A stretch of 64,000 bases of DNA, from positions 907,768-971,767 of the forward strand of contig JACKCI010000001.1 in NCBI GenBank assembly GCA_020634155.1, written 5' to 3'. Positions 1 to 64,000 of this stretch are shown here, piece after piece. Source of the DNA: Anaerolineales bacterium (GTDB lineage Bacteria > Chloroflexota > Anaerolineae > Aggregatilineales > J027). The notes beneath the pieces are model-generated. The model worked only from the letters and a program-made list of their open reading frames with translations, was not told the DNA's origin and did no database searches. Every line of letters begins with the position of its first letter. The stretch's first letter is position 1. The translations under genes were made by a program, and so were the position numbers.

Positions 1-955
1 AGGCCTTGGCACGGTCACGCGGCAACCCGCTACTGATGCTATCAGCAACGGTATGAGCAGGGTGTGGCACCATCTCTGGAGCTGTCAAGCCTCGTTCCCA
101 CGCATCCACCAGCGCATCACTTCCCGCCGCTTGAACACCAATCAGGCGAGGCAGTTTATCAACCCATCCCAAATTGTATAACTCTCGACAGCCTTTGTGA
201 ACCCCGCCAATAATACTACCATCCCCCACAGAGACGACTATCACATCAGGGAGGTTCCAGTTCAGTTGTTCAGCAATCTCAAAAGCGACCGTTTTCTTGC
301 CCTCAGTGGTCATCGGATTAATGCCTGTACTGCGGTTGTACCAGCCAAATTCTTGACAGGCTTCAGTACACAAATCAAAAGCTGTATCATAATCCCCATC
401 AACCAAAATCACCCGCGCCCCGAAAATAAGCATTTGAGCAACCTTGGCTTCTGGTGCTGAAGCAGGCACAAAGATAACCGCTTCCGCATCTGGCACGGCG
501 GCACAACAGCCCGCCAAAGCTGCCGCGGCATTGCCAGTGCTGGCGGTGGCAATTACGCGACGACCCAACGTTTGAACCGCGTAATTGACCACCATCGCGC
601 TGGCACGGTCTTTGAGCGAACCCGTTAGGTTAAGACCGTCATTTTTTATACACACTTCCCCGACATCTAGCGCAGTCGCCAGATTTTGGAGGGCGTCATA
701 GCCAATTAAGGGGGTGCCACCTAAAGCAGCCAGACCCGCCACAGGCACGCCCTTCACGGGCAACAAATCGCGTTGACGCCAAAAGGTCAGTGGCCCCTCC
801 GCAGGTTGACGCTGGGTAGTATCGGCATAGAGGACATCCAAGGCCCCAACTTCCCCACAGCGCGGGCAAGCATAGAGTGTGTCGGCAAGGGCATAACGCT
901 CCCCACAGACCACACACTCCAAACCAATGATATGCTCTAACCCGGTAAAATCCAT
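1..955 (-). CDS. Threonine-synthase-like fold-type II PLP enzyme with N-terminal zinc ribbon (5' partial: start at 955, C-terminus beyond window edge)
   Basis: My own translation of the minus strand from ATG (rc of cat 953-955): MDFTGLEHIIGLECVVCGERYALADTLYACPRCGEVGALDV...LNLTGSLKDRAS...IATASTGNAAAALA. It has a CxxC...CxxC ribbon followed by the TGS(F/L)KDR PLP-lysine motif typical of threonine synthase. The ORF track shows no entry because the ORF runs off the edge. The gene overlaps the carbamate kinase stop by 19 nt. Confidence 0.6.
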   Translation of the reverse strand, partial: MDFTGLEHIIGLECVVCGERYALADTLYACPRCGEVGALDVLYADTTQRQPAEGPLTFWRQRDLLPVKGVPVAGLAALGGTPLIGYDALQNLATALDVGEVCIKNDGLNLTGSLKDRASAMVVNYAVQTLGRRVIATASTGNAAAALAGCCAAVPDAEAVIFVPASAPEAKVAQMLIFGARVILVDGDYDTAFDLCTEACQEFGWYNRSTGINPMTTEGKKTVAFEIAEQLNWNLPDVIVVSVGDGSIIGGVHKGCRELYNLGWVDKLPRLIGVQAAGSDALVDAWERGLTAPEMVPHPAHTVADSISSGLPRDRAKA

Positions 956-1881
956 GTTCCGGTCTCCCCATGCAAAGCGCGGCGGATATTGGGCGGGTTG
1001 GTGATTAAGGCACGCGGGCCACCTCGTTCCATAAAGCGAATGACCGCCTCAATTTTAGGCTGCATACTGCCTGCCGCAAAATGCCCCTCTTCCAAAAATT
1101 GACGCGCTTCTGAAAGCGTGATGCTGTCGAGGTCACGCTGTTGGGGGGTGTTGAAGTTCAAGGCTACTTTTTCAACACCTGTCGAGATGATGAACAAGTC
1201 CGCCATCAGTATTTGGGAGAGAAGGCTAGAAGCGCGGTCTTTGTCAATCACTGCCGCAATCCCTCGTAATTCACCCTTGGGGTTGCGAAACACAGGGATA
1301 CCCCCGCCCCCACAAGCGATAACGATATAGTTAGCACGAATCATGGTGCGGATAGCACCTTGTTCGATAATCTCAAGCGGTTCAGGGGAAGCCACAACCC
1401 GCCGCCAACCCCGTCCAGCGTCTTCCATAATCTGCCAGCCTTCGGTCTCAAATTGACGGGCTTGTTCTTCGGTCAGAAAGCTGCCAATCGGCTTGGTCGG
1501 GTTTTCAAATGCAGTATCATTGCGATCTACCAACACTTGGGTGACCATCGTAATTACACTGCGATTAATCCCCCGTAGCCGCAACTCGTTGTTGAGAGCC
1601 TGTTGGAGCATGTAACCAATCGCGCCTTGGGTGTCGGCCCCTATTAAATCAAGCGGGGTGGTATGCACCTCATGGGCAGCCAATTCATTGCGGCGCAAAA
1701 TAAAGCCGACTTGAGGGCCGTTGCCGTGAGTGACCACGACATTCCAGCCCTCCTCGACCATATCGGCAATATGTTGGCAGGTTTCACGCACCGCGTCCCA
1801 CTGGTGAGACACCGCCGTCTTTGATTTTTCAGTGATAAGCGAATTGCCACCGATGGCAATCACGGCTGTTTTCTCTGCCAT
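937..1881 (-). CDS. arcC: Carbamate kinase
   Basis: 314 aa; N-terminal AVIAIGGNSL, HGNGPQVG and internal GGGGIPV motifs of the amino-acid kinase/carbamate kinase family; start codon confirmed at 1879-1881. Confidence 0.85.
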   Translation of the reverse strand: MAEKTAVIAIGGNSLITEKSKTAVSHQWDAVRETCQHIADMVEEGWNVVVTHGNGPQVGFILRRNELAAHEVHTTPLDLIGADTQGAIGYMLQQALNNELRLRGINRSVITMVTQVLVDRNDTAFENPTKPIGSFLTEEQARQFETEGWQIMEDAGRGWRRVVASPEPLEIIEQGAIRTMIRANYIVIACGGGGIPVFRNPKGELRGIAAVIDKDRASSLLSQILMADLFIISTGVEKVALNFNTPQQRDLDSITLSEARQFLEEGHFAAGSMQPKIEAVIRFMERGGPRALITNPPNIRRALHGETGTWILPG

Positions 1882-1890
1882 TGTATTATC

Positions 1891-2874
1891 CTAGCTCATT
1901 GTTAATGCCATAACCGCTTTTTGAACGTGCAGGCGGTTCTCGGCTTCGTCATAAACAATACTTTGCGGGCCATCAATAACCTCGTCGGTTACTTCGATGT
2001 TGCGGTCAGCGGGCAGGCAATGCATATACACGGCGTCTTCGTGGGCCATGCCCATACGACGGCTGTCCGTAATCCAGTCAGTATATTGCTTGCCAATATT
2101 GGCGCTTTCGGTATTGTCCGAGGTGGTCAACATGGCTCCCCAACTCTTGGGATAGACCACATCAGCATCCTTGAAGCCTGCATCGAAGTCATCCAAAATC
2201 TCAAAGCTACCGCGACTCTTGCGGGCATTTTCCTTGGCCTGCTCCAAAATGTCGGGCATCAGCTTATATTCCGGTGGATGGGTCAGGCGCACATTCATGC
2301 CGAAGCGCGTCATCAGCAGAATCAGGCTTTGCGGAACGCTAATCGGCTTTTGGTAACTAGAGGCATAGGCCCAACTGACATTGATGGTCTTACCACGCAG
2401 TCCCTCGCGCCCAAAGCGTTCTTGAATGGTCATCAAGTCCGCCATAATTTGGAAGGGATGGTAAACATCGCATTGCATATTGAGGACTGGTACACGACTA
2501 GCTGCTGCTACATCGCGGATGTATTGGTTGCCAAAGTCCCAATCGCATTGGCGGATAGCAATACCATCGGTATAGCGCCCGATAATCTCGCCAATTTCTT
2601 TGGCAGTATCGCCATGTGAAATCTGAGTGGTGGTACTTTCAATGAATTGAGCATGCCCGCCCAATTGCGCCATACCCGCCTCGAAACTGACACGGGTGCG
2701 GGTGCTGCTGAAGAAGAAAAGCATCCCCAAGACTTTATCGCGCAGATAGGCATGGGGTTCGCCCACCGCCCGCTTGCGTTTGAGGTCAAAGGCGACATCC
2801 ATCACAGTATCAATTTCCGAGCGTGTCCACTCTTGGGTGGTAATCATATCACGCCCACGTAGATGCGTTTGCAT
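1891..2874 (-). CDS. ygeW: YgeW-type (knotted) carbamoyltransferase of the ATCase/OTCase superfamily
   Basis: 327 aa; STRTR carbamoyl-phosphate binding motif and HCLP motif; overall similarity to E. coli YgeW rather than ArgF/PyrB. An alternative start is the internal Met (MITTQEW...). Confidence 0.8.
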   Translation of the reverse strand: MQTHLRGRDMITTQEWTRSEIDTVMDVAFDLKRKRAVGEPHAYLRDKVLGMLFFFSSTRTRVSFEAGMAQLGGHAQFIESTTTQISHGDTAKEIGEIIGRYTDGIAIRQCDWDFGNQYIRDVAAASRVPVLNMQCDVYHPFQIMADLMTIQERFGREGLRGKTINVSWAYASSYQKPISVPQSLILLMTRFGMNVRLTHPPEYKLMPDILEQAKENARKSRGSFEILDDFDAGFKDADVVYPKSWGAMLTTSDNTESANIGKQYTDWITDSRRMGMAHEDAVYMHCLPADRNIEVTDEVIDGPQSIVYDEAENRLHVQKAVMALTMS

Positions 2875-2965
2875 AGGAACTATAATCTCCTGAAATCTAG
2901 TTGATAATCGAGAGTTTCGTCTTGTTATGTCGCATTGTCAAGGGGAATCCGCATAGTATCCCCGT

Positions 2966-4159
2966 CTAGCCAATCATCTTCGGCAGCAACGCATAGAAGG
3001 CCGTCGCCCGCACCACATCATCCAGCGACACACGGTCAAGCACCGTATGAGCATCGACCTCATCACCGGGGCCATAACCAATGCTGGGAATGCCTGCACG
3101 CCCTGCCCAATAGGTGCCATTGGTCGAGAAAGCCCACGTTCCCGTTTGCGGTGCATCTTCGCCCAACGCCTTGAGGGTATTCAACCCCGCCGCTACCAGT
3201 GGGTCGTTTTCCTCATAAAGCCAAGGTGGATAGATTTTGTCCGTCTCAAAGACAAAGCCCGTGTAGCTGGGGTCGTTGTACTTCAAAATCTCGGCTTTCA
3301 CATCATCACGCTTGCCAATGATGGCTTGGATTTGAGCAATAGCGCTCTCAGGAGTCTCGCCAAAGGTGATACGACGGTCAATGTACATCGTGGCTTCATT
3401 CGGCACCGCGTTGAGGCTCGGCGTGGTGACTTCCATGTGTGTTACGGTAATGCGCCCCTGCCCCAACACCTCATGATAGGCCAAGTCAGGTCGCTCCATT
3501 TTGCTGATGGCTTCAATGATAGGCAGCAGTTTATAAATGGCATTGTCGCCGAGATAGTTACTGGCGGCATGGGCGCTCTTGCCCTTGGCGACCACCTTCA
3601 TCTCCACCCGCCCAATATGACCGCGATAGACCTTCATCTTGGTTGGCTCGCCAATCACCACAAAGTCAGGGCGGATACCTTCGACCTCCACAAAAGCTTG
3701 GGGGGCGCTGCCATCATTCCATTCTTCCATATTGCCAAAGTAATAAGCAGTATAGCCTTCCAGCAAGCCAAGGTCACGGGCAATCGCCAGTCCGTAAATC
3801 ATGCCGGGGGTGCTGCCTTTCTCATCACAGGCTCCACGTGCATAAAAGATACCGTCCTCAACCTTGCCTTGGAAGGGGTCCCATTGCCACTCGGCAGGGT
3901 CGCCGACACCGACGGTATCAATGTGGCTATCATAGAGCAGTTTCTTGGGGCCATCGCCAATCTCGCCTACGATATTACCCATTTGGTCAAACCAGACTTT
4001 GTTGAAGCCAAGTTTTCGCATTTCCTCAGCCGCACGTTCCCCGACTTCCTTAATCTGGCTCTCCATACTGGGAATAGCGCACAATTCACGCAGAAAGCGA
4101 ATGATGTCTTCGCGGTGGGCCTCGACACGTTGTTGGATTTGAGATGCTACATCCGACAT
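2966..4159 (-). CDS. ygeY: M20-family metallopeptidase/amidohydrolase, YgeY-like
   Basis: 397 aa; HIDTV...GACDEKG...G(E)EE M20 metal-binding pattern; placed between ygeW-like and HAD genes as in ygeW-ygeY clusters. Confidence 0.8.
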   Translation of the reverse strand: MSDVASQIQQRVEAHREDIIRFLRELCAIPSMESQIKEVGERAAEEMRKLGFNKVWFDQMGNIVGEIGDGPKKLLYDSHIDTVGVGDPAEWQWDPFQGKVEDGIFYARGACDEKGSTPGMIYGLAIARDLGLLEGYTAYYFGNMEEWNDGSAPQAFVEVEGIRPDFVVIGEPTKMKVYRGHIGRVEMKVVAKGKSAHAASNYLGDNAIYKLLPIIEAISKMERPDLAYHEVLGQGRITVTHMEVTTPSLNAVPNEATMYIDRRITFGETPESAIAQIQAIIGKRDDVKAEILKYNDPSYTGFVFETDKIYPPWLYEENDPLVAAGLNTLKALGEDAPQTGTWAFSTNGTYWAGRAGIPSIGYGPGDEVDAHTVLDRVSLDDVVRATAFYALLPKMIG

Positions 4160-4162
4160 GGG

Positions 4163-4813
4163 TTACTCCTTAAAAATAGTTGGTAAATGATCTAATGAAG
4201 GTAAGACCCAATCAGCAATGCTCAAGCGTGGGTCACCATGCAATGAGGGGTCAGGCACCGCCACACAGCGCATTTCAGCGGCCTTTGCTGCCAATATGCC
4301 GCGCATAGAATCCTCAATGACAAGGCAATCAGTGGGCGCGATACCCAACTTGGCAGCCGCCGTCAGGTAAACACCGGGGTGAGGTTTGCCGTAGGGTTCA
4401 AACTCTGCTGAATATAACAGATGAAAATAATCCTGAATAGCCAGCTTTGCCACCACAGCTTCAATCATCGACAGGTCAGATGATGAAGCAATCGCTATGG
4501 GTAACTGACGTTGGCGAATCCACGCAAGGGCCTCCCCCACCCCTGTCATCGGCTGGCCCTGCTCACCGATTAACTCAGTTACACGGTCAACAATCTGCTG
4601 GCGGATGTCGTCAATGGTGGGAGGCATCGACCAAGGCTGGCGCTGATACCAGTATTCAACGGCCTTATCAATTCGCATACCCATCGTCTGCATACAATCG
4701 GCGTGGGTCAAGTGTAGGCCCACTGTGGGATAGATTTCCACCTCAGCTTGTTTCCAATATGGTTCGGAGTCAATCAGTACCCCGTCCATGTCAAAGATGA
4801 CTGCTTTAATCAT
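4163..4813 (-). CDS. HAD-superfamily hydrolase (beta-phosphoglucomutase-like subfamily IA)
   Basis: Motif I IFDMDGVLIDSE at the N-terminus when started at the internal Met (cat 4811-4813), and a C-terminal GD motif. The ORF track extends the start to 4858. The 8-nt overlap with the upstream gene stop (4806) suggests translational coupling. Confidence 0.75.
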   Translation of the reverse strand: MIKAVIFDMDGVLIDSEPYWKQAEVEIYPTVGLHLTHADCMQTMGMRIDKAVEYWYQRQPWSMPPTIDDIRQQIVDRVTELIGEQGQPMTGVGEALAWIRQRQLPIAIASSSDLSMIEAVVAKLAIQDYFHLLYSAEFEPYGKPHPGVYLTAAAKLGIAPTDCLVIEDSMRGILAAKAAEMRCVAVPDPSLHGDPRLSIADWVLPSLDHLPTIFKE

Positions 4814-5456
4814 GTTGCTCCAGTTTCCGGTCGTTCTCTTCTGAAAAGCTAAACGCATCTAGCTCCGCATAGGCCGACTCGACATCGTTCAAAAAGTCGG
4901 TTAAGTTCTCTAGCCTTCCCGTCAAACGGGCTGCTTGGCGCTGGGTGCGGGTGGTATACAACGACTCAAGGTGGGCAGGTATAGCAGCTTGTCGCGCCAA
5001 ATTCGTCTCTAACTGCTCACGTAGATTCTCTCGACGTGCATAAAGTTGGTGGGCCACAGGTGAGCTAGGGTCTCGGAATTGCGCCAAAGACTGCTCTACA
5101 ACCTGATATTCATCAATCAGCGCCGCAATACGGTCCCCCAGTTGTTGGGTCTGGTATAATAGCTCATCAGCTTGGGTACCACGCGGTAGTTGATGACTAG
5201 TCTGATAAACGATGCGCTCAACAGACAACAGGCGCTCATAATACGCACGGTACCGCTTCTCGACATGACCATGTAAAATATCGCGTATCCGCCCATGCTC
5301 AACCGTCAGGGTAGGATTGTGATAGTATAGGCGACGCAAGCGACGCAAACGACCCTCAAGGTCACTAGTCAGCGTGGGCAAGTTGAAAATCATGAATAGT
5401 TGGTCGAGAAAATTTAACAGTGCTGAACGTATGCGGTGCCAAACACTCCGACGCAT
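4806..5456 (-). CDS. Hypothetical helical protein (no recognisable domain)
   Basis: 216-aa ORF in operon position between the PNP-divergent promoter region and the HAD gene; Arg/Leu-rich, predicted alpha-helical. Confidence 0.45.
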   Translation of the reverse strand: MRRSVWHRIRSALLNFLDQLFMIFNLPTLTSDLEGRLRRLRRLYYHNPTLTVEHGRIRDILHGHVEKRYRAYYERLLSVERIVYQTSHQLPRGTQADELLYQTQQLGDRIAALIDEYQVVEQSLAQFRDPSSPVAHQLYARRENLREQLETNLARQAAIPAHLESLYTTRTQRQAARLTGRLENLTDFLNDVESAYAELDAFSFSEENDRKLEQHD

Positions 5457-5510
5457 GGCTTCACCCTCCGTGAAACAATGTTAAAATAAAATGCCATAAT
5501 TACGCAAAAT

Positions 5511-6359
5511 TTGGAGCATGCAATGATTTTTACCTACGACGATTACGCAGCTACGGCTGAGTTCATCCGGTCTCATCTAGAGTTTACCCCACGTATCGGG
5601 ATTATACTTGGCTCTGGTTTGGGACCACTGGCCGACAACATCGACAACCCCACCATCATCCCCTATCATGACATCCCCAACTGGCCCCAATCAACCGTGT
5701 GGGGACACTCTGGGCGCTTGGTGATTGGCACCCTTGAAGACCAGCCCGTGCTGGTGATGCAAGGACGGGTACATTTTTACGAGGGCTATAGCATGCAACA
5801 AGTCACCTTTCCGGTGCGGGTCATGCAGCTATTGGGCATTGAGGTCTTGATACTTACCAACGCGGCAGGCGGCATCAACACCAGTTTCAGCGCGGGTGAC
5901 CTGATGCTGATTGAAGACCACATCAATCTACTCGGTCACATGGGACAAAATGCACTGATGGGGCCAAACGATGAGCGCCTCGGTGAGCGCTTCCCCATCT
6001 TCACCTATGCCTACGACCCCGACCTGCGCCGCCAAGTCATTGCACTAGCCGAGCATGAGAATATCCCCCTCCAACGCGGCATCTATCTATGTCTATCTGG
6101 CCCTGCCTTTGAAACACCAGCCGAAATCCGCATGTTTCGGGCATGGGGAGCCGATGCGGTGGGCATGTCTACTGCCCCCGAAGCCACCGTTGCCGTTCAC
6201 GGCGGGATGCGAGTCATTGGTGTTTCCACCATCACCAATATCGCCATCGACCACCAAGCCGTGCGGCGCGAAGTCAGCCACGAGGAAGTCCTCAAGATCG
6301 GAGCCAAGGCGGTGCCGCGTCTCATGAAGCTGCTCCGAGGGGTCGTCCGCGAATTGTAA
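5511..6359 (+). CDS. punA: Purine nucleoside phosphorylase (trimeric PNP/MTAP family, inosine-guanosine type)
   Basis: 282 aa; GIILGSGLG phosphate loop, LTNAAGG and E...TPAE...GAD motifs of the PNP family I/II. Confidence 0.85.
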   Translation: MEHAMIFTYDDYAATAEFIRSHLEFTPRIGIILGSGLGPLADNIDNPTIIPYHDIPNWPQSTVWGHSGRLVIGTLEDQPVLVMQGRVHFYEGYSMQQVTFPVRVMQLLGIEVLILTNAAGGINTSFSAGDLMLIEDHINLLGHMGQNALMGPNDERLGERFPIFTYAYDPDLRRQVIALAEHENIPLQRGIYLCLSGPAFETPAEIRMFRAWGADAVGMSTAPEATVAVHGGMRVIGVSTITNIAIDHQAVRREVSHEEVLKIGAKAVPRLMKLLRGVVREL

Positions 6360-6385
6360 ACATCAGTTGAAAGGCCAGCGCACCA

Positions 6386-7165
6386 ATGGGAGCTTTTTTC
6401 TCACTCATTGAAAATCTATCCACAGGCCTCTATTTTATTTGTGGAGTTCTGCTCATCTGGAACCTACGGAGCTTGATGCAAGCCCGCCATGAACTGCAAT
6501 TGGCCCAATATGGCTTAGAGCGTGAAATGGCCGAGCGACATGGGGGACGCGCCCTAACCACCGTACTCCTCATGGCGGAATTCATCATTGTCGTGTGGGG
6601 TATCAGTAACTACGCCTCTCCTGCATGGAGCGAGGGCTTGCCCGATAGTGATGCCGAGTCCAACATCGACTCGCCCTTCATTACCAATACACCAGCGGGT
6701 GATGGGAGCTTTGATATTCAGGTACGCACCCTAGCCCCAACCGATGTACTGGCAACAGCAGCAGCCCCCAGCACACCTGTCGGCACCATTGGCCCGCGTA
6801 GCCAGCGCACCGGATGTGATCCTAACCAAGCGTGGATTGAGTACCCCGCCAATGGCATGTATGTTTTTGAAGAAGTTCCGGTCATGGGGACAGCCAACAT
6901 TGAAAACTTCGCCAAATACCGCTTTGAAATCCGCAAAGCCACCGATGTAGACTTCAGCCTCTATAGCAAAGGGGACTACAACCAGCCTGTAGTTGATGGG
7001 GAATTGGGTAGCTTTCTGCCTTCCGTCCTATTACCGGGTGAATACCGCTTTCGCCTGACCGTCTTTGATACCACCAACAACATCCGTGCCAGTTGCGAAA
7101 TCACCATCAACATCATTGAGCCAGTGCCAACCGCAACTCAACTGGGAGCAGTAGGCGTACAATAG
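6386..7165 (+). CDS. Hypothetical membrane protein (two N-terminal TM helices plus about 170-aa extracytoplasmic domain)
   Basis: 259 aa; TM segments LYFICGVLLIWNL and LLMAEFIIVVWGI; stop TAG 7163-7165 overlaps the GTG start of the next gene. Confidence 0.5.
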   Translation: MGAFFSLIENLSTGLYFICGVLLIWNLRSLMQARHELQLAQYGLEREMAERHGGRALTTVLLMAEFIIVVWGISNYASPAWSEGLPDSDAESNIDSPFITNTPAGDGSFDIQVRTLAPTDVLATAAAPSTPVGTIGPRSQRTGCDPNQAWIEYPANGMYVFEEVPVMGTANIENFAKYRFEIRKATDVDFSLYSKGDYNQPVVDGELGSFLPSVLLPGEYRFRLTVFDTTNNIRASCEITINIIEPVPTATQLGAVGVQ

Positions 7166-7515
7166 TGGGTCAACTAGATGCGCTTTTGCAGGTAGATGGT
7201 AGTGAATTTCTGGCGGCTGTTATCGTCGGACCTCAACAGACCATACTGGGTAGCTATGCACAAGTTGGCCTAGATACCACCACCGCCCAAGCGCCACTTG
7301 TGACGACCCAACGCATTTTCAGCAGCCCCGAAAGCCTCACAGCCTTGGCAGAAATGCAAGAGAGTGTATTCTATGACCTAGATGGGCGGCGTTTGGTGTG
7401 CCGCCCAATCATCGTGCGCGGGAAAATCTATGTCTTGATTGTGCTGACATCTGCTGAGAGTACCTATCGACGCACCCTCAATAAGCTAGTGAAAGCCATC
7501 GAAAAGACGCTCTAA
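7165..7515 (+). CDS. Roadblock/LC7-domain protein (MglB-like)
   Basis: 116 aa; pattern LxxLLxVxGxxxAAVIVxxxxTILGSY ... DLDGRRLVxR ... IYVLIVLT aligns with the Roadblock/LC7 profile as I recall it; GTG start overlapping the upstream stop. Confidence 0.45.
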   Translation: MGQLDALLQVDGSEFLAAVIVGPQQTILGSYAQVGLDTTTAQAPLVTTQRIFSSPESLTALAEMQESVFYDLDGRRLVCRPIIVRGKIYVLIVLTSAESTYRRTLNKLVKAIEKTL

Positions 7516-8651
7516 TCAAAGCGCTGCCCGTCAAAGATACCCGCATGGGTGCCATAGAGCAGATGGTCAACCGCCCGCTCGGCAATACCCGCCCCCAACG
7601 AGAGACCATGCCCATTCAAGCCCACCGCGTAGCCAATGCGTGCATCACGCGGCAGTGAGCCAACCATCGGCAAACCATCATCCGTAAAGCCCATAATCCC
7701 TGCCCACCGCCGCACAATCGGGGCCGTTACATCAGGAAAGCGGGTCTTGAGATAAGCCTCAAGAATAGCCTGAACGGGGTCGGTGGTACGGTCTTCGGTG
7801 GTATCCCCCTCAAGGGCCTTGTTCTGCTTACGTCCACCGCCAATGAGCAGACCCCCATCGGGTAAATCGCGGTAATACATATAGCCATAGTCAGAATAGC
7901 CCACCGCGTTGATAACGCGCTCTGGCAAGGGAGCCGTTGCCAAGCATTGAGCGCGATTGGGGGTGACTTTGCCCACAAAATAGGGGTCGAGATAGGGGCT
8001 ATAGGCATTGGTGCAAATCAGCACTTTTTGGGCGCGGACAATCGCCAGCCGTGAATAGACCACCACCTCAGTGGCCTCCGACTCAATGGCATACACCTCT
8101 GAGTTAGCTATCAACTTGGCTTCACTTGCTTGGAAGATAGCATTCAGCAACTGCACAGGATGGATACCCCCGTCCGTCGCTTGGCGAATGGCGGCATAAT
8201 AACCCCGCTGGAGGGGGTCGCTGGATAGGTATTCGCAATCGAAGCCATTGGCCTGCATCCGACGGGTGGATTGCTCCAATTCAAGACGTTCTTCGGGTGT
8301 CTCAGCCAATAGCAGCGAGCTACTCTGTTCCATCCAGACCCCGTGCTGACGAGCCGTGTCTTGCCAAAAGGCCAAAGAGCGCCGCGAAAGTTCCCATATC
8401 TCACGGGTAGCGGCCTCCCCGTAGACCATCTCGGCTTGGTGGTAGTATTTATCGAGACCTGTAATCATAAAGCCAGCGTTGCGGCTGCTGGCTCCCAAAC
8501 CCACATCACGAGCCTCAATGATGGTGGTAGTATATCCAGTTTGATGCAGATACAGGGCCGCCGTGCATCCTAGCAATCCTGCTCCAATAATCACCACATC
8601 GGTTGATTCGACGGGCTGTTCCCCGTTGGCCTGCCACACCGAGACGGTCAT
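7512..8651 (-). CDS. FAD-dependent oxidoreductase (DAO/glycine-oxidase-like)
   Basis: 379 aa; N-terminal VVIIGAGLLGCTAALYL dinucleotide-binding motif and C-terminal G..GHG..G signature of the DAO family. Confidence 0.75.
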   Translation of the reverse strand: MTVSVWQANGEQPVESTDVVIIGAGLLGCTAALYLHQTGYTTTIIEARDVGLGASSRNAGFMITGLDKYYHQAEMVYGEAATREIWELSRRSLAFWQDTARQHGVWMEQSSSLLLAETPEERLELEQSTRRMQANGFDCEYLSSDPLQRGYYAAIRQATDGGIHPVQLLNAIFQASEAKLIANSEVYAIESEATEVVVYSRLAIVRAQKVLICTNAYSPYLDPYFVGKVTPNRAQCLATAPLPERVINAVGYSDYGYMYYRDLPDGGLLIGGGRKQNKALEGDTTEDRTTDPVQAILEAYLKTRFPDVTAPIVRRWAGIMGFTDDGLPMVGSLPRDARIGYAVGLNGHGLSLGAGIAERAVDHLLYGTHAGIFDGQRFD

Positions 8652-10000
8652 TCTAGACCTGCCAACTTCTTCTCAAAGGCATATTGTTCGGGCGTGTCAA
8701 TATCGCGTAGGATGCTGTCGGTATCAACATTGACCGCTGTGATGGGATGCTGATTGATAACATCACGCGGCGCACCATGCCGCAAGCGTAGGAGAGCCTT
8801 CCAATAGCGTTGAGGGATTAAAATCGGATGTCCGCGACGCCCCATATAATAGGGTGCCACTATCGACTCCGGCCCTTGAGCCGCCGTCGTCAATACTCGA
8901 TGCACAATCCGTACTGAGATTTGGGGTTGGTCGCCCATCACCACCAAGGCCGCACTGATGTTGTCATCTAAGGCGCGTAAACCGACCCGTAATGATGATA
9001 ACATCTCACCCTTAGAGTACATGGTGTTAAAGACCGTGCGGACGGGGTAACGCTTGAGTTGGGCGCTAATCTCGCCCGCCTTGTAACCCGTCACCACCAC
9101 CACATCCGCTAAATGAAACGCCACCAGCTTCTGTGCAACAGCCTCAATTACGGTACGGTCACCCCACGGCAAAAGCATCTTAGAGCTACCCATCCGCGCC
9201 GAAAGCCCACCCGCCAAAACAATGGCCCCTATTCGGCGCTGCACCTCAGCGACAGGATTTTGCTCATTGTGCATCGAACCCAACACAACACTATGGACAC
9301 GCGGCTCCTTGAGTATCATCTGGGCAATTTTTCTGGCACGCGACATGCTCAAGCCGGGTCGGTCAATCTTGTTGAGCAAAGGTACCACCCGCGCAGTAGC
9401 GGGGACATCTTTCAATCCCAAGGTCTCATCCCGCACAATTTGGGCCACCCATGCAGGTTGAATCGGGTCGCCTTCATGGAAGCCATAGCGCTCAATGATA
9501 GGGTCAGGGTTGTATACCACATTTGAATCAAGTGGCTGCCCTAGCGCATCCAATCCCGCCACAGGCACCGCCACTGTAGTATCGGTCGGCCAAACAGGTT
9601 CATAGGTGCGGGGAGCCTTCAATGGCAAGCGCCGTGAGCCGTCAGCCTCCACCAATAGCACATCGGCATTCATTTCATCCACAAGGCGGGATACACGCTC
9701 AATCGGAATACCGCTGACCTTTTCACCGCGAATCTCTTGATAGACAAAGACCAATCCATAGTCATCTAAAAGCGGTTCAAGTTCACGGGCACCTTGCAGT
9801 AGATTCCATTGCCACTTGGCGGCATGGGGAAACAAGTCAAGTTCTTTGCGGGCAATGCGCGTGGTGGTGGTCGCCAATACCCGCCACCCCATCTCACGCA
9901 ATTCATAGCCAAGCCGCACCAGTGCCGAGGTCTTCCCCCCACCCCCGCTAAAGGATACGACATCACCCCGCTGTATATCTAGCGCCTCACAAAGCCGCAT
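8648..10000 (-). CDS. yqeC: SDMH accessory protein YqeC fused to a MobA/MocA-like molybdenum-cofactor nucleotidyltransferase
   Basis: 450 aa; the N-terminal part (FSGGGGKTS P-loop-like motif, about 240 aa) matches the YqeC family; the C-terminal part (AIVLAGGLSARMG...K) matches the MobA-like NTP-transferase fold. Confidence 0.7.
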   Translation of the reverse strand: MRLCEALDIQRGDVVSFSGGGGKTSALVRLGYELREMGWRVLATTTTRIARKELDLFPHAAKWQWNLLQGARELEPLLDDYGLVFVYQEIRGEKVSGIPIERVSRLVDEMNADVLLVEADGSRRLPLKAPRTYEPVWPTDTTVAVPVAGLDALGQPLDSNVVYNPDPIIERYGFHEGDPIQPAWVAQIVRDETLGLKDVPATARVVPLLNKIDRPGLSMSRARKIAQMILKEPRVHSVVLGSMHNEQNPVAEVQRRIGAIVLAGGLSARMGSSKMLLPWGDRTVIEAVAQKLVAFHLADVVVVTGYKAGEISAQLKRYPVRTVFNTMYSKGEMLSSLRVGLRALDDNISAALVVMGDQPQISVRIVHRVLTTAAQGPESIVAPYYMGRRGHPILIPQRYWKALLRLRHGAPRDVINQHPITAVNVDTDSILRDIDTPEQYAFEKKLAGLE

Positions 10001-10016
10001 TCTCGCTTCCTATCAC

Positions 10017-10829
10017 TCACTCCGTTGGTATGAGTGGGGTAATCCCACAACTCAAAATCGCCTCTAATACCCCACCCCCAATTGCCAGCGATTTCTCGGA
10101 AATAGTGAAACAATGTGCATAAACGCAGCGGGGGTCTAAATCACCTATTTTCATCCCTTGCGTGACGTGTACACTAGGATGAATAAGCCCGCGTAGTCGT
10201 CCCGTAAAAGCCGCTATTACTGGATGACCATTGACTATTGCAATGGTTGCTCCAGCTTCGATTTCATCCCCTATCATAGCATAGGGTTCGACAAAACCCG
10301 CAACAGGCGCTCGCAACACACGGTCACCCGTCATCCCCATCATGTTACCCGGAACATTGGTGTTCGGTTCAGCCGCCCCCTGCCAAATCACACGCCCTAA
10401 GTAATGTCCGCGATTGGTTTCTATCACGGCGTGGCAATCCTCCCCCGCGCTGAAGCCCGGCCCCAAGGCAATCACCAATTCCGCGTCTTGCATAGCTGTA
10501 TCAATGTTGCGTTTGGCGACACGGGCATCAATCACCACTCGTGGGGAGAGGTTACGCCATTCATGGTCATCAATCACGGGAATCTCAGCGGCTTGCAAAG
10601 CCAACCACGCTGCCGATGATGCCTCGATGCAGCGGGCGGTGATGCCCTCTACCTGCACAGTACCCTCAAACATAGCGCTGCCAAAACTCACGGTACGGCG
10701 GACAAGGGTTGGGGCCTCCAACTCGGTCATGACCACCGGATAATGTGCCTTGAATAAACGATAGGCGACCCCAGAACCGAGGTCACCCGCGCCACGAATG
10801 AGGATAAGCGGCAGATTAGATGACACCAA
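10017..10829 (-). CDS. yqeB: SDMH system protein, YqeB/EF2563 family (XdhC-like Rossmann maturation factor)
   Basis: 270 aa; N-terminal LILIRGAGDLGSGVAYRL Rossmann motif; immediately downstream of the Mo-subunit gene with a 14-nt overlap. Confidence 0.6.
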   Translation of the reverse strand: MVSSNLPLILIRGAGDLGSGVAYRLFKAHYPVVMTELEAPTLVRRTVSFGSAMFEGTVQVEGITARCIEASSAAWLALQAAEIPVIDDHEWRNLSPRVVIDARVAKRNIDTAMQDAELVIALGPGFSAGEDCHAVIETNRGHYLGRVIWQGAAEPNTNVPGNMMGMTGDRVLRAPVAGFVEPYAMIGDEIEAGATIAIVNGHPVIAAFTGRLRGLIHPSVHVTQGMKIGDLDPRCVYAHCFTISEKSLAIGGGVLEAILSCGITPLIPTE

Positions 10830-13029
10830 GGCCCTCCTTACGCAAGGCAGCCACCACGCGGTCAGGCGTTAGTGGAATTTCATCCATCCAAACGCCAGTG
10901 GCATCATGCACCGCCGCCGTAATAGCTGGAGCCAGTGGCAAGAACGGCATTTCAGCCATGCCACGCCCGCCCCAAGGCCCAATCGGTGTCGGTATCTCAA
11001 TGATAATAGATTTGACCTCACGGGGGATGTCATAAACCGTCGGTATCAGATAGCTAGAGAGATAGGGGTTGAGGATACGCCCCTCGTGCGAGATGAGGTG
11101 CTCCATCAACGCATACCCTTGGGCTTGGACTACCGCGCCCTCTATCTGACCTTCAATCGCCAAGCGATTCATGGCCTTGCCCACATCGTTGGCACAGACC
11201 ACCCGCTCTAACTTGATAATGCCCGTTTCAATATCAACCTCGACCTCAACCACTTCCGCGACATAGCCATAGGCAAAATTCGGTGTGCCATAACCTGTTT
11301 CGGGGTCAAGCGGTGTGGTGGCAGGTGGACGATATTGATAAGTGGCTTTGGCGGGGCGCTCTTCATCTTGCCATTTTTGCAGCGCTTGTTCAGCGGCCCC
11401 ACGAATGGCATTGCCCGTCATAAAGGTCAAGCGCGACGCCGAGGCACTACCCGAATTTTGGGTCTCAGAGGTATCATGAGAAATGAGGCGCACCTGTTCA
11501 ACAGGCACCCCAACGGCCTCAGCCGTCATTTGAACAAAAGCCGTGTGCGACCCCTGCCCAACCTCGGCACCCGCCGTCCGGACAATCACCTCCTCAATCG
11601 CGGTCCCGCCATAGAGTTCGATGGTTGCCCAGCAATTTTCAGGGGCACCAAAGCTAAAACCGATGTTTTTGAAAGCACACGCAAAACCAATTCCGCGCCG
11701 CTTAGAAGGGTCAGACGGCTGTGTAATGGCTTTCCGCTCCCACGTAACATCCTTCTGCCAATAGCCACTCTCGGCTGCACAGGTTTCAACTACTTCGGGA
11801 ATGGTGACGCCGGGTGGGGCAACTGTTCCCGTTGTCATCATCGACCCCTCGTGTAACAGATTCCGCATCCGCACCTCAACAGGGTCAAGCCCGAGTGCCG
11901 CCGCCAGCTTATTCATCTGGTTCTCAGCAGCAAAGGCTCCTTGTGGGCCACCAAAGCCGCGAAAAGCCCCGCATGGGATATTGTTGGTGCAGACGGCATA
12001 GGTATCGACTGCCACATTTGTCAGTTCATAGGGGCCTGTTACCATCAAGTGGGCATTCCCCATCACTTTATTGGAGGTGTAGTTATAGGCCCCACCGTCG
12101 CCAATGACCTTAGCTTCTACCGCAACCACTTTGCCTTCGCGGGTAGCACCCCAGCGCGTATAAATCCGCACTGGATGGCGCTTATGGTGGTATTGAATCG
12201 ATTCCTCACGGCTCCAAACTGTTTTGATAGGACGTTGCAGCTTCCATGCCGCAAGGGCGAGGACAATCTGCACGCTCATGTCTTCACGACCACCAAAAGC
12301 TCCACCAATGGCTGGATAGATGATACGTACTTGTTCTGGTGGAAGATTCAAAGCGTGGTAGATTTGCTCTTGGTCTTCATGCACCCACTGACCCGATACC
12401 ACAACTGTCACCCGCCCGGCCTCATCAATATAGCTGAGTCCAGCTTCAGGTTGCAGAAATGCATGCTCTTGGTAGCCCGTTTGATAAACACCTTCCACCA
12501 CCACATCGGCTTGCTGCCATGCCGCCTCAAGGTCACCTTGGCGAATACGGTAGTGCGTGATGGTGTTGTTAAGATAGCGGGTATGTAATTGAGGAGCGCC
12601 ATCCGCGAGGGCCACCTCGGGGTCAAATACGGCGGGCAAATCCTCATATTCAACAATGATGAGTTGGGCTGCCGCTTCTGCTGCTTCTGCTGATTCAGCG
12701 ACCACGATGGCGATATTATCCATTAGACAGCGCACAATGTCGGCCCCTTCAATTGTACTGCCGGGGCCACATAATACTGGCTGGTCTTTGATAGTCAGGC
12801 CATATTCATTCACCGGAACATCTTTAGCAGTGAAGACCGCCACCACACCGGGGTAAGCCTCCGCTGGGGTGGTATCCATTGCCACTACGCGGGCATGTAC
12901 TCGATCAGAATAGCGGATTTTGAGCCACAGTTGACCTTCAATATCAATATCGGCGGGATAGAGGGTCTCGCCTGTCACCTTGCCAACCCCATCCAAGCGG
13001 GGTATACGAGTTCCTATCATACTGGTCAT
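10816..13029 (-). CDS. Xanthine-dehydrogenase-family molybdopterin-binding large subunit
   Basis: 737 aa; aldehyde oxidase/xanthine dehydrogenase a/b hammerhead and MoCo-binding signatures (GGAFGGRE/GGGFGG-type motif, C-terminal E...PE...G). Confidence 0.85.
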   Translation of the reverse strand: MTSMIGTRIPRLDGVGKVTGETLYPADIDIEGQLWLKIRYSDRVHARVVAMDTTPAEAYPGVVAVFTAKDVPVNEYGLTIKDQPVLCGPGSTIEGADIVRCLMDNIAIVVAESAEAAEAAAQLIIVEYEDLPAVFDPEVALADGAPQLHTRYLNNTITHYRIRQGDLEAAWQQADVVVEGVYQTGYQEHAFLQPEAGLSYIDEAGRVTVVVSGQWVHEDQEQIYHALNLPPEQVRIIYPAIGGAFGGREDMSVQIVLALAAWKLQRPIKTVWSREESIQYHHKRHPVRIYTRWGATREGKVVAVEAKVIGDGGAYNYTSNKVMGNAHLMVTGPYELTNVAVDTYAVCTNNIPCGAFRGFGGPQGAFAAENQMNKLAAALGLDPVEVRMRNLLHEGSMMTTGTVAPPGVTIPEVVETCAAESGYWQKDVTWERKAITQPSDPSKRRGIGFACAFKNIGFSFGAPENCWATIELYGGTAIEEVIVRTAGAEVGQGSHTAFVQMTAEAVGVPVEQVRLISHDTSETQNSGSASASRLTFMTGNAIRGAAEQALQKWQDEERPAKATYQYRPPATTPLDPETGYGTPNFAYGYVAEVVEVEVDIETGIIKLERVVCANDVGKAMNRLAIEGQIEGAVVQAQGYALMEHLISHEGRILNPYLSSYLIPTVYDIPREVKSIIIEIPTPIGPWGGRGMAEMPFLPLAPAITAAVHDATGVWMDEIPLTPDRVVAALRKEGLGVI

Positions 13030-13475
13030 GAATCCGCCTTCTTTTCTTTGGCTTTGCGGTCAATCGCTTCTTGTTTATCGCGCATACGTTTGAGTGCCTT
13101 GATTTTTTGAGCGCGTTGATGGGCGATTTTGGCCTCATAGCGACGAATCTTGCGAGGAGTAAGATCTTTTTCTTTAAGGCGCACCGTTTTCGATTCTTGA
13201 TCGATGAGTGTATCGCGCCCTTGGATTAGCGACACAAACATCACGATAAGCGCGAGGCTGATAAACCACATCATAATCCCTATCATCAAGTAAAGGTCTC
13301 GGTCTTGAATATCCGCAATCTGCTCAGACACACGGTCATTTTCTCTCAAGAAATCCCCTATCGCGGGAGCCGTCGCATAGCAAATCGCCGCTGTACACAA
13401 CGCCAAAACAAGGCCCATCGCGGGCAAAAGCGCACTTGGCTTGTTTTCTTCAGTGACTTTCTTGAACTCTGTCAT
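13026..13475 (-). CDS. Small membrane protein with highly basic coiled-coil C-terminal tail, embedded between the XDH subunit genes
   Basis: 149 aa; two hydrophobic helices and a Lys/Arg-rich tail (KEKDLTPRKIRRYEAKIAHQRAQKIKALKRMRDKQEAIDRKAKEKKADS); 4-nt overlaps with both neighbours. Confidence 0.45.
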   Translation of the reverse strand: MTEFKKVTEENKPSALLPAMGLVLALCTAAICYATAPAIGDFLRENDRVSEQIADIQDRDLYLMIGIMMWFISLALIVMFVSLIQGRDTLIDQESKTVRLKEKDLTPRKIRRYEAKIAHQRAQKIKALKRMRDKQEAIDRKAKEKKADS

Positions 13476-13477
13476 GG

Positions 13478-14896
13478 TTAGCTTCCTTTGACCGCCTTAT
13501 GAAACGCTTCTATTATTTTATAATATCCTGTGCAACGGCATAAATTGCCGGAGATACTTTGAGCAACCTGTTCATCAGTCGGGTGCGGGTACTCCTCAAG
13601 AAGTTTGGCACCAGACATCAGAAAGCCCGGAATACAATACCCGCACTGCACCGCACCTGTATCCAAGAATGCTTGTTGCAAGGGGTGAAGGTTGCCATCA
13701 CTCGCTAAACCTTCAATGGTGATAATTTCAGCACCATGAGCACGGGGCGCAGGCACCATACAGGCCATCACCGCTACCCCATCCAAAAATACCGTACAGG
13801 CTCCACACTCGCCCTCTGCACAGCCCTCTTTGGTACCCGTTAGGCCTACATAGTCACGCAGAAAGTCCAGTAGATTCAACTGTACACCGCCCGTCACCGT
13901 TACTGTGCGTCCATTCACAGTCGTTGTAATGGTCTCCGCAGCATCACGCTCATGTCGTAAAGTAACGGGCAGTGGTGCAATCGCTGGTGGTTCACCCCCA
14001 CCCCATAGCATGGCGGGGTCAGTTGGGACATGCGTTTTGTAAGAGCCATCCCGAATCGAACGCAAGACCCTTGCTATCAGCACCTTTACCATCTCGGTGC
14101 GATATGACGCAGATGCCCGCACATCATCAATAGGGCGCGGCACACTAGCTGTCAAACGTGCGGTTTCAGCGATAACCGCATCCGTCAATGTTTTCCCAGC
14201 CAGATACTCCTCAGCAAGGGGTACACGAATAATGGTTGGGGCTACCGCTCCCAGCGTGATTTTTGCAGACTGAATACGGTCAGCCTCGAAGGCGAGGATA
14301 GCGGTTACGCTAACGACAGAAATGGCCTGTGCTTGCCGTAACTCAAGGCGCAGAAATGTTCCAACTTGGTTAGGCTGCATTATGGGGATATGAATAGCGG
14401 TTAGCAACTCATCAGGTTGCATCACAGTCTTTCGCACCCCCGTATAGAATTCCACCAGAGGGATCGTGCGATCACCCTTAACAGAACGCAGCGTGACGCT
14501 GGCTCCTAGCGCCATCAGCGGCACAATGGTATCGTTGGCAGGGCTGGCCGTAATGAGATTGCCTGCAATAGTACCCCGATTACGAATTTGGGGAGCGCCC
14601 ACCTTCCAGCAAGCCGCCGCTAGGGGAAAGGCCCATGCGCGGATTAAGGGATTAGCGACTGCTTGATTGTGGTTGACCGTCGGCCCTAGCACTAAGGTTT
14701 GGCCTTCCTGCCGAATACAGTCAAGCTCAGGCACGCGGCTGACGTCAATCAGCGTGTCCACCCCCGCCCGCTGACCACGCTCTAGCTCTATCAAGATATC
14801 GGTTCCACCAGCTACAATTCGCGCTCGTTCTCGGTATTTAGCGAGGAGTTCAAGTGCATCTTCAACAGATGTGACTGAAAAGTAGTTTTTCCACAT
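13478..14896 (-). CDS. Xanthine-dehydrogenase-family FAD-binding subunit fused to a [2Fe-2S] ferredoxin subunit (CoxM-CoxS-like fusion)
   Basis: 472 aa; the N-terminus is an FAD-binding PCMH domain (VAGGTD..IELE); the C-terminus carries the ferredoxin-type C..C..C and CGxC motifs (GCAEGECGACTVFLDG ... CGYCIPG ... LCRCTGY). Confidence 0.85.
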   Translation of the reverse strand: MWKNYFSVTSVEDALELLAKYRERARIVAGGTDILIELERGQRAGVDTLIDVSRVPELDCIRQEGQTLVLGPTVNHNQAVANPLIRAWAFPLAAACWKVGAPQIRNRGTIAGNLITASPANDTIVPLMALGASVTLRSVKGDRTIPLVEFYTGVRKTVMQPDELLTAIHIPIMQPNQVGTFLRLELRQAQAISVVSVTAILAFEADRIQSAKITLGAVAPTIIRVPLAEEYLAGKTLTDAVIAETARLTASVPRPIDDVRASASYRTEMVKVLIARVLRSIRDGSYKTHVPTDPAMLWGGGEPPAIAPLPVTLRHERDAAETITTTVNGRTVTVTGGVQLNLLDFLRDYVGLTGTKEGCAEGECGACTVFLDGVAVMACMVPAPRAHGAEIITIEGLASDGNLHPLQQAFLDTGAVQCGYCIPGFLMSGAKLLEEYPHPTDEQVAQSISGNLCRCTGYYKIIEAFHKAVKGS

Positions 14897-14908
14897 ATCG
14901 GTACTCTC

Positions 14909-16036
14909 TCATTCATACCACCACAGAAACAAACTAGGCGAAAACACAGCGGATGAAAACAGGGCCTGTGGCTCACTTGTCCCATCCACTGGCATCACAT
15001 AAATTGCACTACTAAAGGTCTGGGTGGGTTGATCAAAATAGCTGCCAATAAAATACACCTCATCACCCATCCAACGGGCATCATTCTCAATCAGATTGGG
15101 TGAAAAGGTAAGTTGTTGAGGGTCGATTGCCCCAGTCAAGTCTACCATCCAGAGATCGGTCTGGGGCACCTCATCTACAAGGTCTTGAATGCTGACAATC
15201 GTGTGTTCAGCTTCTGCATCAATGGCTGACCATAATTCAATACTACTGGTGGAAGGAAAAACAGCCAATGGTTCGGACTGGCATGGATCGCCCGGCCCAA
15301 TTACGCAGGCCGTCGGCAGTAATGCCAATGCTAGGCCATTCTCCATATAGTAGGCAATCAGCAACCCCTTATCGCTACTCACCCAGCGATAGTCTGCTAA
15401 GATACCTTGCCCCAAAGCCCATGCAAGACGCGGCAAGACACCACCTTCACGGGGAAGACTATATAGCTGAGGAAAAGGCATACTCGCATCCGTCACATAG
15501 TACACCAGTGCACCCCCTCCCGGAGACCATTCCACATCATAGATTGCTGTGTGGCTAACCAAATCTAGGCTTGTCTCAAGTACAGGGTCTGTTAAGACAA
15601 GCGTGGTTTGTTTCATTGTCCGCTCGTCTTCCGTAGATACTAGATCGGTACGTAACCACGCGATTGAGCCACCATCAGGTGCAATGATCGGGCACGTAAG
15701 GGGATTTTCTCCTACAGGTATCAGCAGCCGTTCACTGGTTGCAATTTCCACTTGATAAGCGTAAGCCTGTTGAATACCCGCAATCGATTGATAAAGAATT
15801 CGCTCCCCACCGGGAAAGGTACTAGGCGGGCAAACTGGACGATTAGCAAAGGTTGCCAGTGTATAAGAGGTGCCTGAATCAAGGTCAATCATAACAAGTG
15901 GAAACCCTTGCCCGTTCACATCGACACCAGATACCAATACATGAGGGCGCGGGTCAGGCGGGTCTTGTGCGACGCTGCTCATGACCACCCCCAAGCTACT
16001 CAATAGAAGCAAAAGTATTACCAGATAACGCATCAT
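14909..16036 (-). CDS. Secreted hypothetical protein, probable beta-propeller (TolB/PD40-like)
   Basis: 375 aa; cleavable-looking signal peptide MMRYLVILLLLLSSLGVVMSSVA; repeated WSPGGG/DG.. strand-like segments; start overlaps the upstream stop (ATGA 16033-16036). Confidence 0.5.
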   Translation of the reverse strand: MMRYLVILLLLLSSLGVVMSSVAQDPPDPRPHVLVSGVDVNGQGFPLVMIDLDSGTSYTLATFANRPVCPPSTFPGGERILYQSIAGIQQAYAYQVEIATSERLLIPVGENPLTCPIIAPDGGSIAWLRTDLVSTEDERTMKQTTLVLTDPVLETSLDLVSHTAIYDVEWSPGGGALVYYVTDASMPFPQLYSLPREGGVLPRLAWALGQGILADYRWVSSDKGLLIAYYMENGLALALLPTACVIGPGDPCQSEPLAVFPSTSSIELWSAIDAEAEHTIVSIQDLVDEVPQTDLWMVDLTGAIDPQQLTFSPNLIENDARWMGDEVYFIGSYFDQPTQTFSSAIYVMPVDGTSEPQALFSSAVFSPSLFLWWYE

Positions 16037-18627
16037 GGCTGCTCTCGAATGGGTTCTAGTTCTAGGCGTTTGGTCGCCTGCTCACGAATAGCATTGGCTC
16101 CCCACTGGACATCATGATATTCAATGGTACGCCAAGGAACAATCATATCTTTATAATGGTCACTGGCAGGATGCCCACTCTGCCCAGTGGTATGCATCGC
16201 ACGACTATTGCCAAAGTCGTCCAAGTCTACAATCAAGCGATAGGCAGGCAAGGTTCTGACCAAAAATTGGGCGTCCTCTGTCAACTGATAAGCGGTCGCG
16301 TTGATAATTCCCGTTCCTCCACTCATCTCATAAGGCCCATGATTGAGGGCAAAAGGGCCACTATTGACAATCAAGCTATTGTTCTCGTAGCCAATAACGC
16401 GGCTGACAAAAGTACCTTGATGGAGCAGCCCCCACCGCCATTCGGTGCGATCTTCACCCATATTTTCCATCATCCACTCATAGGCATTGACGAATGCCGT
16501 TTGTAGGAGGTTGTCACGGGTTTCGTAGGTGAACGGCGTCGTTGCATCATCCCACCAAGGATGCTGAGGCTGGTCAAGAATAGCCAAAACCGTTGCCATC
16601 TCACGCTCGCCTCCGGTATTAGGCATCAGGAGTTGGTCATCAAACGTCAAGTGTGCCAGTTCAGACCAAAACACCGCAAATAGAGCCGCTTGGGGGTTAT
16701 CCATGTGGTTTTGTAAATCCCATTCTTTAAACCATGCCAGCGCGTCTTGGTCTTCAATCGGCAGGTCAAATAGATATGGCATCAATCGCTGGGCAAAGAC
16801 ATTGAAGTTATCCCCTTGAATCTGGGTAAAACTATCCACTGTATGCAGATCAACAGCATGTAGCAGATTGACAAGCCGTGTGGCACGGGTATCCAGCGCC
16901 CACTGGCGTGAGAGAGCCACCCACACGCCACCCACTTGCTCAGGGTATAAATTGCCGAGCAACTGTTGGGTTGAATCGCTGTATGTTGCCGCAATCAGGT
17001 TATTAGCATCAACAATCATGCCAGATGGTGGATTGTATAGGCTCGGCAACAACTCAAAAGGAATAGTTCCAAGCCATTGAGGGTCGTCATTGAGGCTATC
17101 TACAGGCACATGACGCGATTGGCCCGCTGTACGAATAGGTAATTGTCCAGCAACCTGATAGCCAATATTGTTCGATGTATCTGCATAAGCAAAGGCAAAG
17201 GGTGTCCATTGCCAACCCTGCACAGCATCACGAAATTCATCCCAGTTGGTCGCACGGTTAAGGTTCAGAAGCGCTGTCACTGGCTCCCCCACTTGCTCCC
17301 ATTGCAAAGCCAATGCCGTATCTCCCGCCAAGTCTGTTAGAACAGGGCCATAACGACTGCGGTTGATGGTGTAGATAGGGGCTTCTTCATCATCAGGAAA
17401 AAAGTTAATGCTCTCCTGTTGAAAGGATACCCATGTTCCATCGACCACATATTGGGTTGGGTCATTGGGGTTGAGATGCAACACAACCCAATCCAATATG
17501 TCCGCCCGTAATGGATTAATTCCCCATGCAATCTGCTCGTTATGCCCAACCACGATTCCGGGTATACCGGGTAGACTGAACCCTGTTAATGTATAGGGAC
17601 AAGCCAAATCCACGCAATACAATCCCATCTCATACCATGTCGAGGGGATTTCTATCGGCATATGGTAATCGTTACCCAATAAGGGTTTGCCGCTTTCGGT
17701 ATGCTCACCGCTCACCACCCATAGGTTGCCCCCCACTGATGGCTCAAGACCAAGCATTGCTATCAATTCAGGAGTTAAACCATCCAGCAAACGTGCGCGT
17801 AGGTCAGCAATATCATAGGTGGAAGCCGAGACCATTGGTGTGCCAGTACCATGAGTTGCTGCTTCGCCCCAAACCGTCAAACCCGACATAGGTGGCTGAT
17901 AAACCGAAAGCAACTCGGCATCTAGGTACTCGTTCAATGCTGCTTGATCCAGTTCAGCCCAAAGGTCACCATCATTCATCCAGCCAAAAAGCTTGGCAAT
18001 CAACAGAGTATGATAGGGTTCCCACGGCTCAACAGGCGCATCACGACCTAAATAAACCAACAGGTTATCCAAACGTCCTGATAATCCAACCAGTCCATAC
18101 TCAGAGGCCAATGATTCCATATCCCGCTCAAGGATATAGGCATTCACACCATCACTGTAGGCTTGTAGGATGTCGCGGGTGGCGGGTGGCGTTTGCTGCC
18201 ATTCGGCGCGGGCAATCTCATCCCAATCAAGAGAAAGCATCAAGCGGTCTGCTGTGATAATTGAGTCGTCGGGGGCAAAAATCTCATGTAAGCGCCCCAT
18301 TGCCATAAACCGCCCCAGTTCCATCTGCCACCAACGGTCCTGAGCATGAACATAGCCTTGCACAAAGAACAGGTCGTGAGTATTGGTAGCAAAAATTTGA
18401 GGAATAGCCCAGCTATCTCGATAGACCGAAGCCGTATCGTTCAGACCTAGAATAGCGTTAGTGCCACTGGTTTTGGGTAATGGGCGAAAGTAAACCGAAT
18501 AGGCAACATAACCAGCAATTCCACCTGAACCAAGCAGGAGAATAGCAATAAGAATAATGGCAAATCGAAGAACCCGTCGTGCTATCATAGTCCCCTGATG
18601 ATACCCCAAAACAAGGGACAATAACAT
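16033..18627 (-). CDS. Penicillin-acylase (S45 Ntn-hydrolase) family protein, N-terminally membrane-anchored
   Basis: 864 aa; N-terminal TM helix, then conserved blocks of the penicillin amidase family (FVQGYVHAQDRWWQME, the nucleophile region SNxWVV...) as I recognise them. Confidence 0.8.
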   Translation of the reverse strand: MLLSLVLGYHQGTMIARRVLRFAIILIAILLLGSGGIAGYVAYSVYFRPLPKTSGTNAILGLNDTASVYRDSWAIPQIFATNTHDLFFVQGYVHAQDRWWQMELGRFMAMGRLHEIFAPDDSIITADRLMLSLDWDEIARAEWQQTPPATRDILQAYSDGVNAYILERDMESLASEYGLVGLSGRLDNLLVYLGRDAPVEPWEPYHTLLIAKLFGWMNDGDLWAELDQAALNEYLDAELLSVYQPPMSGLTVWGEAATHGTGTPMVSASTYDIADLRARLLDGLTPELIAMLGLEPSVGGNLWVVSGEHTESGKPLLGNDYHMPIEIPSTWYEMGLYCVDLACPYTLTGFSLPGIPGIVVGHNEQIAWGINPLRADILDWVVLHLNPNDPTQYVVDGTWVSFQQESINFFPDDEEAPIYTINRSRYGPVLTDLAGDTALALQWEQVGEPVTALLNLNRATNWDEFRDAVQGWQWTPFAFAYADTSNNIGYQVAGQLPIRTAGQSRHVPVDSLNDDPQWLGTIPFELLPSLYNPPSGMIVDANNLIAATYSDSTQQLLGNLYPEQVGGVWVALSRQWALDTRATRLVNLLHAVDLHTVDSFTQIQGDNFNVFAQRLMPYLFDLPIEDQDALAWFKEWDLQNHMDNPQAALFAVFWSELAHLTFDDQLLMPNTGGEREMATVLAILDQPQHPWWDDATTPFTYETRDNLLQTAFVNAYEWMMENMGEDRTEWRWGLLHQGTFVSRVIGYENNSLIVNSGPFALNHGPYEMSGGTGIINATAYQLTEDAQFLVRTLPAYRLIVDLDDFGNSRAMHTTGQSGHPASDHYKDMIVPWRTIEYHDVQWGANAIREQATKRLELEPIREQP

Positions 18628-18635
18628 AAACAGGA

Positions 18636-19754
18636 CTAGGTTGTTCGCAATTGGCGCTCGGCATATCCAACTAAATCACGGTGCGAAATCACCCCAAGGG
18701 GCTGTTCATCGGAGGTCACTAACAAATAGGGTTGACGCTTCAAGTCAAGACTTTGCAAGATTTCATATAGGTCACTGGCAGCATCAACTGTTTGGATTCT
18801 ACCAATCGGTGTCATAGCAGTTTCCACTGTGACATTCCCCCACATGGCATGAGACATCAAACGCAGATTCTCAATGGTCAAGATGCCAACAATCTCACCA
18901 TTGTCAACAACGGTTGCAGCCGAGGCTCCCCCCCCAAGCGACATCATATCCAACGCATAGCCGAGGGGCCAATGGGGTTGGACATTGGTACGCGGACGCA
19001 CCAAATGGCCTACGGAAATCCCGCTCAAGCCATCTCGCACATGAGCGCTCTGCAGGTGTGTTTTCGCCGCATTCATTAAAAACATCCCTAGCAAAATTGT
19101 CCACAGACCACTACCGAATAGTGCATTTTGGAAGAAGAGTGAACCGAAACCGCTCAAAATCATCAAGCCCGCAAAGCCCTGTCCGGTATAGCTGGCCCAG
19201 CGGGTAGCCCACAGATACTTACCACTAATCCACCATAGCAACGCCCGCAAAACCCGCCCGCCATCAAGGGGAAAGCCGGGGGTCATGTTGAACACAGCTA
19301 AAATCACATTGATGATGCCAAGCCAGTAAAACACCTCAACAATAACTGGATGGTTATCCCAAATATAGGACACGCCCATGAAGATACCACCCAACACCAA
19401 ACTGCTCAGAGGTCCAACAATCGCAATCCAGAATTCTTGATGCGCCCGACGTGGTTCACGCTCAATTTCTGCAACTCCACCAAGGAAAAACAACACAATG
19501 CGGCGGACAGGTATGCCATAAAAACGGGCCATCAGTGCATGCGCCAGTTCGTGCCACAGGATAGAGCCAAAAAACAGCACCGCACCGACAAGGCTGGCTA
19601 TAAGATACACTTGGCTGGACTGGTCAGGAGCGCGGGTGGGCAGAACCAATGACGCCAATTGGTAGGTTACCAATAAAGCAATCAACAAAAGACTATAGTT
19701 AATGCCAATCTCAATACCCGCAATGCGCCCCAAACGTATGGAAGACCCTAGCAT
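18636..19754 (-). CDS. Site-2 protease (M50 zinc metalloprotease) with tandem CBS domains
   Basis: 372 aa; HELAHAL HExxH motif inside a TM helix; multiple TM segments; C-terminal CBS pair (ILTIENL..., YLLVTSDEQPLGVISHRDLV). Confidence 0.8.
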   Translation of the reverse strand: MLGSSIRLGRIAGIEIGINYSLLLIALLVTYQLASLVLPTRAPDQSSQVYLIASLVGAVLFFGSILWHELAHALMARFYGIPVRRIVLFFLGGVAEIEREPRRAHQEFWIAIVGPLSSLVLGGIFMGVSYIWDNHPVIVEVFYWLGIINVILAVFNMTPGFPLDGGRVLRALLWWISGKYLWATRWASYTGQGFAGLMILSGFGSLFFQNALFGSGLWTILLGMFLMNAAKTHLQSAHVRDGLSGISVGHLVRPRTNVQPHWPLGYALDMMSLGGGASAATVVDNGEIVGILTIENLRLMSHAMWGNVTVETAMTPIGRIQTVDAASDLYEILQSLDLKRQPYLLVTSDEQPLGVISHRDLVGYAERQLRTT

Positions 19755-19760
19755 GTGTGC

Positions 19761-19916
19761 TTATTCCTTTTTCTTCTGCCCAAAGAACGTATGCCACATC
19801 TGGCGCAGAATACCCAACTCCTTATCATCGGAAATCCATGCGGTAATCAACAACACCGCCGCTAGACACAACCCGAAGACAAGCACTACCAGTATGGCAA
19901 ATAATCCTGTGTCCAT
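19761..19916 (-). CDS. Possible 51-aa single-pass membrane peptide (start coupled TGATG to upstream stop)
   Basis: Internal Met of track ORF 19761..20003 begins exactly at the stop of the 19916..20311 gene; hydrophobic helix LFAILVVLVFGLCLAAVLLITAWI; weakly supported. Confidence 0.25.
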   Translation of the reverse strand: MDTGLFAILVVLVFGLCLAAVLLITAWISDDKELGILRQMWHTFFGQKKKE

Positions 19917-20311
19917 CAGAGACCTGTGGCTATCCCTATTACTATCATCGCTAGCATGACCACAAACAGCAGTGCCAAAATAACCACCACTCCACCAACC
20001 CAAAAGCCTTCATCCGTATCAAAAACATCTGGAATGCGCTTGGTTTTACCACCAACCACTACCACCCGATGTGGATAAGGCACTTGGCCCAAGTCCTGTA
20101 GGATACGCTTGGCTTGTCGATGGGTTGGCCTCAAATCTAAGACATGGTAAGCAGCAGCAGCAGCCTCCGCAGGGTCGGGTGAATACTCAGCCAACGTCAA
20201 CCATGCCAATAGGTCAGTTGGATTAGCTTCAGTCAATTCATGCAACAATGCCACCGCCTTGTCAATGTGGCCTTGCTTTGCTAAGAGAATAGCGCGTTTT
20301 AAGGTGGACAT
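19916..20311 (-). CDS. TPR-like helical protein with C-terminal membrane anchor
   Basis: 131 aa; N-terminal helical repeat region (LAKQGHIDKAVALLHEL...AWLTLAEY) and C-terminal TM helix VVVILALLFVVMLAMIVIGIA. Confidence 0.45.
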   Translation of the reverse strand: MSTLKRAILLAKQGHIDKAVALLHELTEANPTDLLAWLTLAEYSPDPAEAAAAAYHVLDLRPTHRQAKRILQDLGQVPYPHRVVVVGGKTKRIPDVFDTDEGFWVGGVVVILALLFVVMLAMIVIGIATGL

Positions 20312-20370
20312 TTTACGGTTACCCCACCCTCATCATATCATAAGAATAGCGGGCGCTTGGCACCCAAAGA

Positions 20371-21855
20371 TTAGGGTTTCATCCAAGCTCGCTTTTTACT
20401 CACGGCCTGCTCATAAAGCTTTAGATACTCGTGGGCGCTTTTGTCCCAACTCCAATCCTTTCGCATCCCCCGCTCCTGCATCCGTTCAAAGGCCTCATGT
20501 CGGTTGTGATACGTGTCAAACGCCCAGCGCAGAGTACCCACAATAGCGTCGGGCGATTCCCATAGGAAGCTAAACCCGGTACCGACCTCAGCCGCCCCTC
20601 CATCATAATTCTCAACGGTATCCGACAATCCACCTGTTTCACGTACCACAGGCAGGGCACCGTAGCGTTGAGCAATAAGCTGTGTCATACCGCACGGCTC
20701 ATAGCGGCTCGGCACCATGATAAAATCACTACCCGCATAAATGCGGTTTGCCAGAATAGGGTCATAGTAGGTTTTGGCACGTACCTTCCACCAGAAATCA
20801 TGCCCCATTTGCCAGACCATGTGTTCGAGGTCTTGCTCACCCGATCCTAGAATCACCACCTGTATATCGGTATCAACACACAGCCAACGCAGGGCATCAA
20901 CCAACATATCAATACCCTTTTGCTCGACCAGCCGCGAGACCACTCCAATCAATGGCACATCATCACGAATGGGCAAATCCAGCAATTCCTGTAAAGCGCG
21001 TTTGTTGGCGGGGCGCTCGGTGCGGAAGTTATCCACTGTGTAGTTGTTAAAGAGATGGCGATCAGTCGCGGGGTTGAAGCCTTCCATATCAATGCCGTTG
21101 AGGATGCCGCTAAAATCCATGTCCCGCGCCCATATCAGTGGCTCTAGCCCTTCCCCAAAGCGCGGGTAGTGCAGTTCTACCGCATGATTAGGGCTGACAG
21201 TGTTCAGCTTATCGGCATAAGCCAAGCCAATCGCCAAGAGGTCGCCTGTGAAGCCTGTTGCCAACAGCATCGGATGGTCGCGGGGTTGAATGTCGAGTTG
21301 GTCGAGCCACCCGCCCGCAAAGCGCCCTTGATAGGCCATGTTGTGAATGGTCATCACCGAGGCCACTTGATTCCATTTATCCTCAAAGCGGGTCAGGTGC
21401 AGCAAAAATGGCACCAGTCCTGTATGCCAGTCATGCACATGGATGACATCCGGCCACCAAGGGCCAGACTCATTATCGGCTCCCATTTGCAGGTGCCAAG
21501 CTGCTCCTAGGGCTGCCTGTGCAAAAAAGATAAAGCGCTGGTTATCCCAGTTGTAATCCGTATAGAGATAGGGTTGATCGAAAAAAGGCCAGCTTCGTAA
21601 AAAATAAAATGGCACGCCGCGATGCACGGTCTTGCTCACATGCACATCGGCTGTACCCACTTTTCGCTGTTGCTGAAAACTAAAATTGTAGGTGAGTTCA
21701 AAAGCGCGGTCATGAATGGTGCCATAGTGCGGCAAGATAACCCGCGCATCAATATCCATTCGTTGCAAGGCGCGGGGCAAGCTCCCGACTACATCACCCA
21801 GACCACCTGTTTTAGCAAAAGGCTCGGCTTCCGCTGCAATAAAGAGTACCTTCAT
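20371..21855 (-). CDS. glgA: Glycogen (starch) synthase, ADP-glucose type
   Basis: 494 aa; N-terminal KVLFIAAEAEPFAKTGGLGDV signature of GT5 GlgA and C-terminal GT-B motifs. Confidence 0.9.
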   Translation of the reverse strand: MKVLFIAAEAEPFAKTGGLGDVVGSLPRALQRMDIDARVILPHYGTIHDRAFELTYNFSFQQQRKVGTADVHVSKTVHRGVPFYFLRSWPFFDQPYLYTDYNWDNQRFIFFAQAALGAAWHLQMGADNESGPWWPDVIHVHDWHTGLVPFLLHLTRFEDKWNQVASVMTIHNMAYQGRFAGGWLDQLDIQPRDHPMLLATGFTGDLLAIGLAYADKLNTVSPNHAVELHYPRFGEGLEPLIWARDMDFSGILNGIDMEGFNPATDRHLFNNYTVDNFRTERPANKRALQELLDLPIRDDVPLIGVVSRLVEQKGIDMLVDALRWLCVDTDIQVVILGSGEQDLEHMVWQMGHDFWWKVRAKTYYDPILANRIYAGSDFIMVPSRYEPCGMTQLIAQRYGALPVVRETGGLSDTVENYDGGAAEVGTGFSFLWESPDAIVGTLRWAFDTYHNRHEAFERMQERGMRKDWSWDKSAHEYLKLYEQAVSKKRAWMKP

Positions 21856-21917
21856 GTGTTCCCAACTCCTTGTTGTGCTTTAACTATGACCCAAGCGGGC
21901 GGGCGATGCAACTCAAT

Positions 21918-22844
21918 TTAGACCGTTTCACGAACCCGCGCCATGACTTCATGAATACGCGCTTGGTCAATGGGTGCATAGGTATCGAAGTTGACGGGTG
22001 GCTCACTGTAGTCAAGTAGCAGTGATGGGCGACGGTCATCCTCAAAAGTAGTTTGATACACCGCCCCAAAATCAACCCCCACAGCATCCGTACCCATCAG
22101 TGGAATCGCTAGAGTCGGCAATCCTTCATCCACCTGCAAACAATAAAAACGTGTGATACCGCTAGGGCTGGCAGGCGTTGGCGATGGATCGGCAATCACG
22201 ATTGAATAGGGGTAGGCATCGGGTTCATGACGGCTATAGTCTGGCAAGAGTGGCGTATAGAGATTAGGCGTCTCATGCAAATAGTCGATTTCAACCAGTC
22301 GAAGTCCCGCATTTAGGGTTTTGCGTCGCATGGCAAGATAGTGGTTGCGGTCGCTCGTCTTGTTGCTGGGTGAAAGCAGTTCAAGGCGCGTCACAGGCTG
22401 GTCATCGGCATAGATAACCACCGCGGTTAGCTCATCCTCATCAATCAAGATTTCCTCGGTAGCGACCTCCAAGGTTGGGATCATTGCAGGCTGGGTCGCT
22501 TCTGCTGGGTGAGATAATGGCCCGCGCTGCATAATTGCAATATCAGGACGTGTACGGGTAAGTTCGGTTCCGCTTACCAAAATCTGGAGCGATTGCTCGG
22601 ATACAGCATAATAGCCTTCGGGGAGAATCCGATTCAACGCGCTTTTGAGATGGGTAATATGGTCGCTATGAAACGTCACCCACCCACCTTCGCCCTGTTG
22701 CAGCCAACTATGAAAGTGGGCGTTGATACCTCGATAAGGGTTGTAGTCTAGTCGTAGCGGCATTTGTCGAAAACCTGAACTTATGCTATGGTTTGCCCCG
22801 ATTCTAACATACTGAGGTGAGAATAAATATGAAGCTACTCTCAT
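21918..22844 (-). CDS. Uma2-family (DUF820-like) PD-(D/E)xK putative endonuclease
   Basis: 308 aa; LELLSPSNKTSDR...Y...K...AGLRLVEIDYL matches the E-(V/L)-LSPSN...D...K...EYW core of Uma2 proteins; the N-terminal extension may be over-called, the true start may be an internal Met. Confidence 0.5.
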   Translation of the reverse strand: MRVASYLFSPQYVRIGANHSISSGFRQMPLRLDYNPYRGINAHFHSWLQQGEGGWVTFHSDHITHLKSALNRILPEGYYAVSEQSLQILVSGTELTRTRPDIAIMQRGPLSHPAEATQPAMIPTLEVATEEILIDEDELTAVVIYADDQPVTRLELLSPSNKTSDRNHYLAMRRKTLNAGLRLVEIDYLHETPNLYTPLLPDYSRHEPDAYPYSIVIADPSPTPASPSGITRFYCLQVDEGLPTLAIPLMGTDAVGVDFGAVYQTTFEDDRRPSLLLDYSEPPVNFDTYAPIDQARIHEVMARVRETV

Positions 22845-23608
22845 GGAACGTCAATGGCATACGGTCTGTGCAGCGCAAAGGGTTTCTGGACTGGCTACGC
22901 GAAGCCAATCCCGACATTCTGGCGGTGCAAGAAGTCCGCGCCCTGCCTGAGCAAATGGACGCTGAACTGCGTGAACCCGACGGCTACCATACCTATTGGT
23001 ACCCCGCCGAGAAAAAAGGCTATAGCGGCGTTGGGCTATACACTAAGCAAGCACCCTTGAGCGTCCACTATGGCCTCGGCATTGAGGAATTTGATAGCGA
23101 AGGCCGTACCCTGATTGCTGAGTTTCCGCAGTTCACCCTCATCAATGCCTATTTCCCCAGCGGCACACGCGGCCTGACCCGTGTTGATTTTAAGATGGCC
23201 TATAACGATGCTTTCCTAGAGGCATGTGAACGGATACGTGGCAAGAACCGCACCACACCGCTCATCTTCTGTGGGGATATCAACACGGCCCATAAGGAAA
23301 TTGACCTCACCCACCCCAAGACTAACGAGAACACATCAGGATTTATGCCCATTGAACGGGCATGGCTCGACAAAATCTTCGGCATGGGCTATCTCGATAC
23401 CTTCCGCCACTTCTATCCCGATGCCGCCGAGCGTTATTCGTGGTGGACGACCCGCGCCAACGCCCGTGAGCGCAACATCGGCTGGCGTATTGATTATGTG
23501 ATTGTCACCCAAGACTTGGTACCGAATCTAAAAGACGCCTACATCCTGTCGGATGTGATGGGGTCAGACCATTGTCCGGTGGGGATTGATTTGCACTTTC
23601 CAGATTAA
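22829..23608 (+). CDS. xthA: Exodeoxyribonuclease III (AP endonuclease)
   Basis: Start at ATG 22829 (MKLLSWNVNGIRS) with GAGGTGA RBS 9 nt upstream; EEP-family catalytic motifs LQEV, GDIN, SDHCPV. Confidence 0.9.
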   Translation: MKLLSWNVNGIRSVQRKGFLDWLREANPDILAVQEVRALPEQMDAELREPDGYHTYWYPAEKKGYSGVGLYTKQAPLSVHYGLGIEEFDSEGRTLIAEFPQFTLINAYFPSGTRGLTRVDFKMAYNDAFLEACERIRGKNRTTPLIFCGDINTAHKEIDLTHPKTNENTSGFMPIERAWLDKIFGMGYLDTFRHFYPDAAERYSWWTTRANARERNIGWRIDYVIVTQDLVPNLKDAYILSDVMGSDHCPVGIDLHFPD

Positions 23609-24273
23609 TCACCCTCAAAAGGGAGTGGGGGTTGGCCTACCGGACGAAAGGTATAGCGGTGATACGGCGTACCTCCCAGACGCCGCACGGCTTCGATATG
23701 GGCAGGGGTACCATAACCGACATTTGAGTCCAATTGATAATCGGGGTGACAGCTTTCCGCTAACTGGCGCACCAGACGGTCATGCTCACTTTTGGCAAGG
23801 ATGGCAGCACAGGCAATCGAGAGGCATTGTGCATCACCCCTAATCAATGAACGTTTGTGAGACTCATCGAGGCCTGTCGGAGTCGGCATGGTGCTATCGG
23901 TCAGTAAAAAATCAACTGAGCATCCGAGTTGGGCCTGCACCATCCCCAGCGCTTGCTCCTCGGCCCGACGGATGGCACCCATAATCCCGTATTGGTCAAC
24001 CTCTTTCGCTGAACTGACACCCACCGCCCACGCGAGGGCTACCGCTTGGACATCCGCCGCCAGCCGATACACTTTTTTGCGATAAAGCGCCTTTGAATCG
24101 CGGACTTGGGCAAGGCTTTCTTTGAGTGATTCGGGATTATCCAATGGCAAAACGACCATCCCGACACACACTGGCCCAAAGATGCTGCCCCGTCCGGCTT
24201 CATCCACGCCCGCAATCAAGCGATAACCTTGCTTCAGCAATTCTTGTTCATAATCCAAATGGGGTATCTGCAT
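23605..24273 (-). CDS. rnhB: Ribonuclease HII
   Basis: 222 aa; AGVDEAGRGSIFGPV catalytic DEAGRG motif; overlaps the xth stop by 4 nt (convergent). Confidence 0.9.
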   Translation of the reverse strand: MQIPHLDYEQELLKQGYRLIAGVDEAGRGSIFGPVCVGMVVLPLDNPESLKESLAQVRDSKALYRKKVYRLAADVQAVALAWAVGVSSAKEVDQYGIMGAIRRAEEQALGMVQAQLGCSVDFLLTDSTMPTPTGLDESHKRSLIRGDAQCLSIACAAILAKSEHDRLVRQLAESCHPDYQLDSNVGYGTPAHIEAVRRLGGTPYHRYTFRPVGQPPLPFEGD

Positions 24274-24347
24274 TAGTCGGATTCCCTGTGAAAAAACACA
24301 TGAGGCCTAGTATACTAAGGAACCTAATGGAGACAAGGAGGGAGACC

Positions 24348-25511
24348 ATGACTCGTGAAGTTGTTATTATTGAAGGAGTACGCACGCCAGTTGGCAAGCG
24401 CAACGGTGGATTAAGCCGTGTGCATGCCCTTGACCTCGCCAGCGTTCCCCTCAAAGCCTTGATTACCCGCACAGGTATTGACCCGACCAGCATCGACTAC
24501 GTACTATGGGGGTGTGTGTCACAGGTTGGGGAGCAGTCTATCAACGTCGGACGCCAAGCATGGCTACACGCAGGGCTACCCCTTGAGGTACCTGCCAGCA
24601 CCATCGACACCCAATGCGGCTCCAGCCAGCAAGCCCTCAATATCGCCTTTGGCATGATTGCCAGCGGGCAGGTCGAGTGCATGATTGTCGGCGGCGTGGA
24701 GAGCATGTCACGGATACCGATGGGCAGCAATTTTATGCAGGGGCCGGGGACACCCTATCCGCCGCGCTTTTTGGAGCAATACCCCGTCACCAATCAAGGT
24801 GATTCGGCAGAGATGATGGCAAGTCGCTGGGCTGTCAGCCGTGAGGAGGCCGATACCTTCAGCCTTGAGAGCCACCGCCGCGCCCACCAAGCCACCTTAA
24901 ACGGTTGGTTTGCAGATGAGATTATTCCAGTCGAGACGGTTGATGAAGCGGGCAATCCTGTCACCATTTCGCGTGATGAAGGTATCCGCCCCACCACCAC
25001 CCCTGAAAAGATGGCCTCGCTTGCGCCCGCCTTCCAAGCCAACGGCATTGTTACTGCGGGTAATTCCAGTCAAATTTCAGACGGCGCGGCGGCCTTGCTG
25101 GTGATGTCTGCTGATAAAGCCAAGGCACTAGGGCTAAAGCCCCGTGCTCGGATTGTGGCCCAGACCCTTGTTGGTGTAGACCCCGTATTGATGTTAAGTG
25201 GCCCTATCCCCGCCACCGCTAAAGTATTGTCTATTGCCGGACTGAAACTAGACGATATAGATTTGGTTGAAATTAATGAGGCTTTTGCATCCGTTGTGCT
25301 GGCTTGGCAACATGAATACCAGCCTGATATGAGCCGCGTGAATGTGCATGGTGGAGCCGTCGCTCTTGGGCACCCATTGGGAGCTTCCGGTGCCCGTTTG
25401 ATGGTCACACTACTCCACGCTCTAGAAACGCACGGCAAGCGCTACGGCTTGCAAACGATGTGTTGCGGTGGCGGCTTAGGTACAGGGACGATTATCGAAT
25501 GGCTGGGGTAG
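24348..25511 (+). CDS. Acetyl-CoA acetyltransferase (thiolase II)
   Basis: Start at ATG 24348 (MTREVVIIEGVRTPVGK) with AGGAGGGAG RBS; thiolase active-site blocks (CGSSQQAL..., NVHGGAVALGHPLGASG, C-terminal MCCGGGLGTG). Track ORF 24126 is an upstream over-extension. Confidence 0.9.
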   Translation: MTREVVIIEGVRTPVGKRNGGLSRVHALDLASVPLKALITRTGIDPTSIDYVLWGCVSQVGEQSINVGRQAWLHAGLPLEVPASTIDTQCGSSQQALNIAFGMIASGQVECMIVGGVESMSRIPMGSNFMQGPGTPYPPRFLEQYPVTNQGDSAEMMASRWAVSREEADTFSLESHRRAHQATLNGWFADEIIPVETVDEAGNPVTISRDEGIRPTTTPEKMASLAPAFQANGIVTAGNSSQISDGAAALLVMSADKAKALGLKPRARIVAQTLVGVDPVLMLSGPIPATAKVLSIAGLKLDDIDLVEINEAFASVVLAWQHEYQPDMSRVNVHGGAVALGHPLGASGARLMVTLLHALETHGKRYGLQTMCCGGGLGTGTIIEWLG

Positions 25512-25945
25512 AAAACCAAGTAGAACGTATTGGAGCCTATTGCCAAGAAGGGTTAATCACCGAGCGCTTGACGAGCGGCATTTTCATCTATCGGGCAAGT
25601 GACATGAAGCGAGCCACAATTGATGTATGGTACGCAGCAGTTAGCGCCCATGATAAGGCTGCCTATGCTAATCAGGTGCATATCTGTAGCATTATTGATA
25701 TACGGCAGGCAGGGTGGCCCACACCTTATGCTATAACAATGGCGAACAAAAGCGCCCAAAACACCCCACCTGATTTAGAGGAATCAATGGTCGTTCTGGT
25801 GGCTGATACGATTGGGTTTCGTATGGTTGAAATCATGGTTCGCAAACTGACCAGCAAAGCCCGCCATGCTACCCGCATCATGCGAGACGAAACCGATGCT
25901 ATTGAATGGCTACAAGAACGTATTGAGCTGCTCAAACACGACTAA
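25499..25945 (+). CDS. Hypothetical protein translationally coupled to thiolase
   Basis: ATG 25499 lies 13 nt inside the thiolase 3' end in another frame; 148-aa product MAGVENQVERIGAYCQEG... with no motif I can assign (possibly STAS-like; unverified). Confidence 0.4.
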   Translation: MAGVENQVERIGAYCQEGLITERLTSGIFIYRASDMKRATIDVWYAAVSAHDKAAYANQVHICSIIDIRQAGWPTPYAITMANKSAQNTPPDLEESMVVLVADTIGFRMVEIMVRKLTSKARHATRIMRDETDAIEWLQERIELLKHD

Positions 25946-26003
25946 CAAAAATGCCGCCCTTGGGTATATTCAAGGACGGCACATTTCATGGATTGCTGTA
26001 ACC

Positions 26004-27725
26004 TCAACGAATAGCCTCATACGTCAGACCATGACCCAAAGGATAGCCACGAATCGGCATAGGCAGCCGTCCATTGGCAGGAACAGCTCCTGCAATCACC
26101 CGACACAGCGCAATCTGGGCTTCCTCCAGTGTTGAGTAAGCCGAGACAAAACCCGCAATAGACGAGTTAACCGCTTCCCAGTCGTAGGGCTTCCAGAGCG
26201 AGACAAAGATGGTCTTCTCTGGTGGTAAAGCCGCTACCAACGCCCCCTGTGGCTGATTCCATGCCACATTCTCAGCAATGACAATCACCTTGTCGGCTGC
26301 TTGGGCCTTGGCTTGTGACGCGCCCACTTCCCATTCGGCTGGCACAAAGCTATAACCTTGATACGCCGCATTTGGCAGATAGGTACTGCATTCTTGATAG
26401 ATGAGCGGCTTGCCAATGGGATAGATGATGGCGACATTATCCTCTGGGCGTAATGGGAGCATATTATACTCATCGCGCACCACCGTCGTTCCCATCTCGA
26501 ACATGTGAATCAGAGCCTCCCGCGAGAAGCCTGTATCCAAACGATTATAGGTATCATCGGCCTTCAGAATTTGCCAATCCAGCAAGCCATGTTTAGCCTT
26601 TAATGTCAAGATACGTCGGGCAGCTTCATCAATACGGCTTTCGGGTATATCACCCGCCACCACCGCATTATAGACCGCATCCATCGCCGCAATTTGGTCA
26701 ACAAAAGCGGCATTAGTACCAAAGGCCATCATGTCAATACCCGCCTTAACCGCCATGACTGCCGCGTCAGGAATGGTGAACTGGGTAACAATCCCACCCA
26801 TCTCCATTGCATCCGTCATCAGCACGCCATCAAAATGGGCATCATTACGGAGCAGGCCAATCATGGTTGGCGACAAGGAAGCCGGGAGATTTGGGACAGG
26901 CTCAATGGCAGGGTAATAGAGATGGCCCACCATGATAGCCTCAGCTCCATCCTCGATCGCCAATTGAAAGGCGCGGAAGTTATTGTCCATGAAGGTCTGG
27001 CGGTCAATATCAACCGTGGCAAGGCTGCGGTGGCTATCAGTTGAGGTGGGGTTATGACCGGGGTAGTGCTTGACTACCGCCACCACCCCCTCTGAGGCCA
27101 TCCCCTGTGCCATCGCGCCCGCAACCATACCGACGACCCCGGCATCTTGGCTAATGGTGCGGTGATGCATGACCCGATATTGATTCATGTCATCTTCACG
27201 GGTATGCAGGTCTGCCACAGGTGCGAGGTTCATCGTAAACCCAACCGCCCGTAGCTCTTGAGCCATCGCCTGCCCAATGCCATAGGCGACATCATAATCC
27301 GCCGCTGCGCCAAGTATCACGGGGTCGGGAAAATTGGTGAAGCCTTCGGTCAAGCGTCGCACCCGCCCCCCCTCTTGGTCAACGGCTACAAACATCGGCA
27401 CCCCATCCGCCTCAACCGCATATTGCTGGAAGGTGTTGATATAGCGGGTGATATAGTCTGGCGTCGTACCATCGACATTCGAGCCAAATAGAACAAGGGC
27501 ACCGGGGAAATAGGTCTGAATGAAATCCACTTGATTAAACGTCGGTTGGGTACCATAGATGCTCACCATGAACATCTGCCCAACCTTTTGCCGTAGCGTC
27601 ATGGCTTCCAGCAACGCATCAACGCGCTCTGGGCTATCGTCGGCATGGCTATGCGGGGGTGCGGGCATGGGTGCCAGAACCAAACCTACTATCAGCAAAA
27701 CAAGCACGCTACGGCGTATTCTCAT
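26004..27725 (-). CDS. Secreted glycoside hydrolase family 3 (beta-N-acetylhexosaminidase/beta-glucosidase-like)
   Basis: 573 aa; signal peptide; KHYPGHN and GVLMTDAMEMGGI blocks of the GH3 N-terminal domain, plus a C-terminal alpha/beta domain. Confidence 0.8.
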   Translation of the reverse strand: MRIRRSVLVLLIVGLVLAPMPAPPHSHADDSPERVDALLEAMTLRQKVGQMFMVSIYGTQPTFNQVDFIQTYFPGALVLFGSNVDGTTPDYITRYINTFQQYAVEADGVPMFVAVDQEGGRVRRLTEGFTNFPDPVILGAAADYDVAYGIGQAMAQELRAVGFTMNLAPVADLHTREDDMNQYRVMHHRTISQDAGVVGMVAGAMAQGMASEGVVAVVKHYPGHNPTSTDSHRSLATVDIDRQTFMDNNFRAFQLAIEDGAEAIMVGHLYYPAIEPVPNLPASLSPTMIGLLRNDAHFDGVLMTDAMEMGGIVTQFTIPDAAVMAVKAGIDMMAFGTNAAFVDQIAAMDAVYNAVVAGDIPESRIDEAARRILTLKAKHGLLDWQILKADDTYNRLDTGFSREALIHMFEMGTTVVRDEYNMLPLRPEDNVAIIYPIGKPLIYQECSTYLPNAAYQGYSFVPAEWEVGASQAKAQAADKVIVIAENVAWNQPQGALVAALPPEKTIFVSLWKPYDWEAVNSSIAGFVSAYSTLEEAQIALCRVIAGAVPANGRLPMPIRGYPLGHGLTYEAIR

Positions 27726-28984
27726 GGGCCTTCATATCCTACTCTTGCGTTATCAGGAACCTCGCCATCGGGGTAAGTCTCGGTAATCACGGTAGGCATC
27801 ACTTCGCTACCAATAATCACATTGGCCCCAATGACATAATTGGCGGGAATGCGGGTACTCTTACCGATGGTGGTAATTTTAACCTCGCCATCATGGTCAT
27901 TCCGACCCACGCGGGCATTTTCGCCAATCACGACCTGCTTGTCAATGACGCAATGTTCCACAACCGCCCCGGCCTCAATGTAGGTATCGGTCAAGATGAT
28001 GCTTTCCCGCACCACCGCGCCCGGCCCCACATAGACACCCGGTGACAAGACCGAATGCTCAACGGTTGCACCTGCTGCCACCACTGAGCCATCGGTAACC
28101 ATGCTATCAATAAAATGAGCACCATGTTCAAGTTTGACGGGCGGGCGCTCCTCAGAACGGGTATGGATGACCCATGAACGGTCATTGAGGTCAAGCGGGG
28201 GCGGTGATTTGAGTAAGTCCATGTGGGCTTCCCAGTAGGCATCCAGCGTCCCCACATCGACCCAATACCCATTATAGGGATAGGCCAACACCCGCAGCTT
28301 ATCGGCAATCATCTTGGGGATAATATCCTTACCAAAGTCGTGCGAGGAGTCGTGGTCTTCAGCATCAGTGCCAAGATAATAATCCAAAATGGGGGTCTTA
28401 AAAACATAAATCCCCATGTTAGCGAGGGTGCCGGGTGGGTCTTTGGGCTTCTCGTAGAACTTGAGGACGTTCATCTTGTCGTCAGTAAACATGATGCCAT
28501 AGCGGCTGGCCTCATGCAAGGGAACGTCAATCACACAGATAGTAAGGTCAGCGTCCTGTTCCTCATGGTATTTGATGAGGGCGGCATAATCCATTTCGTA
28601 GATATGGTCACCCGACAGAATCAAGGTCTGTTCGGGAGAGCCACGCCGCACAAAATTAAAGTTTTGGGCAACAGCATCGGCAGTTCCCCGATACCAGTCG
28701 GTGTCATGGCGGCCCTTATAGGGTTGCAGCAGTTGCACCCCGCCTGAGAATGAGCGGTCTAAATCCCAAGGTCGCCCGCGTGCAATATGCTCATTAAGTG
28801 AGTGGGGACGATATTGGGTCAATACCAAAACATCAAAAATACCGGAGTTGACACAGTTAGACAGCACGAAGTCGATAATACGGTATTTTCCGGCAAAGGG
28901 GACAGCAGGCTTGGCTCGTTTGGCGGTCAGTACACCCAAACGGGTGCCTTCACCCCCAGCTAGAATGACGGCACGAGTAGGCAT
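27722..28984 (-). CDS. glgC: Glucose-1-phosphate adenylyltransferase
   Basis: 420 aa; [12 protein letters not shown]...[15 protein letters not shown]-terminal signature and a C-terminal left-handed beta-helix region; 4-nt overlap with the GH3 gene. Confidence 0.85.
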
Positions 28985-28998
28985 AAAAATATCCTTTA

Positions 28999-29877
28999 CT
29001 AAAATTCTAGGGTTACATAAACGGGACGATGGTCAGAACCACCAATAAAGCGGTTTTGCACCACATGGACGGAACCAGCCACAATCCGTTGGGCAAGGGC
29101 TGGCGACAGCAATAAATAATCAATTTGGCTACGCTCATCTTGAGCCTTCCAGTAATGCGTCCAACGGTCATTGGAGTCGGTCAACAGTTGGAGAGCATCA
29201 AATAAGCGCAGGTATTGATTCTGCAACAAGGGAGATAGGGTTTGAGCATCGGGGGTATCATTCAAATCCCCAGCAATCATAAACAGGTCATTGGGGCCCC
29301 GAAAACGCCCATAGACAATCCGCGCAATCATATAGGCTTGCTTATAGCGTAGTTTATCGGCATCAGCGCGGGCCTTTTCTTGAGCGGCTTGACTGCCCGT
29401 TGGCTCCACATACTTACTTTTGAGGTGGGTCACAAACAAGGTGAACAAGCGCTGGCTGGGGTTGTCAGGATGCAAAATCTCGACCTCCAGCAAATCCCGC
29501 GAGAATATCTTGCGCCCATTATCTGGGTCACGAATAAACTGATAAGAGACCACTTGTCCCAATGGCCCGGTGCTGGCAACCGCCACATCAATATTGCGTG
29601 GGTCATTGGCTGGCACCAAGGCAATATCCCGAAAGTGCCGCCCCAACTGCGAGACATTGAACTCATACAAAACCCCTTTGTTCTCAACCTCTTGCAAGGC
29701 AAGGACATCTGGTTTATCCTCGCGCAGGCGTGTGCCTAATTGGTACACTTGGTCAAGGTCTTTGGGTTTGGTGCTGCGGGCGTTCCAGCGGTCATCGCTC
29801 CATGTATACGGGTCATCAAAACGGTCAAACAGATTATTGACATTATAGGTACCGACTTTGAGTTGCAAGATCGCCAC
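28999..29877 (-). CDS. Endonuclease/exonuclease/phosphatase (EEP) family protein
   Basis: 292 aa; N-terminal [20 protein letters not shown], and C-terminal GSDHRPV EEP catalytic motifs. Confidence 0.7.
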
Positions 29878-29952
29878 TCCCCCAATTCACTAAATCTATG
29901 CTACAAGTATGCGGGTAGCCTTCACTTTTGACAACCGATTGACAAAAACTCT

Positions 29953-31011
29953 ATGCAACGATTTAGAAATCAAGTCTTACTTGGAATGGCATTTATGGCG
30001 GCGGTACTGATTGCAGTGGTGCTGCTCAGTAACGCCCGTGAACTCGCCCACAAGTTGGGTAGCTTTCCCCTATGGCTCTTTGTTCCCATTATTGGCCTCA
30101 AGGTGGTCAATTGGATCTTGCGCTATCTGGAATGGCACTACTTCCTGCACATTATTGATGTCTACCCCGTCATTCGCGGCGAAACACGCCCCCCACTCTC
30201 GCCTAACCAACCCGCCACCATACGAGTTAGCGATAGCTTTATCCTATGGATGGCAAGCCTACCGTTTGCCCTGAGTCCCGGCAAAATTGCCGAAGTCCTC
30301 AAAGCACTGATTCTCAAGAGCATGACCCACACCCCTGTTGTACGTAGTGCCCCGATCATCTTTGCCGAGCGTTTGGTGGATGGTATCGCGGTTATTTTGC
30401 TGGTGGGTCTCTCGGCATTGGTGGCTGGTGATGCGATCTTCCAGACTGACGATGCTCAATACATTCGCGGGGTGTTGATTGGCACTGTACTATTTCTGTT
30501 CGTGTTGATAGGTGTTATCCAGTTTCGTCCTATAGCTCAAGTTTTGATTAATTCGTTGGGTTGTCTACCCTTGCTGCGGCGCTTCCAAGACAGCATCCAA
30601 ACCTTGTATGAAAGCAGCTACGACCTCGCCAAAATTCGCCACCTAACCCCCACCACCCTCTTTGGCGTGGGTGCCTATTTCACGGATTGCATCGGCTTTT
30701 ATCTGATACTAACGGGCTTAGGCGAAACCCCCTCCCCTGATCTCTTCGCACAAGCCGTGTTTATCCTTGGATTCTCGGTGGTCATCTCGGCTCTCAGCGC
30801 CATGCCGGGGGGTGCAGGCGGGCGTGAATTAACCATTGGGGCCTTGCTCAAAGCCTTGGTGGGCATGAGTACCGCTTCGACAGGGGCGGCTGTTCTCATG
30901 ATTGGCATTTTGCAGGTCTGGTTTGGGGCACTGATTGGCGTGGTGTTGGCGCTCGTCTTCCGCAAGCGATTATTTCCGCCCAGCCTCAAAGAAGAGATTA
31001 AGGCGATTTAA
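29953..31011 (+). CDS. Flippase-like/lysylphosphatidylglycerol-synthase TM-region (UPF0104) family membrane protein
   Basis: 352 aa with about 8 predicted TM helices; general architecture of LPG_synthase_TM-type proteins; the start could be a downstream Met (29986 or 29995). Confidence 0.55.
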   Translation: MQRFRNQVLLGMAFMAAVLIAVVLLSNARELAHKLGSFPLWLFVPIIGLKVVNWILRYLEWHYFLHIIDVYPVIRGETRPPLSPNQPATIRVSDSFILWMASLPFALSPGKIAEVLKALILKSMTHTPVVRSAPIIFAERLVDGIAVILLVGLSALVAGDAIFQTDDAQYIRGVLIGTVLFLFVLIGVIQFRPIAQVLINSLGCLPLLRRFQDSIQTLYESSYDLAKIRHLTPTTLFGVGAYFTDCIGFYLILTGLGETPSPDLFAQAVFILGFSVVISALSAMPGGAGGRELTIGALLKALVGMSTASTGAAVLMIGILQVWFGALIGVVLALVFRKRLFPPSLKEEIKAI

Positions 31012-31032
31012 CCTTCAGTAGACCGATTTCTA

Positions 31033-31061
31033 TTGACACCCATCCTAAACGGGTATACGGT
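31033..31061 (+). promoter_or_regulatory. Candidate sigma-70-type promoter upstream of the SPFH gene
   Basis: TTGACA (31033-31038), 17-nt spacer, TACGGT (or TATACG with a 15-nt spacer); lies in the 128-bp intergenic region 80-100 nt upstream of ATG 31140; the -10 match is weak. Confidence 0.3.
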
Positions 31062-31139
31062 TAGTCGCGTTTGGCTTCTCAGGGCGCAGAAACTAAACAC
31101 TTCCATATCCCTATGTGCCCGGTGGTTGGAGGATTTACA

Positions 31140-32861
31140 ATGGCATTCTTGCCTGTTATCGTTCTCGCGCTTATTGCGATTGCAGCCTTCTCAAGTGGTC
31201 TTGTGGTCATTCGGGCGGATGAGGTCGGTATCATCATCCGCAAATTTGGCAAGCCACTCCCTCCCGGTAAGCTTATCGCACTCCATAAAGAAGCTGGCTA
31301 TCAGGCCGACACCTTACCCCCCGGCTGGCATTTCGGCTATTGGTTTTGGCAATACCAGATCCAACGTCGGCATGTTATCACAGTTCCCCAAGGTCAAATC
31401 GCGCTGATTGTTGCCGCCGATGGTCAACCAATCCCACCAGAACGTATTATGGGGCGTGTCGTGGACTGTGATAACTACCAAGATGCTCGCAAGTTCCTTG
31501 AAAACGACGGCGAGAAAGGCCGCCAGATGGGGATATTAACGGCAGGCGTCTATCGGATTAACACGGCGCTCTTTACGGTCATCACCGCCCAACGTGCTGA
31601 GGAAAACGGCATGGCCCCTGCCGATTTACTGGTGCATGCCATCAGTCCTGATCGGGTTGGGATTGTCACCACCCTTGATGGTAAGCCAATGGACGAAAGC
31701 GAAATCGCTGGGCCAATCATCCCCGACCATGAAAACTTCCAAAATGGGCAAATCTTCCTTGACAACGGCGGACGGCGTGGCTTGCAAGAGCAGGTCATCC
31801 TCTCTGGCACATGGAACCTTAATCCTTGGTTTGTGCGGGTCGAGCAAGTGCCAATGACGGAAATCCCCATTGGGCATGTTGGCATCGTCATCTCCTATGT
31901 CGGCAAAGCCCATGAGGATGTCAGCGGGGCATCGTTCAAGCACGGCAACTTAGTGGAAATGGGGCATAAGGGTGTCTGGGTCACCCCGCTCTATCCCGGC
32001 AAGCACCCCATCAACCCGCGCATTATGAAGGTCGAGTTAGTGCCGACCACCAATATCGTGTTGAATTGGGCATCCCGTACTGAATCGCACAAATACGATG
32101 CCAACTTGTCGCCCATTACCGTGCGCTCTAAAGATGGCTTTGCCTTCAATTTGGATGTCTCGCAGATTATCCACATCGGCGCGTTGGATGCCCCCAAGGT
32201 CATATCACGGGTGGGGTCGGTGCAAAATCTAGTTGACCATGTCCTTCAGCCGATTGTAGGCAATTACTTCCGCAACTCAGCCCAATACTACACGGTGCTG
32301 GATTTCTTGAGTGCCCGTAGTGACCGCCAAACCGAGGCAGCCCAACATATCCAATCCGCTATCAATGCCTACGATGTGCAGGCCATTGATACGCTCATTG
32401 GTGACATCAAGCCTCCGGATGACCTGATGTTAACTCAAACCGATCGTAAGATTGCCGAGGAACAACGTAAGACCTATGAGGTACAACGCTTGGCCCAAGA
32501 GCAACGCCAACAACTTGTGCGCGAAACAGCCCTTGCCGATATTCAGCAAGAGATGGTCAAGTCTGAGCAAGGCGTTACTATCGCTGAGTTGATGGCAAAG
32601 TCGGAAGTGGAACGCGCTAAAGGTGAAGCTGAAGCCATCCGCGCCACGGGTGAAGCCAAGGCCAAGGCCTACCATGCGGGTGTAGAGGCCCTTGGTGAAA
32701 ATGGCTATGTGGTGCTGCAATTGATGCAAGTCATTGGTGAACGCAATGTGCGGATTGTGCCAGATGTAGCGGTCAGTGGTCAGGGTAATGCAGGATTAAC
32801 CGATGGATTACTCGGTTTGCTGCTCCGATCTGAGGTCAAAAAAGGGAATGAGGCCAGCTAG
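31140..32861 (+). CDS. SPFH/band-7 (flotillin-like) membrane protein with long coiled-coil C-terminus
   Basis: N-terminal TM helix (FLPVIVLALIAIAAF) when started at ATG 31140; band-7 domain region; C-terminal EA/Q-rich coiled coil (AEEQRKTYEVQRLAQEQRQQLVRE...KAKGEAEAIRATGEAKAKA). Track start 31071 is probably too far upstream. Confidence 0.75.
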   Translation: MAFLPVIVLALIAIAAFSSGLVVIRADEVGIIIRKFGKPLPPGKLIALHKEAGYQADTLPPGWHFGYWFWQYQIQRRHVITVPQGQIALIVAADGQPIPPERIMGRVVDCDNYQDARKFLENDGEKGRQMGILTAGVYRINTALFTVITAQRAEENGMAPADLLVHAISPDRVGIVTTLDGKPMDESEIAGPIIPDHENFQNGQIFLDNGGRRGLQEQVILSGTWNLNPWFVRVEQVPMTEIPIGHVGIVISYVGKAHEDVSGASFKHGNLVEMGHKGVWVTPLYPGKHPINPRIMKVELVPTTNIVLNWASRTESHKYDANLSPITVRSKDGFAFNLDVSQIIHIGALDAPKVISRVGSVQNLVDHVLQPIVGNYFRNSAQYYTVLDFLSARSDRQTEAAQHIQSAINAYDVQAIDTLIGDIKPPDDLMLTQTDRKIAEEQRKTYEVQRLAQEQRQQLVRETALADIQQEMVKSEQGVTIAELMAKSEVERAKGEAEAIRATGEAKAKAYHAGVEALGENGYVVLQLMQVIGERNVRIVPDVAVSGQGNAGLTDGLLGLLLRSEVKKGNEAS

Positions 32862-32909
32862 ATAAGCCCTTGCAGGCCATTAGTCGGCGTGCTAGAATGG
32901 CCTTGTTCT

Positions 32910-32981
32910 TGCGGGATAGTTTAATCGGCAGAACAGCGGACTCTGGATCCGTCAGTCCTGGTTCGAGCCCAGGTCCCGCAG
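32910..32981 (+). tRNA. tRNA-Gln (anticodon CTG)
   Basis: Manual cloverleaf: acceptor TGCGGGA/TCCCGCA (U1:A72 as in bacterial tRNA-Gln); D-stem GTTT/GAAC; anticodon stem GCGGA/TCCGT with loop CTCTGGA (anticodon CTG at 32943-32945); T-stem CCTGG/CCAGG with TTCGAGC loop; discriminator G; CCA not encoded. Confidence 0.85.
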
Positions 32982-32985
32982 CTAC

Positions 32986-33018
32986 AAGGCCACCAATGCG
33001 CTAGTGGCCTTTTTTGTT
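32986..33018 (+). terminator. Rho-independent terminator after tRNA-Gln
   Basis: AAGGCCAC-(11-nt loop)-GTGGCCTT hairpin followed by TTTTTTGTTG. Confidence 0.6.
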
Positions 33019-33020
33019 GC

Positions 33021-33701
33021 CTAGCGTCCCATCAGATTATCCAGAATCCCACCCGTTGCATCCTCAATAGCGTCTTCACCAAGGCCGCCGAAATCTAGCA
33101 TTCGAATCGCAATGGACAGTAGCACCACAATCCCACTCATGCCAATACAACAGGAGACTGTACCAAGCCCGCCCAATGCAGTAGCAAAATTACTACCGAT
33201 GGTCTTCTCGCCATAGAGGTAAATCGACCCAATAATGAGGAAGATGCCGCCTAGATTCAGTCCCAATGTATTGATACAGCCTCGGCTCGGCATACACCCA
33301 CGCTGGTCATTGCGATCACTCCCACGCCGAAAGCCACCCCGCATCGCTGCTAGGAATAACGCCCCGAAAAATACCATATCCATTGTGGAAAGGTTACCGA
33401 AAAAAGAGCGTACTGAGGAACGAGACTGCCCCTGCAATTCATCACCTTCAAAATCGTCCGCCCGTTGTCGTTGAGTACGAGCTTTCTGATAGGCTTGAGA
33501 ACGCTGGCGCAGGTCAGGCGCACGCACCCCACCTAAATCGCGGGAGTCTTGCTCGGTATAGCGGGGGTCATCACTTTGGCGCGAAGACGAGCCACGTAAG
33601 TTGCGGCGCAAATCAGGAGCTTGATAATCATCATCCAATGACCGTCGGTCTGGACGTTGACGGTGTGGGTCTTGGTCTGGTGGGTAGTAGTCAGACATCA
33701 A
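33021..33701 (-). CDS. Hypothetical membrane protein: about 100-aa Arg/Asp/Gln-rich disordered N-terminus plus Gly-zipper TM segments (GlsB/YeaQ/YmgE-like?)
   Basis: 226 aa; low-complexity N-terminus (RQRPDRRSLDDDYQAPDLRRNLRGSSSRQSDDPRY...); C-terminal helices rich in small residues (LGLNLGGIFLIIGSIYLYG, ALGGLGTVSCCIGMSGIVVLLSIAI). Confidence 0.4.
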   Translation of the reverse strand: MMSDYYPPDQDPHRQRPDRRSLDDDYQAPDLRRNLRGSSSRQSDDPRYTEQDSRDLGGVRAPDLRQRSQAYQKARTQRQRADDFEGDELQGQSRSSVRSFFGNLSTMDMVFFGALFLAAMRGGFRRGSDRNDQRGCMPSRGCINTLGLNLGGIFLIIGSIYLYGEKTIGSNFATALGGLGTVSCCIGMSGIVVLLSIAIRMLDFGGLGEDAIEDATGGILDNLMGR

Positions 33702-33717
33702 TCAGTTCCTTTCTCAG

Positions 33718-34815
33718 TCACTCACGGACGGCATACGCAAACAAGCGATCGAAGACCGCCACAATCTCATCCAGTTCAAATTCAAGGTTGGCTTCACCAA
33801 TCGAAAACTCAATGATGCCGCTATCGGATACTCCCCATGAAATTTCAATGCCCTCATTGTCGCGCAGGTTTGCTAATGCTTGGCGCAACACCTCTACATC
33901 CATATCAAATTGAACATGCATCATGTTTGTTTGCGGAGGGTTGGGAGAAATCTGGGCAATCTGGGGGAAATGCTGGATAGCCGCTGCAAAATCTTTCGCC
34001 CGCGCCACATACTCTGGTATACGAGGGAAATGTTGCTGCATACCCATCTTCGCGGAGAGGACATAGGGATAAAGCATCACCAAATTGCCCCCATGCCGTC
34101 GCTGCCAAATCCGCGCCTCATCAATGAAGTCCTGCGGGCCAGCCAAGACTGCTCCAGCGATTCCCTGCATAATCTTATAAAACGAGACATAGACGCTATC
34201 AAAAAGGGCGGCGATCTCAGCATAAGAGCGTTGATAAAAGGGTTGGCACTCCCATAGTCGTGCGCCGTCCATATGCAACCTAACTCCCTGCTCTCTAGCG
34301 TAACCCGTAATGGCCTCTAGCTCCGCCCATGTCGGCAATTGCCCGCCAATCTCACGTTGGGGCAATTCGATGAGCAGTGTGGCTAAGGGTTGCTCAATCT
34401 GCTGCACATCATCCAAAGTCATTAAGCGGTCAGATTCACCGACCAAAGTCGCTTGTAAGCCATGCAGCTTTTCATAGGCCATCTGCTCATGAATTTGGAG
34501 ATGCGCTAAGGGGTGGAACGCAATGTGATTCGAGTCTTGACGGTCACACCAGATTCGCAGGGCAATCTGCTGGGCCATGGTGCCACTCGGCATGAACACT
34601 GCGGCGTCTTTGCCAAGCAATTCCGCGATTTCAACCTCAAACGTGCTGATAAGGTCACCTTGACCATAACGATCAGCATCAAGGTCAGCGTCCGTCCATT
34701 CGGCAAGTTGGGTCAACATTGTTTTCGGAGATAGACGCTTATGGTGGCTAAAATGGCGCATAGGTGATTCCTTCCTTGGCAAATAAAAAAGTGGTGCTGG
34801 AGTTCCCAACACCAC
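33718..34815 (-). CDS. Threonine-aldolase-like PLP-dependent enzyme (beta-eliminating lyase family)
   Basis: 365 aa; MDGARLW motif and overall fold-type I PLP aldolase pattern; the true start is probably an internal Met (MRHFS... or MLTQLAEW...). Confidence 0.6.
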   Translation of the reverse strand: MVLGTPAPLFYLPRKESPMRHFSHHKRLSPKTMLTQLAEWTDADLDADRYGQGDLISTFEVEIAELLGKDAAVFMPSGTMAQQIALRIWCDRQDSNHIAFHPLAHLQIHEQMAYEKLHGLQATLVGESDRLMTLDDVQQIEQPLATLLIELPQREIGGQLPTWAELEAITGYAREQGVRLHMDGARLWECQPFYQRSYAEIAALFDSVYVSFYKIMQGIAGAVLAGPQDFIDEARIWQRRHGGNLVMLYPYVLSAKMGMQQHFPRIPEYVARAKDFAAAIQHFPQIAQISPNPPQTNMMHVQFDMDVEVLRQALANLRDNEGIEISWGVSDSGIIEFSIGEANLEFELDEIVAVFDRLFAYAVRE

Positions 34816-34838
34816 TTAATGATACCGCTAGGTTCGGT

Positions 34839-37082
<2,244 letters not shown>

Positions 37083-37251
37083 AGACTTGTTACACTTTCT
37101 ACAAAAACAACGCCATTGTGGATTCAGCAACGGCGTGATTATCGTCGGTTAGCCTTTCTTCGTTACTATAACACAGTGGAGGGGTATCAGTTATGCCCGA
37201 TGTCCATAATTCGTGGTGCCAAAACACACAACTTGGCCTATAATTCATACT

Positions 37252-39453
37252 ATGACTAGTAACGCATCCCCACGCTATGTATCTCTCCGGTGGCGGTTGT
37301 TGTTTCCGCTAGTGGCGGTCATTTTGAGTATCGCTATTGTTGGAGCCTATATTCTCTCAATCACCCTCGGCCTTCACTACACCCAACAAGAGACCAATAC
37401 TCTCCTCACCATGACCGACACCACCCGCACCCAACTCCTCGCCTTGGGAGAACACCATACCCGCGAAATCTTCCGTCTAGCCAATACCAGTGGCCTGCGC
37501 GAAAACATGGCGGCACGCAATACAGCAACTCTATTAGCTCTGGTAGAACCCAATGCCAGCCTCGCAGAACTGGAGACAGTGCTAGTGGTCGCCAACAACG
37601 GTGATGCGTTAGTCGCTATTGAAGGGGACGAAAACGGCTATCATCCCTTACCTCAAACCGATACTGCATGGATTACCCCGCTTGCATCGGTCTTGAATGG
37701 CGAAGTCACCACTGCCCACTTCATCGCGCAGCCCAGCCAAGCACCACTTATCTTCACTGTAATGCCCATCTATACCCCTGCCGATACTGTAATGGGGGCT
37801 ATTGTAATTGGCACTCGTTTAGAGCGTGTTATGGCTGACTTGGAGGCCGCCACTGCCTTCTTCGCTACAAATGGGCAGGTGTGGCTAAGTAACTTGCCTG
37901 ATACAGAAAGGCTGGACAAAAAGACCCGTCAAGCAGTACAGCGCGGGCAGATGGTCACTGAGACACAACGCCTGCATAATGGCCGCTACCATATCGCCTA
38001 TGTGCCACTCGCACTGGACAATAGCCCTGCGCTGGGTACAGTAGCTGTCTACCTGTTGTCAGATACTATCTTCACCAACACTAGTGCCCAACAGATGTTT
38101 AGCTTCCTTGCCACAACTGCCGCCGCTGCCCTTGTCATCACGGCGTACCTTGGCATCGGAAAAATGCTAGAGCGTTTAGAGCATATCCGCAGCACCGCCG
38201 AGGCCCTTCATCACGGCAACATCAGCGCCCGTGCTAACCTCAAGACCAGTGATGAAATCGGTCAATTGGCCTATGCCCTTGACCAATACGCCGACAAGAT
38301 GCAGATTGAGCTAGAGAATTTCCAGCGCTACCGCCGCGAAAGCGCCCGCCTCATCTCTATCATCGAAAGCCTACCCGATGGCCTCGTCATCACCGACCTC
38401 GATGGACGGGTCTTGATGATGAACACCCAAGCCCGTGAACTCATCGGCGGGATTAGTACATGGAAGGCTGGACAATTCGCCCAACTCGCGGCTGAGTTTA
38501 CCGATAGCTTAGGGCCAGCTTTAGCCCCCGGTATCTTTGCTTATGGCAAGGCCACCCGTATCCCCCACCAAGACCATATCCTACAGGTGCAGTCAGCGGT
38601 GGTCATGTCCCGCACTGGTAAGAAGCTTGGTTTGTTGTTCAGTCTACGGGATGTTGGCACAGAGGTAAAACGTGAACAACGCTTTGATAGCCTCTTGGAT
38701 GAGCTTGCTCAAGATGTCCACCTCCCTATTGCCCATCTTGCCCAAAATGCCGCCCTTAACGCCATCAACACCAGCGCCACCCCCAACACCTTGTTAGCCT
38801 TTGCACGCGACATCGCCCGTAACGCCCGTTCCATGCAACGCATCATTAGCGAATTACGTGACCTCAACACCTTCAATCCTGAAGATGTGCGCCAAGGTCA
38901 ACGCCCTATCTTGGTTAATGAACTGCTGTGGCAAGTTGCCGCTCAATGGAAACCGAGCGCCAATGCTGCTCGCCTTCAACTTGAAATCCAAACCCCACCG
39001 ACGGCCTGTTATGTCCTTGGTGATGACCGCCGTTTACGTTGGGCCTTGGGCAATATCTTAGATAACGCCATCAAGTATTCCCTACAACAGCGTGTGGTGC
39101 GTGTCATTGGTACCGAGGTTGAAGATGGCACAATCGCCCATATCCGAATCCAAGATGAGGGGGTTGGTATTTCTGTTGATAACCTTAACCACTTGTTTGA
39201 GCGTTTCTATCGTGGTCAACCCACGCGCCCCGATGGCAGCCTCATTGAACAGCCGGGATCAGGCCAAGGTCTGTACCTCACCCGCAAAGTGATTGAGGCG
39301 CATGGTGGCAAAATTGAAATTGAAAGCACGGTTGGGATGGGGACAACTGTCCATGTTTACCTGCCGATGACATCACCGCTGCCATTGGAGATGCCAATGA
39401 TGTTTGACGTTAGCGAACAACAGCAACCTGTTGATCGACTTTCCACCCGTTAA
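37252..39453 (+). CDS. Sensor histidine kinase (periplasmic sensor, HAMP, PAS, HisKA, HATPase_c); no adjacent response regulator
   Basis: TM, extracytoplasmic region, TM, then HAMP (EALHHGNISARANLKTSDEIGQLAYALDQY), a PAS-like region, and the G-boxes DEGVGI and GSGQGLYL; the start could alternatively be GTG 37213. Confidence 0.8.
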   Translation: MTSNASPRYVSLRWRLLFPLVAVILSIAIVGAYILSITLGLHYTQQETNTLLTMTDTTRTQLLALGEHHTREIFRLANTSGLRENMAARNTATLLALVEPNASLAELETVLVVANNGDALVAIEGDENGYHPLPQTDTAWITPLASVLNGEVTTAHFIAQPSQAPLIFTVMPIYTPADTVMGAIVIGTRLERVMADLEAATAFFATNGQVWLSNLPDTERLDKKTRQAVQRGQMVTETQRLHNGRYHIAYVPLALDNSPALGTVAVYLLSDTIFTNTSAQQMFSFLATTAAAALVITAYLGIGKMLERLEHIRSTAEALHHGNISARANLKTSDEIGQLAYALDQYADKMQIELENFQRYRRESARLISIIESLPDGLVITDLDGRVLMMNTQARELIGGISTWKAGQFAQLAAEFTDSLGPALAPGIFAYGKATRIPHQDHILQVQSAVVMSRTGKKLGLLFSLRDVGTEVKREQRFDSLLDELAQDVHLPIAHLAQNAALNAINTSATPNTLLAFARDIARNARSMQRIISELRDLNTFNPEDVRQGQRPILVNELLWQVAAQWKPSANAARLQLEIQTPPTACYVLGDDRRLRWALGNILDNAIKYSLQQRVVRVIGTEVEDGTIAHIRIQDEGVGISVDNLNHLFERFYRGQPTRPDGSLIEQPGSGQGLYLTRKVIEAHGGKIEIESTVGMGTTVHVYLPMTSPLPLEMPMMFDVSEQQQPVDRLSTR

Positions 39454-39464
39454 CCCTCTGATAT

Positions 39465-40973
39465 ATGGCACGCCTCATTAATCTTCTTGCAAGCCTGTTG
39501 CTCATCATTTTCATGCTAATATATGCGCGAGAACTGGATAGCTCATGGGTCTATTTTGGTATTCCCTATACACTGGGTCTATTGATAGCCTTCATAGCAG
39601 CAGCCGTACACCCCATCAGCGTCACCAACCGTATGAACCTCGCCTTACTCGCAGGCTTGTGGGCAGGCATGGCCCTCTATCCCTATGCCCTTAACTATAG
39701 CTTCGATTCATCGCCTGCGATTGCCGTCATCATGATTGGTCTGCTGGGGTGGTTCAGTCTATGGTGGATACGCCCTCATCTTAAAGCATTGCTACACAGT
39801 CGTCCATTCACCCTCAATCTTTTGGTGATGAACATCTCAGTTGTATCCATGGTTTTGCTCACCTTCATGCTTGAACTGTACGTCATCCGTTACCCGCCAC
39901 AGAATGCACAACGCATTGGCATTATCTATACCCCACATTCAACGCTCGAACACCAAACGGTAGAATTCACCTACGCGGCCCATATCAATAACTATGGCTT
40001 TCGTGGGGCTGATGTAAAGGCACACTTTGCGGGTGATTGCCGCGTGATGCTAGTCGGTGATTCGTATACTTATGGATGGGGAGTTGAGTATCCCAATACA
40101 TGGGGCGCACAATTAGAAACTGCGCTTGATAAGGAGATAGAGGCCGAAATACTCAATCTGGGCTATCCGGGAGTTGGCCCCCAAACCTATGCCGCCGTGG
40201 TTGCACAAGCAGCACCAATCTTTGAGCCAGATATTATTGTGGTTAGCCTATTACAGGGTGACGACCTCATGCAAGCCGAAGATGTCGCCCAGCGCTTACC
40301 TGCCCTACTCTCAGGCGGGGGACAAATCAATCAATTTCTCCATAGACACTACCCAAACATCACCCGTTACCTTTTCATCACCCCACAGTATGTCTCCCAA
40401 GCAGCCTACCGAGATACATGGATTGAGGTAGCAGAAGACGCCCTCCAGCAGTATCCTTACGCCTTTGATCATATTGATAGTTTCATACAAAGCCTATACA
40501 AGACAGGGCAACTGAATCCTTACATGATTGCGGTCAGCCAAAATACCGACTATTTCACCGCATTGCTCAACCCCGAACAATCTAAGATTCAGGCCCAAAT
40601 AAGCGCAATGGGCAAAGCACTCAATAGCATTAATGAATATGCTCCGCAATTGATTGTTGCCAGTATCCCCTACCGTGCCTATGTTTCAGATGAAGAACAA
40701 GCACTTCTTGGCGAATTGGGAATCCATACCGTGCCAGAGATGGTCACCACAACAACAATGGATGATGTTGTGCAGCTTGCCTTGGATACTGTCGCAGATA
40801 AACAGAATATCCGTTTTTTTGAGGCCACCCAAGTCTTCCGTGAGGCTTCCGAAATACTCTATTTTCGTTATGATGGTCACTTCACTATCGCTGGCAATCG
40901 CCTATTCGCAGAACAGATTTATCCTGTTGTACAAGAGGCCTGTCTGCAAGTGCGTGACTCATATGCAAATTAA
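39465..40973 (+). CDS. Membrane-anchored SGNH/GDSL-family hydrolase
   Basis: 502 aa; N-terminal about 130 aa with 4 TM helices, then a GDSL block LVGDSYTYGWG and the SGNH fold. Confidence 0.65.
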   Translation: MARLINLLASLLLIIFMLIYARELDSSWVYFGIPYTLGLLIAFIAAAVHPISVTNRMNLALLAGLWAGMALYPYALNYSFDSSPAIAVIMIGLLGWFSLWWIRPHLKALLHSRPFTLNLLVMNISVVSMVLLTFMLELYVIRYPPQNAQRIGIIYTPHSTLEHQTVEFTYAAHINNYGFRGADVKAHFAGDCRVMLVGDSYTYGWGVEYPNTWGAQLETALDKEIEAEILNLGYPGVGPQTYAAVVAQAAPIFEPDIIVVSLLQGDDLMQAEDVAQRLPALLSGGGQINQFLHRHYPNITRYLFITPQYVSQAAYRDTWIEVAEDALQQYPYAFDHIDSFIQSLYKTGQLNPYMIAVSQNTDYFTALLNPEQSKIQAQISAMGKALNSINEYAPQLIVASIPYRAYVSDEEQALLGELGIHTVPEMVTTTTMDDVVQLALDTVADKQNIRFFEATQVFREASEILYFRYDGHFTIAGNRLFAEQIYPVVQEACLQVRDSYAN

Positions 40974-41000
40974 AAGGGGAGGTCGGCCCTCCCCTAATCA
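40974..41000 (-). terminator. Intrinsic terminator for glgP (hairpin shared with the convergent SGNH gene)
   Basis: GGGGAGG-TCGGC-CCTCCCC hairpin (40976-40994); on the minus strand it is followed by TTTTAATTTG. Confidence 0.5.
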
Positions 41001-41009
41001 TAGGTTAGC

Positions 41010-43580
41010 TTATTTCTTGGTTGCCCACCGAATCAACCCCGTTAGGATAGGATTGGGTAGGTTAACGTGGTTTGGCAAGACCCGCACGGATATACCGCTT
41101 GCACCCGTTTGGTGATAGCGCATCTCAGCCGTAAAAGTATAAACGCTCCCCGCTTGCTTGGTTGGAGACATGGTAATGGCCGAACCATTGATTAGGTTGC
41201 CATCGGTGTCTAATGACCCAACATAGAGTTGAACAAGAACATCGCTTGGCGTCAAATCACCGAGTGAAACCACTGCATCAACTTGGAAATCATCGCCAAC
41301 CTCTACATGCTCACTGGAGATTTTGACCTCACGCACTTCGACCTTGGGCCATGCTTTGTGAACATTAATCAGCCAATCCGCAAATTCACGACCTTGCTCG
41401 ATATTCCCACCCGTCAATGACTCAAATCGGTTCTTGGAGGGCATATAGTAACGCTCGGCATATTCAATCACCATCCGGTCAGAACTGAAGAAAGCCGACA
41501 GTTTCTGCATACTGGTTTTCATCTTCTGCACCCACCGAGTAGGCGTATTGTCCCGCCGACGGTCATAGAACAACGGCACCACATCTTGCTCTAAAAGATT
41601 GTAGAGTGCTTGACTTTCAATGAAGTCTTGCAGTTCCTGCTCTTCAGGTGTGTACATCTCGCCACTACCAATCGCCCAACCGAGTTCTGGCTCATAGGCT
41701 TCATCCCACCAGCCATCCAAAACACTCAAGTTAAGGCCGCCATTGTAGATAACTTTCATCCCGCTAGTACCACTGGCTTCTTGGGGACGGCGTGGGTTAT
41801 TAAGCCAAATATCCACCCCTTGCACCAGATAGCGAGCAATGGTCATATCATAGTTTTCCAAGAACACAATGGCATGACGGAATTCAGGCATACGCGAATA
41901 ATGTACAATTTCGCGGATGAATTCTTTGCCGGGGTGGTCATGGGGATGGGCCTTACCCGCAAAAATAAACTGAATTGGAAAATCAGGGTTGTTCACCAAA
42001 CGGCTCAAACGCTCTGGGTCACGGAACAACAGGTTAGCGCGTTTGTAGGTCGCAAAGCGCCGCGCAAAGCCAATCGACAGGGCTTCGGGGTTCAAGACCT
42101 CCTCGGCGTTCTCAATTTCGGCTTGCGAGGCACCTCGTCGCACCAATTGCTTCCGCAAACGAGTGCGGGTAAAAGCTACCAAACGCGCCCGACGGCGCTC
42201 ATGCACACGCCATAATTCAGTATCAGGAATACGCTCAATGTCCTGCCAAATCTGCTCATTGGAGGTATCCAAACGCCATGAGGGGTTTAGATAGCGGTCA
42301 TACAGATTCATAATTTCTTGGCTGACCCATGTTTGGACATGAACACCATTGGTAACGGCCTCAATCGGAACCTCAGCTTCTGGGACTTCCTTAAACATAG
42401 ATTGCCACATCCGACGTGACACCACCCCGTGCAATTGGCTGACAGCGTTGGTAGCGGTGGACATCTTGAGTGCCATTACAGGCAATGAGAATAAGTCGTA
42501 GCCGCCCATTTGCTCCCGACCCAAATCATGGAATTGGTCGCGGGTCAGGCCAAGCGCCTTCCAAAGCCAAGGTAGATGCTCATCAATCAGGTCATAACCA
42601 AAACGCTCCAGCCCAGCGGGTACTGGGGTATGGATGGTATAGACACTACTGGTGGCTAAGATATTTTGAGCCTCTTGAAAGGTAAATCCGGGGTTTTCTT
42701 CCATAAACATGCGGGTACGCTCAAGGGCGCTAAAGGCACTATGACCCTCATTCATGTGAACCACATTGAAGGGAATATCAAGGGCCTTGAGCAAACGAAC
42801 CCCGCCAATCCCTAACAGAATTTCTTGGCGGATACGGGTACGGCGATCTCCTCCATAGAGGCGGTCGGTCAAATTGCGTAAGTCATCTGCGTTGTTGGGA
42901 TGATTGGCATCGAGCAGATACAAAGATACCCGACCCACATCGACCTTCCATACCCACGCATGGAGTGTCTTGCTGGCGCATGGCACCGTAATGACCAATC
43001 GCTCCCCATTCGCCTTATACACAGGCCGAATAGGAAGATTAGAATAATCATTGAGGGGGTAAGATTCTTGTTGATAGCCATCTTGATTGAGGTATTGCTG
43101 GAAATAACCCTCTTGGTAGAGTAGCCCAACTCCAACAAGTGGCAAACCAAGGTCAGAAGCACTCTTGAGATGGTCACCAGAAAGCACTCCAAGGCCACCT
43201 GAATAGTTTTGGAAACAGGTAGTTAAGCCAAACTCCATACTGAAATAGGCGATATTCGGCTGATTAAAAGCGTCATAATGACGACGATACCATGTGTTTT
43301 CGGATTGCATGTAGGCATCGAAGCTATCGACAACTTGTTTAAAATGGGCCATAAACGCGTTATCTTTGACAGCAGCTTCAAGCGTTTCTTGGTTTACCAA
43401 ACCCAACAACCACACCGGATTGTAATTTGTCTTGATCCAAATATCGGTATCTAACCGACGGAAGAGCGTCACTGCATCTGGATCCCATGCCCAATGTAGG
43501 TTATAGGCTACGTCTAACAGCCGCTTAAGTTCAGGCGGCAGTTTCGGGCTTACGTCAACGGTTGCAACGGGACGAATCAT
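41010..43580 (-). CDS. glgP: Alpha-glucan (glycogen/maltodextrin) phosphorylase, GT35
   Basis: 856 aa; alpha-glucan phosphorylase family architecture; PLP-binding Lys region (...EASGTSGMK...) in the C-terminal half. Confidence 0.9.
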   Translation of the reverse strand: MIRPVATVDVSPKLPPELKRLLDVAYNLHWAWDPDAVTLFRRLDTDIWIKTNYNPVWLLGLVNQETLEAAVKDNAFMAHFKQVVDSFDAYMQSENTWYRRHYDAFNQPNIAYFSMEFGLTTCFQNYSGGLGVLSGDHLKSASDLGLPLVGVGLLYQEGYFQQYLNQDGYQQESYPLNDYSNLPIRPVYKANGERLVITVPCASKTLHAWVWKVDVGRVSLYLLDANHPNNADDLRNLTDRLYGGDRRTRIRQEILLGIGGVRLLKALDIPFNVVHMNEGHSAFSALERTRMFMEENPGFTFQEAQNILATSSVYTIHTPVPAGLERFGYDLIDEHLPWLWKALGLTRDQFHDLGREQMGGYDLFSLPVMALKMSTATNAVSQLHGVVSRRMWQSMFKEVPEAEVPIEAVTNGVHVQTWVSQEIMNLYDRYLNPSWRLDTSNEQIWQDIERIPDTELWRVHERRRARLVAFTRTRLRKQLVRRGASQAEIENAEEVLNPEALSIGFARRFATYKRANLLFRDPERLSRLVNNPDFPIQFIFAGKAHPHDHPGKEFIREIVHYSRMPEFRHAIVFLENYDMTIARYLVQGVDIWLNNPRRPQEASGTSGMKVIYNGGLNLSVLDGWWDEAYEPELGWAIGSGEMYTPEEQELQDFIESQALYNLLEQDVVPLFYDRRRDNTPTRWVQKMKTSMQKLSAFFSSDRMVIEYAERYYMPSKNRFESLTGGNIEQGREFADWLINVHKAWPKVEVREVKISSEHVEVGDDFQVDAVVSLGDLTPSDVLVQLYVGSLDTDGNLINGSAITMSPTKQAGSVYTFTAEMRYHQTGASGISVRVLPNHVNLPNPILTGLIRWATKK

Positions 43581-43634
43581 GGGTAATAAAACTCCTTCCT
43601 TCTAAGGCAGAAGGATAAACCGTTTAACTCAAAC

Positions 43635-44282
43635 TTGCCAACGACAAAATGCACAAACCTACGGTATACTCCCTTTATGAAAGTCTACCGTCAACTCACC
43701 TATGCACTACAACTCATCGCCTCCCTCAATGTGTTGGTGGCGCTGTTCTTGCCTTGGCATACTGAGCATGGCAACGCCCTTGAATTGATGCAACGCCCCC
43801 TTGAAGGCACTCTGCCTTATAGTCTCGTTTCGCCTTGGGTTCTGTTATGGGGTCTACCATTAATTGGTCTGGTAAGCTTGCTGCGAGGAGCTAGTGGCAT
43901 CTTTGACGCACATGCGCCGGGACGTACATGGGCGATTCGCACAAGTCTTTTAGCTGCCATTGTCATGGGTTGGTACTATCTTATCTTTGGCTCAGAAGCC
44001 GATAGCCTCAACATCATCGGTGAAATTCGCTTCGGCTATTGGCTGACGGTTAGTTCTTTGCTCCTTCTGACCTTGTTAATTTTGACTGAATGGCTGCTGC
44101 CAGAATACGACCCTCACCTTGCCCATTTGGCAAAATTGACCCATGATGACCCAGAACGCATCTGGGAAGGCCACTATCGTGTGTGTCCCTATTGTGGCAG
44201 CCCTAATGACCCTGAAAACCGTCGTTGCTCATTCTGTGGCATCACACTCTTTCATGATGAAAGGAAACCCAAACATCGATGA
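43635..44282 (+). CDS. Hypothetical polytopic membrane protein with C-terminal double-CxxC zinc ribbon
   Basis: 215 aa; 4-5 TM helices; C-terminus RVCPYCGSPNDPENRRCSFCG. Confidence 0.45.
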   Translation: MPTTKCTNLRYTPFMKVYRQLTYALQLIASLNVLVALFLPWHTEHGNALELMQRPLEGTLPYSLVSPWVLLWGLPLIGLVSLLRGASGIFDAHAPGRTWAIRTSLLAAIVMGWYYLIFGSEADSLNIIGEIRFGYWLTVSSLLLLTLLILTEWLLPEYDPHLAHLAKLTHDDPERIWEGHYRVCPYCGSPNDPENRRCSFCGITLFHDERKPKHR

Positions 44283-44527
44283 GTAATTCACCCCAACCAC
44301 CCCAACTCCTAACCGCCAAAACATTGACTAAAGCGAACCTTTTGGGTGGTGTGTTGTTTATTCTATTGATTCTCACCGCCACAGGCCTTTACTTCCTGCT
44401 TGGATTAATTGGCTGGGACGCAGGGTCAGCAGGCCGTATTCTGGTAGCACTCGTCGTGAGTCCGCTGGTGGTAGGAATCGGTTTTGCCCTTGTATGGATG
44501 TTGATGCTCAAGAAGACCAATGGATAA
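44279..44527 (+). CDS. Small two-TM membrane protein
   Basis: 82 aa; ATGA start/stop overlap with the upstream gene; two hydrophobic helices. Confidence 0.35.
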   Translation: MSNSPQPPQLLTAKTLTKANLLGGVLFILLILTATGLYFLLGLIGWDAGSAGRILVALVVSPLVVGIGFALVWMLMLKKTNG

Positions 44528-45389
44528 CGATAAACACTACCAACTCCTGAGCCAAAAACTAAGCAAACGCGGTCACCAATTTTTGCCCCTGCTACGCTGT
44601 CCGGTGACGGGTAGTTCGCTCGAAGATCATCATACTCATTTTCAAACCCCTGACGGCTCTCATATTTATCAATTTGAGGCTGGCATTCTGCGTCTATTGA
44701 CGCCCGAACAAAAACGGGCCTTTGCCGCTGAGGAACTGTCCATCTCAACCGAGAATCAAAGTAACGACTGGCAAAGCCCCACTCCTGACGATTTTCGCCA
44801 ACTACCGCAAACTGGCTTAGATGGCTGGCCGCTTGGTTACTGGCAACGACGCGCCGAGATTACCGCCGAGATGTGGCGCGTGATTGAGCATATTCGGGTT
44901 GATGAAGAACGGTTGCCAATTGGCCCAATGGGAAACGCGGTAGATTTTACAGATGACATGGGCTGGATTGCCTATGGTCTCGATATGTCCGGCTATACCA
45001 CCATTGCGGTCAGTCAAAGCATTGGTTCCTATGGATTAGGTGTCTTTGACCATTCGCGCTATCTGCGGGTACAGGCTGCCATCGATAATCCTCCCCTCAC
45101 CCCAGAACAGTTTGACCTTGTTGTCTTTAGCTTCAGCCTCAAAACACCACAACCTACACTGGACCATGCGGTGCGGTTGCTCAAAAAGGGTGGGCTATTA
45201 ATTGTGATGGCAGACAAGGGCAATGAGTCTATTCAGCAAGAGGCCGGAACCGCCCTGCAAAGCCTTGGCTTTGAGGCACGATTCCAGCGCGTGGGAGCAA
45301 TGGGTAATACCTTTAGCCGCACCCTCAAAAATCTGGTCGGCTACCGTCCCGATGTACCGCCTCTAGTGGTTGTACGTCGCCAACGCTAA
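44520..45389 (+). CDS. Hypothetical protein: Trm112-like zinc-ribbon-like N-terminus plus degenerate Rossmann methyltransferase-like domain
   Basis: 289 aa; N-terminal LLRCPVTGSSL (Trm112/DUF343-like); C-terminal DLVVFSFSL and LLKKGGLLIV resemble MTase motifs II/III, but motif I is degenerate. Confidence 0.4.
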   Translation: MDNDKHYQLLSQKLSKRGHQFLPLLRCPVTGSSLEDHHTHFQTPDGSHIYQFEAGILRLLTPEQKRAFAAEELSISTENQSNDWQSPTPDDFRQLPQTGLDGWPLGYWQRRAEITAEMWRVIEHIRVDEERLPIGPMGNAVDFTDDMGWIAYGLDMSGYTTIAVSQSIGSYGLGVFDHSRYLRVQAAIDNPPLTPEQFDLVVFSFSLKTPQPTLDHAVRLLKKGGLLIVMADKGNESIQQEAGTALQSLGFEARFQRVGAMGNTFSRTLKNLVGYRPDVPPLVVVRRQR

Positions 45390-45848
45390 AGACTCCCGCA
45401 ACACCTGTTCAAGCCGATTATGGGTCGGGAAGTCTTCGTCCATACCCACAAAACGCCAGACCACCTGTCGCTCATGGTTCAAGACATAGACACCCAAAGG
45501 CTGGGTTACTTTGGGTTTATCCGGTATACATACCAAATCATCGGTCAGGGTGCGCTGCTCATCTGCATGAAGCACAAAGGGAAGCGGCTCTAGGCTACTA
45601 ATCACAAAACTCCATACGCTGGTATGATTTTCCGGCACCACAAAAAGCGTATTCACACCCATCTTAGAATAGATTGAATGACGACGACGCATGGTGTGAA
45701 TTTGCCCCACGCAGAATGGGCACCACGTTCCACGCAGCACAATCATCATCAACCCATGCTCACCCATTTGCTGATCCAAGGTTATAGTTTGGTTTTGTGA
45801 GTCAATTACCGATAAATTTGGTAAAATATCTCCGATGTTATATCGCAT
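45363..45848 (-). CDS. Redoxin/peroxiredoxin-like thioredoxin-fold protein (AhpC/TSA family)
   Basis: 161 aa; WCPFC CxxC-type motif in the context MMIVLRGTWCPFCVGQIHTM; its 3' end overlaps the convergent upstream gene by 27 bp. Confidence 0.65.
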   Translation of the reverse strand: MRYNIGDILPNLSVIDSQNQTITLDQQMGEHGLMMIVLRGTWCPFCVGQIHTMRRRHSIYSKMGVNTLFVVPENHTSVWSFVISSLEPLPFVLHADEQRTLTDDLVCIPDKPKVTQPLGVYVLNHERQVVWRFVGMDEDFPTHNRLEQVLRESLALATYNH

Positions 45849-45906
45849 TTGCTAAACTCCTGTCTAATGATATAGACGAATTAGTGTTACTCGAGCCTTA
45901 CATCCG

Positions 45907-46938
45907 ATGAAAAAACTCTTTTTTATCTGTGCGCCAACTGATTACCCTTGGACTCGTAGCCTTGCCCATCAATTCTTCAGCATGGGATACCGCGTATACC
46001 TTGAACCACCCGACGAAGCTGATGACGAAAAAGTCCGTGAGCGTACCGCCCGCGCCCTATATAATGCTGAAATCATGATCGCTATTGTCTCCAAAGAAAG
46101 CGCCATTGGCAGTTCTGCTGAGGCATTTGAAGCATGGTGGCGGCCTTTTGTTGATTCGGGACGGCAGGTGATTGCTTGCATCACACCCGACTCACCCGCA
46201 GGCGCTGAAAACTGGATTCCTTACGACCTGATTCGCCGTCCACATGTGGATTTTCGGCGGGCAGGTGGAGCGGCGCGTTTAGCTGAACTGGTCAATAAAG
46301 ATGGCTCCACCACACAAGCACGCCCAGCACACACCAATCATGAGGATGATTACGAAGCCCAGTTTGAACCAGAGCCAGTCGCCGCTTATCCAACCCAACC
46401 CGTCACCCCTGTAAAAGATGAACCCGAGTCAGCATCAAAAACATCCATTATTCGTACTCTGATTGGCTTGGTGGTAGGGTTCATTATGGTATTGGTAATT
46501 TGGCAGGTGGCCCTACAGAGCGACAACGGTGATGCTCTCATTTGGGTAGGCGGATTAGCTATTATGGTGGTCGTAGTTTATTTGATTGGGCGGTGGCGTC
46601 CGCAATCTCGCAGCCAAGCAGCGAAAAAGCTGGTGGGCTATCTAGAGGTTATTTCGAGCGATGATGCCAAGACAAAAGGACGTGTTTATGGCCTCATGAA
46701 CACCTTACACATTGGCTCTGGACGGCGTGCCCAAATCCGCCTTAAGGTTGAGGGAATCGAAAAACAACACTGCACCATCTTTTATGATGGCAAAGCCTAC
46801 TACCTTGAAAACACCAGTGATAGCCGCACGATATTGTATGATCGGCAGCTAGACAGTGGTGAAGTGGTTGTATTGCAGCACGGTGATTTAATTACCGTTG
46901 GGCAAGCCGTAGTCTTGCAGTTCCGTACCCAGCTTTAG
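45907..46938 (+). CDS. TIR-like domain, 2 TM helices, C-terminal FHA domain signalling protein
   Basis: 343 aa. Residues 1-130 show the TIR_2-like pattern (KLFFICAPTDYPW...EIMIAIVSKESAIGSSAEAFEAWW). An acidic/Pro linker follows, then two TM helices (IIRTLIGLVVGFIMVLVIWQV and ALIWVGGLAIMVVVVYLIG). The C-terminus is an FHA fold (GSGRRAQIRL...HCTIFYDGKAYYLENTSDSRTILYDRQL...GDLITVGQ). Confidence 0.6.
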   Translation: MKKLFFICAPTDYPWTRSLAHQFFSMGYRVYLEPPDEADDEKVRERTARALYNAEIMIAIVSKESAIGSSAEAFEAWWRPFVDSGRQVIACITPDSPAGAENWIPYDLIRRPHVDFRRAGGAARLAELVNKDGSTTQARPAHTNHEDDYEAQFEPEPVAAYPTQPVTPVKDEPESASKTSIIRTLIGLVVGFIMVLVIWQVALQSDNGDALIWVGGLAIMVVVVYLIGRWRPQSRSQAAKKLVGYLEVISSDDAKTKGRVYGLMNTLHIGSGRRAQIRLKVEGIEKQHCTIFYDGKAYYLENTSDSRTILYDRQLDSGEVVVLQHGDLITVGQAVVLQFRTQL

Positions 46939-46955
46939 CTTGCGGCCTTCTGTTG

Positions 46956-46972
46956 AGAGGCTGTTTGAAAAG
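46956..46972 (+). repeat. IS left terminal inverted repeat (AGAGGCTGTTTGAAAAG)
   Basis: Matches the reverse complement of 47795-47811 at 16/17 positions. Confidence 0.75.
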
Positions 46973-46999
46973 TGGGGTAGGATAAGATAAAGTAAGGGC

Positions 47000-47356
47000 A
47001 TGAACGAGCGAAGAGTATACCCCAGTGATTTGACCGATCGAGAATGGGCGCTATTGGAGCCACACATTCCACCCCCCAAAGCAGGTGGAAGACCGCGCAG
47101 CAGTGACATGCGCGAGATCGTGAATGCCATTTTCTATGTGCTGAAAACGGGCTGTCAATGGCGTTGGCTACCGCATGGCTTTCCGCCAGCCGGGACGGTT
47201 TATCATTACTACAATACATGGCGCAAAGATGGAACATGGCGACGGATCAATGATGCGCTACGGGAAACATTGCGGGAGAAACTGGGTCGTGAAGCCACTC
47301 CGAGTGCGGGGAGCATTGATAGTCAGTCCATCAAAACGACCGAAAAAGGGGGGTAA
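47000..47356 (+). CDS. IS5-family transposase OrfA (N-terminal DNA-binding part)
   Basis: 118 aa; LTDREWALLEPHIPP...GRPR...REIVNAIFYVLKTGCQWRWLP, typical of IS427-group OrfA. Confidence 0.8.
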   Translation: MNERRVYPSDLTDREWALLEPHIPPPKAGGRPRSSDMREIVNAIFYVLKTGCQWRWLPHGFPPAGTVYHYYNTWRKDGTWRRINDALRETLREKLGREATPSAGSIDSQSIKTTEKGG

Positions 47357-47793
47357 GAGGCTATGATGGTGGCAAGCACATCAAAGGTCGCAAGCGCCAT
47401 TTGGTGGTCGATACGGAAGGGTTTGTGTTGCGAGCTTTCGTAACTGAGGCTAACTACCACGATGGTACTGTCGGTACGTGGCTCTTAGATGACTTGAGTA
47501 ATCGCTTTCCGCGTTTAGAAAAGTTATGGGCCGATGGCTCTTATCGTGGCACGTTTGTTGACCATGCTGCTGAACGTGGCATCACGGTTGAGATTACGAC
47601 CCGCTTGAGTGACCAACCCGGCTTTCAAGTCATTGCCCATCGTTGGGTGGTAGAACGCACCTTCGCATGGCTCAATACCTACCGTCGTCTCAGCAAAGAC
47701 TACGAGTATTGGGTCTACGCATCCGATGCCACTATCTACGCCTGTATGAGCCATCTTATGCTTCGCCGTTTGGCTCGTTTGGCTCCCACCTGA
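47350..47793 (+). CDS. IS5-family transposase OrfB (DDE catalytic part), expressed as OrfAB fusion by -1 frameshift
   Basis: The -1 frame relative to OrfA is open from about 47350 (…GVRGYDGGKHIKGRKRHLVVDTEGF…) through the DDE region (…HDGT…WADGSYRG…ERTFAWLNTYRRLSKDYE); the slippery run A5G6 lies at 47343-47353. Confidence 0.75.
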   Translation, partial: GVRGYDGGKHIKGRKRHLVVDTEGFVLRAFVTEANYHDGTVGTWLLDDLSNRFPRLEKLWADGSYRGTFVDHAAERGITVEITTRLSDQPGFQVIAHRWVVERTFAWLNTYRRLSKDYEYWVYASDATIYACMSHLMLRRLARLAPT

Positions 47794-48136
47794 CCTTTTC
47801 AAACGGCCTCTGAATATCAGGCGAGCTAGACTTAGTGGCGGGGGTAGCAGCAGTGCTATCGCCCTTGGCGCTGGTATCGGTGGTCTCGCTCTTAGCGCTG
47901 GTGTCCGTGGCATCACCGCCTTTGGTGGTGCTAGTCACACCCGCGCTGTTCTTGCCCCGGCTGTCGGTCACGTACCAACCAGACCCTTTGAACACCACGC
48001 CAGCAGGTTGAATGACTCGAAAAACCGTCCCCTCTGTCTCACACACGGCACAGGTCGTTAGGGGATCATCATTAAAACTCTGCTTGACCTCAAAGGAATT
48101 ATCACATGCACGACATTGATAGGCATAAACTGGCAT
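47756..48136 (-). CDS. FmdB-family zinc-ribbon protein with IS-altered C-terminus
   Basis: N-terminal MPVYAYQCRACDNSFEV...CAVCETEGTVFRVI zinc ribbon; low-complexity Thr/Ser/Asp tail; the last 17 codons (RPFEKVRWEPNEPNGEA) are encoded by the IS right end. Confidence 0.6.
   Translation of the reverse strand: MPVYAYQCRACDNSFEVKQSFNDDPLTTCAVCETEGTVFRVIQPAGVVFKGSGWYVTDSRGKNSAGVTSTTKGGDATDTSAKSETTDTSAKGDSTAATPATKSSSPDIQRPFEKVRWEPNEPNGEA
47795..47811 (-). repeat. IS right terminal inverted repeat (rc AGAGGCCGTTTGAAAAG)
   Basis: Reverse complement equals the left IR with one T/C mismatch. Confidence 0.75.
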
Positions 48137-48241
48137 CGCTCAAACACTCCCTTTTGCGGTATTTCCGTTAAAAATTCTACAGCGCATTGAGTTCGTATTC
48201 AAGCGATGCTTTGAATTTCTTGTGCAATTCTGATAGTTCTC

Positions 48242-51200
48242 TCATCCACCACCGGGGCGGAAGAAGCTCGGTTGCTCCTCAGCAGGTTGTTGACTACGGC
48301 AGATTTGCCAACTTTCACCCTGCTTAACCACATGCAGAGACGGATAGCCTGACGCGACCACTTCGCTTTGGGTTTCGGTACCGGGTTTGAAAACCATCAC
48401 CCCACCCCAATTAATTGTGCCTGAGTTACCTGCCAACTCGACGCTAATCTCTAGCTCGCGGAAATCCGCACCAAGATAGGGCTGGGCAACAAGGTTTTGG
48501 AAAGCTACAGCATCAATCGGGTAATCGGCTTGGGTTTTGTCTTCCGCACAGAATAACGCATTGTACAAATCAAAGTTGCCCGTTGTCAGAGCCTGCCAAT
48601 AGGCATAGCCTACTTCACGCACAACCCGCACATCAGTGGCATCCGTTTCAGCCGTAGACCCAATCTCGGTTCCATCATCCACATAGAGGGGGTCAGGAAT
48701 AGGGGCCAATCCACCACTAATACCCAAAGGCGGGAAAATGATAATGCGTGAGGTTTGCGGATCAGCCACATACACCTGCCCATCTTTTCCAAAAGCGATA
48801 CCACCGACAGTCTCCATACCTTGCGGGAAGCCATCCGGTGGCACCAGAGGTGTATTAAAGGACAAAACCGCCCCCCCCCGCAGGTCATAGGCCACTACTC
48901 GCGGGCCATTGTTACTTTCACTGGCATCCATATCTGATACCAATATCAATGTGCCATCTGGTGAGATAGACAGATAAGGACGATGCACAGAGTTCCGCGC
49001 ACCTGCCCACATATTGACATCCCAACTCATAACAAACGTACCATCACGGCGGAAGGCCGAGATTTTTTGATTCCACGTCTCGGCAACATAAAGCTCACCA
49101 GTAACCGGATGAATAGCCAACCCAACAGGTTCTGGCTCGGCTTGTAGGCCATTGCCTTGGGCAGTAATGTCGTATAGGTGCTGATAGTTGGCATCATAGA
49201 CACGAATGCGGTGCCCGCCTGTATCAGCTACAAAGATATTGCCTTCGTTATCAACTGCCACATCACGTGGGCCATAGAGGGACATCGGGCCACCATCATC
49301 TGGTGTACCAAAGGTGCCAAAGACCCCCACCATCTCGCCCGTCGGTGAATAGATAACAATACGGTGATTCCATGTATCCGCCACATAGATATTGCCATCA
49401 TGTGGACCAACCGCAATCCCCCAAGGTTCATTGAGGATTTCAGGGCCGCCAAAGACGTCAATGGAAGTGCCATCTGGGGCGAACTTCACAATACGATGAT
49501 TGCCCGTATCAGCAGCATAGACATAACCATCCGTATCAGATGCGAGGTCACGCGGGTTGAGTAACTCGCCGACGCCAAAAGCCGATTGAGCATTAATCTC
49601 TTGATAGACAGTATCTTCAGGATCAGGAATCAAGCGTTGGGCAACGCTCTGCCCACGCAAACCAGCATCCCAGATCTGAACGGCAAAGTCCTTCCGCACA
49701 TACATATACAACTCATCGGACACTGGCCAGCGCTCAATATTGAACTGCGGGTCATTGCGGCAACTATTGGTTATACGTTGCACACAGTTGGGGTCAAGGA
49801 CTCGTTCATCAGGGTCTGTTGAACCTTCGGGCTGGATATAGCACGCGGGCGTTTCACGCTCCACACATAGGGCCGTCGCATAAGAACCATAGTCGCGCTC
49901 CCACCAAATATCCCAAAGAGACTGTCGATAATACTTGGCTGAAGGGTTGACATCATCTGGCTCAAAGATATTGGTGATTCGGTCAGCATTGAGGTTGAAA
50001 TACTCCTGCATCGGCCACCACAAGCGAATCAGATCAAAGCGGTAGTAGTCCTTGCCGAGTATCCGCTCAATCTCCGTATTCTTGCGATTGCCCGCAATGA
50101 CGACCAACGCGCCCTCAATATTGCCTATTTGATTCTTGACATCCTCCCCAGTCCCCCACAGATAACGCTTGTCCGTGAAATCCCGCAAGTACCAGAGCAT
50201 GGGCCAACTGGAGTCATCATCATAGGCGACATGGATGTTCATGCCTTCGGGACTATGGTCAGCAAAATACATTAAGTCAGCCACCACATCCTTAACGGCG
50301 GGGCCAGCATGGGCATACACACCAAATTCGGTAGGATAGTCATAGTTAATGTAGGTAAATAGCCACGCTGCCCGCACCGTCAACATCGCCAGCAGTAAAG
50401 CAAACGCCCCTATGAACAAACGCCGCGCTTGGTCAAAACCGACATCCGCCGTTAAGCGCACACCAAAATACCCAGTGATTGCCAACGCAATAAGAGCCGA
50501 TATCCATCGCCCAGTAGCGTCAAGAGCCATCTGAGTTTGGCCTTGAAAAGGCAGATTATTACCTGTGGCATAGGGTAAGGCCAGTTGCGATAGGGCCACC
50601 AGAAACACAGGAACCACAAACAGCAGCAGTATCCACCCACTGCGTTTAAGCGCATCCCAGCGAATGCGCTCCACTACGCTCCCGATATACCAGCCACCAG
50701 CCAAGGTTAGCGGTAAGGAGAGATGGGTGGTCAACCAAGGCATTTTCTCACCAGCCATCGTCAAGGCCACTAAAATCAGAATGCCCCAGTAGCCAACTAA
50801 GGCCAAGAATGGCAAGCTACCGAGGTATTCATGATCGGTCTCGCTCATCAAGCGGTCTTGTTCAGGGTTATAGGCATAACGCGATACTCTGCCTTCACGC
50901 TGTCCCCATTCAGGCGATACCCACGCAGGACTGTCCTCACTGTCCACATTCGATTCATCTATTAGAACCTCGTCAGCTTCAATCAGAATGGGTTCATCAC
51001 CTACTACGATTTCCTCGCCCTCAGCCTGTTCACTTTGAGCAGCACGTGCTGCGGCAGCATTGAGCATAGCCTGTTGACGGCTACGGTAGCGGAAATCGAA
51101 GAAATGGGAGACTCCGGCAAAGCCCGCAAAAGCCGCCAAAATTGACGGCAAGAACTCATAGACGGGAAGTTGCACGAGTACATAATAGTATTGGGGTTGG

Positions 51201-53059
51201 CTTCCGCGCCGCACATCTTGTTGTTCGAGCCAATAGCCTAGCGACCCAATCAAGCCTGTGCCAATGCCGTTGCCATTGGTAAAAAAGGTTGTGAAAAAGA
51301 CAAGGAACAAGACGCCAAAGGCTGCCGCGGCAATCGGCCAAACTCGCCAATTCCACGCCAAACCCACCGCCGCACTCACCATCAGAAATGGAATCGCAGT
51401 GACAATCGCCGCTTGCACCGTTTCCAGCGGCAATGGTGCTTGGTCAAGGGTATAGCCTGCCCAAAATAAGGGGAAGGCCGCCAGCCAAGGAAAGACCATT
51501 GACCCCATAACAATCAATATGTCAAACGCTGGTTGGCGATTTAGCACATCCCACCAATTGGTGAGCAGCCGTGTAATCAATACACCCGTCACTGCCAGCG
51601 ATAGCACAACCCATGTGAGGAATATCGGGGCATTGTCATGTTCAAGGGTTTGGGAAACATCCTCAGCATTGGGGTCAATCGCTACAGGCCCCGTATTAGT
51701 CTCATCTGAGGGGTGGCTATGACGCTCCAAGACGAGCAAGATGCTCATAAACACAAACGCAATGACGAGCAGCGCCACAATGTCTTGCCATGTCGCCCGC
51801 TTGATAATGCCAATGAGGACAATACTAAAGACAAGGAACCCTAACGGAACAATCGTCCATTCCATAAAGATGTTCAGTTGGTTCTCAGCTAGTTTGGGTA
51901 TAAGCGCATTGGTTACCGGGTCATAAGCTTCAATGAAAATAGTGGCGGGCTTAACAATATCTAAGATGACCATACCCCATAACGCCATCACACTCCCAAC
52001 AATCGCCCCGGCAGCAACCAAGAGCATCGTTGACCGTGTGTTGTAGTAAATCGCGTTGGTGACCATGCGAACCGTGATAGGTAGCCCACCGCGCCGATTA
52101 AAAGCGATACGGATGAGGCCAAAAAACTCGACAATCGCCAACGCAATTAGCACACCATATAGTTGCAGAACGCGGTCTGGCCCTATCTCATGAGAGCCGA
52201 CATGAAAGCCTAAATCGCCAGAAATCAAACCGGAGTCTGTCTTATAGAACTCGTACCACACGCCGCCGATGGTGTATCCAAGTATCCCTACCCCAGCCAA
52301 AATAACTAGGTAGGCCAAAGGATAGAGCCACCAAGGAGGGGTCTCACGGCGTGGCGGTAACACTGCCGTAGCGTCCGCATCAACAGGCTGTCGGAAAGCT
52401 CCCCGCATAATGTCTTGTACCAAGCGCAGGAGCCAATACAGCGTCAAGAAGCTTCCGAAAATCGCCACATACATAAAGGAGACTTCTTTGGAGGCCAACA
52501 TCAACAGGAGCGCTCCGCTGAATACCGGAATCCAAATCGGGCGGCGCGGTTTCTCACCGTCTAGATATTGGAGCGTGGCATACAACATCACCATTGCAAA
52601 GAACATGGAGGGGATGTCGTGGCGAATGTAGCGGCTGTAGTACAAAATCATCGGGGAGATGAGAATGCCCACCGCTGCCAGCACCGCCCCTACCTTGCCC
52701 AACCAGCGCCGAAACAATAGGGGGAACATGACCAACGCCACCCCCAGCAACGCTGGGTAAATCCGCGCACTAAAATCGCTGGGGCCAAACAAGAAATAGA
52801 AGAATGCCGTTGCATGGAACAACAACGGCCCGTGCATCAAGGGGGTGTGGTCAAAACGCCCATATTCGTACAGTTCCCACGAATAATAGGTGTGCAAACT
52901 CTCGTCATGGCTCATCACCCGTAGGCCTAAATCCCAGAAGCGACTCAATACCGCCAAAATCAAAATGGCGGTATAGATGACAGCTTCCCAATTCAGGCTA
53001 TAGACACGGGCTAATACATGGTCGAAAGGCTGTTGACGGGTAGATGTTGTCGTTGCCAT
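48242..53059 (-). CDS. Giant integral membrane protein: N-terminal GT-C/PMT-like polytopic domain (companion family of Chlor_Arch_YYY, TIGR03663-like as I recall), 6-bladed NHL-repeat beta-propeller, then C-terminal about 150-aa domain
   Basis: 1605 aa; the N-terminal 500 aa has 12 or more TM helices with a DE-containing first loop (MSHDESLHTYYSWELYEYGRFDHTPLMHGPLLFH); more TM helices around residues 750-900; six NHL repeats ((Y/I)(V/F)AD(T)xNHRI(V/R)x(F/Y) recurring: YVYAADTGNHRIVKF, IYVADTWNHRIVIY, IFVADTGGHRIRVY, LYVAETWNQKISAF, VYVADPQTSRIIIF). Confidence 0.7.
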   Translation of the reverse strand: MATTTSTRQQPFDHVLARVYSLNWEAVIYTAILILAVLSRFWDLGLRVMSHDESLHTYYSWELYEYGRFDHTPLMHGPLLFHATAFFYFLFGPSDFSARIYPALLGVALVMFPLLFRRWLGKVGAVLAAVGILISPMILYYSRYIRHDIPSMFFAMVMLYATLQYLDGEKPRRPIWIPVFSGALLLMLASKEVSFMYVAIFGSFLTLYWLLRLVQDIMRGAFRQPVDADATAVLPPRRETPPWWLYPLAYLVILAGVGILGYTIGGVWYEFYKTDSGLISGDLGFHVGSHEIGPDRVLQLYGVLIALAIVEFFGLIRIAFNRRGGLPITVRMVTNAIYYNTRSTMLLVAAGAIVGSVMALWGMVILDIVKPATIFIEAYDPVTNALIPKLAENQLNIFMEWTIVPLGFLVFSIVLIGIIKRATWQDIVALLVIAFVFMSILLVLERHSHPSDETNTGPVAIDPNAEDVSQTLEHDNAPIFLTWVVLSLAVTGVLITRLLTNWWDVLNRQPAFDILIVMGSMVFPWLAAFPLFWAGYTLDQAPLPLETVQAAIVTAIPFLMVSAAVGLAWNWRVWPIAAAAFGVLFLVFFTTFFTNGNGIGTGLIGSLGYWLEQQDVRRGSQPQYYYVLVQLPVYEFLPSILAAFAGFAGVSHFFDFRYRSRQQAMLNAAAARAAQSEQAEGEEIVVGDEPILIEADEVLIDESNVDSEDSPAWVSPEWGQREGRVSRYAYNPEQDRLMSETDHEYLGSLPFLALVGYWGILILVALTMAGEKMPWLTTHLSLPLTLAGGWYIGSVVERIRWDALKRSGWILLLFVVPVFLVALSQLALPYATGNNLPFQGQTQMALDATGRWISALIALAITGYFGVRLTADVGFDQARRLFIGAFALLLAMLTVRAAWLFTYINYDYPTEFGVYAHAGPAVKDVVADLMYFADHSPEGMNIHVAYDDDSSWPMLWYLRDFTDKRYLWGTGEDVKNQIGNIEGALVVIAGNRKNTEIERILGKDYYRFDLIRLWWPMQEYFNLNADRITNIFEPDDVNPSAKYYRQSLWDIWWERDYGSYATALCVERETPACYIQPEGSTDPDERVLDPNCVQRITNSCRNDPQFNIERWPVSDELYMYVRKDFAVQIWDAGLRGQSVAQRLIPDPEDTVYQEINAQSAFGVGELLNPRDLASDTDGYVYAADTGNHRIVKFAPDGTSIDVFGGPEILNEPWGIAVGPHDGNIYVADTWNHRIVIYSPTGEMVGVFGTFGTPDDGGPMSLYGPRDVAVDNEGNIFVADTGGHRIRVYDANYQHLYDITAQGNGLQAEPEPVGLAIHPVTGELYVAETWNQKISAFRRDGTFVMSWDVNMWAGARNSVHRPYLSISPDGTLILVSDMDASESNNGPRVVAYDLRGGAVLSFNTPLVPPDGFPQGMETVGGIAFGKDGQVYVADPQTSRIIIFPPLGISGGLAPIPDPLYVDDGTEIGSTAETDATDVRVVREVGYAYWQALTTGNFDLYNALFCAEDKTQADYPIDAVAFQNLVAQPYLGADFRELEISVELAGNSGTINWGGVMVFKPGTETQSEVVASGYPSLHVVKQGESWQICRSQQPAEEQPSFFRPGGG

Positions 53060-53074
53060 ACATGCTCCAAAAAC

Positions 53075-53614
53075 TTAACGGTAACGCGCCTCGCGGCTGG
53101 GTTCAAGGGTAGCACCGGGCATCGGTGCTGGGCTGGCTGACCAGAGGATACTGGTAAGCTCATCGCGCTCGGTGGTTTCATTCGCCACCAACAATACGCT
53201 TTCAGCCTCTAAGGTACTATCTTGCACAACAGCGGTGCTGGTTTGCAGCGGTACATTGTGGGGCCAAGCGCCCGCCGCGTCAACCGCCGAATTGTGCAAA
53301 AAGAACGGTAACAGCACCAATAACACGGCCATGCTTCCCACCAAAATCATGGACTGAAAGTTAGTAGTAAGCAATGGGCGGCGCTTGGGGCGGGTAGCCT
53401 GTTCCAGAATCGACGGTAAAAGCGCCTTCAAACGGTCTGGGGCTGGCTCGCCAAACAGCGGCATCTCCCGCCGCAGTTCGGCCTGTGTCTGGCGAACCGC
53501 CTGATATTCACGTTGCCATGTGGCGGATTGTGCCAGATGGCGGGTAACTTTTACTCGTTGGTCAGGGGCCAATGTCCCCTCAAGATAGGCAATGAGTTGC
53601 TCCCGAATATCCAC
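53075..53614 (-). CDS. Anti-sigma factor (single-pass, small extracytoplasmic domain)
   Basis: 179 aa; N-terminal anti-sigma-like helices (MDIREQLIAYLEGTLAPDQRVKVTRHLAQSATWQREYQAV; no Zn-binding Cys/His); TM helix MILVGSMAVLLVLLPFFL; start 2 nt after the ECF sigma stop. Confidence 0.55.
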   Translation of the reverse strand: MDIREQLIAYLEGTLAPDQRVKVTRHLAQSATWQREYQAVRQTQAELRREMPLFGEPAPDRLKALLPSILEQATRPKRRPLLTTNFQSMILVGSMAVLLVLLPFFLHNSAVDAAGAWPHNVPLQTSTAVVQDSTLEAESVLLVANETTERDELTSILWSASPAPMPGATLEPSREARYR

Positions 53615-53616
53615 AG

Positions 53617-54201
53617 CTAACCAAATACCTCCTCCAACGCTAGTTTGGTTTCATCCATGACTTGTCGTAGAGATTGATGCGCCAGCCGCACCCGTGACTC
53701 GGCGGTTTTGGGTGGGATGTTAAGAATGTCCCCCATTTCTCGGTAGGTCAATCCCTGTCCATAGCGCAATGCGACAGCTTCGCGCAAGCGTGGCGAAAGC
53801 GTCTTGAGGGCTTCCCCCAACGCACGCTGGGCGTCTCGGCGGATGGTTGTCCGTTCTGGATTTTCGTCATCCGGCGCGGCAGGGTCTAGCCCATTCGCCA
53901 ATAAATCACTGAGTGCCACCATCGGCAACAGTTTGCGGCGGCGGGCATTGCGACAGCGGCTAATCGTGATGGTATATAGCCATGTACGGAATGCGCCCCG
54001 CTCTGGGTCATAGCGGGACAGGTTGCGAAACACGTACACAAAGACTTCTTGCACTACGTCTTCAGCATCTTGCTGATGCAACAACACACTATAGGCCAAA
54101 CGATAGACTTCTTTGGCATAGAGGTCATATAATGCAGTGCAGGCGCTTTGGTCGCCCATTAAACTACGCTGCAAAAGGTCAGAAAAAATTGGGTCGCTCA
54201 T
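53617..54201 (-). CDS. ECF-type RNA polymerase sigma-70 factor
   Basis: Start at internal Met (cat 54199-54201, MSDPIFSDLL), giving 194 aa; sigma-70 region 2 (YRLAYSVLLHQQDAEDVVQEVFVYVFRNLSRYDPERGAFRTWLYTI) and region 4 (LRYGQGLTYREMGDILNIPPKTAESRV). Confidence 0.8.
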   Translation of the reverse strand: MSDPIFSDLLQRSLMGDQSACTALYDLYAKEVYRLAYSVLLHQQDAEDVVQEVFVYVFRNLSRYDPERGAFRTWLYTITISRCRNARRRKLLPMVALSDLLANGLDPAAPDDENPERTTIRRDAQRALGEALKTLSPRLREAVALRYGQGLTYREMGDILNIPPKTAESRVRLAHQSLRQVMDETKLALEEVFG

Positions 54202-54226
54202 GTTAAACACTACACCCTTGCCTCGC

Positions 54227-56434
54227 CTATTGCGTAGTAACCGTCTGGACACCGTAGACATCGCTCCGAACCCACAACGTATAATGCAAATCAGGTGTTG
54301 GCTCAAAACGGGTCTGGCGGGTAAACAACCACGACCCGAAATCTGTCCAGTTCAATTCCGATAGTGACCACTGGGTATTCAATATAAAGTCCTGCCCCAC
54401 ATAATCTGCGCCCAACGCAACAGGCACTTGATCATAAGGCGTGATAACAGCAGCGGTAATGGTCTCAATACCCACACCCTCAACATAGGTTGTGTTGGGG
54501 AACTCACGCAGCAACCATGCCAACGCCCCATCGTCCGGCCCCTGCACTGTAATTGTCAGGCGGTCACGGGTGCCATTCTCAAAACGCGACATCTGCTCTA
54601 AGGTCTCAACCAGTCGGTGCGATTTTTCGAGCATCGGGGCTTGGTTCCAAAGCTCACGTGGGTCATCGCCAAAAGTATGACTCGCCTGCCACCCTAGCCC
54701 TAAGCCATAGACCATGCAATAGCCAAGTAGCCCTAGGCCCAAACCACGCCATGCGGCCCGTGTCCCCCACAGACTCCCCACTAGAAAATAGACTATCACC
54801 ATCAGCATCACCAAGAAAACCATTACCATCAGATTCAAAGGTGATTTGGCATAAGTTGAGACAAAACGGGTCAGAAGCCGAAACTCTGGAATATCAAGTT
54901 GGTAGCCGGGTAGGACATTGCCGATAATTCCGTGCTCCTCAACATCACCCGCATAAGGCAACACCATATATTGCCCGCGTTGGTCACCTGTCCCTGTAAT
55001 CTTAAGGAAATAACTACCAGCGCGGGGAAACGTGATTGGTTGCACCAAACCACGTCGCCCATCAGTATAGGTAAATGGCCCAGCGAGGAACCCATCGGGC
55101 GAATCAATCAACACAATAGGGTTAACACTGCTGTCAAGTTCTCGGATTTGAAAAACCAGCGTAGTGGGTTCGGGCACATACAACTCAAAGGTCGAAGTTG
55201 GATTGTTCAGGTCGTAGGTACCAATACGAGCGCTATTACTGAGGACAGTGGTATCTACAAAGTGGTTGTAAACCGGGCGGGTTTGGCCTTGCAGAATGCC
55301 AGAAATATTGGTGGCATTTATCGCCAAGGATGTAAGGAGTACCATCATCGTCACTGCATGGAGGGCTATCCCCCATGAGGGTACCACCCAATAGCCTGTC
55401 GATGGATTCCGCAGCATTTGAGCTGCCAGAAGCGCCGTTAAGCCCGCCGCAGGGATAACAACCCACAATGCTGCATCTGGTGTAGGATTGGCATACAAAA
55501 TGCTGACCACCAAACTCCACACGAACCAACCAACCAGCACATCTGCTAAGAAGTTGCGTTGCAGAGTGAATATCGCAATTAGCCCAAATAGTACCAGCCC
55601 AAAGTCATAGCGTAGCGCTACCCAAAAAGCATAGGCAAAGGGCGTTCCGTCAGGACGTTCAAACAGCCCTAGGAACAGCCAATAGAGGGTACTACCCGCT
55701 GACGTTAGACCCGATGGAGCCATCATAAAGCCTGTGCCGACAATTACAATCACGCCTAAAGCCGCCATCAAGCCTTCACCCCAAGGCCACTGTTTCAATA
55801 TGGCTCCAATCTTTACCGGGGGATTGGCCCGCCAGAGAGCCGTTGCTAATCCTACTATGATACCAAACAGAGTGATTGCGCCAGTAGGTTCGGTCAATAC
55901 CAAGATGACAGCGCCCGCGCAGGTGGCAGTAATGGCAAAGGCATTGCGTCCAGTCTCAGCATAGCGTCGAACAGCCCATACCATCACAAACACAATCGCC
56001 ATTGTCCACGTCACAGCCCCCATCATACGTGAGGCGGTCAACGCTACGGGGGAGATTGCCAGCAGGGTCGCCATGAGCAATGCCGATGTCTTACCCATTG
56101 ACTCACGCCATAGCAATGGCCCCAAGACCAACAGTGTTCCAACAATTGCGGTTGGGATACGGGCGTTGGTCGCACTCGGCGCAGAGATGAAAAACGTGAC
56201 TTGATTGGCAAAAGCCATCAAAGGGTTGTGTGCAACAGCCGATTCAACACCGCGCACCGATTGCAGCGCTGCTAGTGCTTCGGTCGCACTCCGTGCATCT
56301 AATGGCACATCACCCAATGAAATCACACGCATAGCAAAAGCCAATACCAATAACCCGATATAGGCTAAGGTCTCTACCCGAATACCCAGCCGAAAAGTGG
56401 GTGTTTCTTGGGCGTGTTCGTAAGCCATTTCCAT
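54227..56434 (-). CDS. Polytopic membrane protein, GT-C-like; homologous to the N-terminal domain of the 48242..53059 protein (TIGR03663-like companion family)
   Basis: 735 aa; its N-terminal 150 aa align with the giant protein (NPLMAFANQVTFFISAPSATNARIPTAIVGTLLVLGPLLWR versus HGPLLFHATAFFYFLFGPSDFSARIYPALLGVALVMFPLLFRR); about 14 TM helices; an extracytoplasmic beta-rich insert. Confidence 0.6.
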   Translation of the reverse strand: MEMAYEHAQETPTFRLGIRVETLAYIGLLVLAFAMRVISLGDVPLDARSATEALAALQSVRGVESAVAHNPLMAFANQVTFFISAPSATNARIPTAIVGTLLVLGPLLWRESMGKTSALLMATLLAISPVALTASRMMGAVTWTMAIVFVMVWAVRRYAETGRNAFAITATCAGAVILVLTEPTGAITLFGIIVGLATALWRANPPVKIGAILKQWPWGEGLMAALGVIVIVGTGFMMAPSGLTSAGSTLYWLFLGLFERPDGTPFAYAFWVALRYDFGLVLFGLIAIFTLQRNFLADVLVGWFVWSLVVSILYANPTPDAALWVVIPAAGLTALLAAQMLRNPSTGYWVVPSWGIALHAVTMMVLLTSLAINATNISGILQGQTRPVYNHFVDTTVLSNSARIGTYDLNNPTSTFELYVPEPTTLVFQIRELDSSVNPIVLIDSPDGFLAGPFTYTDGRRGLVQPITFPRAGSYFLKITGTGDQRGQYMVLPYAGDVEEHGIIGNVLPGYQLDIPEFRLLTRFVSTYAKSPLNLMVMVFLVMLMVIVYFLVGSLWGTRAAWRGLGLGLLGYCMVYGLGLGWQASHTFGDDPRELWNQAPMLEKSHRLVETLEQMSRFENGTRDRLTITVQGPDDGALAWLLREFPNTTYVEGVGIETITAAVITPYDQVPVALGADYVGQDFILNTQWSLSELNWTDFGSWLFTRQTRFEPTPDLHYTLWVRSDVYGVQTVTTQ

Positions 56435-56446
56435 GAAATTCGTCCT

Positions 56447-59400
56447 TTATTCAGGCCGGATACGATAAACAGCCACATCCCCATAATGACATACGGGGTC
56501 AAGCAGTTGGGCAAACTTACTGAGGCCGGGTGAGTCTAGACCATCGCTGCCACCATAACGCCGTATCTCGGAGACCCCCACTACGACATAATCCACCCCA
56601 TAAGGTGCGATTATTTGCTTGGCTTCGTTCCACTGATCAGCAGGCATACGATAAAACAAATCAATATCAGAAGCACGAGCATCGGCATGAATCACGGTAC
56701 TATAATCCTCACCACGCCATTGTCGCTCATGGTTATCCCAACCGAGCAAGGTCGGAATGCCTGTGTACATACTAAAACGGCCAAGTTCAGGGGTATAGGC
56801 TCCACCACTAGCCTCTACCAACACCGCATCCGATTTATACGGCTCCAAGTCAGCAAGGCACTGCATCGCCTTGAACTCATCTTCGCTAATCGGCCATGAC
56901 CGCCCAGCCCACACAAAAGTCGAGGAGCCATCGAGTGTAATGGGTGCCTCTTCACGGCACAACTCCCCTTCGCAAGCTCGCGCTTGGGGACGGCTCATCT
57001 CATACAGGAAGCGGCTAGGGATTGCATAGTAGGGATAGAGCAAAACACTAAACAAAACGATGGCCGCCAGTCCACCATAGGCGACATAGCCTACCCGCCA
57101 CTGGCGAGATGGTGGGGACACTTCACTATGGAGACGTTCAGGGCCACGCAATACCGCATAAACTGCATAGGCGGCGCTAATTGATAGCAATGACCACGCT
57201 TGATAATAGAGCTTGAACACGGTATTAATGCGGCTACTGAAGTTATCTCGCAAGTACATGAAATCTGGCATCAGGACGGCTAAGACGCCTGCCCCTATCA
57301 AAAGTAAAGCTGCACCTGTATTGGGGCTAAAGCCAACTGCTGAATCCTGCTGACGCCCCCCACGTGTAAACAGGCGCATCGCCACCACACCTGCCAATAA
57401 AAGCAATATCGCTTCGCTTCCAATAGCCGTCGTGCGCCGCATAATCACACGCCGCGCCATCGCTACCGACGATTCACCATCTAGCACGCCACCTAATAGC
57501 GATGATCGTGCAGTACAAGCCCATTCTGAGAAGCTATCGACCTGCCCCGGCTTCTCACCAAGGGCGGGGCATTGCCAGTTAATAAACACAGTAGAGATTG
57601 TTGGCACCAAGAACATCATCAATAAGCCAATCAGCACAATGCTAATGACCCCTGTCCAGTTGAGTCGGTGCCGTACTCGCCACGCTTGCCCCAGCACAAA
57701 AGGTGCAATCAAAAGGATAAAAGCGCCGAATTGCAGAAAAGCCTGCTGAGTACGGGTAGGATGAATGATATTGGGGAAAAAGCCATTGGCTTGGCTGGCA
57801 AAACTCTCTAACCATAAGAAGTAAAAGCCGTAGAACGTCAGGAAGAGGACAGCACCAAAGCGCCCAACGTGGCTCCAGTCAGTATCGTCCAAGAGCCAAT
57901 TGACCAACAACGTTGCGGGTATCGACACAAACAGCGCCAACACCATTTGCAACACAAAACGCACCAACGGCACAGTATCAAGGCCAGCAGGCAGGTTATT
58001 CGTCAAACTGAGGTCAATCCCACGCTGGCTCAGGAAAAACAAGACCACAATATATACAGGGCCGATTAGCCAGCGATTGAGGTCAGACCGCCGCCGCAAG
58101 GTGAGTGTATCAACAAACTCAGCCCATCCTGTCAGGCTACCTGTGCCGTTACGAGATAAGCGTCGCACTGCCTCTGCTGCAACCACCACCAACAGATATA
58201 CGGCATCCCACGCATTGGCAAAAATCATGCCACCGATAAAGATGCCATAGATAATCATCTCCCAATACTGGAGAGGTGTGGGGCGTAAGACCAATGCCAC
58301 GGCCAAGCCAATCACCAATACGGTGAAGGGTAAGCCAAGGACATGTGGGTGATTGTCCGACAGGATAAAACTAAACTGAGGGATTTCAGCAATTGGTTTC
58401 GGTTCAAAATGATTGCCAGACAGATCACGGTCACGCACAAGACGACTATGGGCGAACCACCACCAGTAATCCCAACCCAGTGGTTGGGGGTCATCATCCC
58501 AACTCGGAATTCCATCGTTATCCGGATCAGGCAAGGCTTGGTAATTTTCCATTAGGGGGCTATTAGGGTCAAGCCGTACAACCTCGTCGCTTTTATAAAT
58601 ATCCAGATTGCGCGTACCGTCAGCATTACGTCCCCCATCGGTATAAAAAGGGCCAGCCCGTCCATGCACATCCCAGAAGTTAAAATAATCGTCGCTGACA
58701 ATCTGATTCACAATTGGGATATTGGAGGTATAGCCACGAAATGGCAACTCAACTAATACTGTCCCCAGATGCCCACCCAGCGCCAAGAAAACCGCCGCTA
58801 ATAAGCCAATCCCTAGGCCAACTTCAATACCCCCTGTGCGCCAGCGTTGCAATGGGCCGGCAGAGCAAACAAGGTTATAGCCGACCCCGAAGGCCGTGGT
58901 CATCGTTAAGGCAAAAAGCAAAGCATCAATCAAATTGAAGGCCATACCAGTGGTGACATTGCTTAAGTCAGCCAAGCCTGCTGCCAACACATATCCAAAG
59001 TAGTAGTAACTGATGGCGTAACCCGAAAGCCAAGGGTCTTTAGGAGGAAAGGTCAACGAATTGCGAATGCCATTGATGAAGGCCATCTCCATTGGCTTCT
59101 CGGTGGAGGTCAATTCGGGATTATGAGCTTGCATATAAGCCCAAGCCACAAACGTCACGGCAAACAACAATTCCGTGACGATAATCAATGGGGACTGCTC
59201 AATCAGCCACTGGCGTAATTCCTTGAATGTTGGACGTTGCGACCAGCGTACCCAAACCCATAGGCTTGCAATCAGCACTAAGAACCACGCAAAGGCCATC
59301 GCGCCGGGGTCGTTTTGTAGCAAGCCAATACTGGCTAGGAGCCAGAAGACCGCCCCCACAAGCAGCAGCCCTGCCGCCCGTGCCATCGCATAGCCGCGAT

Positions 59401-59599
59401 CCGCCAAACCGGACAGCAACCGGAATAGCAGAGGCAACACAGCCCAACCAGCCATTGTGGTAAGCAACCACCATGAAAACACATAGCGGCCCTCGTTAGT
59501 CAACCACTCTCGCGCCAATTCAAGTGGAGAGAGTGAGAATATCGCCCCCCCAAAGCCGATTATCGGCACGACCCAAAGCAAACTTAACCATCGTCGCAT
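56447..59599 (-). CDS. Chlor_Arch_YYY (DUF2298) family integral membrane protein
   Basis: 1050 aa; hallmark YYYxGY motif in context KPMEMAFINGIRNSLTFPPKDPWLSGYAISYYYFGYVL; more than 20 TM helices; C-terminal extracytoplasmic domain of about 200 aa shared with the upstream paralog. Confidence 0.75.
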   Translation of the reverse strand: MRRWLSLLWVVPIIGFGGAIFSLSPLELAREWLTNEGRYVFSWWLLTTMAGWAVLPLLFRLLSGLADRGYAMARAAGLLLVGAVFWLLASIGLLQNDPGAMAFAWFLVLIASLWVWVRWSQRPTFKELRQWLIEQSPLIIVTELLFAVTFVAWAYMQAHNPELTSTEKPMEMAFINGIRNSLTFPPKDPWLSGYAISYYYFGYVLAAGLADLSNVTTGMAFNLIDALLFALTMTTAFGVGYNLVCSAGPLQRWRTGGIEVGLGIGLLAAVFLALGGHLGTVLVELPFRGYTSNIPIVNQIVSDDYFNFWDVHGRAGPFYTDGGRNADGTRNLDIYKSDEVVRLDPNSPLMENYQALPDPDNDGIPSWDDDPQPLGWDYWWWFAHSRLVRDRDLSGNHFEPKPIAEIPQFSFILSDNHPHVLGLPFTVLVIGLAVALVLRPTPLQYWEMIIYGIFIGGMIFANAWDAVYLLVVVAAEAVRRLSRNGTGSLTGWAEFVDTLTLRRRSDLNRWLIGPVYIVVLFFLSQRGIDLSLTNNLPAGLDTVPLVRFVLQMVLALFVSIPATLLVNWLLDDTDWSHVGRFGAVLFLTFYGFYFLWLESFASQANGFFPNIIHPTRTQQAFLQFGAFILLIAPFVLGQAWRVRHRLNWTGVISIVLIGLLMMFLVPTISTVFINWQCPALGEKPGQVDSFSEWACTARSSLLGGVLDGESSVAMARRVIMRRTTAIGSEAILLLLAGVVAMRLFTRGGRQQDSAVGFSPNTGAALLLIGAGVLAVLMPDFMYLRDNFSSRINTVFKLYYQAWSLLSISAAYAVYAVLRGPERLHSEVSPPSRQWRVGYVAYGGLAAIVLFSVLLYPYYAIPSRFLYEMSRPQARACEGELCREEAPITLDGSSTFVWAGRSWPISEDEFKAMQCLADLEPYKSDAVLVEASGGAYTPELGRFSMYTGIPTLLGWDNHERQWRGEDYSTVIHADARASDIDLFYRMPADQWNEAKQIIAPYGVDYVVVGVSEIRRYGGSDGLDSPGLSKFAQLLDPVCHYGDVAVYRIRPE

Positions 59600-59602
59600 A
59601 AG

Positions 59603-62600
59603 TTAGGGAACCTGTACTACTTGTTGTGGATAATCAACATTCGGCACCACCTGATAAATCACATCGGTACTGATGCGGTCTGGTGGGCAATCTTGCACGG
59701 TAAAGATATTGGGATGCACGCAGACCTGCTGTTCATAGGCTCGCGTCAATAGCCCCATCTCCACCATATCATCGAACTTCGCCAAGCCTGCTGACAGGTT
59801 TTGGCGGAAGACTGATGGGTCTGCGGCGGGGTCTGCCTCTTTAATATCCTCGTAAATAATACGCTCGAAGGTGCCAACAATGACATACTCGACATCGTAA
59901 TAGTCAATCATTGACCACGCCTCGGCAATATCAGGAGTGGTGTAGAAAGTACGGATATTTTGCAGACGATCATTCAACAGGCGGTCTAGCCCATCCAGAT
60001 TACGCTGCTGACTCTGATGGAAACGCCAACCAAGGATAGTTGGCAGGCCAGTTTGAATAGCAATCCGCGAACTCCATGAATATTCAGTGTGTTGGCCTTC
60101 AATAATGGTTGGTGTACCTTGCACATTATCCTCTAGCCAGTGAATCATCTGGTAATCGCCATTGAGGTTGAACCAAACACCCGGAGTCGGGCCACCACCG
60201 TCAGGGTCTTCACCATGCGGAGCCACTTGCATAAAAGCAGTGCCGTCCAGTGTCAGCGGTGTTTCAGCCTTATTGAAGCGGTCAACGAAACGACCTTGGG
60301 TGGCGGTAATGGGATAGAGCAAAGCGATACTGAGCAAAATAGCCAGCACCATCTGCCAAACCCCACTCAGGGCAGGTCGCCAGCGTGCCGCAGAACGCAA
60401 CATCCACGCCAAACTCACGCCACTGGCAATACTAAGAAGAAGCCACACTTGGATATAGAACTTGAAGACTGTGTTCTGACGCCCAATGTCGCCACGCAGC
60501 ACAAAGTATTCGACTGCCATTGATAGGCCCAAGGCCAGCCCCGCTAATATATACACCCAGCGCTCCACATGGCTTTGGTCAGGCAAGAGAAACAGAACCG
60601 CCAGCCAAATGAACATCGGCAGCGCCACCCAATACACCGGATAGTCTAGACCCAGCACAATCGTAATCAGCACCGTCGCAGGAATAAGGCCGACCACCGC
60701 CAAGAACGGCACCCCGTATGAGCGTATATCCGCAACACGATGCCGCCGCAACCAGCGGGCTGTCTGCCAAACCAGCATACTACCGATGATGAAGATAAAG
60801 ACACCATGTATGTCCAAATAGGCCCAAAGCGGAGTGCGGTCATTCTGCCATTTCAGAATCTCACCATAGGCGGTAGCAAAATAACTGCTAAAGGGCCATA
60901 TCGCCACAAAACTTATCACGCCAAAACCAAGCAGCCGTGCCACCCACGCAAGAATCGCCTCACGGTTGAAGCGATTACCCAAGAGCAACAAACCCGCAGC
61001 ATAGAGCGCAACCACCACGGCCAACAAACCAACACCCCACACCGTTGTTTCACCAATTGAGAAGTAGGGTTTGAGTTTACCTTCGCAAAGAGGGGATAAA
61101 GTTAGGGGATCAACCGTGCGGGCGTCAATCTCCGTGCAAAAGGCCGGAATCTGGCCCGCCGTGAGTTGGTTGTCATATTGGCGTGTTTCATATAAATACA
61201 ACCCACCGCGCAACATCATCCCCAAGGGCAACGCCAGCAGCAAAGGCCACAGCATCATGACATAACGTACATCAAGGAAGCGCAACAGGCGTTGATAGAG
61301 TGAAACAGGCGGCACATCTTGACGCAAGCGTCCCTGCCCGATCCATGCCGCATAGGTAAGCCCCACCACACTCAAAACCATGTAAGTGGGCCAATCCCAT
61401 GTATTGGTAGGGCGCAATAGGCCCGCGGTCATGCCACCAATCGCCAAAGCCAGCCCCGCAGCCCAAATAGGCCGTAGACGCCGCCCTGCCCCCAAAATCT
61501 CCGCTGTCAGCCACAAAATCACCAATAGAGTCAAGGGCATTGCCATCATGTGAGCATGCATATCACCATAAAGGAAGGTGAAGTAGGGCATCTCAGCAAT
61601 AGCATTATGCCCACGTCCATTATCGAGTTCCGCAATCACGCGTGTTGGTGCCCAATACCAACGGTGGGCTGGGACAGATAAAGGGCGTTCACCACTCACG
61701 ACTCGCTTAAAACCACGCGCCATTGCTGCGAACCATTCCCTCGACTGCGTAAAATATGAGACACCCGCATCGGCTTCAATTTGGGCTAGTTCGGTATCAC
61801 TCGGAAACCGCCCGTTCTCATTTTGAAAGACCCAAATTGCGGTATCAATGTTCGATTGGCGCAAAACGGAAGAGGGTGTGTAATCGCCCGCTTGGGCAAT
61901 CCCATTGGCAAAAACCCGCACGGTGTCTAAATTGCCTAAAACCGCCGCCAGCAGCAAGGCAATAATCCCCGCCACATAGGGACTAGCCGAAGGGCCGGGA
62001 TATTCGGTCTCACGCGCCGAAGATTGATGGGTCAAATGCCGACGCTCATTCGTCCATGCCACTAAGTTATAAGCGACACTAAAGGCTCCCATCCCTGTCA
62101 TCGAAAACAGGGTCGGCAATAACAAGTTATAGGCAAGGCTTGGCGGCACACCCAGCAGCTTGGTTGGCGCACCAACCAACACATATCCCCAATAGTAATA
62201 ATTGATATAGCCATTCGCATACCAAGGGTCGATAGGCGGGAAGATGGTACTCCGCAACACCCCATTAAAATAGGCCATATTCATAGGCTTTTCGCCACCA
62301 AAAGAGCCATGCCACAGATCAGGGTTACCCAAGCGCACCCCTAGAAAAAACAGGAACATGGCAAGGGCAATGCCTTCAATAATCAGCAAATGCCGCCACT
62401 TGGCTCGTATAAAAGCCATTAACTGCTGACGGCGTACAAAAGCGATGACACCATTGATCAATGTTAGGCCCAGCAGCAGACCAGTCAAGCCTTGTTGTGA
62501 CCATAATGGCAGGGTTAGCGTGCTGCCAAACCATGCCACCCATGCGACCAATAACCACGCCATCAGCTTACCCACCGCAAACCCTCGGTCAGGAAGGCCA

Positions 62601-64000
62601 ACAAAGATAACCTCCAGCAAAGGTAAGCACATCCACCCTGCCAGCACCATCAATCCCCACCAAATGATGACCGTCAGCACTTGGTTGCGTTCATAGAAAC
62701 GGCTAAAGAGGTCTGACCATGTACCACCATCGCGCTGGGTGGCAAGTTGTTCGTCTGTAAATTGCAGAGCAGTTTGGCTCTTGGAAGCTGTTGGAGCATC
62801 CCATTTAATGCGATTAATGGGTTCAATCACATAAGGATCAGGGGCATCGTCCGCTGACCGGATATTGACCCCATCCAGAATAGCCGCTGCTTTTTCAGGT
62901 GTATATTCGGCAGTCTTCCGCAATAGAAACACTGCTGGATGGTCATAAACATGGAAGGCTTCTTCGGCCTCTAGTTCGTTGCGCCAATCGGGTAAATCGT
63001 CAGTGGGCAGCACTTGGTCTTGCCAATGGAAGGGGCCAAACTCCGGTTCAGCTACAAAAGTTCGAACCACTTCAAAGCCCAATTCACCTGAAAACAGCGC
63101 CTCATAATAACGGTTGGTCATCGGCCAGCGGGTAGGGATACGCGACTGCGAATCATAGAAGCGGTTGCTGCCCACCACCAGATAATCCATCTGGTTGAGT
63201 TGATCAAGCAGTTGGTCACGCTTCGAGACCTCATCCGGCCAGAACATATTCATCGTGATGCCGATGTAGTAGCCTGTGTAGAGATTTACGGCGGGAATAT
63301 ATAGTGTACACATACCCGACGGCAAGTCGTCACGATAGGACATGCCGATGGGTACTGGACAAACAGGCGTCGGCAATGGGTCATCCCAAGGGCCTTCCCA
63401 TGCCACTGCTGCACCGCCAATCCCAACCCAGTCATCGGGTGCAAAGGTCAAGGTATAGCGCTCACCCGCCTCAACTGAAAACGGTTCATCTAACTCCAGC
63501 CTGACTTCAGGGCCAAACACCAAATGCCCATCATCAACCGCGTTGAAGTCCCCCGTTGCCACCGCTTCGGCTGAAAGGCCAGAGGCCCCAGTGCGTCGAT
63601 CATCCTTCAAGATAACGCGCACCGTCTCAGGTGTGGTATCGCTGAGAGCATCACTAACATGCGGTATCACAATCTGGCGAATCGCCCCAGTTGCATTGGC
63701 AACAAATTCATAATCAGATTGAACGCTACCGCTGAAATACGCAATATCGCCCGAAGTCGTGGGGAGGGGAAAGGTCAACTCTTCAATATAGGGTTCGTCT
63801 GTCTCTAGCGTGCGGTAGAACATCGTGATATGCGAAAATCCAATGCCGCTACCGTCATTGGTGGCTAGGGTGACAGGGCCACCTTCTAAAACCTCGACTT
63901 CTAGCCAATAGGAAGCAACTGAATCACCAATCTCAATCGGTGGCTCAAACAAGACTGTGTACTCGGTACCCAGCGGGCCACCACCCCCTGCATTCAAGTC
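59603..64000 (-). CDS. Chlor_Arch_YYY (DUF2298) family integral membrane protein, larger paralog with about 450-aa N-terminal extracytoplasmic domain (5' partial; continues past window end)
   Basis: At least 1464 aa. The track 'Met' is a TTG at the window edge, with an in-frame codon before it, so the true start is beyond 64000. YYY motif [39 protein letters not shown]. The C-terminal domain is homologous to that of the 56447..59599 protein (TLDG...LLGW...YVVVG/YVIVG). Confidence 0.75.
   Translation of the reverse strand, partial: [1465 protein letters not shown]

Follow-up and report, generated by a model that had tools for sequence, protein, structure and literature searches.

The window analysed here, a 64,000-nucleotide stretch of DNA from an Anaerolineales bacterium, carries at positions 1–14896 all of the genes that an initial annotation had named, as found by Pfam and NCBIfam profile searches: xanthine dehydrogenase (XDH)-family subunits, YqeB, YqeC, a carbamoyltransferase, carbamate kinase, YgeY, a PLP enzyme, purine nucleoside phosphorylase and an FAD oxidase (Table 1). 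Two minus-strand operons, A and B, are separated by a plus-strand unit consisting of the phosphorylase and two unassigned open reading frames. Operon A begins with a fused FAD/2Fe-2S subunit, followed by a small putative membrane protein and the Mo subunit, and ends with YqeB, the fusion of YqeC to MocA and a flavoprotein of the DAO type. In operon B a protein of no known family comes first; it is followed by a HAD phosphatase, YgeY, a carbamoyltransferase of the YgeW clade, carbamate kinase and the PLP enzyme, which is ThrC-like. The genome had been described as neither enteric nor clostridial, and this is borne out by two proteins identical to those of the window (P0001 and P0121) that belong to an NCBI 'Anaerolineales bacterium' MAG.

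Table 1. Genes and other features of the locus, with profile scores in bits. L083 and L087 are colinear relatives.
Feature	Coordinates	Strand	Evidence and remarks
ThrC-like PLP enzyme, N-terminal CxxC...CxxC zinc ribbon	1..955	-	Pfam PALP 185
Carbamate kinase (YqeA/ArcC type)	937..1881	-	TIGR00746 378, cutoff 358; NF009007 399, cutoff 266
Compact YgeW-clade carbamoyltransferase, 327 aa	1891..2874	-	Pfam OTCace_N and OTCace
YgeY-family M20 amidohydrolase	2966..4159	-	TIGR03526 463, cutoff 321.5; NF009555 430, cutoff 321
HAD-family phosphatase, HxpB-like	4163..4858	-	NF008087 267, cutoff 191; Pfam HAD_2
216-aa protein, first gene of lower operon (B)	4806..5456	-	gene also called in L083 and L087
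Purine nucleoside phosphorylase	5511..6359	+	NF006054 366, cutoff 218; TIGR01700 341, cutoff 293; divergent from lower operon
Two ORFs, 259 aa and 116 aa, downstream of phosphorylase	6386..7515	+	conserved in L083 and L087
DAO-family FAD-dependent oxidoreductase, last gene of XDH operon in this genus	7512..8651	-	Pfam DAO 192
YqeC fused to MocA-like molybdenum cofactor cytidylyltransferase domain, 450 aa	8648..10000	-	TIGR03172 150, cutoff 73; Pfam YqeC 123; NTP_transf_3 118
YqeB, short form, 269 aa as annotated	10017..10829	-	TIGR03309 337, cutoff 220
Molybdopterin-binding subunit, XDH-family hydroxylase, 737 aa	10816..13029	-	Pfam Ald_Xan_dh_C, MoCoBD_1, MoCoBD_2
Small protein between two XDH subunit genes	13026..13475	-	two hydrophobic putative transmembrane stretches, Lys/Arg-rich tail
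Fused FAD-binding and 2Fe-2S subunit, XDH family	13478..14896	-	Pfam FAD_binding_5 4-172, CO_deh_flav_C 187-280, Fer2 326-373, Fer2_2 393-465

In the fused subunit of operon A the FAD domain is N-terminal and the FeS domains are C-terminal. The small protein that follows matches no Pfam or NCBIfam family, and an open reading frame of 142–159 aa is present at the equivalent position in three related loci (L091, L093 and L094). The Mo subunit scores below every equivalog cutoff, the highest NCBIfam scores being those with PucD (545, cutoff 784) and Se_dep_XDH (471, cutoff 830); with Se_sel_red_Mo it reaches 288 against a cutoff of 1102. The best summed PDB match is nicotinate dehydrogenase (3hrd, 281 + 163 bits) and the top single match is 4-hydroxybenzoyl-CoA reductase. 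Where the GGKE, RHPF and GEPP motifs of rat XDH are aligned with it, the subunit carries Glu, Arg and Glu, which correspond to E802, R880 and E1261 of bovine XDH.

YqeB and YqeC are both well above their profile cutoffs, and NCBI names the protein identical to the window YqeB (P0121) 'EF2563 family selenium-dependent molybdenum hydroxylase system protein'. The YqeC-MocA fusion, which is below the TIGR03310 cutoff (151 vs 186), is also found as a 450-aa protein in L093 and L094. The DAO gene, whose start overlaps the end of the fusion gene by 4 bp, does not follow YqeC-MocA in either of these loci.

YqeB and YqeC lie directly downstream of an XDH-family enzyme, as in the selenium-dependent molybdenum hydroxylase trait (Haft and Self, 2008, PMC2276186; Peng et al., 2016, PMC5029168), with which the accessory markers YgeY and SsnA are also shared. 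In contrast to that trait, neither the window nor the sequence flanking four related loci contains selD, and the Mo subunit matches no curated model of these hydroxylases. The two maturation proteins of the initial proposal are confirmed; selenium dependence, of which they are the sole markers in the sequence, is putative. Peng et al. (2016, PMC5029168) found that the trait favours host-associated, anaerobic organisms, whereas YqeB and YqeC are seen here in an uncultured Anaerolineales MAG.

The 216-aa protein that opens operon B and the two open reading frames downstream of the phosphorylase have no match in Pfam or NCBIfam; a hydrophobic stretch is present at the N-terminus of the 259-aa protein. 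The HAD phosphatase, called as a 216-aa product in the two colinear relatives, is possibly a nucleotidase that supplies the purine nucleoside phosphorylase.

The carbamoyltransferase falls short of both NCBIfam YgeW models (TIGR03316, 208 vs 500; NF005538, 224 vs 453). It reaches no other NCBIfam equivalog cutoff, including those of the OTC and AOTC models that give its highest scores (273 vs 306 and 263 vs 288), and HMMER scores are nearly equal for X. campestris AOTCase (212 bits), YgeW (208) and P. furiosus OTC (213). The C-terminal domain is 48.7% identical to that of YgeW, 39.7% to AOTC and 34.1% to OTC. The proline-rich loop, SWAYASSYQKPISVPQ, is near-identical to that of YgeW, TWAYSPSYGKPLSVPQ, and the 120's loop has a YgeW-like length. 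Of the residues proposed to form the YgeW substrate site (Q98, D124, Q160, S200, K203, K270, D334 and E344), seven of eight are kept, the exception being D124, which is replaced by Cys; AOTC and OTC each retain two. The QxQSKKDE signature, tabulated for 98 sequences (91 full-length representatives plus references), is restricted to the window family, the intermediate representatives P0244 and P0264, and true YgeW. A phylogeny of the YgeW homologue had been called for; by neighbour joining, 37 of 40 bootstraps unite the window family and YgeW in one clade, which holds 11 of the 89 taxa. The ornithine-binding motif of OTC, DxxxSMG, is missing from the window enzyme, which has PKSWGAM. Thus by phylogeny, loop signature and substrate-site residues the enzyme is, as judged from its sequence, of the YgeW type as first proposed, despite the failed YgeW models. 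It can be termed a compact YgeW because the extra helices of YgeW are missing while clade, site residues and loop are of the YgeW type.

The knotted transcarbamylases AOTCase and SOTCase (Shi et al., 2015, PMC4581275) also have a proline-rich loop, a comparable length and the conserved Lys of KSWG, the motif with which the 240's loop begins. The window enzyme differs from AOTCase in having no extended AOTC-type 80's loop and in having just two of the eight site residues in common with it, and its context is catabolic, with carbamate kinase, and not that of arginine biosynthesis.

The PLP enzyme at the left edge of the window is represented by the first 318 of about 420 residues, the C-terminus lying beyond that edge; its ATG, at position 955, overlaps the carbamate kinase stop. 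It is 94% identical to a full-length ortholog (L087:11920-13182), which misses NF006050 (266, cutoff 303) and passes the generic thrC model TIGR00260 (192.7, cutoff 167), so that a housekeeping threonine synthase is conceivable. Among 46 members of this ThrC-like family the ThrC motif NPxRxEGQKT has become NPx[T/M]xEGKKT and GNAGN has become GDGxI, the motif residues being substituted in 43–45 of the members.

The context of the carbamoyltransferase was compared in 80 related genomes or species, mostly Chloroflexota and Actinomycetota. Carbamate kinase is nearby in 56 of the 80 loci, a CysK-like PLP enzyme in 42 and YgeY in 40. The ThrC-like enzyme is present in 48 and YgeX in one; thus the exchange of the PLP enzyme pointed out initially is real and conserved. 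An SsnA homologue lies within 10 kb in 37 loci (NF005540 492, cutoff 444). Other neighbours are adenine deaminase (23 loci; TIGR01178 619, cutoff 472), D-hydantoinase (7–11), the XdhD-type Se_dep_XDH (10–11; TIGR03311 836, cutoff 830), nucleoside-type ABC permeases and ATPases, a GntR regulator, and the F420 genes NpdG, CofE and CofD. The association across phyla with SsnA, adenine deaminase, hydantoinase, XdhD-type enzymes and nucleoside-type transporters agrees with the purine-catabolic reading first given to the locus, and the species genomes of GTDB, with at least 595 matches, bear out the suggestion of a spread beyond enterics and clostridia.

In the colinear relatives, whose carbamoyltransferases are 94–97% identical to that of the window, operon B runs on past the equivalent of the left edge toward SsnA (NF005540 506, cutoff 444). 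The same strand continues with genes for a GT2 glycosyltransferase and a CysK-like PLP enzyme, together with small unassigned genes, and the SsnA amidohydrolase is reached about 8.7 kb beyond the carbamoyltransferase, past a short stretch with one opposite-strand gene. The GT2 glycosyltransferase is conserved between the two PLP genes and has no obvious part in a purine pathway.

The E. coli cluster ygeW-ygeX-ygeY-hyuA-yqeA/yqeB-yqeC-mocA/ygfK-ssnA-ygfM-xdhD encodes the 2,8-dioxopurine route of reductive urate breakdown (Li et al., 2025, 10.1101/2025.05.19.654654; Liu et al., 2025, 10.1101/2025.04.24.650524). The window has homologues of YgeW (38–40% identity), YqeA (50%), YgeY (40%), YqeB (49%, to E. 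coli residues 270–524), YqeC (27%) and MocA (26%), an XDH-family Mo enzyme with an FAD subunit and, in close relatives, SsnA nearby. Both share the logic of a Mo hydroxylase matured by YqeB and YqeC together with ATP gained via carbamoyl phosphate. There are also clear differences. The carbamoyltransferase has 327 aa as opposed to 396 aa in E. coli YgeW, and has neither the extensions at both termini nor the three internal insertions of the latter; YgeX is replaced by the zinc-ribbon ThrC-like and CysK-like enzymes; and YgfK and HyuA are absent from the window and its immediate relatives. The Mo subunit is a protein by itself and FAD and FeS domains share the other subunit, in place of the FeS-Mo XdhD and YgfM; YqeC is fused to MocA, YqeB is a short form, and the host is an environmental Chloroflexota bacterium.

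The gene set is probably purine-catabolic, a lineage variant of the 2,8-dioxopurine pathway of E. coli and clostridia, distinguished by the shortened form of its YgeW-type carbamoyltransferase and by its change of PLP enzyme, in an environmental bacterium. The novelty is less than was initially supposed, as the pathway has been known since 2025 and a sequence-similarity network had already shown that Chloroflexota and Actinomycetota have SsnA clusters (Li et al., 2025, 10.1101/2025.05.19.654654). The Chloroflexota clusters of Li et al. have SsnA with PF00185, PF01546 and PF00291 proteins, as here, and the F420 link is shared through NpdG, CofE and CofD beside the cluster in Anaerolineae relatives. 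Since that analysis was at the Pfam level, the compact YgeW subfamily and the ThrC-like enzyme were not separated from YgeW and YgeX. The luciferase-family F420 reductase proposed by Li et al. is found neither in the window nor among the recurrent families scanned in related flanks.

In the proposed scheme, the HAD phosphatase and the phosphorylase would release the free purine bases from nucleotides and nucleosides. The Mo enzyme would receive a cytosine-dinucleotide cofactor by way of the MocA domain, and probably a labile selenium ligand through YqeB and YqeC, and would interconvert oxopurines, either by turning xanthine into urate, by turning urate into 2,8-dioxopurine, or by both reactions. 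The purine ring would then be reduced, and opened by SsnA-type hydrolases encoded beyond the window, to give 2,3-diureidopropionate. The compact YgeW enzyme may phosphorolyse this compound, removing one carbamoyl group, with carbamate kinase converting carbamoyl phosphate and ADP to ATP; YgeY would hydrolyse the second ureido group. Perhaps the ThrC-like enzyme, possibly with the CysK-like one, replaces YgeX in converting the C3 amino acid to pyruvate and ammonia. The biochemistry is experimental for the E. coli and clostridial homologues, and its extension to this locus, drawn from the genes, is rather likely to be correct. ATP recovery from carbamoyl phosphate, an element of the first interpretation, has been shown experimentally for E. 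coli YgeW and YqeA (Liu et al., 2025, 10.1101/2025.04.24.650524).

The clustering is not due to chance, because the block of YgeY, carbamoyltransferase, carbamate kinase and PLP enzyme recurs in dozens of species and the XDH-YqeB-YqeC block in other Chloroflexota. The two blocks adjoin in this genus only. None of the 80 other carbamoyltransferase loci has YqeB, YqeC or the window type of XDH within 10 kb, L093 and L094 have the XDH operon without the carbamoyltransferase module, and the plus-strand unit stands between operons A and B. SsnA, hydantoinase and any YgfK/UacX-type or F420-dependent reductase are outside the window, SsnA being found in relatives only. Thus each half of the co-localized set initially described recurs elsewhere and their juxtaposition does not, and since adjacency is so limited, functional coupling of the two is something we infer. 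The halves might be independent, with a hydroxylase that acts by itself on a purine or some other N-heterocycle next to a separate ureide-degrading module. This appears unlikely, as each block is separately linked to purines: in L094 the XDH operon is about 4 kb from a purine nucleoside phosphorylase with two similar-sized unassigned open reading frames, and the carbamoyltransferase module has SsnA, adenine deaminase and XdhD-type neighbours. Moreover, one pathway unites both functions in characterized organisms, and Actinomycetota loci have a Se_dep_XDH-type enzyme immediately beside a carbamoyltransferase of the window family.

It is also conceivable, though quite improbable, that the carbamoyltransferase module breaks down a non-purine ureido compound, for instance a carbamoylated amino acid taken up from outside such as albizziin, citrulline or an N-acyl-citrulline, and that the chemistry of the PLP enzymes is unrelated to diaminopropionate. 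Loci of the Caldilineales type do consist of a compact GntR-YgeY-carbamoyltransferase-carbamate kinase-PLP-PLP2 operon with no SsnA within 10 kb; there are two PLP enzymes rather than one, neither of them YgeX-like, and Cys replaces D124. Nevertheless, the loop signature and the other site residues of YgeW are kept, the OTC motif is missing, and SsnA and the other purine-related genes and transporters are common neighbours. That these are ordinary arginine and threonine genes (OTC or AOTC, threonine synthase) beside a xanthine dehydrogenase by chance is highly improbable: the carbamoyltransferase is labelled 'ornithine carbamoyltransferase' by NCBI and 'N-acetylornithine carbamoyltransferase' by JGI, in line with its top-scoring models, and the PLP ortholog passes the generic thrC model, but the OTC and AOTC cutoffs are missed, the second-substrate site resembles that of YgeW, the ThrC motif residues are replaced, and the conserved neighbours are catabolic carbamate kinase and YgeY, with no arg genes seen.

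Judged from its sequence, the 327-residue carbamoyltransferase of the locus is a compact enzyme of the YgeW clade. Profile scores do not assign it directly. The NCBIfam cutoffs for YgeW are not reached (TIGR03316, 208 against 500; NF005538, 224 against 453), and neither are those for OTC and AOTC (273 against 306 and 263 against 288). Scored against solved structures, the protein comes equally close to P. furiosus OTC (213 bits), X. campestris AOTCase (212) and E. coli YgeW (208), but multiple alignment settles the question. The carbamoyl-phosphate domain is generic; the second-substrate domain is nearer to YgeW (48.7% identity) than to AOTC (39.7%) or OTC (34.1%). The proline-rich loop is nearly that of YgeW (SWAYASSYQKPISVPQ compared with TWAYSPSYGKPLSVPQ; SYQKPISVPQ in the window protein and SYGKPLSVPQ in YgeW), and the 120's loop is YgeW-like in length, four residues longer than that of P. 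furiosus OTC and one shorter than that of YgeW. A proline-rich loop and an extended 120's loop form the sequence signature of knotted transcarbamylases (Shi et al., 2015; PMC4581275), and the window protein carries both. Seven of the eight second-substrate residues proposed for YgeW by the same authors (Q98, D124, Q160, S200, K203, K270, D334 and E344) are identical, the exception being D124, which is replaced by Cys110; AOTC and OTC each share two of the eight. Identity as either OTC or AOTC was rejected on the model scores, the substrate site and the gene context.

A table of 98 sequences, made up of references and 91 full-length representatives retrieved by exhaustive HMMER searching, confines the combination of QxQSKKDE with a KPxSVPQ loop to true YgeW, the window family and two representatives of intermediate type. 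The initial annotation had proposed a phylogeny of the YgeW homologue. In a neighbour-joining tree limited to the 89 sequences with at least 90% query coverage, one clade of 11 unites the window family with YgeW, without OTC, AOTC or other clades, in 37 of 40 bootstraps. Relative to YgeW, 14 N-terminal and about 20 C-terminal residues are missing, as are inserts of 11, 16 (the 240's loop) and 6 residues, and the alignment reveals none of the decorations specific to YTCase. Thus the earlier label ‘YgeW-type’ stands functionally and phylogenetically, through the substrate-site residues, the loop and the tree, but does not extend to HMM membership or to the YTCase-specific decorations. An AlphaFold2 prediction based on 24 close homologues had low confidence (mean pLDDT 62; under 50 in the N-domain).

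Among the GTDB species genomes there are at least 595 matches to the carbamoyltransferase. The best 80 of these are 74–85% identical, a similarity that spans phyla: most are from Chloroflexota, and others are from Acidimicrobiia, Nitriliruptorales, Opitutales and one Kiloniellales MAG. Public entries of the family (P0001–P0120) are named ‘ornithine carbamoyltransferase’ by NCBI and ‘N-acetylornithine carbamoyltransferase’ by JGI. Both names are probably wrong, since the substrate site resembles that of YgeW and the gene context is catabolic; the family members are most likely diureidopropionate carbamoyltransferases. A large and highly conserved family is thereby flagged as probably mis-annotated OTC/AOTC, and the compact form offers a minimal scaffold for the study of YgeW specificity.

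An open reading frame listing agrees with Pfam and NCBIfam scans that every gene named in the initial annotation is present in this Chloroflexota genome, a host that is indeed neither enteric nor clostridial; the YqeB and YqeC assignments, for which profile searches had been suggested, both score above cutoff. The 4-bp overlaps and short gaps between genes suggest two minus-strand operons parted by a plus-strand phosphorylase unit, and the carbamate kinase gene begins 9 bp 3′ of the carbamoyltransferase gene. Neither Pfam nor NCBIfam gave a match for five open reading frames (216, 259, 116, 149 and 375 aa). The other 45 kb of the window contain housekeeping genes unrelated to the locus, and Rfam at gathering thresholds finds one tRNA and zero riboswitches in the whole window.

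Genes of the locus, with window coordinates and model scores in bits
Feature	Position	Strand	Remarks
ThrC-like PLP enzyme, CxxC...CxxC zinc ribbon	1-955	-	318 of ~420 residues inside window
Carbamate kinase	937-1881	-	TIGR00746 378, cutoff 358
Carbamoyltransferase, 327 aa	1891-2874	-	
YgeY	2966-4159	-	TIGR03526 463, cutoff 321.5
HAD phosphatase	4163-4858	-	
ORF without family assignment (216 aa)	4806-5456	-	
Purine nucleoside phosphorylase	5511-6359	+	NF006054 366, cutoff 218
Two ORFs without family assignment (259, 116 aa)	ending 7515	+	3′ of phosphorylase
DAO-type flavoprotein	7512-8651	-	
YqeC/MocA fusion, 450 aa	8648-10000	-	TIGR03172 150, cutoff 73; Pfam YqeC (PF19842) 123, cutoff 27.6
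YqeB	10017-10829	-	TIGR03309 337, cutoff 220
XDH-family Mo subunit	10816-13029	-	
149-aa ORF	13026-13475	-	Two hydrophobic putative transmembrane stretches, Lys/Arg-rich tail
Fused FAD/2Fe-2S subunit	13478-14896	-	

The pathway to which these genes point has been reconstituted in E. coli, C. difficile and C. sporogenes in two 2025 preprints. Urate is converted to 2,8-dioxopurine by XdhD (= DOPDH) and reduced by YgfK; ring opening by SsnA and then HyuA leads to 2,3-diureidopropionate; YgeW phosphorolysis with ATP formation by YqeA, followed by YgeY and YgeX, ends in pyruvate. The outline of the initial interpretation is sound, but the pathway itself is no longer novel. Compared with the 2,8-dioxopurine cluster, the window has YgeY and carbamate kinase but lacks YgeX, and no homologues of SsnA, HyuA, YgfK or SelD were found in the 64 kb (SelD by tblastn with the E. 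coli protein).

Some of the missing genes are found when the neighbourhoods of related carbamoyltransferases are compared. Within 10 kb of the gene in the best 80 of the at least 595 relatives, carbamate kinase is present in 56 loci, a ThrC-like enzyme in 48, a CysK-like PLP enzyme of 470–486 aa in 42, YgeY in 40, an SsnA homologue in 37, adenine deaminase in 23, an enzyme of XdhD architecture in 10–11 and hydantoinase in 7–11. Representatives pass curated cutoffs for SsnA, adenine deaminase, D-hydantoinase (TIGR02033, 437 with a cutoff of 393), Se_dep_XDH and NpdG, and Pfam confirms FolD, CofE, CofD, nitroreductase, a GntR/UTRA regulator and ABC transporter components. The usual order in Anaerolineae is FolD, SsnA, (hydantoinase), adenine deaminase, YgeY, carbamoyltransferase, carbamate kinase, ThrC-like PLP enzyme, GT2, CysK-like PLP enzyme, unknown, SsnA, NpdG, CofE, nitroreductase and CofD. 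The spread of the pathway beyond enterics and clostridia, as first proposed, is borne out by the number of matches. In all 80 loci, the surroundings of the carbamoyltransferase lack YqeB, YqeC and an XDH of the window type.

In many Anaerolineae (loci L001–L030, e.g. L012, L015 and L020) the genes for NpdG reductase, CofE, a nitroreductase-fold protein and CofD lie directly 3′ of the purine cluster, and two SsnA paralogues stand on either side of the carbamoyltransferase module. Li et al., in one of the 2025 preprints, described SsnA gene clusters with an F420-type reductase in Chloroflexota and Actinomycetota, the neighbours being classed by Pfam family only.

Two Logan contigs (L083 and L087, with carbamoyltransferases 94% and 97% identical) are colinear with window positions 1–13000 and reach further left. 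The ThrC-like gene is followed in both by GT2, a 72-aa open reading frame, the CysK-like PLP enzyme and open reading frames of 232 and 151 aa; further on come a few unrelated genes, one of them on the opposite strand, and then SsnA. In L087 the SsnA gene lies about 8.7 kb past the carbamoyltransferase (NF005540, 506 with a cutoff of 444), and the genome of the window very probably carries SsnA some 7–8 kb left of position 1. With regard to the dearomatising reductase, the window has no match to YgfK, and the called genes of the two contigs include neither PF01180 nor PF00296; in more distant relatives, only F420 biosynthesis and reductase genes were seen.

The GT2 glycosyltransferase (13179–14195 in both contigs) is of a membrane type resembling PgfS/ArnC and has no obvious place in purine catabolism; its cluster, c7, is conserved in 23 loci. 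Just upstream of SsnA is a gene for a TIR_2 protein (L083, 18650–19681; L087, 18639–19679), which in L087 adjoins a PIN-domain open reading frame. They may represent insertions of defence or toxin genes into the cluster. The window itself encodes a protein with TIR_2 and FHA domains at 45907–46938 (+).

The swap of PLP enzymes described in the initial annotation is real. The ThrC-like enzyme has 26% identity to YgeX over about 200 aa and scores 43–45 bits with the YgeX model NF006058, whose cutoff is 276. It is about 35–40% identical to true threonine synthases, its best PDB match is M. tuberculosis ThrC (193 bits), and the full-length ortholog in L087 (11920–13182) passes the generic thrC model TIGR00260 (192.7, cutoff 167.1) and misses the closer model NF006050 (PRK08197; 266, cutoff 303). 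A bona fide threonine synthase was nevertheless rejected as very unlikely. The PLP lysine motif is kept across 46 cluster-associated members, but in 43–45 of these and in the window protein the ThrC motif NS-x-NP-x-R-x-EGQKT has become TG-x-NP-x-[T/M]-x-EGKKT, and GNAGN has become GDG-x-I. The Arg and Asn of the ThrC motifs, which bind the substrate phosphate, are kept in M. tuberculosis ThrC and in a second PDB ThrC (6cgq). It should be pointed out that the motif change is a lead rather than a test. The conserved place after carbamate kinase across phyla argues for a role of the ThrC-like enzyme in the pathway, and it is most simply assigned to the YgeX step or to a related elimination. The CysK-like enzyme, which is as conserved as the ThrC-like enzyme, has only a distant relationship to cysteine synthases (59 bits). 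Together, the two supply definite candidates for the final pathway steps, which are still debated.

The other half of the locus has a distribution of its own. A unit of FAD/FeS subunit, small putative membrane open reading frame, Mo subunit, YqeB and YqeC/MocA recurs in other Chloroflexota, where YqeB is about 66% identical and the carbamoyltransferase module is absent; in one such locus, purine nucleoside phosphorylase and two unknown open reading frames lie about 4 kb away. The Mo subunit misses all equivalog models (PucD, 545 against 784), including the curated SDMH families (Se_dep_XDH TIGR03311, 471 against 830; TIGR03313, 288 against 1102). E. coli XdhA shares 33% identity with it, XdhD 30%, and an actinobacterial enzyme of the Se_dep_XDH type that adjoins a compact YgeW 37.5%. 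The highest summed PDB score (281 + 163 bits) is with E. barkeri nicotinate dehydrogenase, a selenium-containing enzyme.

Alignment with rat XDH places Glu, Arg and Glu of the Mo subunit at the GGKE, RHPF and GEPP motif positions, which correspond to bovine E802, R880 and E1261. The first Glu is absent in nicotinate dehydrogenase and in D. gigas aldehyde oxidoreductase, and both E. coli XdhA and XdhD have Gln at the position equivalent to bovine E802. The three residues make a purine the likely substrate, and the enzyme would then be a xanthine dehydrogenase or a 2,8-dioxopurine dehydrogenase. Alignment of the Mo subunit is ambiguous at XdhD Glu606, a residue that Li et al. mention and that lies in a loop rich in indels, and the position of bovine E802 does not discriminate between the two activities.

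Selenium dependence of the hydroxylase is suggested by YqeB and YqeC only, whose co-occurrence is an accepted signature of the selenium-cofactor trait (PMC5029168). SelD was shown to be necessary for the clostridial enzymes, and no AIRS-domain gene was found in flanks of about 10 kb in L083, L087 or L093 and L094, the latter two being Chloroflexota loci with the XDH-YqeB-YqeC/MocA unit. A YqeC-MocA fusion of the same length (450 aa) is present in L093 and L094. The fusion physically ties the putative selenium step to MCD cofactor synthesis, and the conserved operon is a simple system for the unsolved problem of selenium-cofactor maturation.

Open reading frames of 142–159 aa are found at the matching place between the XDH subunit genes in L093, L094 and a further locus, L091; the product of the 149-aa frame in the window may tether the hydroxylase to the membrane. 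The electron-transfer subunit has its FAD domains first and two 2Fe-2S domains last, as in L093 and L094, an order opposite to that of the xanthine_xdhA model TIGR02963, where FeS precedes FAD. Directly upstream of the XDH genes (14909–19754, minus strand) are genes for a 375-aa signal-peptide protein, an 864-aa protein of the penicillin-amidase family and an M50/CBS protease. The same three genes are upstream in the more distant L093, whose YqeB is 67% identical.

Full-text literature searches found no description of a compact YgeW subfamily or of a ThrC-like replacement. The novelty lies in this subfamily, which is often, and probably wrongly, annotated as OTC or AOTC; in the replacement of YgeX by a conserved pair, one ThrC-like and one CysK-like; in the Chloroflexota XDH-YqeB-YqeC/MocA operon, which includes a reading frame for a putative membrane protein; and in the joining of both blocks in one locus in this genus. 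If the locus does encode a variant of the reductive urate pathway, this ATP-yielding route extends beyond gut anaerobes and would be common in environmental Chloroflexota and Actinomycetota, e.g. lineages of activated sludge, sediment and groundwater. A far more speculative proposal, which we regard as rather unlikely, is that compact YgeW and the zinc-ribbon ThrC-like and CysK-like enzymes constitute a distinct lower branch of anaerobic-type purine degradation, conserved in Chloroflexota, Actinomycetota, Verrucomicrobiota and some Alphaproteobacteria. PLP chemistry absent from the E. coli pathway would act on the C3 ureido-amino acid, e.g. β-elimination or β-replacement directly on ureido- or amino-substituted alanine. 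Coupling of this branch would be to F420 and not to NAD(P)H or ferredoxin, its hosts would be free-living, partly aerobic bacteria, and its genes would now be mis-annotated as arginine/threonine biosynthesis.

Elsewhere in the window, an IS4/IS5-family transposase (47000–47793, plus strand) is split into two open reading frames, DUF4096 followed by a DDE domain, and may reflect either programmed frameshifting or decay of the element. On the minus strand, 48242–63997 is occupied by a series of very large open reading frames. They encode a 1605-aa protein containing PMT_2 and NHL repeats, an ECF sigma factor, an unknown protein of 735 aa, a DUF2298 membrane protein of 1050 aa and a product of at least 1464 aa.

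Follow-up and report, generated by a model that had tools for sequence, protein, structure and literature searches.

What does a bacterial protein do that joins a TIR domain to an FHA domain across a pair of transmembrane (TM) helices? The question is raised by a gene at positions 45907..46938 (+) of the window, the 64,000-nucleotide stretch of Anaerolineales DNA analyzed here. Its 343-aa product (MCB9436186.1) comes from a 2.18-Mb contig of an Anaerolineales metagenome-assembled genome (MAG) and is titled "FHA domain-containing protein" at NCBI. Pfam places both domains above threshold, only marginally so for TIR_2 (PF13676; 28.6 bits for the whole protein against a threshold of 28.0, and 30.8 bits for the isolated N-terminus) and by a wide margin for FHA (PF00498; residues 268-332; 43.6 bits, cut-off 20.7). 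Together with two TM segments in the hydropathy profile, this shows that the ORF is real and has the composition, TIR, two TM helices, and FHA, that the original prediction had assigned to it. Yop-YscD_cpl is a secondary Pfam match, NCBIfam yielded a weak TagH-type FHA match and nothing more, and PADLOC returned zero matches for the protein. We put at about even chances the explanation that it is a non-enzymatic, membrane-tethered adaptor with cytoplasmic TIR and FHA domains, tied to genes of the cell envelope.

The protein belongs to a small family with a narrow taxonomic distribution. A word-indexed search of 5.8 billion proteins returned 11 relatives, every one with TIR_2 and FHA, and when 1.84 billion representatives were searched exhaustively with a profile, ~20 full-length clusters at 50% identity came up, followed by some TM+FHA fragments and then by generic FHA proteins only. 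Nine species-level GTDB genomes carry the gene, all of them Chloroflexota/Anaerolineae MAGs, and all family members that are named or assigned to a genome fall in Chloroflexota/Anaerolineae. The only other TIR_2 and FHA combinations found were a short sister group, P0031/P0032, and P0094. The sister proteins (307-312 aa) have the same TIR-2TM-FHA order, with E or D at the canonical catalytic position of the TIR domain and a degenerate FHA domain; they share the TM hairpin and a P..aP...W(M/I)P motif with the family, but differ in gene context. On short contigs (L015, 147-1952), the sister gene lies downstream of a gene for a 282-aa protein with faint squalene-hopene-cyclase-like matches. P0094, encoded on a 4.2-kb Logan contig, is a soluble TIR_2-FHA-wHTH protein of 450 aa (Trans_reg_C-like) that contains no TM segment. 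Its TIR domain has the canonical Glu, and its FHA domain is canonical throughout (GR, SxxH, STNGT). P0094 is a singleton, with no close relatives among the 5.8 billion proteins, and could be a transcription factor or effector in which a TIR domain is under phospho-regulation. In the literature searched, the combination of TIR, FHA, and TM segments is undescribed, the two domains being mentioned only generically as alternative effector domains in conflict systems. As it also has no characterized counterpart, its description in the original prediction as unusual and unrecognized stands. The TIR-FHA fusion is a new architecture made from known domains, within one Anaerolineales lineage.

The TIR-FHA gene is clearly functional, as it is under strong purifying selection, with an overall dN/dS of 0.05-0.10 against its relatives. 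In comparisons with a 93%-identical and a 74%-identical relative, respectively, dN/dS amounts to 0.00 and 0.07 in the TIR domain, 0.02 and 0.08 in the TM region, and 0.07 and 0.10 in the FHA domain, and it is 0.23 in the linker between TIR and membrane. The TIR domain is the most constrained part of the protein: Against the 93%-identical relative, it shows zero non-synonymous changes in 130 codons at a dS of 0.56. Conservation is highest in two stretches of this domain, FEAWWRP (residues 74-80) and P94..P97.G99...W103-M-P105.D107-L108.

The region between the two domains consists of a linker and a membrane anchor. The linker (residues 131-180; 46297..46446, +) is acidic, Pro/Thr-rich, and disordered (pLDDT <50), and gaps in the alignment show that it varies in both length and sequence across the family. 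It is followed by a TM hairpin (46459..46590, +), which hydropathy resolves into TM1 (185-203), the loop QSDNGD, and TM2 (210-228). Two TM segments are found in this way in all 24 family members analyzed as well as in the window protein. The two-TM tether and the acidic linker (net charge -6) of the original prediction are thus both present. Since basic residues flank the hairpin on its TIR and FHA sides, both domains should be cytoplasmic. The outer loop, acidic in the window protein, measures 6-12 residues in the family, which leaves no space for a sensor domain.

The gene occupies a fixed position in a conserved block. Three conserved plus-strand genes lie upstream of it, coding for a polytopic membrane protein of 215 aa that ends in a zinc ribbon (43635..44282), an 82-aa two-TM protein (44279..44527; 4-bp overlap with the preceding gene), and a class I SAM methyltransferase with a Trm112-like N-terminus (44520..45389; 8-bp overlap). 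Between the methyltransferase and TIR-FHA genes, the window carries a clade-specific AhpC/TSA-redoxin gene on the opposite strand (45363..45848, -). We considered this gene a recent insertion and rejected the idea, as it is common to several divergent members (L012, L013, L014, L020, and L021). The 3' ends of the methyltransferase (+) and redoxin (-) genes overlap by 27 bp (45363-45389), and they do so likewise in L020 and L021. In clades that lack the redoxin gene, the methyltransferase gene overlaps the TIR-FHA start by 4 bp, and the 4-8 bp overlaps of the four plus-strand genes indicate an operon there.

All loci examined have the same order: histidine kinase, GlgP (-), Zn-ribbon membrane protein, ~90-aa membrane protein, methyltransferase, AhpC/redoxin (-) in some clades, TIR-FHA, FmdB-type Zn-ribbon (-), a giant PMT/NHL glycosyltransferase (-), anti-sigma factor, ECF sigma factor, a second PMT-like protein, and DUF2298. 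This block of ~20 kb is identical in order in the nine GTDB species genomes, and also where TIR-FHA identity has fallen to 36%, 33%, and 27%. Such fixed synteny down to 27% identity argues for vertical inheritance and against a defense island. Of ten neighbors, just two had PADLOC matches, which were weak, looked sub-threshold, and concerned generic domains, and no sensor, effector, or ThsA-like partner is found near the TIR-FHA gene. The anti-phage setting that the original prediction had raised therefore finds no counterpart in the protein or in its surroundings: The hallmarks of Thoeris, CBASS/Pycsar TIR effectors, SPARTA, and TIR-retrons are absent, with neither a model match nor a partner or island.

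The downstream part of the block, a conserved envelope block at 48242-59599 (-), is syntenic in nine Anaerolineae species genomes. This glycosylation locus encodes a PMT-type (GT-C) glycosyltransferase of 1605 aa fused to NHL repeats, an ECF sigma/anti-sigma pair (sigma factor, 53617-54306, -; zf-HC2 anti-sigma factor, 53075-53614, -), a second PMT_2-like protein of 735 aa (54227-56434, -), and a DUF2298 homologue of 1050 aa (56447-59599, -).

More distant homologues of the methyltransferase are accompanied by a small membrane protein while TIR-FHA is missing, which marks TIR-FHA as a lineage-specific addition to the block and weakens the notion, which we had entertained, of methyltransferase and TIR-FHA as an obligate pair. 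In more distant Anaerolineae (L017, 8142-13061; L018, 12037-14480; L019, 8116-10657), a second methyltransferase gene stands beside the homologue. In these same loci, tandem arrays of four to eight ~195-aa GNAT acetyltransferase paralogues follow, either directly or past an ABC-transporter cluster; the arrays are an unusual paralogue expansion.

The FHA-fold domain comprises residues ~243-343 (46633..46935, +). In addition to its Pfam score, Foldseek matched its 11-stranded β-sandwich to DgcB, FhaA, and OdhI with a probability of 1.0 and target-normalized TM-scores of up to 0.89, and the C-terminal FHA fold that the original prediction had proposed is confirmed. The phosphothreonine (pThr) loops, however, are degenerate. 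In Rad53, roles in pThr-peptide contact have been described for Arg70, Ser85, Asn86, and Thr106 (PMC2615620). To find the corresponding positions in the family, we aligned it by HMMER with FhaA and with the canonical FHA domain of P0094. The Gly of the GR pair (residue 270) is invariant (24/24) and the His of SxxH (residue 288) is kept in 17/24 members, while the Arg of the GR pair (residue 271) is retained in 13/24 and replaced by Ser in the window protein. The phosphate-contacting Ser of SxxH (residue 285) remains in just 2/24; the site holds Glu in seven members, among them the window protein, Asp in seven, and Ala in six. The Asn of the NG motif (residue 306) is found in 0/24, and the β6-β7 loop equals that of canonical FHA domains minus one residue. 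The family as a whole does not carry the residues of a pThr-binding FHA domain (GR, SxxH, Asn), and the acidic side chain at the phosphate-contacting Ser site in particular argues against canonical pThr binding. Judged from these losses, the FHA domain probably does not bind pThr.

These substitutions bear directly on the alternative that survives best, though it is itself unlikely, namely a canonical phospho-signaling adaptor. In this scenario, a distant Hanks kinase would phosphorylate a Thr, either in a partner or in the Thr-rich linker of the protein itself, and the FHA domain would bind the resulting pThr, in the manner of FhaA, FipA, GarA, and DgcB; the TIR domain would serve as output or interaction domain. 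It draws on an FHA Pfam score well over threshold, on best compact structural matches that are themselves pThr-binding bacterial FHA domains (DgcB, FhaA, and OdhI), on the retention of the Gly, the His, and about half of the Arg residues, and on a linker rich in Thr and Ser. Yet the phosphate-contacting Ser has given way to Glu or Asp in 14 of 24 members, the Asn is lost from all, the β6-β7 loop is shortened, the window protein lacks the GR Arg, and the linker, being unconserved, offers no conserved Thr docking site. The original prediction, which had introduced FHA as a readout of Ser/Thr-kinase signaling, had correctly seen no adjacent kinase or phosphatase gene: Neither a Hanks-kinase nor a PP2C motif occurs in a real ORF of the 64 kb or in the syntenic loci. 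Kinases that act on bacterial FHA proteins are often encoded elsewhere in the genome, which counts for phospho-signaling; the residue losses count against the readout itself. Some phospho-dependent binding may nevertheless persist, given the Arg at the GR pair in about half of the members and R273/R274 nearby in the window protein.

The TIR-fold domain (residues 1-130; 45907..46296, +) is predicted to comprise βA (3-7), αA (10-25), βB (29-32), αB (41-53), βC (56-61), αC (71-83), βD (87-92), βE (113-115), and αE (121-130), that is, a flavodoxin-like α/β fold of five parallel strands βA-βE alternating with helices. In HMMER, it is homologous to two strongly canonical TIR_2 proteins, P0087 (E 1e-18) and P0094, which score 107-108 bits; with the Pfam match, this establishes the N-terminal TIR fold that the original prediction had suggested. 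As Foldseek with the full-length model returned FHA matches only, the TIR fold was compared by means of a separate TIR-only model, which came equally close to MyD88 and to SARM1, B. cereus TIR, and ThsB. A search with the TIR alignment profile against PDB sequences returned only the N-terminal half of MyD88 and designed Rossmann-like proteins, matches that do not cover αC. The two most conserved stretches lie in αC (F74-E75-A-W77-W78-R79-P80; 46126..46146, +) and between βD and βE (P94..P97.G99...W103-M/I-P105.D107-L108; 46186..46230, +). The latter is common to the short TIR-2TM-FHA sister group and missing from the canonical TIR_2 relatives.

The central question for this domain is which residue occupies the catalytic position, since the prokaryotic TIR NADases tested all depend on a Glu equivalent to E642 of SARM1 (PMC7282519). 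We checked the human SARM1 TIR domain (residues 563-699) against the PDB, in which E642 is the Glu of the segment WVHKEI, the WxxxE position within the first turns of αC. From αC to βD, MAFFT and HMMER align the family, P0087, P0094, the sister protein P0032, and SARM1 without gaps. The family segment W77-W78-R-P-F81...G85-R86-x-V88-I89 is matched to E-W-Q-Y-F...R-K-x-V-I in P0087 and to E642-I-V-T-A...G-K-x-I-V in SARM1, so that E642, the Glu of P0087 (EDE|W), and that of P0032 (IQE|L) all fall on the column of W77 (46135-46137). The HMMER posterior is ~0.8 at this column and maximal just downstream. The hydrophobic stripe of the helix runs in the same register (F74, W78, and residue 82 against SARM1 V639, I643, and L647). 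The βC-αC interval of the family, however, is three residues longer, which counts against the assignment, and the equivalence of W77 and E642 rests on sequence alignment and helix logic and not on 3-D superposition. Across the 24 members, the W77 column holds Trp in 23 and Ile in one. The original prediction had proposed to look for conservation of the catalytic Glu of TIR NADases; at the canonical position, it is a Trp that is conserved, and the TIR domain is probably not an NADase.

E75 had been our own candidate for the catalytic Glu, on account of its spacing from a Ser in βC and its near-invariance (E in 22 and D in two members). We abandoned it, as the alignments to SARM1, P0087, P0094, and P0032 place W77 at that position. 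E75 sits two residues before W77, ~200 degrees round the αC helix. P0087 and P0094 also carry a Glu at -2, alongside their catalytic Glu, so that the conservation of E75 is ancestral and needs no catalytic explanation. A comparison of the family profile with the single SARM1 sequence by hhalign (2% probability) gave an unreliable, different register that is likewise Glu-less, and was not used.

The same data limit an active membrane-tethered TIR NAD(P)ase, which comes next among the alternatives and is likewise unlikely. Such an enzyme would use E75 as a non-canonical catalytic residue, be activated by FHA- or membrane-mediated clustering of its TIR domains, and serve defense, stress suicide, or the synthesis of a signal nucleotide. 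TIR NADases require oligomerization (PMC7282519), which we count in its favor, along with the likeness of the fold to SARM1, B. cereus TIR, and ThsB, the acidic residue at position 75 in all 24 members, the extreme purifying selection on the TIR domain, and the D or E that P0031/P0032 keep at the canonical position, by which catalysis may predate the TIR-2TM-FHA architecture. Against it stand the near-uniform Trp at that position, the orientation of E75 and the coexistence of a -2 Glu with the canonical Glu in relatives, the lack of PADLOC matches for the protein and of meaningful ones for its neighbors, the missing sensor, effector, or ThsA-like partner, and a syntenic position that is fixed in all genomes, unlike that of mobile defense genes.

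Less probable again is a ligand-sensing pseudo-enzyme, in which a site formed by W77, W78, and W103 would bind NAD+, a nucleotide, or an aromatic metabolite without cleaving it and signal to membrane partners. The extreme conservation of FEAWWRP and the WMP motif, both at what was once the catalytic pocket, and the complete absence of amino acid changes in the TIR domain against its closest relative would agree with such a site, as would the redoxin gene that is an immediate divergent neighbor in part of the family. The proposal is purely inferential, however, and the conserved aromatic residues could equally form a protein-protein interface or belong to the core.

An IS directly downstream of the gene calls for one further consideration. 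This IS4/IS5-family element of 878 bp (46945..47822, +) has 28-nt imperfect inverted repeats (82% complementary), no clear target-site duplication, and a pair of transposase ORFs that do not share a frame (DUF4096, 47000-47356; DDE, 47401-47793), an arrangement that suggests programmed frameshifting of the transposase. The adjacency noted in the original prediction is correct, in that the IS begins 7 bp past the TIR-FHA stop codon, but it carries no meaning for the gene: The IS sits precisely where the TIR-FHA and Zn_ribbon_8 genes converge. L020 and L021, the relatives at 93% and 74% identity, lack it, and there these two genes run into each other with a 4-bp overlap. Its absence from the closest relatives marks it as a recent insertion that is not part of the system. 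We had also considered that the IS brought the gene or created the fusion, which is contradicted by the same gene in close relatives without the IS. The IS has altered nothing but the tail of the FmdB-type Zn_ribbon_8 gene (47756..48136, -), a conserved convergent neighbor whose last ~22 codons now lie within the IS, so that the C-terminal tail of its product has been replaced; the ORF has 126 aa here and 98-115 aa in relatives. A chance or decaying ORF, or a mis-fusion made by the nearby IS, is refuted and practically out of the question, since the full-length architecture is kept in the ~20 clusters, selection is strong, and IS-free relatives have the same C-terminus.

We therefore return to the non-enzymatic adaptor and to how it might work. 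The two-helix hairpin would do nothing beyond anchoring the protein in the cytoplasmic membrane. Because its core is kept with a Trp in place of the essential Glu, we infer that the TIR domain acts in assembly or binding; the FEAWWRP and P..P.G...WMP.DL motifs would supply the surface, as in animal adaptor TIRs. The flexible linker would give it reach to partners. In the FHA domain, too, the core is kept while the phosphate-contacting Ser and the Asn are lost and the Ser site is usually acidic, which points to phosphorylation-independent binding of a partner near the membrane. Likely partners, or members of the same pathway, would be the polytopic Zn-ribbon membrane protein, the small two-TM protein, and the Trm112-like SAM methyltransferase, and the GT-C/PMT-type glycosyltransferases and the ECF sigma/anti-sigma pair of the block point to a function in the cell envelope. 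As the redoxin gene stands between TIR-FHA and the methyltransferase operon in the clade of the window, and as methyltransferases without TIR-FHA exist, synteny can only suggest that TIR-FHA is coupled to these neighbors. Two features speak against a mere adaptor. The near-perfect conservation of the TIR domain goes beyond the demands on a scaffold and could also reflect catalysis or the binding of a ligand, and the near-invariant E75 could in principle be part of a shifted active site.

Among known systems, the closest to such an adaptor are the animal adaptor TIRs (MyD88, MAL/TIRAP, and TRIF) and the Glu-less plant "sensor" TIRs (RRS1). The family differs from them in being bacterial, tethered by two TM helices, and fused to FHA, in its Trp at the catalytic position and its WMP motif, and in lacking a death domain as well as any receptor or NLR partner. 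ThsB of Thoeris, AbTir, B. cereus TIR, TIR-STING, TIR-SAVED, the TIR-APAZ of SPARTA, and SARM1 share the TIR_2-type family and fold; compared with these NADases, the family has Trp for the catalytic Glu, no PADLOC match, and a non-defense locus with a fixed, vertically inherited position. P0094, which has the canonical Glu, a canonical FHA, and no TM helices, and the sister group, with its E/D and other gene context, are set apart from the family as well. On the FHA side, FhaA/Rv0020c and FipA/FhaB/Rv0019c, which belong to the control of the actinobacterial cell envelope, and the YscD/PrgH-type domains of T3SS have the same C-terminal or membrane-proximal cytoplasmic FHA fold in an envelope setting. 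The family FHA matches FhaA among its best hits in both sequence and structure, and YscD through the secondary Pfam match. FhaA and FipA retain the Arg/Ser/Asn pThr triad and lie in kinase/phosphatase operons, neither of which applies to the family. YscD-type domains are FHA folds without the pThr-binding residues, and the family FHA is alike in this respect. None of the YscD, PrgH, FhaA, and FipA proteins contains a TIR domain, however, and no secretion-system genes lie near TIR-FHA.

A TIR domain in a bacterium is now taken almost by default for an immune effector that cleaves NAD+, and an FHA domain for a reader of phosphothreonine. This conserved and strongly selected family runs cleanly counter to both habits, as its two sets of hallmark residues are gone and its locus is a stable envelope locus, and it calls for caution with function calls made from domain names. 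More tentatively, and with clearly less confidence than in the adaptor as such, we suggest that it could be the first vertically inherited housekeeping TIR pseudo-enzyme of bacteria, a membrane-anchored analogue of MyD88 that organizes an envelope complex or senses NAD-related ligands without cleaving them. Its former NADase pocket would be plugged by a Trp and its FHA domain blind to phosphorylation, and the complex would consist of membrane proteins and the methyltransferase. If so, adaptor-type, non-catalytic TIR signaling would have arisen independently in bacteria outside immunity. The reach of this proposal is limited to one lineage, represented by uncultured genomes only, and to a family whose function is predicted. 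For that lineage, the family provides a candidate for a non-enzymatic function of bacterial TIR domains and an uncharacterized piece of the poorly understood Anaerolineae envelope.

Follow-up and report, generated by a model that had tools for sequence, protein, structure and literature searches.

How did a small zinc-ribbon protein acquire a C-terminal tail that turned up in no other protein? The question is raised by an FmdB-family gene on the minus strand, at positions 47756..48136 of the window, the 64-kb stretch of DNA, from an Anaerolineales (Chloroflexota) genome, analysed as a whole here. Its present open reading frame codes for 126 residues and is identical to MCB9436188.1. That it belongs to the FmdB family, as an earlier note had proposed, is borne out by profile matches (TIGR02605, 56 bits for a cut-off of 31.3; PF09723, 46.3 bits for a cut-off of 34.4). 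Like other members of the family (TIGR02605 CxxC_CxxC_SSSS; Pfam Zn_ribbon_8), the protein has an N-terminal CxxC...CxxC ribbon, a conserved VIQPAGVVFKGSGWYVTDSR core and a low-complexity tail rich in Ser/Thr; unlike them, and in the present allele only, it carries a 17-residue C-terminus encoded by an insertion sequence (IS). Residues 1-109 are native and the right end of the IS supplies residues 110-126 (RPFEKVRWEPNEPNGEA), so that ...SSPDIQ is followed by these residues in place of QKAAS. The sole protein found with the IS-derived tail, ...QRPFEKVRWEPNEPNGEA, is the window's own MCB9436188.1, which forms a singleton cluster. The same C-terminus in related genomes devoid of the element would have made its likeness to the IS end a coincidence, as the earlier note remarked; it was not found in the IS-free relatives. 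The stop codon now in use (47756-47758), previously thought to lie inside the right inverted repeat, is in fact outside it, 52-54 nt from the right end of the IS and 37 nt inward of the 16-bp repeat, antisense to the 3' end of the second transposase frame. The answer that we favour, with a probability of about 0.93, is that an IS5-family element transposed into a TGA close to the stop codon of the FmdB-like gene, duplicated this target and swapped the tail of the protein.

The element occupies 46957..47810 (854 bp, transposase on the plus strand) and is present as a single copy in the 64-kb window. It is bounded by two 16-bp inverted repeats identical at 15 of 16 positions, IRL (GAGGCTGTTTGAAAAG, 46957..46972), which is matched by the starts of related copies, and IRR (CTTTTCAAACGGCCTC, 47795..47810; reverse complement GAGGCCGTTTGAAAAG). 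Outside them stands a 3-bp direct repeat, TGA, at 46954..46956 and 47811..47813, and it is at the left copy that the flanks of the window meet in alignments with uninterrupted relatives. Seven related copies were found in Chloroflexota, all in metagenome-assembled genomes (MAGs): L011 and L012 (Aggregatilineales, CBDCER010000003.1), L017 (Aggregatilineales), L015, L019 and L022 (Anaerolineae), and L025 (Chloroflexia). Homology with them begins and ends no more than 1-4 nt from 46957 and 47810. They resemble the window element in length (832-857 bp), in their ends, GA(G/A)GCC(A/G)TTTGA(A/G)AAG, and in their TNA flanks, but differ from it in sequence, with 68-72% nucleotide identity and up to 78% amino acid identity over the best protein segment. 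Target duplications are visible as TAA (L012), TTA (L022) and again TAA (L025); in three of the seven the TNA flanks are not identical, and the flank rule is therefore not perfectly clean. A scan of species-representative genomes with the fused transposase gave no identical copy, the best match reaching 78% of amino acids, and the window element would presumably count as a distinct IS by ISfinder naming practice. Around the TGA target, 8 of 15 flanking positions (TGA counted) are complementary between the two sides; visual comparison of the flanks of the related copies displayed no such palindromy, and the feature is treated as weak.

The transposase is encoded in two overlapping frames. The first, orfA (47000..47356, plus strand, 118 aa), matches DUF4096 (PF13340, 108.6 bits), the N-terminal domain of IS4/IS5 transposases. 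The second, orfB, is in the -1 frame relative to orfA, is open from 47323 and ends with a TGA stop at 47791-47793 (47323..47793, plus strand); it contains the DDE catalytic part and matches DDE_Tnp_1 and DDE_Tnp_1_2. Near the 3' end of orfA, at 47343..47353 on the plus strand, lies an A5G6 run, AAAAAGGGGGG, a putative site of -1 frameshifting. Only the orfA-orfB fusion, 264 aa long, gives a full-length match to the NCBIfam profile NF033580 (transpos_IS5_3, "IS5 family transposase"), with 239.6 bits for a cut-off of 110 over profile positions 1-257 of 258. It also aligns from end to end, and gapless across the junction, with single-ORF IS5 transposases. Three of its acidic residues, D138 (VVDTEG), D179 (WADGSY) and E219 (VVERTF), stay invariant when it is aligned with 10 single-ORF homologues, and we take them to be the catalytic triad on general knowledge of IS5 transposases. 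The single-ORF homologues inspected share only 54-63% of their protein sequence with it. The first of these aspartates, D138, is downstream of the orfA/orfB junction, with DUF4096 lying within orfA. From this arrangement we infer that a -1 frameshift on the A5G6 run would fuse the two frames into one transposase. The segment 47330-47420, which includes the site and what follows it, has a predicted fold of -24.9 kcal/mol (z = -2.47; 5 of 200 shuffles fold equally well), which is no more than suggestive, and we do not claim a stimulatory structure from it.

The same facts could be seen in another light, if the two-ORF state were the scar of an inactivating 1-nt deletion in the G run, making the element an immobile relic. 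A protein search with the fused transposase did retrieve mostly single-ORF relatives (54-64% identity), the closest full-length proteins in databases being single-ORF transposases of 260-275 aa; homopolymer runs are hot spots of mutation and frequent places of sequencing errors; and the window holds just one copy of the IS. By contrast, each of the seven related copies, at a DNA divergence of some 30%, has orfA and orfB in the same -1 relation at the same A/G run; both frames are otherwise open, inverted repeats and target duplication are intact and the invariant residues are retained; and the two-ORF layout has been described for a whole group of IS5-family elements, IS427 (PMC3281130). A dead relic is thus a rather unlikely interpretation, and we keep to that of an apparently intact element, presumably a frameshifting one.

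Where does the element belong? Membership of the IS5 family, which had been suggested from the first reading of the sequence, is upheld by the Pfam matches to DUF4096 and to DDE_Tnp_1/DDE_Tnp_1_2 and by the NF033580 score; a full-length DDE transposase profile, the D/D/E residues, short terminal inverted repeats, a target-site duplication and an uninterrupted target elsewhere were all found. Within the family, the IS1031 group of the ISfinder tables is marked by a TNA motif and GAG ends. The window element shares with this group its 3-bp TGA duplication and a size of about 850-900 bp, and departs from it by having two ORFs, as do all seven of its relatives. The IS1031 group has one transposase ORF (PMC3196728) and an insertion site of 3 nt (PMC2516522). 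IS427-group elements are 832-865 bp long, with inverted repeats of 13-21 bp and direct repeats of 2-4 bp, and have two overlapping ORFs with a frameshift motif, the complete DDE being present in the fusion only (PMC3281130). The window element agrees with that group (e.g. IS1248, ISPaes1, ISPpa6) on all these counts: at 854 bp, with 16-bp repeats and a 3-bp duplication, it is inside the group ranges, its two overlapping ORFs give the full DDE only when fused by frameshift, and its length and duplication also fit the wording of about 830-870 bp with direct repeats of 2-4 bp. It differs from most of the Paracoccus members listed, which duplicate 2 bp and not 3 (PMC3281130). Some elements mix features of IS427 and IS1031 (PMC2516522). 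Judged by these published group descriptions (PMC3281130, PMC3196728, PMC2516522), the 854-bp element, an apparently intact member of the IS5 family, would be most like the IS427 and IS1031 groups.

The gene that converges on the FmdB-like gene codes for a protein with a TIR domain, two hydrophobic stretches and an FHA domain (45907..46938, plus strand, 343 aa). It is intact, and its TAG (46936-46938) is located 18 nt upstream of the IS. The TIR-FHA identification stands, with an FHA match of 43.6 bits and a TIR_2 match that is marginal (28.6 for a cut-off of 28); syntenic orthologues in relatives, of 341-348 aa, have both TIR_2 and FHA. A reading of the two genes as a defence system was dropped, as neither protein had a match in PADLOC. 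An Rfam search returned a distant tRNA only.

What the site looked like before the insertion can be rebuilt. When the IS and one TGA are deleted in silico, the empty site reads ...GCGGCCTTCTGTTGAATATCAGGCGAGC... and the minus strand codes for an FmdB-family protein of 114 aa, ...KSSSPDIQQKAAS-TAA, ending in ...DIQQKAAS, with its native stop 16 nt from the duplicated TGA. That stop, TAA (the reverse complement of TTA, 46935-46937), overlaps the TAG of the TIR-FHA gene at 46936-46938 within the four nucleotides TTAG. In the present sequence the native 3' end, (Q)QKAAS and its TAA, is still found at 46935..46953 on the minus strand, orphaned by the IS; relatives have PQKAAS-TAA in its place. The FmdB-like relatives P0002, P0003 (88% protein identity) and P0004 (76%) all end in ...PQKAAS. 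In ten syntenic contigs of the two closest lineages, none of which carries the IS, the Zn_ribbon_8 and TIR-FHA genes converge and overlap by 4 nt. Across the junction the reconstructed window runs colinear with IS-free relatives, with 85% identity along 8.5 kb in one case and 73% along 10 kb in the other; the nearest relatives with an empty site are thus about 85% identical in DNA, and the other lineage 73%. The restored ...SSPDIQQKAAS-TAA, the overlapping stops, the distance of 16 nt and the exchange of 5 residues for 17 had all been deduced beforehand in the earlier note, and both the coordinates and the related genomes, the comparison that it called for, agree. As far as sequence comparison goes, the boundaries of the IS and the colinearity at the junction are not due to chance.

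One doubt concerns the assembly: the IS could have been put here through a wrongly placed repeat, or the occupied state could be a strain variant, a minority variant or a consensus artefact of the MAG. The sequence does come from a metagenome, and assemblies classically go wrong at IS elements. However, a perfect 3-bp duplication flanks the IS, and its removal restores the reading frame and the colinearity with relatives to the base. This is what real transposition leaves behind and what a chimeric join would not be expected to produce; the contig, besides, is 2.18 Mb long. An artefact is therefore very improbable. In metagenome scans, a 24-mer of the left flank had no match, neither to an empty nor to an occupied site of the same species, and a 25-mer of the left end of the IS had none either. 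Exact-protein look-ups of the FmdB-like allele and of orfA gave no record. The transposition account would then run as follows. The FmdB-like gene and the convergent TIR-FHA gene would have ended on a shared TTAG. The IS would have transposed, in the lineage of the present genome as we infer, into a TGA (a target of the TNA type) 16 nt upstream of the FmdB-like stop, duplicating it and bringing with it a transposase made by -1 frameshifting. The FmdB-like frame now runs 52 nt into the right end of the IS, with 17 IS-encoded residues substituted for QKAAS, and the TIR-FHA coding sequence is unchanged, the two genes being set 857 bp further apart.

Did this matter to the host? The insertion might be functionally important, either by breaking a link, through antisense or termination, between the overlapping 3' ends of the two genes or through an altered FmdB activity due to the new tail. 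The convergent pairing is kept in six Chloroflexota lineages, and a scan of 45700-48400 found no terminator-like site between the TIR-FHA stop and orfA; therefore read-through from the TIR-FHA gene would enter the transposase gene in sense, and read-through from the FmdB-like gene would enter it in antisense. Yet the exact overlap is not conserved: it is 4 nt in the nearest relatives and 26 nt in L091, and gives way to gaps of 103 nt in L092 and 75 nt in L094. Because it is not conserved in the more distant relatives, nothing suggests that the stop overlap serves in control, and the idea that it provided downstream control of the FmdB-like gene finds no support. The same block contains a second convergent pair, with an overlap of 27 nt, and 3' overlaps thus look like genome compaction. 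Promoter-like and terminator-like matches in the scanned region (three and one, for 2.5 expected of each) are also no better than in shuffled sequence. As for an outward-facing IS end next to the 3' end of the TIR-FHA gene, the earlier description holds as geometry only. Finally, the replaced tail is in a region of variable length and sequence: past about residue 65, FmdB-like homologues diverge in both respects, the proteins spanning 94-149 aa. The insertion leaves both the zinc ribbon and the conserved core untouched, the change being confined to this naturally variable tail. All this makes a functionally important insertion very unlikely. A more elaborate version, in which the FmdB-like and TIR-TM-FHA genes would form a functional pair with 3'-overlapping transcripts regulating one another, and the IS insertion a natural uncoupling mutant, is highly improbable; if it were true, the transposase would be placed under read-through control from the TIR-FHA gene and antisense control from the FmdB-like gene. 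In the transposition account the insertion is presumably nearly neutral for its host.

The event is of an ordinary and well-known kind, a small jumping gene clipping the tail of another gene. Its significance beyond annotation is slight and it opens no long-standing question. For those who use the databases, MCB9436188.1, deposited as 126 aa with its IS-derived tail, should be understood as an FmdB-family protein of 114 aa that an insertion has altered. The 854-bp element is a new, apparently intact member of the IS5 family, of a lineage that recurs in MAGs of Anaerolineae and Aggregatilineales. The locus as a whole offers a clean example of an IS landing, presumably near-neutral, at the very 3' end of one of two convergent genes.

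The FmdB-like zinc-ribbon gene, carried on the minus strand, is interrupted by an insertion sequence (IS) of 854 bp at 46957-47810 (plus strand), bounded by inverted repeats and flanked by TGA triplets, exactly where the earlier note had placed it. The left inverted repeat (IRL, 16 bp, on the 46957-46972 side) is GAGGCTGTTTGAAAAG, and the reverse complement of the right end (IRR, 47795-47810, 16 bp) is GAGGCCGTTTGAAAAG. Fifteen of their 16 positions are identical; the match then stops and the ends diverge further inward. The target-site duplication is found at 46954-46956 on the left and 47811-47813 on the right. A repeat search of the window recovered the same pair of arms, stretching them to 28 nt at 82% because the flanks are partly palindromic. 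Around the duplicated TGA (46942-46956 and 47811-47825), 8 of 15 flanking positions, TGA counted, are complementary across the two sides, including GCCT...AGGC; this palindromy is weak, and it was not seen in the flanks of related IS copies compared by eye. With a G+C content of 52.1% against 51.8% for the window, the element has no distinct composition, and blastn and tblastn found no second copy, even diverged, within the 64-kb window.

The transposase is encoded in two frames of the plus strand. The first, orfA (47000-47356, 118 aa), matches DUF4096, the N-terminal domain of IS4/IS5 transposases, with 108.6 bits; the second, orfB, lies in the -1 frame, open from 47323 to a TGA stop at 47791-47793, and matches DDE_Tnp_1 and DDE_Tnp_1_2. 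Joined at an A5G6 run (47343-47353), they give a 264-aa fusion that scores 239.6 bits (cut-off 110) against NCBIfam NF033580, "IS5 family transposase", over profile positions 1-257 of 258. Aligned at full length with ten single-ORF IS5 transposases, the fusion passes the junction without a gap (…TTEKGG before it, VRGYDGGK… after it), and D138, D179 and E219 occupy invariant columns. The assemblies collection lists no product identical to orfA. Around and downstream of the A5G6 run, the RNA of the plus strand (47330-47420) folds slightly more stably than its shuffles (-24.9 kcal/mol, z = -2.47) and might form a structure that stimulates frameshifting.

A search of prokaryotic genomes, one for each species, yielded 187 related loci, the closest of them (62-78% amino acid identity) in metagenome-assembled genomes (MAGs) of Anaerolineae, Aggregatilineales and Chloroflexia. 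Seven of these copies, from other Chloroflexota MAGs, share 68-72% DNA identity with the IS, and their homology starts and stops within 1-4 nt of 46957 and 47810. They have in common the ends GA(G/A)GCC(A/G)TTTGA(A/G)AAG, with TNA triplets flanking. These triplets are the same on both sides in L012 (TAA), L022 (TTA) and L025 (TAA). Three further copies have unlike flanks: L011 (1455-2317, TCA/TGA), L015 (1452-2310, TAA/TGA) and L019 (1449-2286, TAA/TCA), which may reflect a decayed duplication, recombination among copies or an effective duplication of 2 bp. All seven keep the orfA/orfB -1 arrangement at the same A/G-rich run, so the two ORFs reflect a conserved design, not a lesion. Members of the IS427 group measure 832-865 bp, with inverted repeats of 13-21 bp and direct repeats of 2-4 bp, and have two overlapping ORFs with a frameshift motif, the full DDE being present in the fusion only (PMC3281130); the anatomy of our element fits this description in size, repeats and ORF number. 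The IS1031 group shares with the element a 3-nt target (PMC2516522), but usually has one ORF (PMC3196728). Compared with these groups by their published descriptions only, the element is of the IS5 family, IS427/IS1031-like: a new element within a known kind. Its open frames, conserved residues and intact inverted repeats and target-site duplication make it look competent for transposition.

Ten contigs from relatives are syntenic with the window, in the order PMT_2/NHL giant protein, FmdB, TIR-FHA (convergent), AhpC/TSA, methyltransferase, two small membrane proteins and glycogen phosphorylase, and none has the IS. The comparison with IS-free relatives proposed earlier thus finds an uninterrupted, in-frame site in two lineages. 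Once the IS and one TGA are deleted, the window is colinear as a single segment across the junction with their contigs L001 (85.3% over 8.5 kb) and L002 (73.6% over 10 kb); in the multiple alignment its flanks join at the duplicated triplet, which is their sole overlap, and leave no gap. No empty site was found in the same species, the nearest IS-free lineage standing at about 85% nucleotide identity. Since two independent lineages (about 85% and 73%) lack the element, and IS and duplication occur in the window only, insertion in the window's lineage is a far more parsimonious reading than precise excision happening repeatedly. On the FmdB strand, the window's TCA corresponds to CCA in the relatives; hence the TNA target originated in the window's lineage, and the same change accounts for Q instead of P in the protein's tail.

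The gene so restored encodes 114 aa ending …KSSSPDIQQKAAS, with matches to Zn_ribbon_8 (PF09723) and to TIGR02605, "FmdB family zinc ribbon protein" (56 bits against 31.3). The native C-terminus reconstructed previously agrees with that of relatives: in a search of 5.8 billion proteins, two (114 and 115 aa, 88% identity) end in …DIPQKAAS and one (101 aa) in …DAPQKAAS. The present 126-aa allele is MCB9436188.1, a singleton cluster from an Anaerolineales bacterium MAG (2.18-Mb contig); public annotation treats this IS-fused ORF (47756-48136, minus strand) as an ordinary 'zinc ribbon domain-containing protein'. The earlier note's account of the insertion is accurate save for the present stop, which it had put inside the right inverted repeat: the TAA (47756-47758) lies 52-54 nt from the IS end, 37 nt inward of IRR and antisense to the last orfB codons. 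The change is confined to the end of the protein's tail, a part that differs in both length and sequence from one homologue to another (94-149 aa); the start, the invariant core (…RVIQPAGVVFKGSGWYVTDSR…) and the two CxxC pairs are retained. Little or no FmdB function would be expected to be lost.

Before insertion, the two convergent genes overlapped at their stops, as had been proposed: all ten IS-free contigs read …AGC-TAA-AG…, a 4-nt overlap in which TAA ends FmdB and the overlapping reverse-complement TAG ends TIR-FHA. The suggestion that this overlap provides downstream control fares less well, for it varies in more distant relatives with the same pair, from 26 nt in L091 to gaps of 103 nt in L092 and 75 nt in L094. 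Such variation argues that the overlap is not a conserved device. A second convergent pair of the same gene block, methyltransferase (44520-45389, plus strand) and AhpC/TSA (45363-45848, minus strand), overlaps by 27 nt at its 3' ends, as it does in L001 (6121-6147). Overlaps of this tail-to-tail kind seem habitual in these genomes, as a form of compaction.

The TIR-FHA coding sequence (45907-46938, plus strand) is intact: the IS begins 18 nt past its stop, and the transposase follows on the same strand, 61 nt downstream of that stop. Consensus scans, which saw no terminator-like site in between, are at background level and carry no evidential weight for a Chloroflexota genome. Transcripts from FmdB would cross the transposase in antisense. 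The TIR-FHA protein lacks a PADLOC match and barely exceeds the TIR_2 cut-off (28.6 against 28); for its L094 orthologue TIR_2 is recorded and an FHA match is absent. The surrounding block (43635-53059) is conserved in six Chloroflexota lineages (L001-L005, L086-L094), with a PMT_2/NHL-repeat membrane protein of about 1600 aa, FmdB zinc ribbon, convergent TIR-TM-FHA, AhpC/TSA, methyltransferase, small membrane proteins and glycogen phosphorylase. At gathering threshold, Rfam matches nothing in the window except a lone tRNA gene (32910-32981, plus strand). The event is a textbook IS insertion, and its effect on the host is probably near neutral.

Follow-up and report, generated by a model that had tools for sequence, protein, structure and literature searches.

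The 64,000-nt stretch of Anaerolineales DNA that we analysed (the window) contains, with a probability that we put at roughly 60%, most of a conserved Anaerolineae cluster for a multi-subunit, sigma-regulated, GT-C-type glycosyltransferase machine of the membrane, and this cluster probably builds or decorates a glycan of the cell envelope. An initial annotation had likewise proposed a GT-C-like envelope glycosylation cluster; our analysis supports that overall reading after five corrections, with glycosylation itself being what we infer. Six consecutive minus-strand ORFs were found again at the same coordinates and with the same short gaps (3, 12, 25, 2, and 15 nt). The whole cluster comprises ~23 kb, runs past the window edge, and is larger than was originally described. 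The features are, in descending order of position:

59603 to >64000, minus strand: YYY-A, the C-terminal 1465 codons of a Chlor_Arch_YYY/DUF2298 giant (TIGR03662, PF10060)
56447 to 59599, minus strand: YYY-B, complete, 1050 aa, Chlor_Arch_YYY/DUF2298 (TIGR03662, PF10060; predicted GT-C fold core)
54227 to 56434, minus strand: 735-aa polytopic protein, a degenerate TIGR03663/PMT_2 paralog (HMM scores below cut-off, BLASTP)
54206 to 54238, minus strand: weak candidate ECF-type promoter ahead of the sigma gene, ACTACGCAAT-N13-GTGTAGTG
53617 to 54201, minus strand: ECF (group 4) sigma factor, 194 aa from the ATG (TIGR02937, Sigma70_r2, Sigma70_r4_2)
53075 to 53614, minus strand: anti-sigma factor, 179 aa (zf-HC2, one TM helix)
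48242 to 53059, minus strand: 1605-aa TIGR03663 (Agl23-family)/PMT_2 GT-C protein (TIGR03663, PMT_2, NHL)
48710 to 49612, minus strand: NHL-repeat beta-propeller of the 1605-aa protein, ~residues 1150-1450 (Pfam NHL)
47756 to 48136, minus strand: small Zn_ribbon_8 (FmdB-type) protein (PF09723)

Both YYY proteins score above the TIGR03662 cut-off of 300 bits (NCBIfam; 494 bits for YYY-A and 367 for YYY-B) and match PF10060 (Pfam; 328 and 281 bits, respectively), in agreement with their first assignment to the YYY family. They are 29% identical over 460 aa (E 3e-32), and the YYY-type motif occurs in the conserved context that had been reported, as ISYYYFGYVL in YYY-B with an aligned counterpart in YYY-A. 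The frame of YYY-A is still open at base 64000, where the window edge cuts the gene; an overlapping Logan contig (L001) extends the protein to 1727 aa or more, and its orthologs are ~2370 aa long (2371-2383 aa). In the visible part of YYY-A, residues 1-430 form a soluble region that precedes the YYY GT-C-type module. The orthologs begin with an additional PMT_2-like module, in which an HPDE motif is invariant; this module falls outside the window. The N-terminus of the orthologs matches PMT_2 in 17 of 18 sequences. At the family level, YYY-A and YYY-B fit Chlor_Arch_YYY/DUF2298 (TIGR03662, PF10060) with no difference. This family is catalogued with no assigned function, and our literature search found no paper on its function. 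New for the family are a predicted GT-C fold and OST-like C-terminal domain, a list of invariant residues, conserved partners, and regulation.

The proposed GT-C fold was checked with structure models and a structure search for one member of each of the two protein families. Both models were of high confidence, and their structural matches were GT-C glycosyltransferases only. The models show that both families have the GT-C fold, and a profile comparison of the two detected no homology (hhalign probability 2%). In YYY-B, the predicted GT-C core is joined by an AglB/STT3-like globular C-terminal domain, and full-length AfAglB and DPY19 were the top Foldseek matches of the YYY model. These matches, and the W954..H957..QWRG that is among the invariant residues of the family alignment and lies in the OST-like domain, speak for the YYY proteins being bacterial counterparts of AglB/STT3/PglB or the C-mannosyltransferase DPY19, which would transfer a lipid-linked glycan or sugar to secreted or S-layer proteins whilst the other GT-C proteins extend the glycan outside the cell. 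However, we consider such oligosaccharyltransferase-like protein glycosylation improbable, given that the Foldseek E-values are weak (1e-3 to 1e-2), identity to these enzymes is only 9-16%, the Pfam search returned no STT3 match and the PDB profile search no OST, and the WWDYG motif was not found in the YYY alignment, where the position after W954 is variable.

The 1605-aa protein scores 238 bits against TIGR03663 (cut-off 126), 34.8 against PMT_2 (GA 26.1), and 114 against NHL. Beyond its GT-C part it has an extra TM bundle, a periplasmic-type alpha/beta domain, the NHL beta-propeller, and a C-terminal domain of ~145 aa; in a phmmer search of the PDB, the propeller matched the NHL domain of TRIM71 (E 8e-32) and the sensor domain of PknD (E 8e-16). 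The HDESLH sequence annotated in this protein is indeed there. The protein keeps a set of DE, HGP, and Arg residues that does not vary among the 74 sequences of the family alignment; the set lies in the first extracytoplasmic loop region, as in ArnT/PMT-type enzymes. The 735-aa protein had been counted as a second member of this companion family. Its paralogy with the N-terminus of the 1605-aa protein, which had been noted as a common region, holds (BLASTP, 30% identity over 188 aa, E 2e-14), but its scores of 66.6 bits for TIGR03663 and 19.7 for PMT_2 are below the respective thresholds. As reported, it lacks the DE dipeptide, having TE at that position of HDESLH; the otherwise invariant DE/HGP/Arg residues are missing, and in the aligned 735-like family no acidic position of the N-terminal region is invariant. 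The score below the family cut-off and the loss of the catalytic-type residues argue that the 735-aa protein is probably non-catalytic, and it is probably a partner of YYY-B.

TIGR03663 carries the NCBIfam name 'flippase activity-associated protein Agl23', and NCBI annotates near homologs of the 1605-aa protein with the Agl23 name. An earlier study on Agl23 of Haloarcula hispanica is reportedly that of Lu et al., 2020, in Mol Microbiol. The statement that the family has no experimental function is out of date: the purified Haloarcula hispanica protein is reported to translocate lipid-linked M5GN2-PP-Dol in liposomes, and Agl23 to rescue a yeast rft1 deletion (Chen et al. 2024, PMC11182771). 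The sole characterised TIGR03663 member is thus described as a flippase and not a transferase, which we counted against the transferase proposal; Agl23 also provides a lipid-linked sugar precedent for it, as it acts on dolichol-linked sugars. The flippase activity suggests a division of labour, in which the TIGR03663/PMT_2-like modules (the 1605-aa and 735-aa proteins and the N-terminal module of YYY-A) would translocate or present polyprenyl-phosphate sugars and the YYY modules alone would catalyse transfer, each coupled to its own carrier-lipid flippase. Such a division would agree with the pairing or fusion of one PMT_2-like module with each YYY module, and with the persistence of the 735-aa protein despite the missing DE dyad. 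We nevertheless regard it as unlikely, since the DE, HGP, and Arg set that is typical of catalytic GT-C enzymes is retained without variation in the 1605-aa family, and since the archaeal knock-out phenotype, which concerns the use of hexose-P-Dol, would also fit a Dol-P-hexose-dependent transferase (PMC11182771). The 1605-aa protein shares family membership and the invariant residues with Agl23, but it is bacterial, ~1600 aa long with the additional domains described above, and encoded under an ECF sigma; Agl23 is reported to translocate lipid-linked glycans, whereas the modelled fold and invariant residues of the 1605-aa protein look transferase-like.

The arrangement is the standard layout in Anaerolineae (Chloroflexota) rather than a peculiarity of this genome. 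Duplicated families, fusion to NHL, and a sigma pair inside the cluster, all pointed out in the initial annotation, are normal for the class, and NHL-fused homologs number more than 1500. YYY-A lies upstream of YYY-B in 59/65 loci, and a 735-like gene directly downstream of YYY-B in 64/68; the gene calls of loci L002, L004, and L006 have an identical eight-gene order at ~50% identity. The joining of YYY to PMT_2-like modules recurs: it is seen within the YYY-A orthologs and in a single in-frame fusion of YYY-B with the 735-like protein (L031/P0087). The sigma and NHL giant genes are present in 35/52 loci, and are missing beside the YYY trio in ~30% of those with enough flank.

In 35 loci the sigma gene is preceded by an ECF-type motif, TGAGGAAT-N13-GTGTA, which is conserved and also stands ahead of YYY-A in 15-17 loci. 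With our PWM, true sites reach 18-34 bits, and sites of at least 17 bits number 58 in 1.57 Mb, compared with none in the reversed-sequence control. YYY-A has no upstream motif in most loci. In relatives, the bipartite GGAAT-like/GT-rich motif upstream of sigma resembles ECF promoters. The site in the window is degenerate (9.3 bits, which does not exceed the best random sites there); its position matches that of the strong motif in the 35 related loci, and it resembles a 14.6-bit site upstream of YYY-A in L002. The single transcript originally proposed is doubtful, and the motif's occurrence ahead of both sigma and YYY-A makes two sigma-driven units likelier.

A functional link among the cluster genes is supported by the conserved order, the fusions, and the common promoter-like motif. 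Were the genes mere neighbours, genome compaction would account for the short spacing, and the targets of the sigma pair would be unrelated genes elsewhere. The weak motif in this window, the loci with no sigma and NHL giant beside the trio, and generic promoter and terminator scans that were at chance level and uninformative could all be read in that way. We strongly disfavour this explanation as highly improbable: gene order is kept from 91% down to ~30% protein identity in dozens of Anaerolineae species of many families, the protein families are joined by fusions, and the motif recurs ahead of YYY-A in 15/57 loci, as opposed to 6/285 random windows.

The sigma factor is the best-conserved cluster protein (50-76% identity across loci), and matches TIGR02937 (104 bits), Sigma70_r2 (71 bits), and Sigma70_r4_2 (44 bits). 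Its coordinates start at an ATG, which is codon 36 of the TTG ORF in the list; with an earlier TTG or another start, the sigma gene would overlap the 735-aa gene. The anti-sigma gene begins 2 nt past the sigma gene and encodes an N-terminal zf-HC2 domain (23.9 bits, GA 22.2; NCBIfam anti-sigma models E 3e-7), one predicted TM helix (residues 88-106), and a short extracytoplasmic tail. A sigma with regions 2 and 4 only, and a single-pass zf-HC2 anti-sigma gene directly downstream, recall SigW-RsiW, SigR-RsrA, and SigE-RseA. Unlike such autoregulated modules, this pair is flanked on both sides by structural genes of the cluster instead of heading its own small operon, and the window's copy of the promoter motif is degenerate.

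EmbC-EmbA-EmbB, Aft, and Pmt1-Pmt2 are homo- or heterodimers that act on polyprenyl-phosphate sugars. The cluster resembles the mycobacterial Emb/Aft arabinofuranosyltransferases and yeast Pmt1-Pmt2 in having large GT-C paralogs side by side, with extracytoplasmic carbohydrate- or acceptor-binding domains. It differs from them in phylum, in having no sequence-level membership, in drawing its modules from two unrelated GT-C families with one paralog degenerate, and in its dedicated sigma/anti-sigma pair. In the glycosyltransferase machine that we favour, synteny and fusions suggest that the GT-C proteins may assemble into hetero-oligomers, as Pmt1-Pmt2 and EmbA-EmbB do. At the outer face of the membrane, these would accept sugars from polyprenyl-phosphate carriers and transfer them to an envelope acceptor, be it a polysaccharide, a sheath, or an S-layer protein; a point against this reading is that no polyprenyl-phosphate sugar synthase gene was found nearby within the 64-kb window. 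The NHL propeller may bind the acceptor or act as a sensor, and the degenerate 735-aa protein could be a subunit of YYY-B that handles the lipid substrate or acts as a scaffold. The membrane anti-sigma would hold the sigma until an envelope signal frees it to drive its own unit (sigma, anti-sigma, and NHL giant). The YYY-A/YYY-B/735 unit would also be driven by the sigma, through TGAGGAAT-N13-GTGTA, in about a quarter to a third of lineages.

The Zn_ribbon_8 gene (PF09723, 46 bits) occupies the same place in L002, L004, and L006 (50-69% identity), and is a conserved final, downstream member of the cluster in close relatives. In the window, its 3′ end enters an IS element, the right inverted repeat of which lies at 47795-47822.

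The six consecutive minus-strand genes proposed by the initial annotation are present at the positions described, with spacings of 3, 12, 25, 2, and 15 nt, and are followed by a Zn_ribbon_8 gene. In the order of transcription, the features are:

59603 to beyond 64000, minus strand: YYY-A, one of two giant Chlor_Arch_YYY/DUF2298 proteins; the frame is open to the window edge
56447-59599, minus strand: YYY-B, the second such protein, 1050 aa
54227-56434, minus strand: the 735-aa protein
53617-54201, minus strand: ECF sigma, with coordinates from the ATG; the mechanical ORF begins at an upstream TTG and overlaps the preceding gene
53075-53614, minus strand: anti-sigma
48242-53059, minus strand: the 1605-aa protein, which carries an NHL propeller
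47756-48136, minus strand: Zn_ribbon_8 protein, in the same place as in orthologous loci

Logan contigs (17 kb and 11 kb) from this locus carry YYY-A to at least 1727 aa, at which length it is still incomplete. A 2.18-Mb MAG contig in NCBI encodes a protein identical to the 1605-aa protein, annotated as "TIGR03663 family protein [Anaerolineales bacterium]". Three orthologous locus sets (L002, L004, and L006), at ~50% protein identity, share the following eight-gene order:

gene 1: polytopic protein, 911-949 aa, without a Pfam match
gene 2: YYY-A, 2371-2383 aa
genes 3 to 6: YYY-B, then the 735-like protein, ECF sigma, and anti-sigma
gene 7: PMT_2+NHL giant, 1640-1741 aa
gene 8: Zn_ribbon_8 protein

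Given this order and the Zn-ribbon gene of the window, we conclude that the unit is ~23 kb long, comprises up to eight genes, and is cut by the window. The polytopic gene lies directly upstream of YYY-A (L002:1-2785, L004:137-2872, and L006:1-2721), with a gap of 8-50 nt; its product gave no match in Pfam and NCBIfam scans, and the gene may belong to the cluster as well. In L004, it is preceded at 35 nt by a gene for a UbiE-type methyltransferase.

The families that had been named for these proteins were borne out by HMM scans. In NCBIfam, YYY-A and YYY-B scored 494 and 367 bits against TIGR03662 (curated cut-off, 300.25), and the 1605-aa protein scored 238.3 bits against TIGR03663 (cut-off, 126.25). 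In Pfam, the two YYY proteins reached 328 and 281 bits against PF10060 (GA, 27.8), whilst the 1605-aa protein reached 34.8 bits against PMT_2 (GA, 26.1) and 114 bits against NHL, the latter region resembling the TRIM71 and PknD propellers. An extra FGE-sulfatase domain (PF03781) is present in many NHL-fused TIGR03663 homologs (e.g., proteins P0179-P0181, P0184, P0185, and P0189), and PF17170 or PF02469 in a few; given this variety, the extracytoplasmic end of the protein is modular. Both YYY proteins are polytopic, with about 13-16 predicted hydrophobic helices, and align with each other at 29% identity over 460 aa (E = 3e-32), with the reported YYYxGYVL motif in register and in an aligned context (ISYYYFGYVL in YYY-B). 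The ECF sigma/anti-sigma pair has the domains and layout of such modules: the sigma (TIGR02937, 104 bits) consists of regions 2 and 4 only, and the anti-sigma, encoded after a 2-nt gap, has a zf-HC2 domain (23.9 bits) and a TM helix at residues 88-106.

The proposal that both families are duplicated held for TIGR03662, but not fully for TIGR03663. The 735-aa protein is related to the N-terminus of the 1605-aa protein (30% identity over 188 aa, E = 2e-14), although it scored below both thresholds (66.6 bits against TIGR03663 and 19.7 bits against PMT_2), and its orthologs reached 71-85 bits against TIGR03663. It is a diverged paralog that lies outside TIGR03663 by the curated threshold.

The initial annotation described both families as duplicated, one member as fused to a propeller, and a sigma/anti-sigma pair as lying inside the operon. 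We scanned one genome per species, comparing six-frame ORFs with HMMs from our own alignments and using tblastn for the sigma, and recovered 80 loci, all from Chloroflexota and mostly from Anaerolineae, bar two oddly labelled MAGs. YYY-A is directly upstream of YYY-B in 59 of the 65 loci with enough flank, and a 735-like gene is directly downstream of YYY-B in 64/68. Farther downstream, a 1605-like gene is found in 37 of 52 loci, the sigma in 35, and both in 35, whilst more distant lineages (Villigracilis, Brevefilum) have the YYY-A/YYY-B/735 trio alone. Since there are also more than 1500 NHL-fused homologs of the 1605-aa protein, all three features are the norm of the class and nothing special to this genome. 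The two odd MAGs, labelled "Bacteroidetes bacterium" and "Pleurocapsa sp." (L019 and L037), hold the full Anaerolineae-type cluster, which probably reflects a binning or labelling error rather than a true occurrence outside Chloroflexota.

Fusions and ortholog domains bear on how the proteins are paired. In one related locus (L031), a single 1468-aa ORF (P0087; PF10060 and PF13231) joins a YYY module (residues 2-801) to a 735-like module (residues 862-1461). In 17 of 18 full-length YYY-A orthologs, the N-terminal 800 aa match PMT_2 (best E = 5e-15). An invariant H-P-D-E motif follows the first TM helix of the orthologs. From the PMT_2 matches, we infer that YYY-A is a PMT_2-like::YYY double GT-C protein, whose N-terminal module, predicted from the orthologs, would lie outside the window. 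Each YYY module is paired with a PMT_2/TIGR03663-like module, and the cluster contains five such modules in total.

The AF2 model of YYY-B (pLDDT 91.6, pTM 0.93) has the features of a GT-C fold, namely a polytopic core, a conserved N-terminal TM module, and a long first extracytoplasmic loop. Its top five Foldseek matches were DPY19 and AfAglB, at weak E-values of 1.5e-3 to 1.2e-2, and its C-terminal domain has an OST-like fold. This domain suggests that the YYY proteins glycosylate proteins in the manner of an OST, a role that the motifs do not support. Its fold is the only feature that they have in common with oligosaccharyltransferases (STT3/AglB/PglB): no STT3 match was obtained in the Pfam scan of the YYY proteins, and where those enzymes have WWDYG, the YYY family has W954-x-x-H957-x-x-QWRG, with a variable second position. 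A profile search of the YYY family against PDB sequences likewise gave noise only (best E = 0.064), with no OST among the matches. The TIGR03663 family has the GT-C fold as well, with high fold scores to ALG12, ArnT, and Pmt4.

Common descent of the YYY and TIGR03663 families was rejected, as profile-profile comparison of the two family alignments gave an hhalign probability of 2%. The invariant TIGR03663 strings GSLGYW...RGSQPQYYY and GEKMPWL (residues 606-626 and 770-776 of the 1605-aa protein) superficially resemble ISYYYFGY and TEKPME of the YYY family; in view of the profile result, that both families have "YYY" and "EKPM/EKMP" strings is no sign of a common origin. A likeness between the visible soluble region of YYY-A and the periplasmic domain of the 1605-aa protein was also discarded, since BLASTP returned nothing (E above 2).

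Residue conservation was derived from 74 homologs of the 1605-aa protein and 75 sequences of the YYY family. Invariant in all 74 of the former are S50-H-D52-E53-S-L-H56, H71, H76-G-P78, H82, R143, Y144, R146, D148, and K191-E192. D52-E53, the pair within the HDESLH string of the initial annotation, follows directly after TM1 (helices 24-41, then 51-66), a place consistent with the acidic residues of the first extracytoplasmic loop of GT-C enzymes. These invariants match the TIGR03663 signature in TIGRFAMs, i.e., an N-terminal DE dipeptide, an HGP tripeptide, and two arginines. As had also been claimed, the 735-aa protein has no DE pair: it has TE for DE and HNP for HGP, and keeps the equivalent of R143 alone.

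In the YYY family, the invariants are E143, T166-E-K-P-M170, P185-P-x-D188-x-W, I196-S-Y-Y-(Y)-x-G-Y203 (Y198, Y199, G202, and Y203 being the invariant positions of the YYY motif), R386, D390, E405, D415-x-H-P-H419, N462, D465, and R479-R480, followed towards the C-terminus by D785, R790, N792, K796, Q800, and W954..H957..Q-W-R-G963. The invariant acidic residues include E143, E167, D188, D390, E405, and D415; D67, right after TM1, is present in 65/75 only. YYY-A retains the family invariants with conservative changes, and on these grounds both YYY proteins look active.

Alignment of the regions upstream of the sigma gene in related loci revealed a bipartite motif, T[GA]AGGA[AT]n-N13-GTGTA[TGA]A, at fixed spacing and 50-110 nt before the start codon. 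With its GGAAT-type -35 and GT-rich -10, it resembles ECF promoters. Run over 1.57 Mb of loci, a matrix (PWM) trained on the sigma-upstream sites alone picked out 58 sites that score 17 bits or more, compared with 0 in the reversed sequence. Thirty-five of these are upstream of the sigma, about 16 are 30-100 nt upstream of YYY-A (none of them in the training set), and two are upstream of the 735-like gene. The motif upstream of YYY-A occurs in 15/57 loci, compared with 6/285 random windows. We read the motif as the putative promoter of the cluster's own sigma, which would autoregulate the sigma/anti-sigma/NHL-giant unit and, in some lineages (about a quarter to a third), drive the YYY unit as well. 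The single operon proposed initially is consistent with the shared strand, short gaps, and conserved order, but the motif data point to two or more promoters in the related loci.

Within the window, the matrix found no site above 11 bits, and no member of the regulon can therefore be called in this genome from the window. The site that corresponds to the motif (54238..54206, ACTACGCAAT-N13-GTGTAG) scored 9.3 bits, no better than random window sites; it resembles a 14.6-bit site upstream of YYY-A in L002, the closest NCBI relative. Scans for sigma-70 promoters and intrinsic terminators gave counts at the level of shuffled sequence (18 vs. 16.9 and 19 vs. 20.3, respectively), and are thus uninformative on operon structure.

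The best-supported reading of the cluster is an ECF-sigma-controlled, multi-subunit GT-C glycosyltransferase system. The regulated envelope glycosylation machinery originally envisaged is supported, with the corrections described, by the family HMM scores, the GT-C folds, and the conserved gene order. Such a system would use polyprenyl-phosphate sugars and modify an envelope acceptor on the outer side of the membrane; no polyprenyl-phosphate sugar synthase gene for donor synthesis was found within the window. It would be analogous to Emb/Aft and Pmt1-Pmt2, with the difference that here two unrelated GT-C families are involved.

The main rival holds that the Agl23-like modules flip the carrier lipid, and that transfer is left to the YYY modules. 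TIGR03663 is now named "flippase activity-associated protein Agl23" in NCBIfam. Agl23 of H. hispanica, a putative flippase for hexose-P-dolichol, suppresses the yeast rft1 deletion and, when purified, translocates M5GN2-PP-Dol in liposomes (Chen et al., 2024, PMC11182771); within the family, flipping of lipid-linked sugars has been reported for this protein only. These data, together with the survival of the degenerate 735-aa paralog, keep a flipping role alive, whereas the invariant DE/HGP/Arg set and the fold scores to known GT-C enzymes favor catalysis by the Agl23-like modules, as in the glycosyltransferase reading. A bolder and, in our estimation, rather unlikely version would combine the two activities in a hitherto undescribed envelope glycosylation machine that flips and transfers. 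Every YYY transferase, bearing its OST-like domain at the C-terminus, would be linked physically to an Agl23-like module of GT-C fold, which would bring the polyprenyl-phosphate sugar to the other side of the membrane, and the dedicated ECF sigma would switch on the whole under envelope stress. If true, such a machine could produce a surface glycan specific to the class, or an OST-like modification of bacterial proteins, as a defining feature of the Anaerolineae envelope, and would decide whether proteins of the Agl23 type flip, transfer, or do both.

Both families, their co-occurrence, and the public annotation of the proteins were already known. What is new here is the fold assignment for YYY, the logic of the five-module pairing, the recognition of a degenerate partner, conservation across the class, and the motif linked to the sigma. 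Our literature searches (DUF2298, PF10060, TIGR03662/3, and GT-C with Chloroflexi) found no functional account; one Chloroflexi paper lists a DUF2298 gene beside PMT_2 genes in a neighborhood table and nothing more, and matches to "YYY domain" concerned the unrelated, propeller-associated Y_Y_Y domain. DUF2298/Chlor_Arch_YYY, catalogued without a function for well over a decade, becomes testable, and its TIGR03663 partner has a single, debated archaeal precedent in Agl23 (flippase or transferase). Together, the two families make up a set of five GT-C modules that is conserved and probably co-regulated, a hallmark of Anaerolineae, to which a specific ECF sigma and a putative promoter motif are tied. 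Anaerolineae are abundant in sludge, sediments, and mats, and their cell envelope is poorly understood; the candidate catalytic residues, the predicted regulon motif, and cultured relatives (e.g., Aggregatilinea lenta) make experiments possible. The cluster represents no new principle; GT-C systems with several paralogs are well known, and so are envelope genes under ECF control.

Features outside the cluster, at lower coordinates of the window, include:

34839-37130, minus strand: malic enzyme fused to a phosphotransacetylase-like domain, 763 aa
37213-39453, plus strand: Cache/HAMP/PAS histidine kinase, just upstream of the next gene
39465-40973, plus strand: SGNH/AlgX-like protein, 502 aa, possibly of the polysaccharide O-acetyltransferase type
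41010-43580, minus strand: DUF3417-type alpha-glucan phosphorylase, 856 aa
45907-46938, plus strand: TIR/FHA protein, 343 aa, with an N-terminal TIR_2 and a C-terminal FHA domain
46945-47822: IS element, 878 bp, with 28-nt terminal inverted repeats that are 82% complementary
47000-47356, plus strand: IS ORF, DUF4096
47401-47793, plus strand: IS ORF, DDE_Tnp_1 transposase, consecutive with the former

The IS ORF pair looks like a frameshifted transposase of the IS5 type. The element separates the Zn-ribbon gene from the TIR/FHA gene, two genes that adjoin directly in L002, and overlaps at its right end with the final ~22 codons of the Zn-ribbon ORF. A TIR/FHA gene of this type also flanks the cluster in L002; a PADLOC scan of the neighboring genes gave no match to a defence system. 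The SGNH/AlgX-like and histidine kinase genes are of envelope or signalling type and lie ~8 kb from the cluster. The remainder of the window consists of ordinary housekeeping genes (arginine metabolism, a xanthine-dehydrogenase-type cluster with YqeC/MobA, penicillin amidase, glycogen synthase, and GH3).
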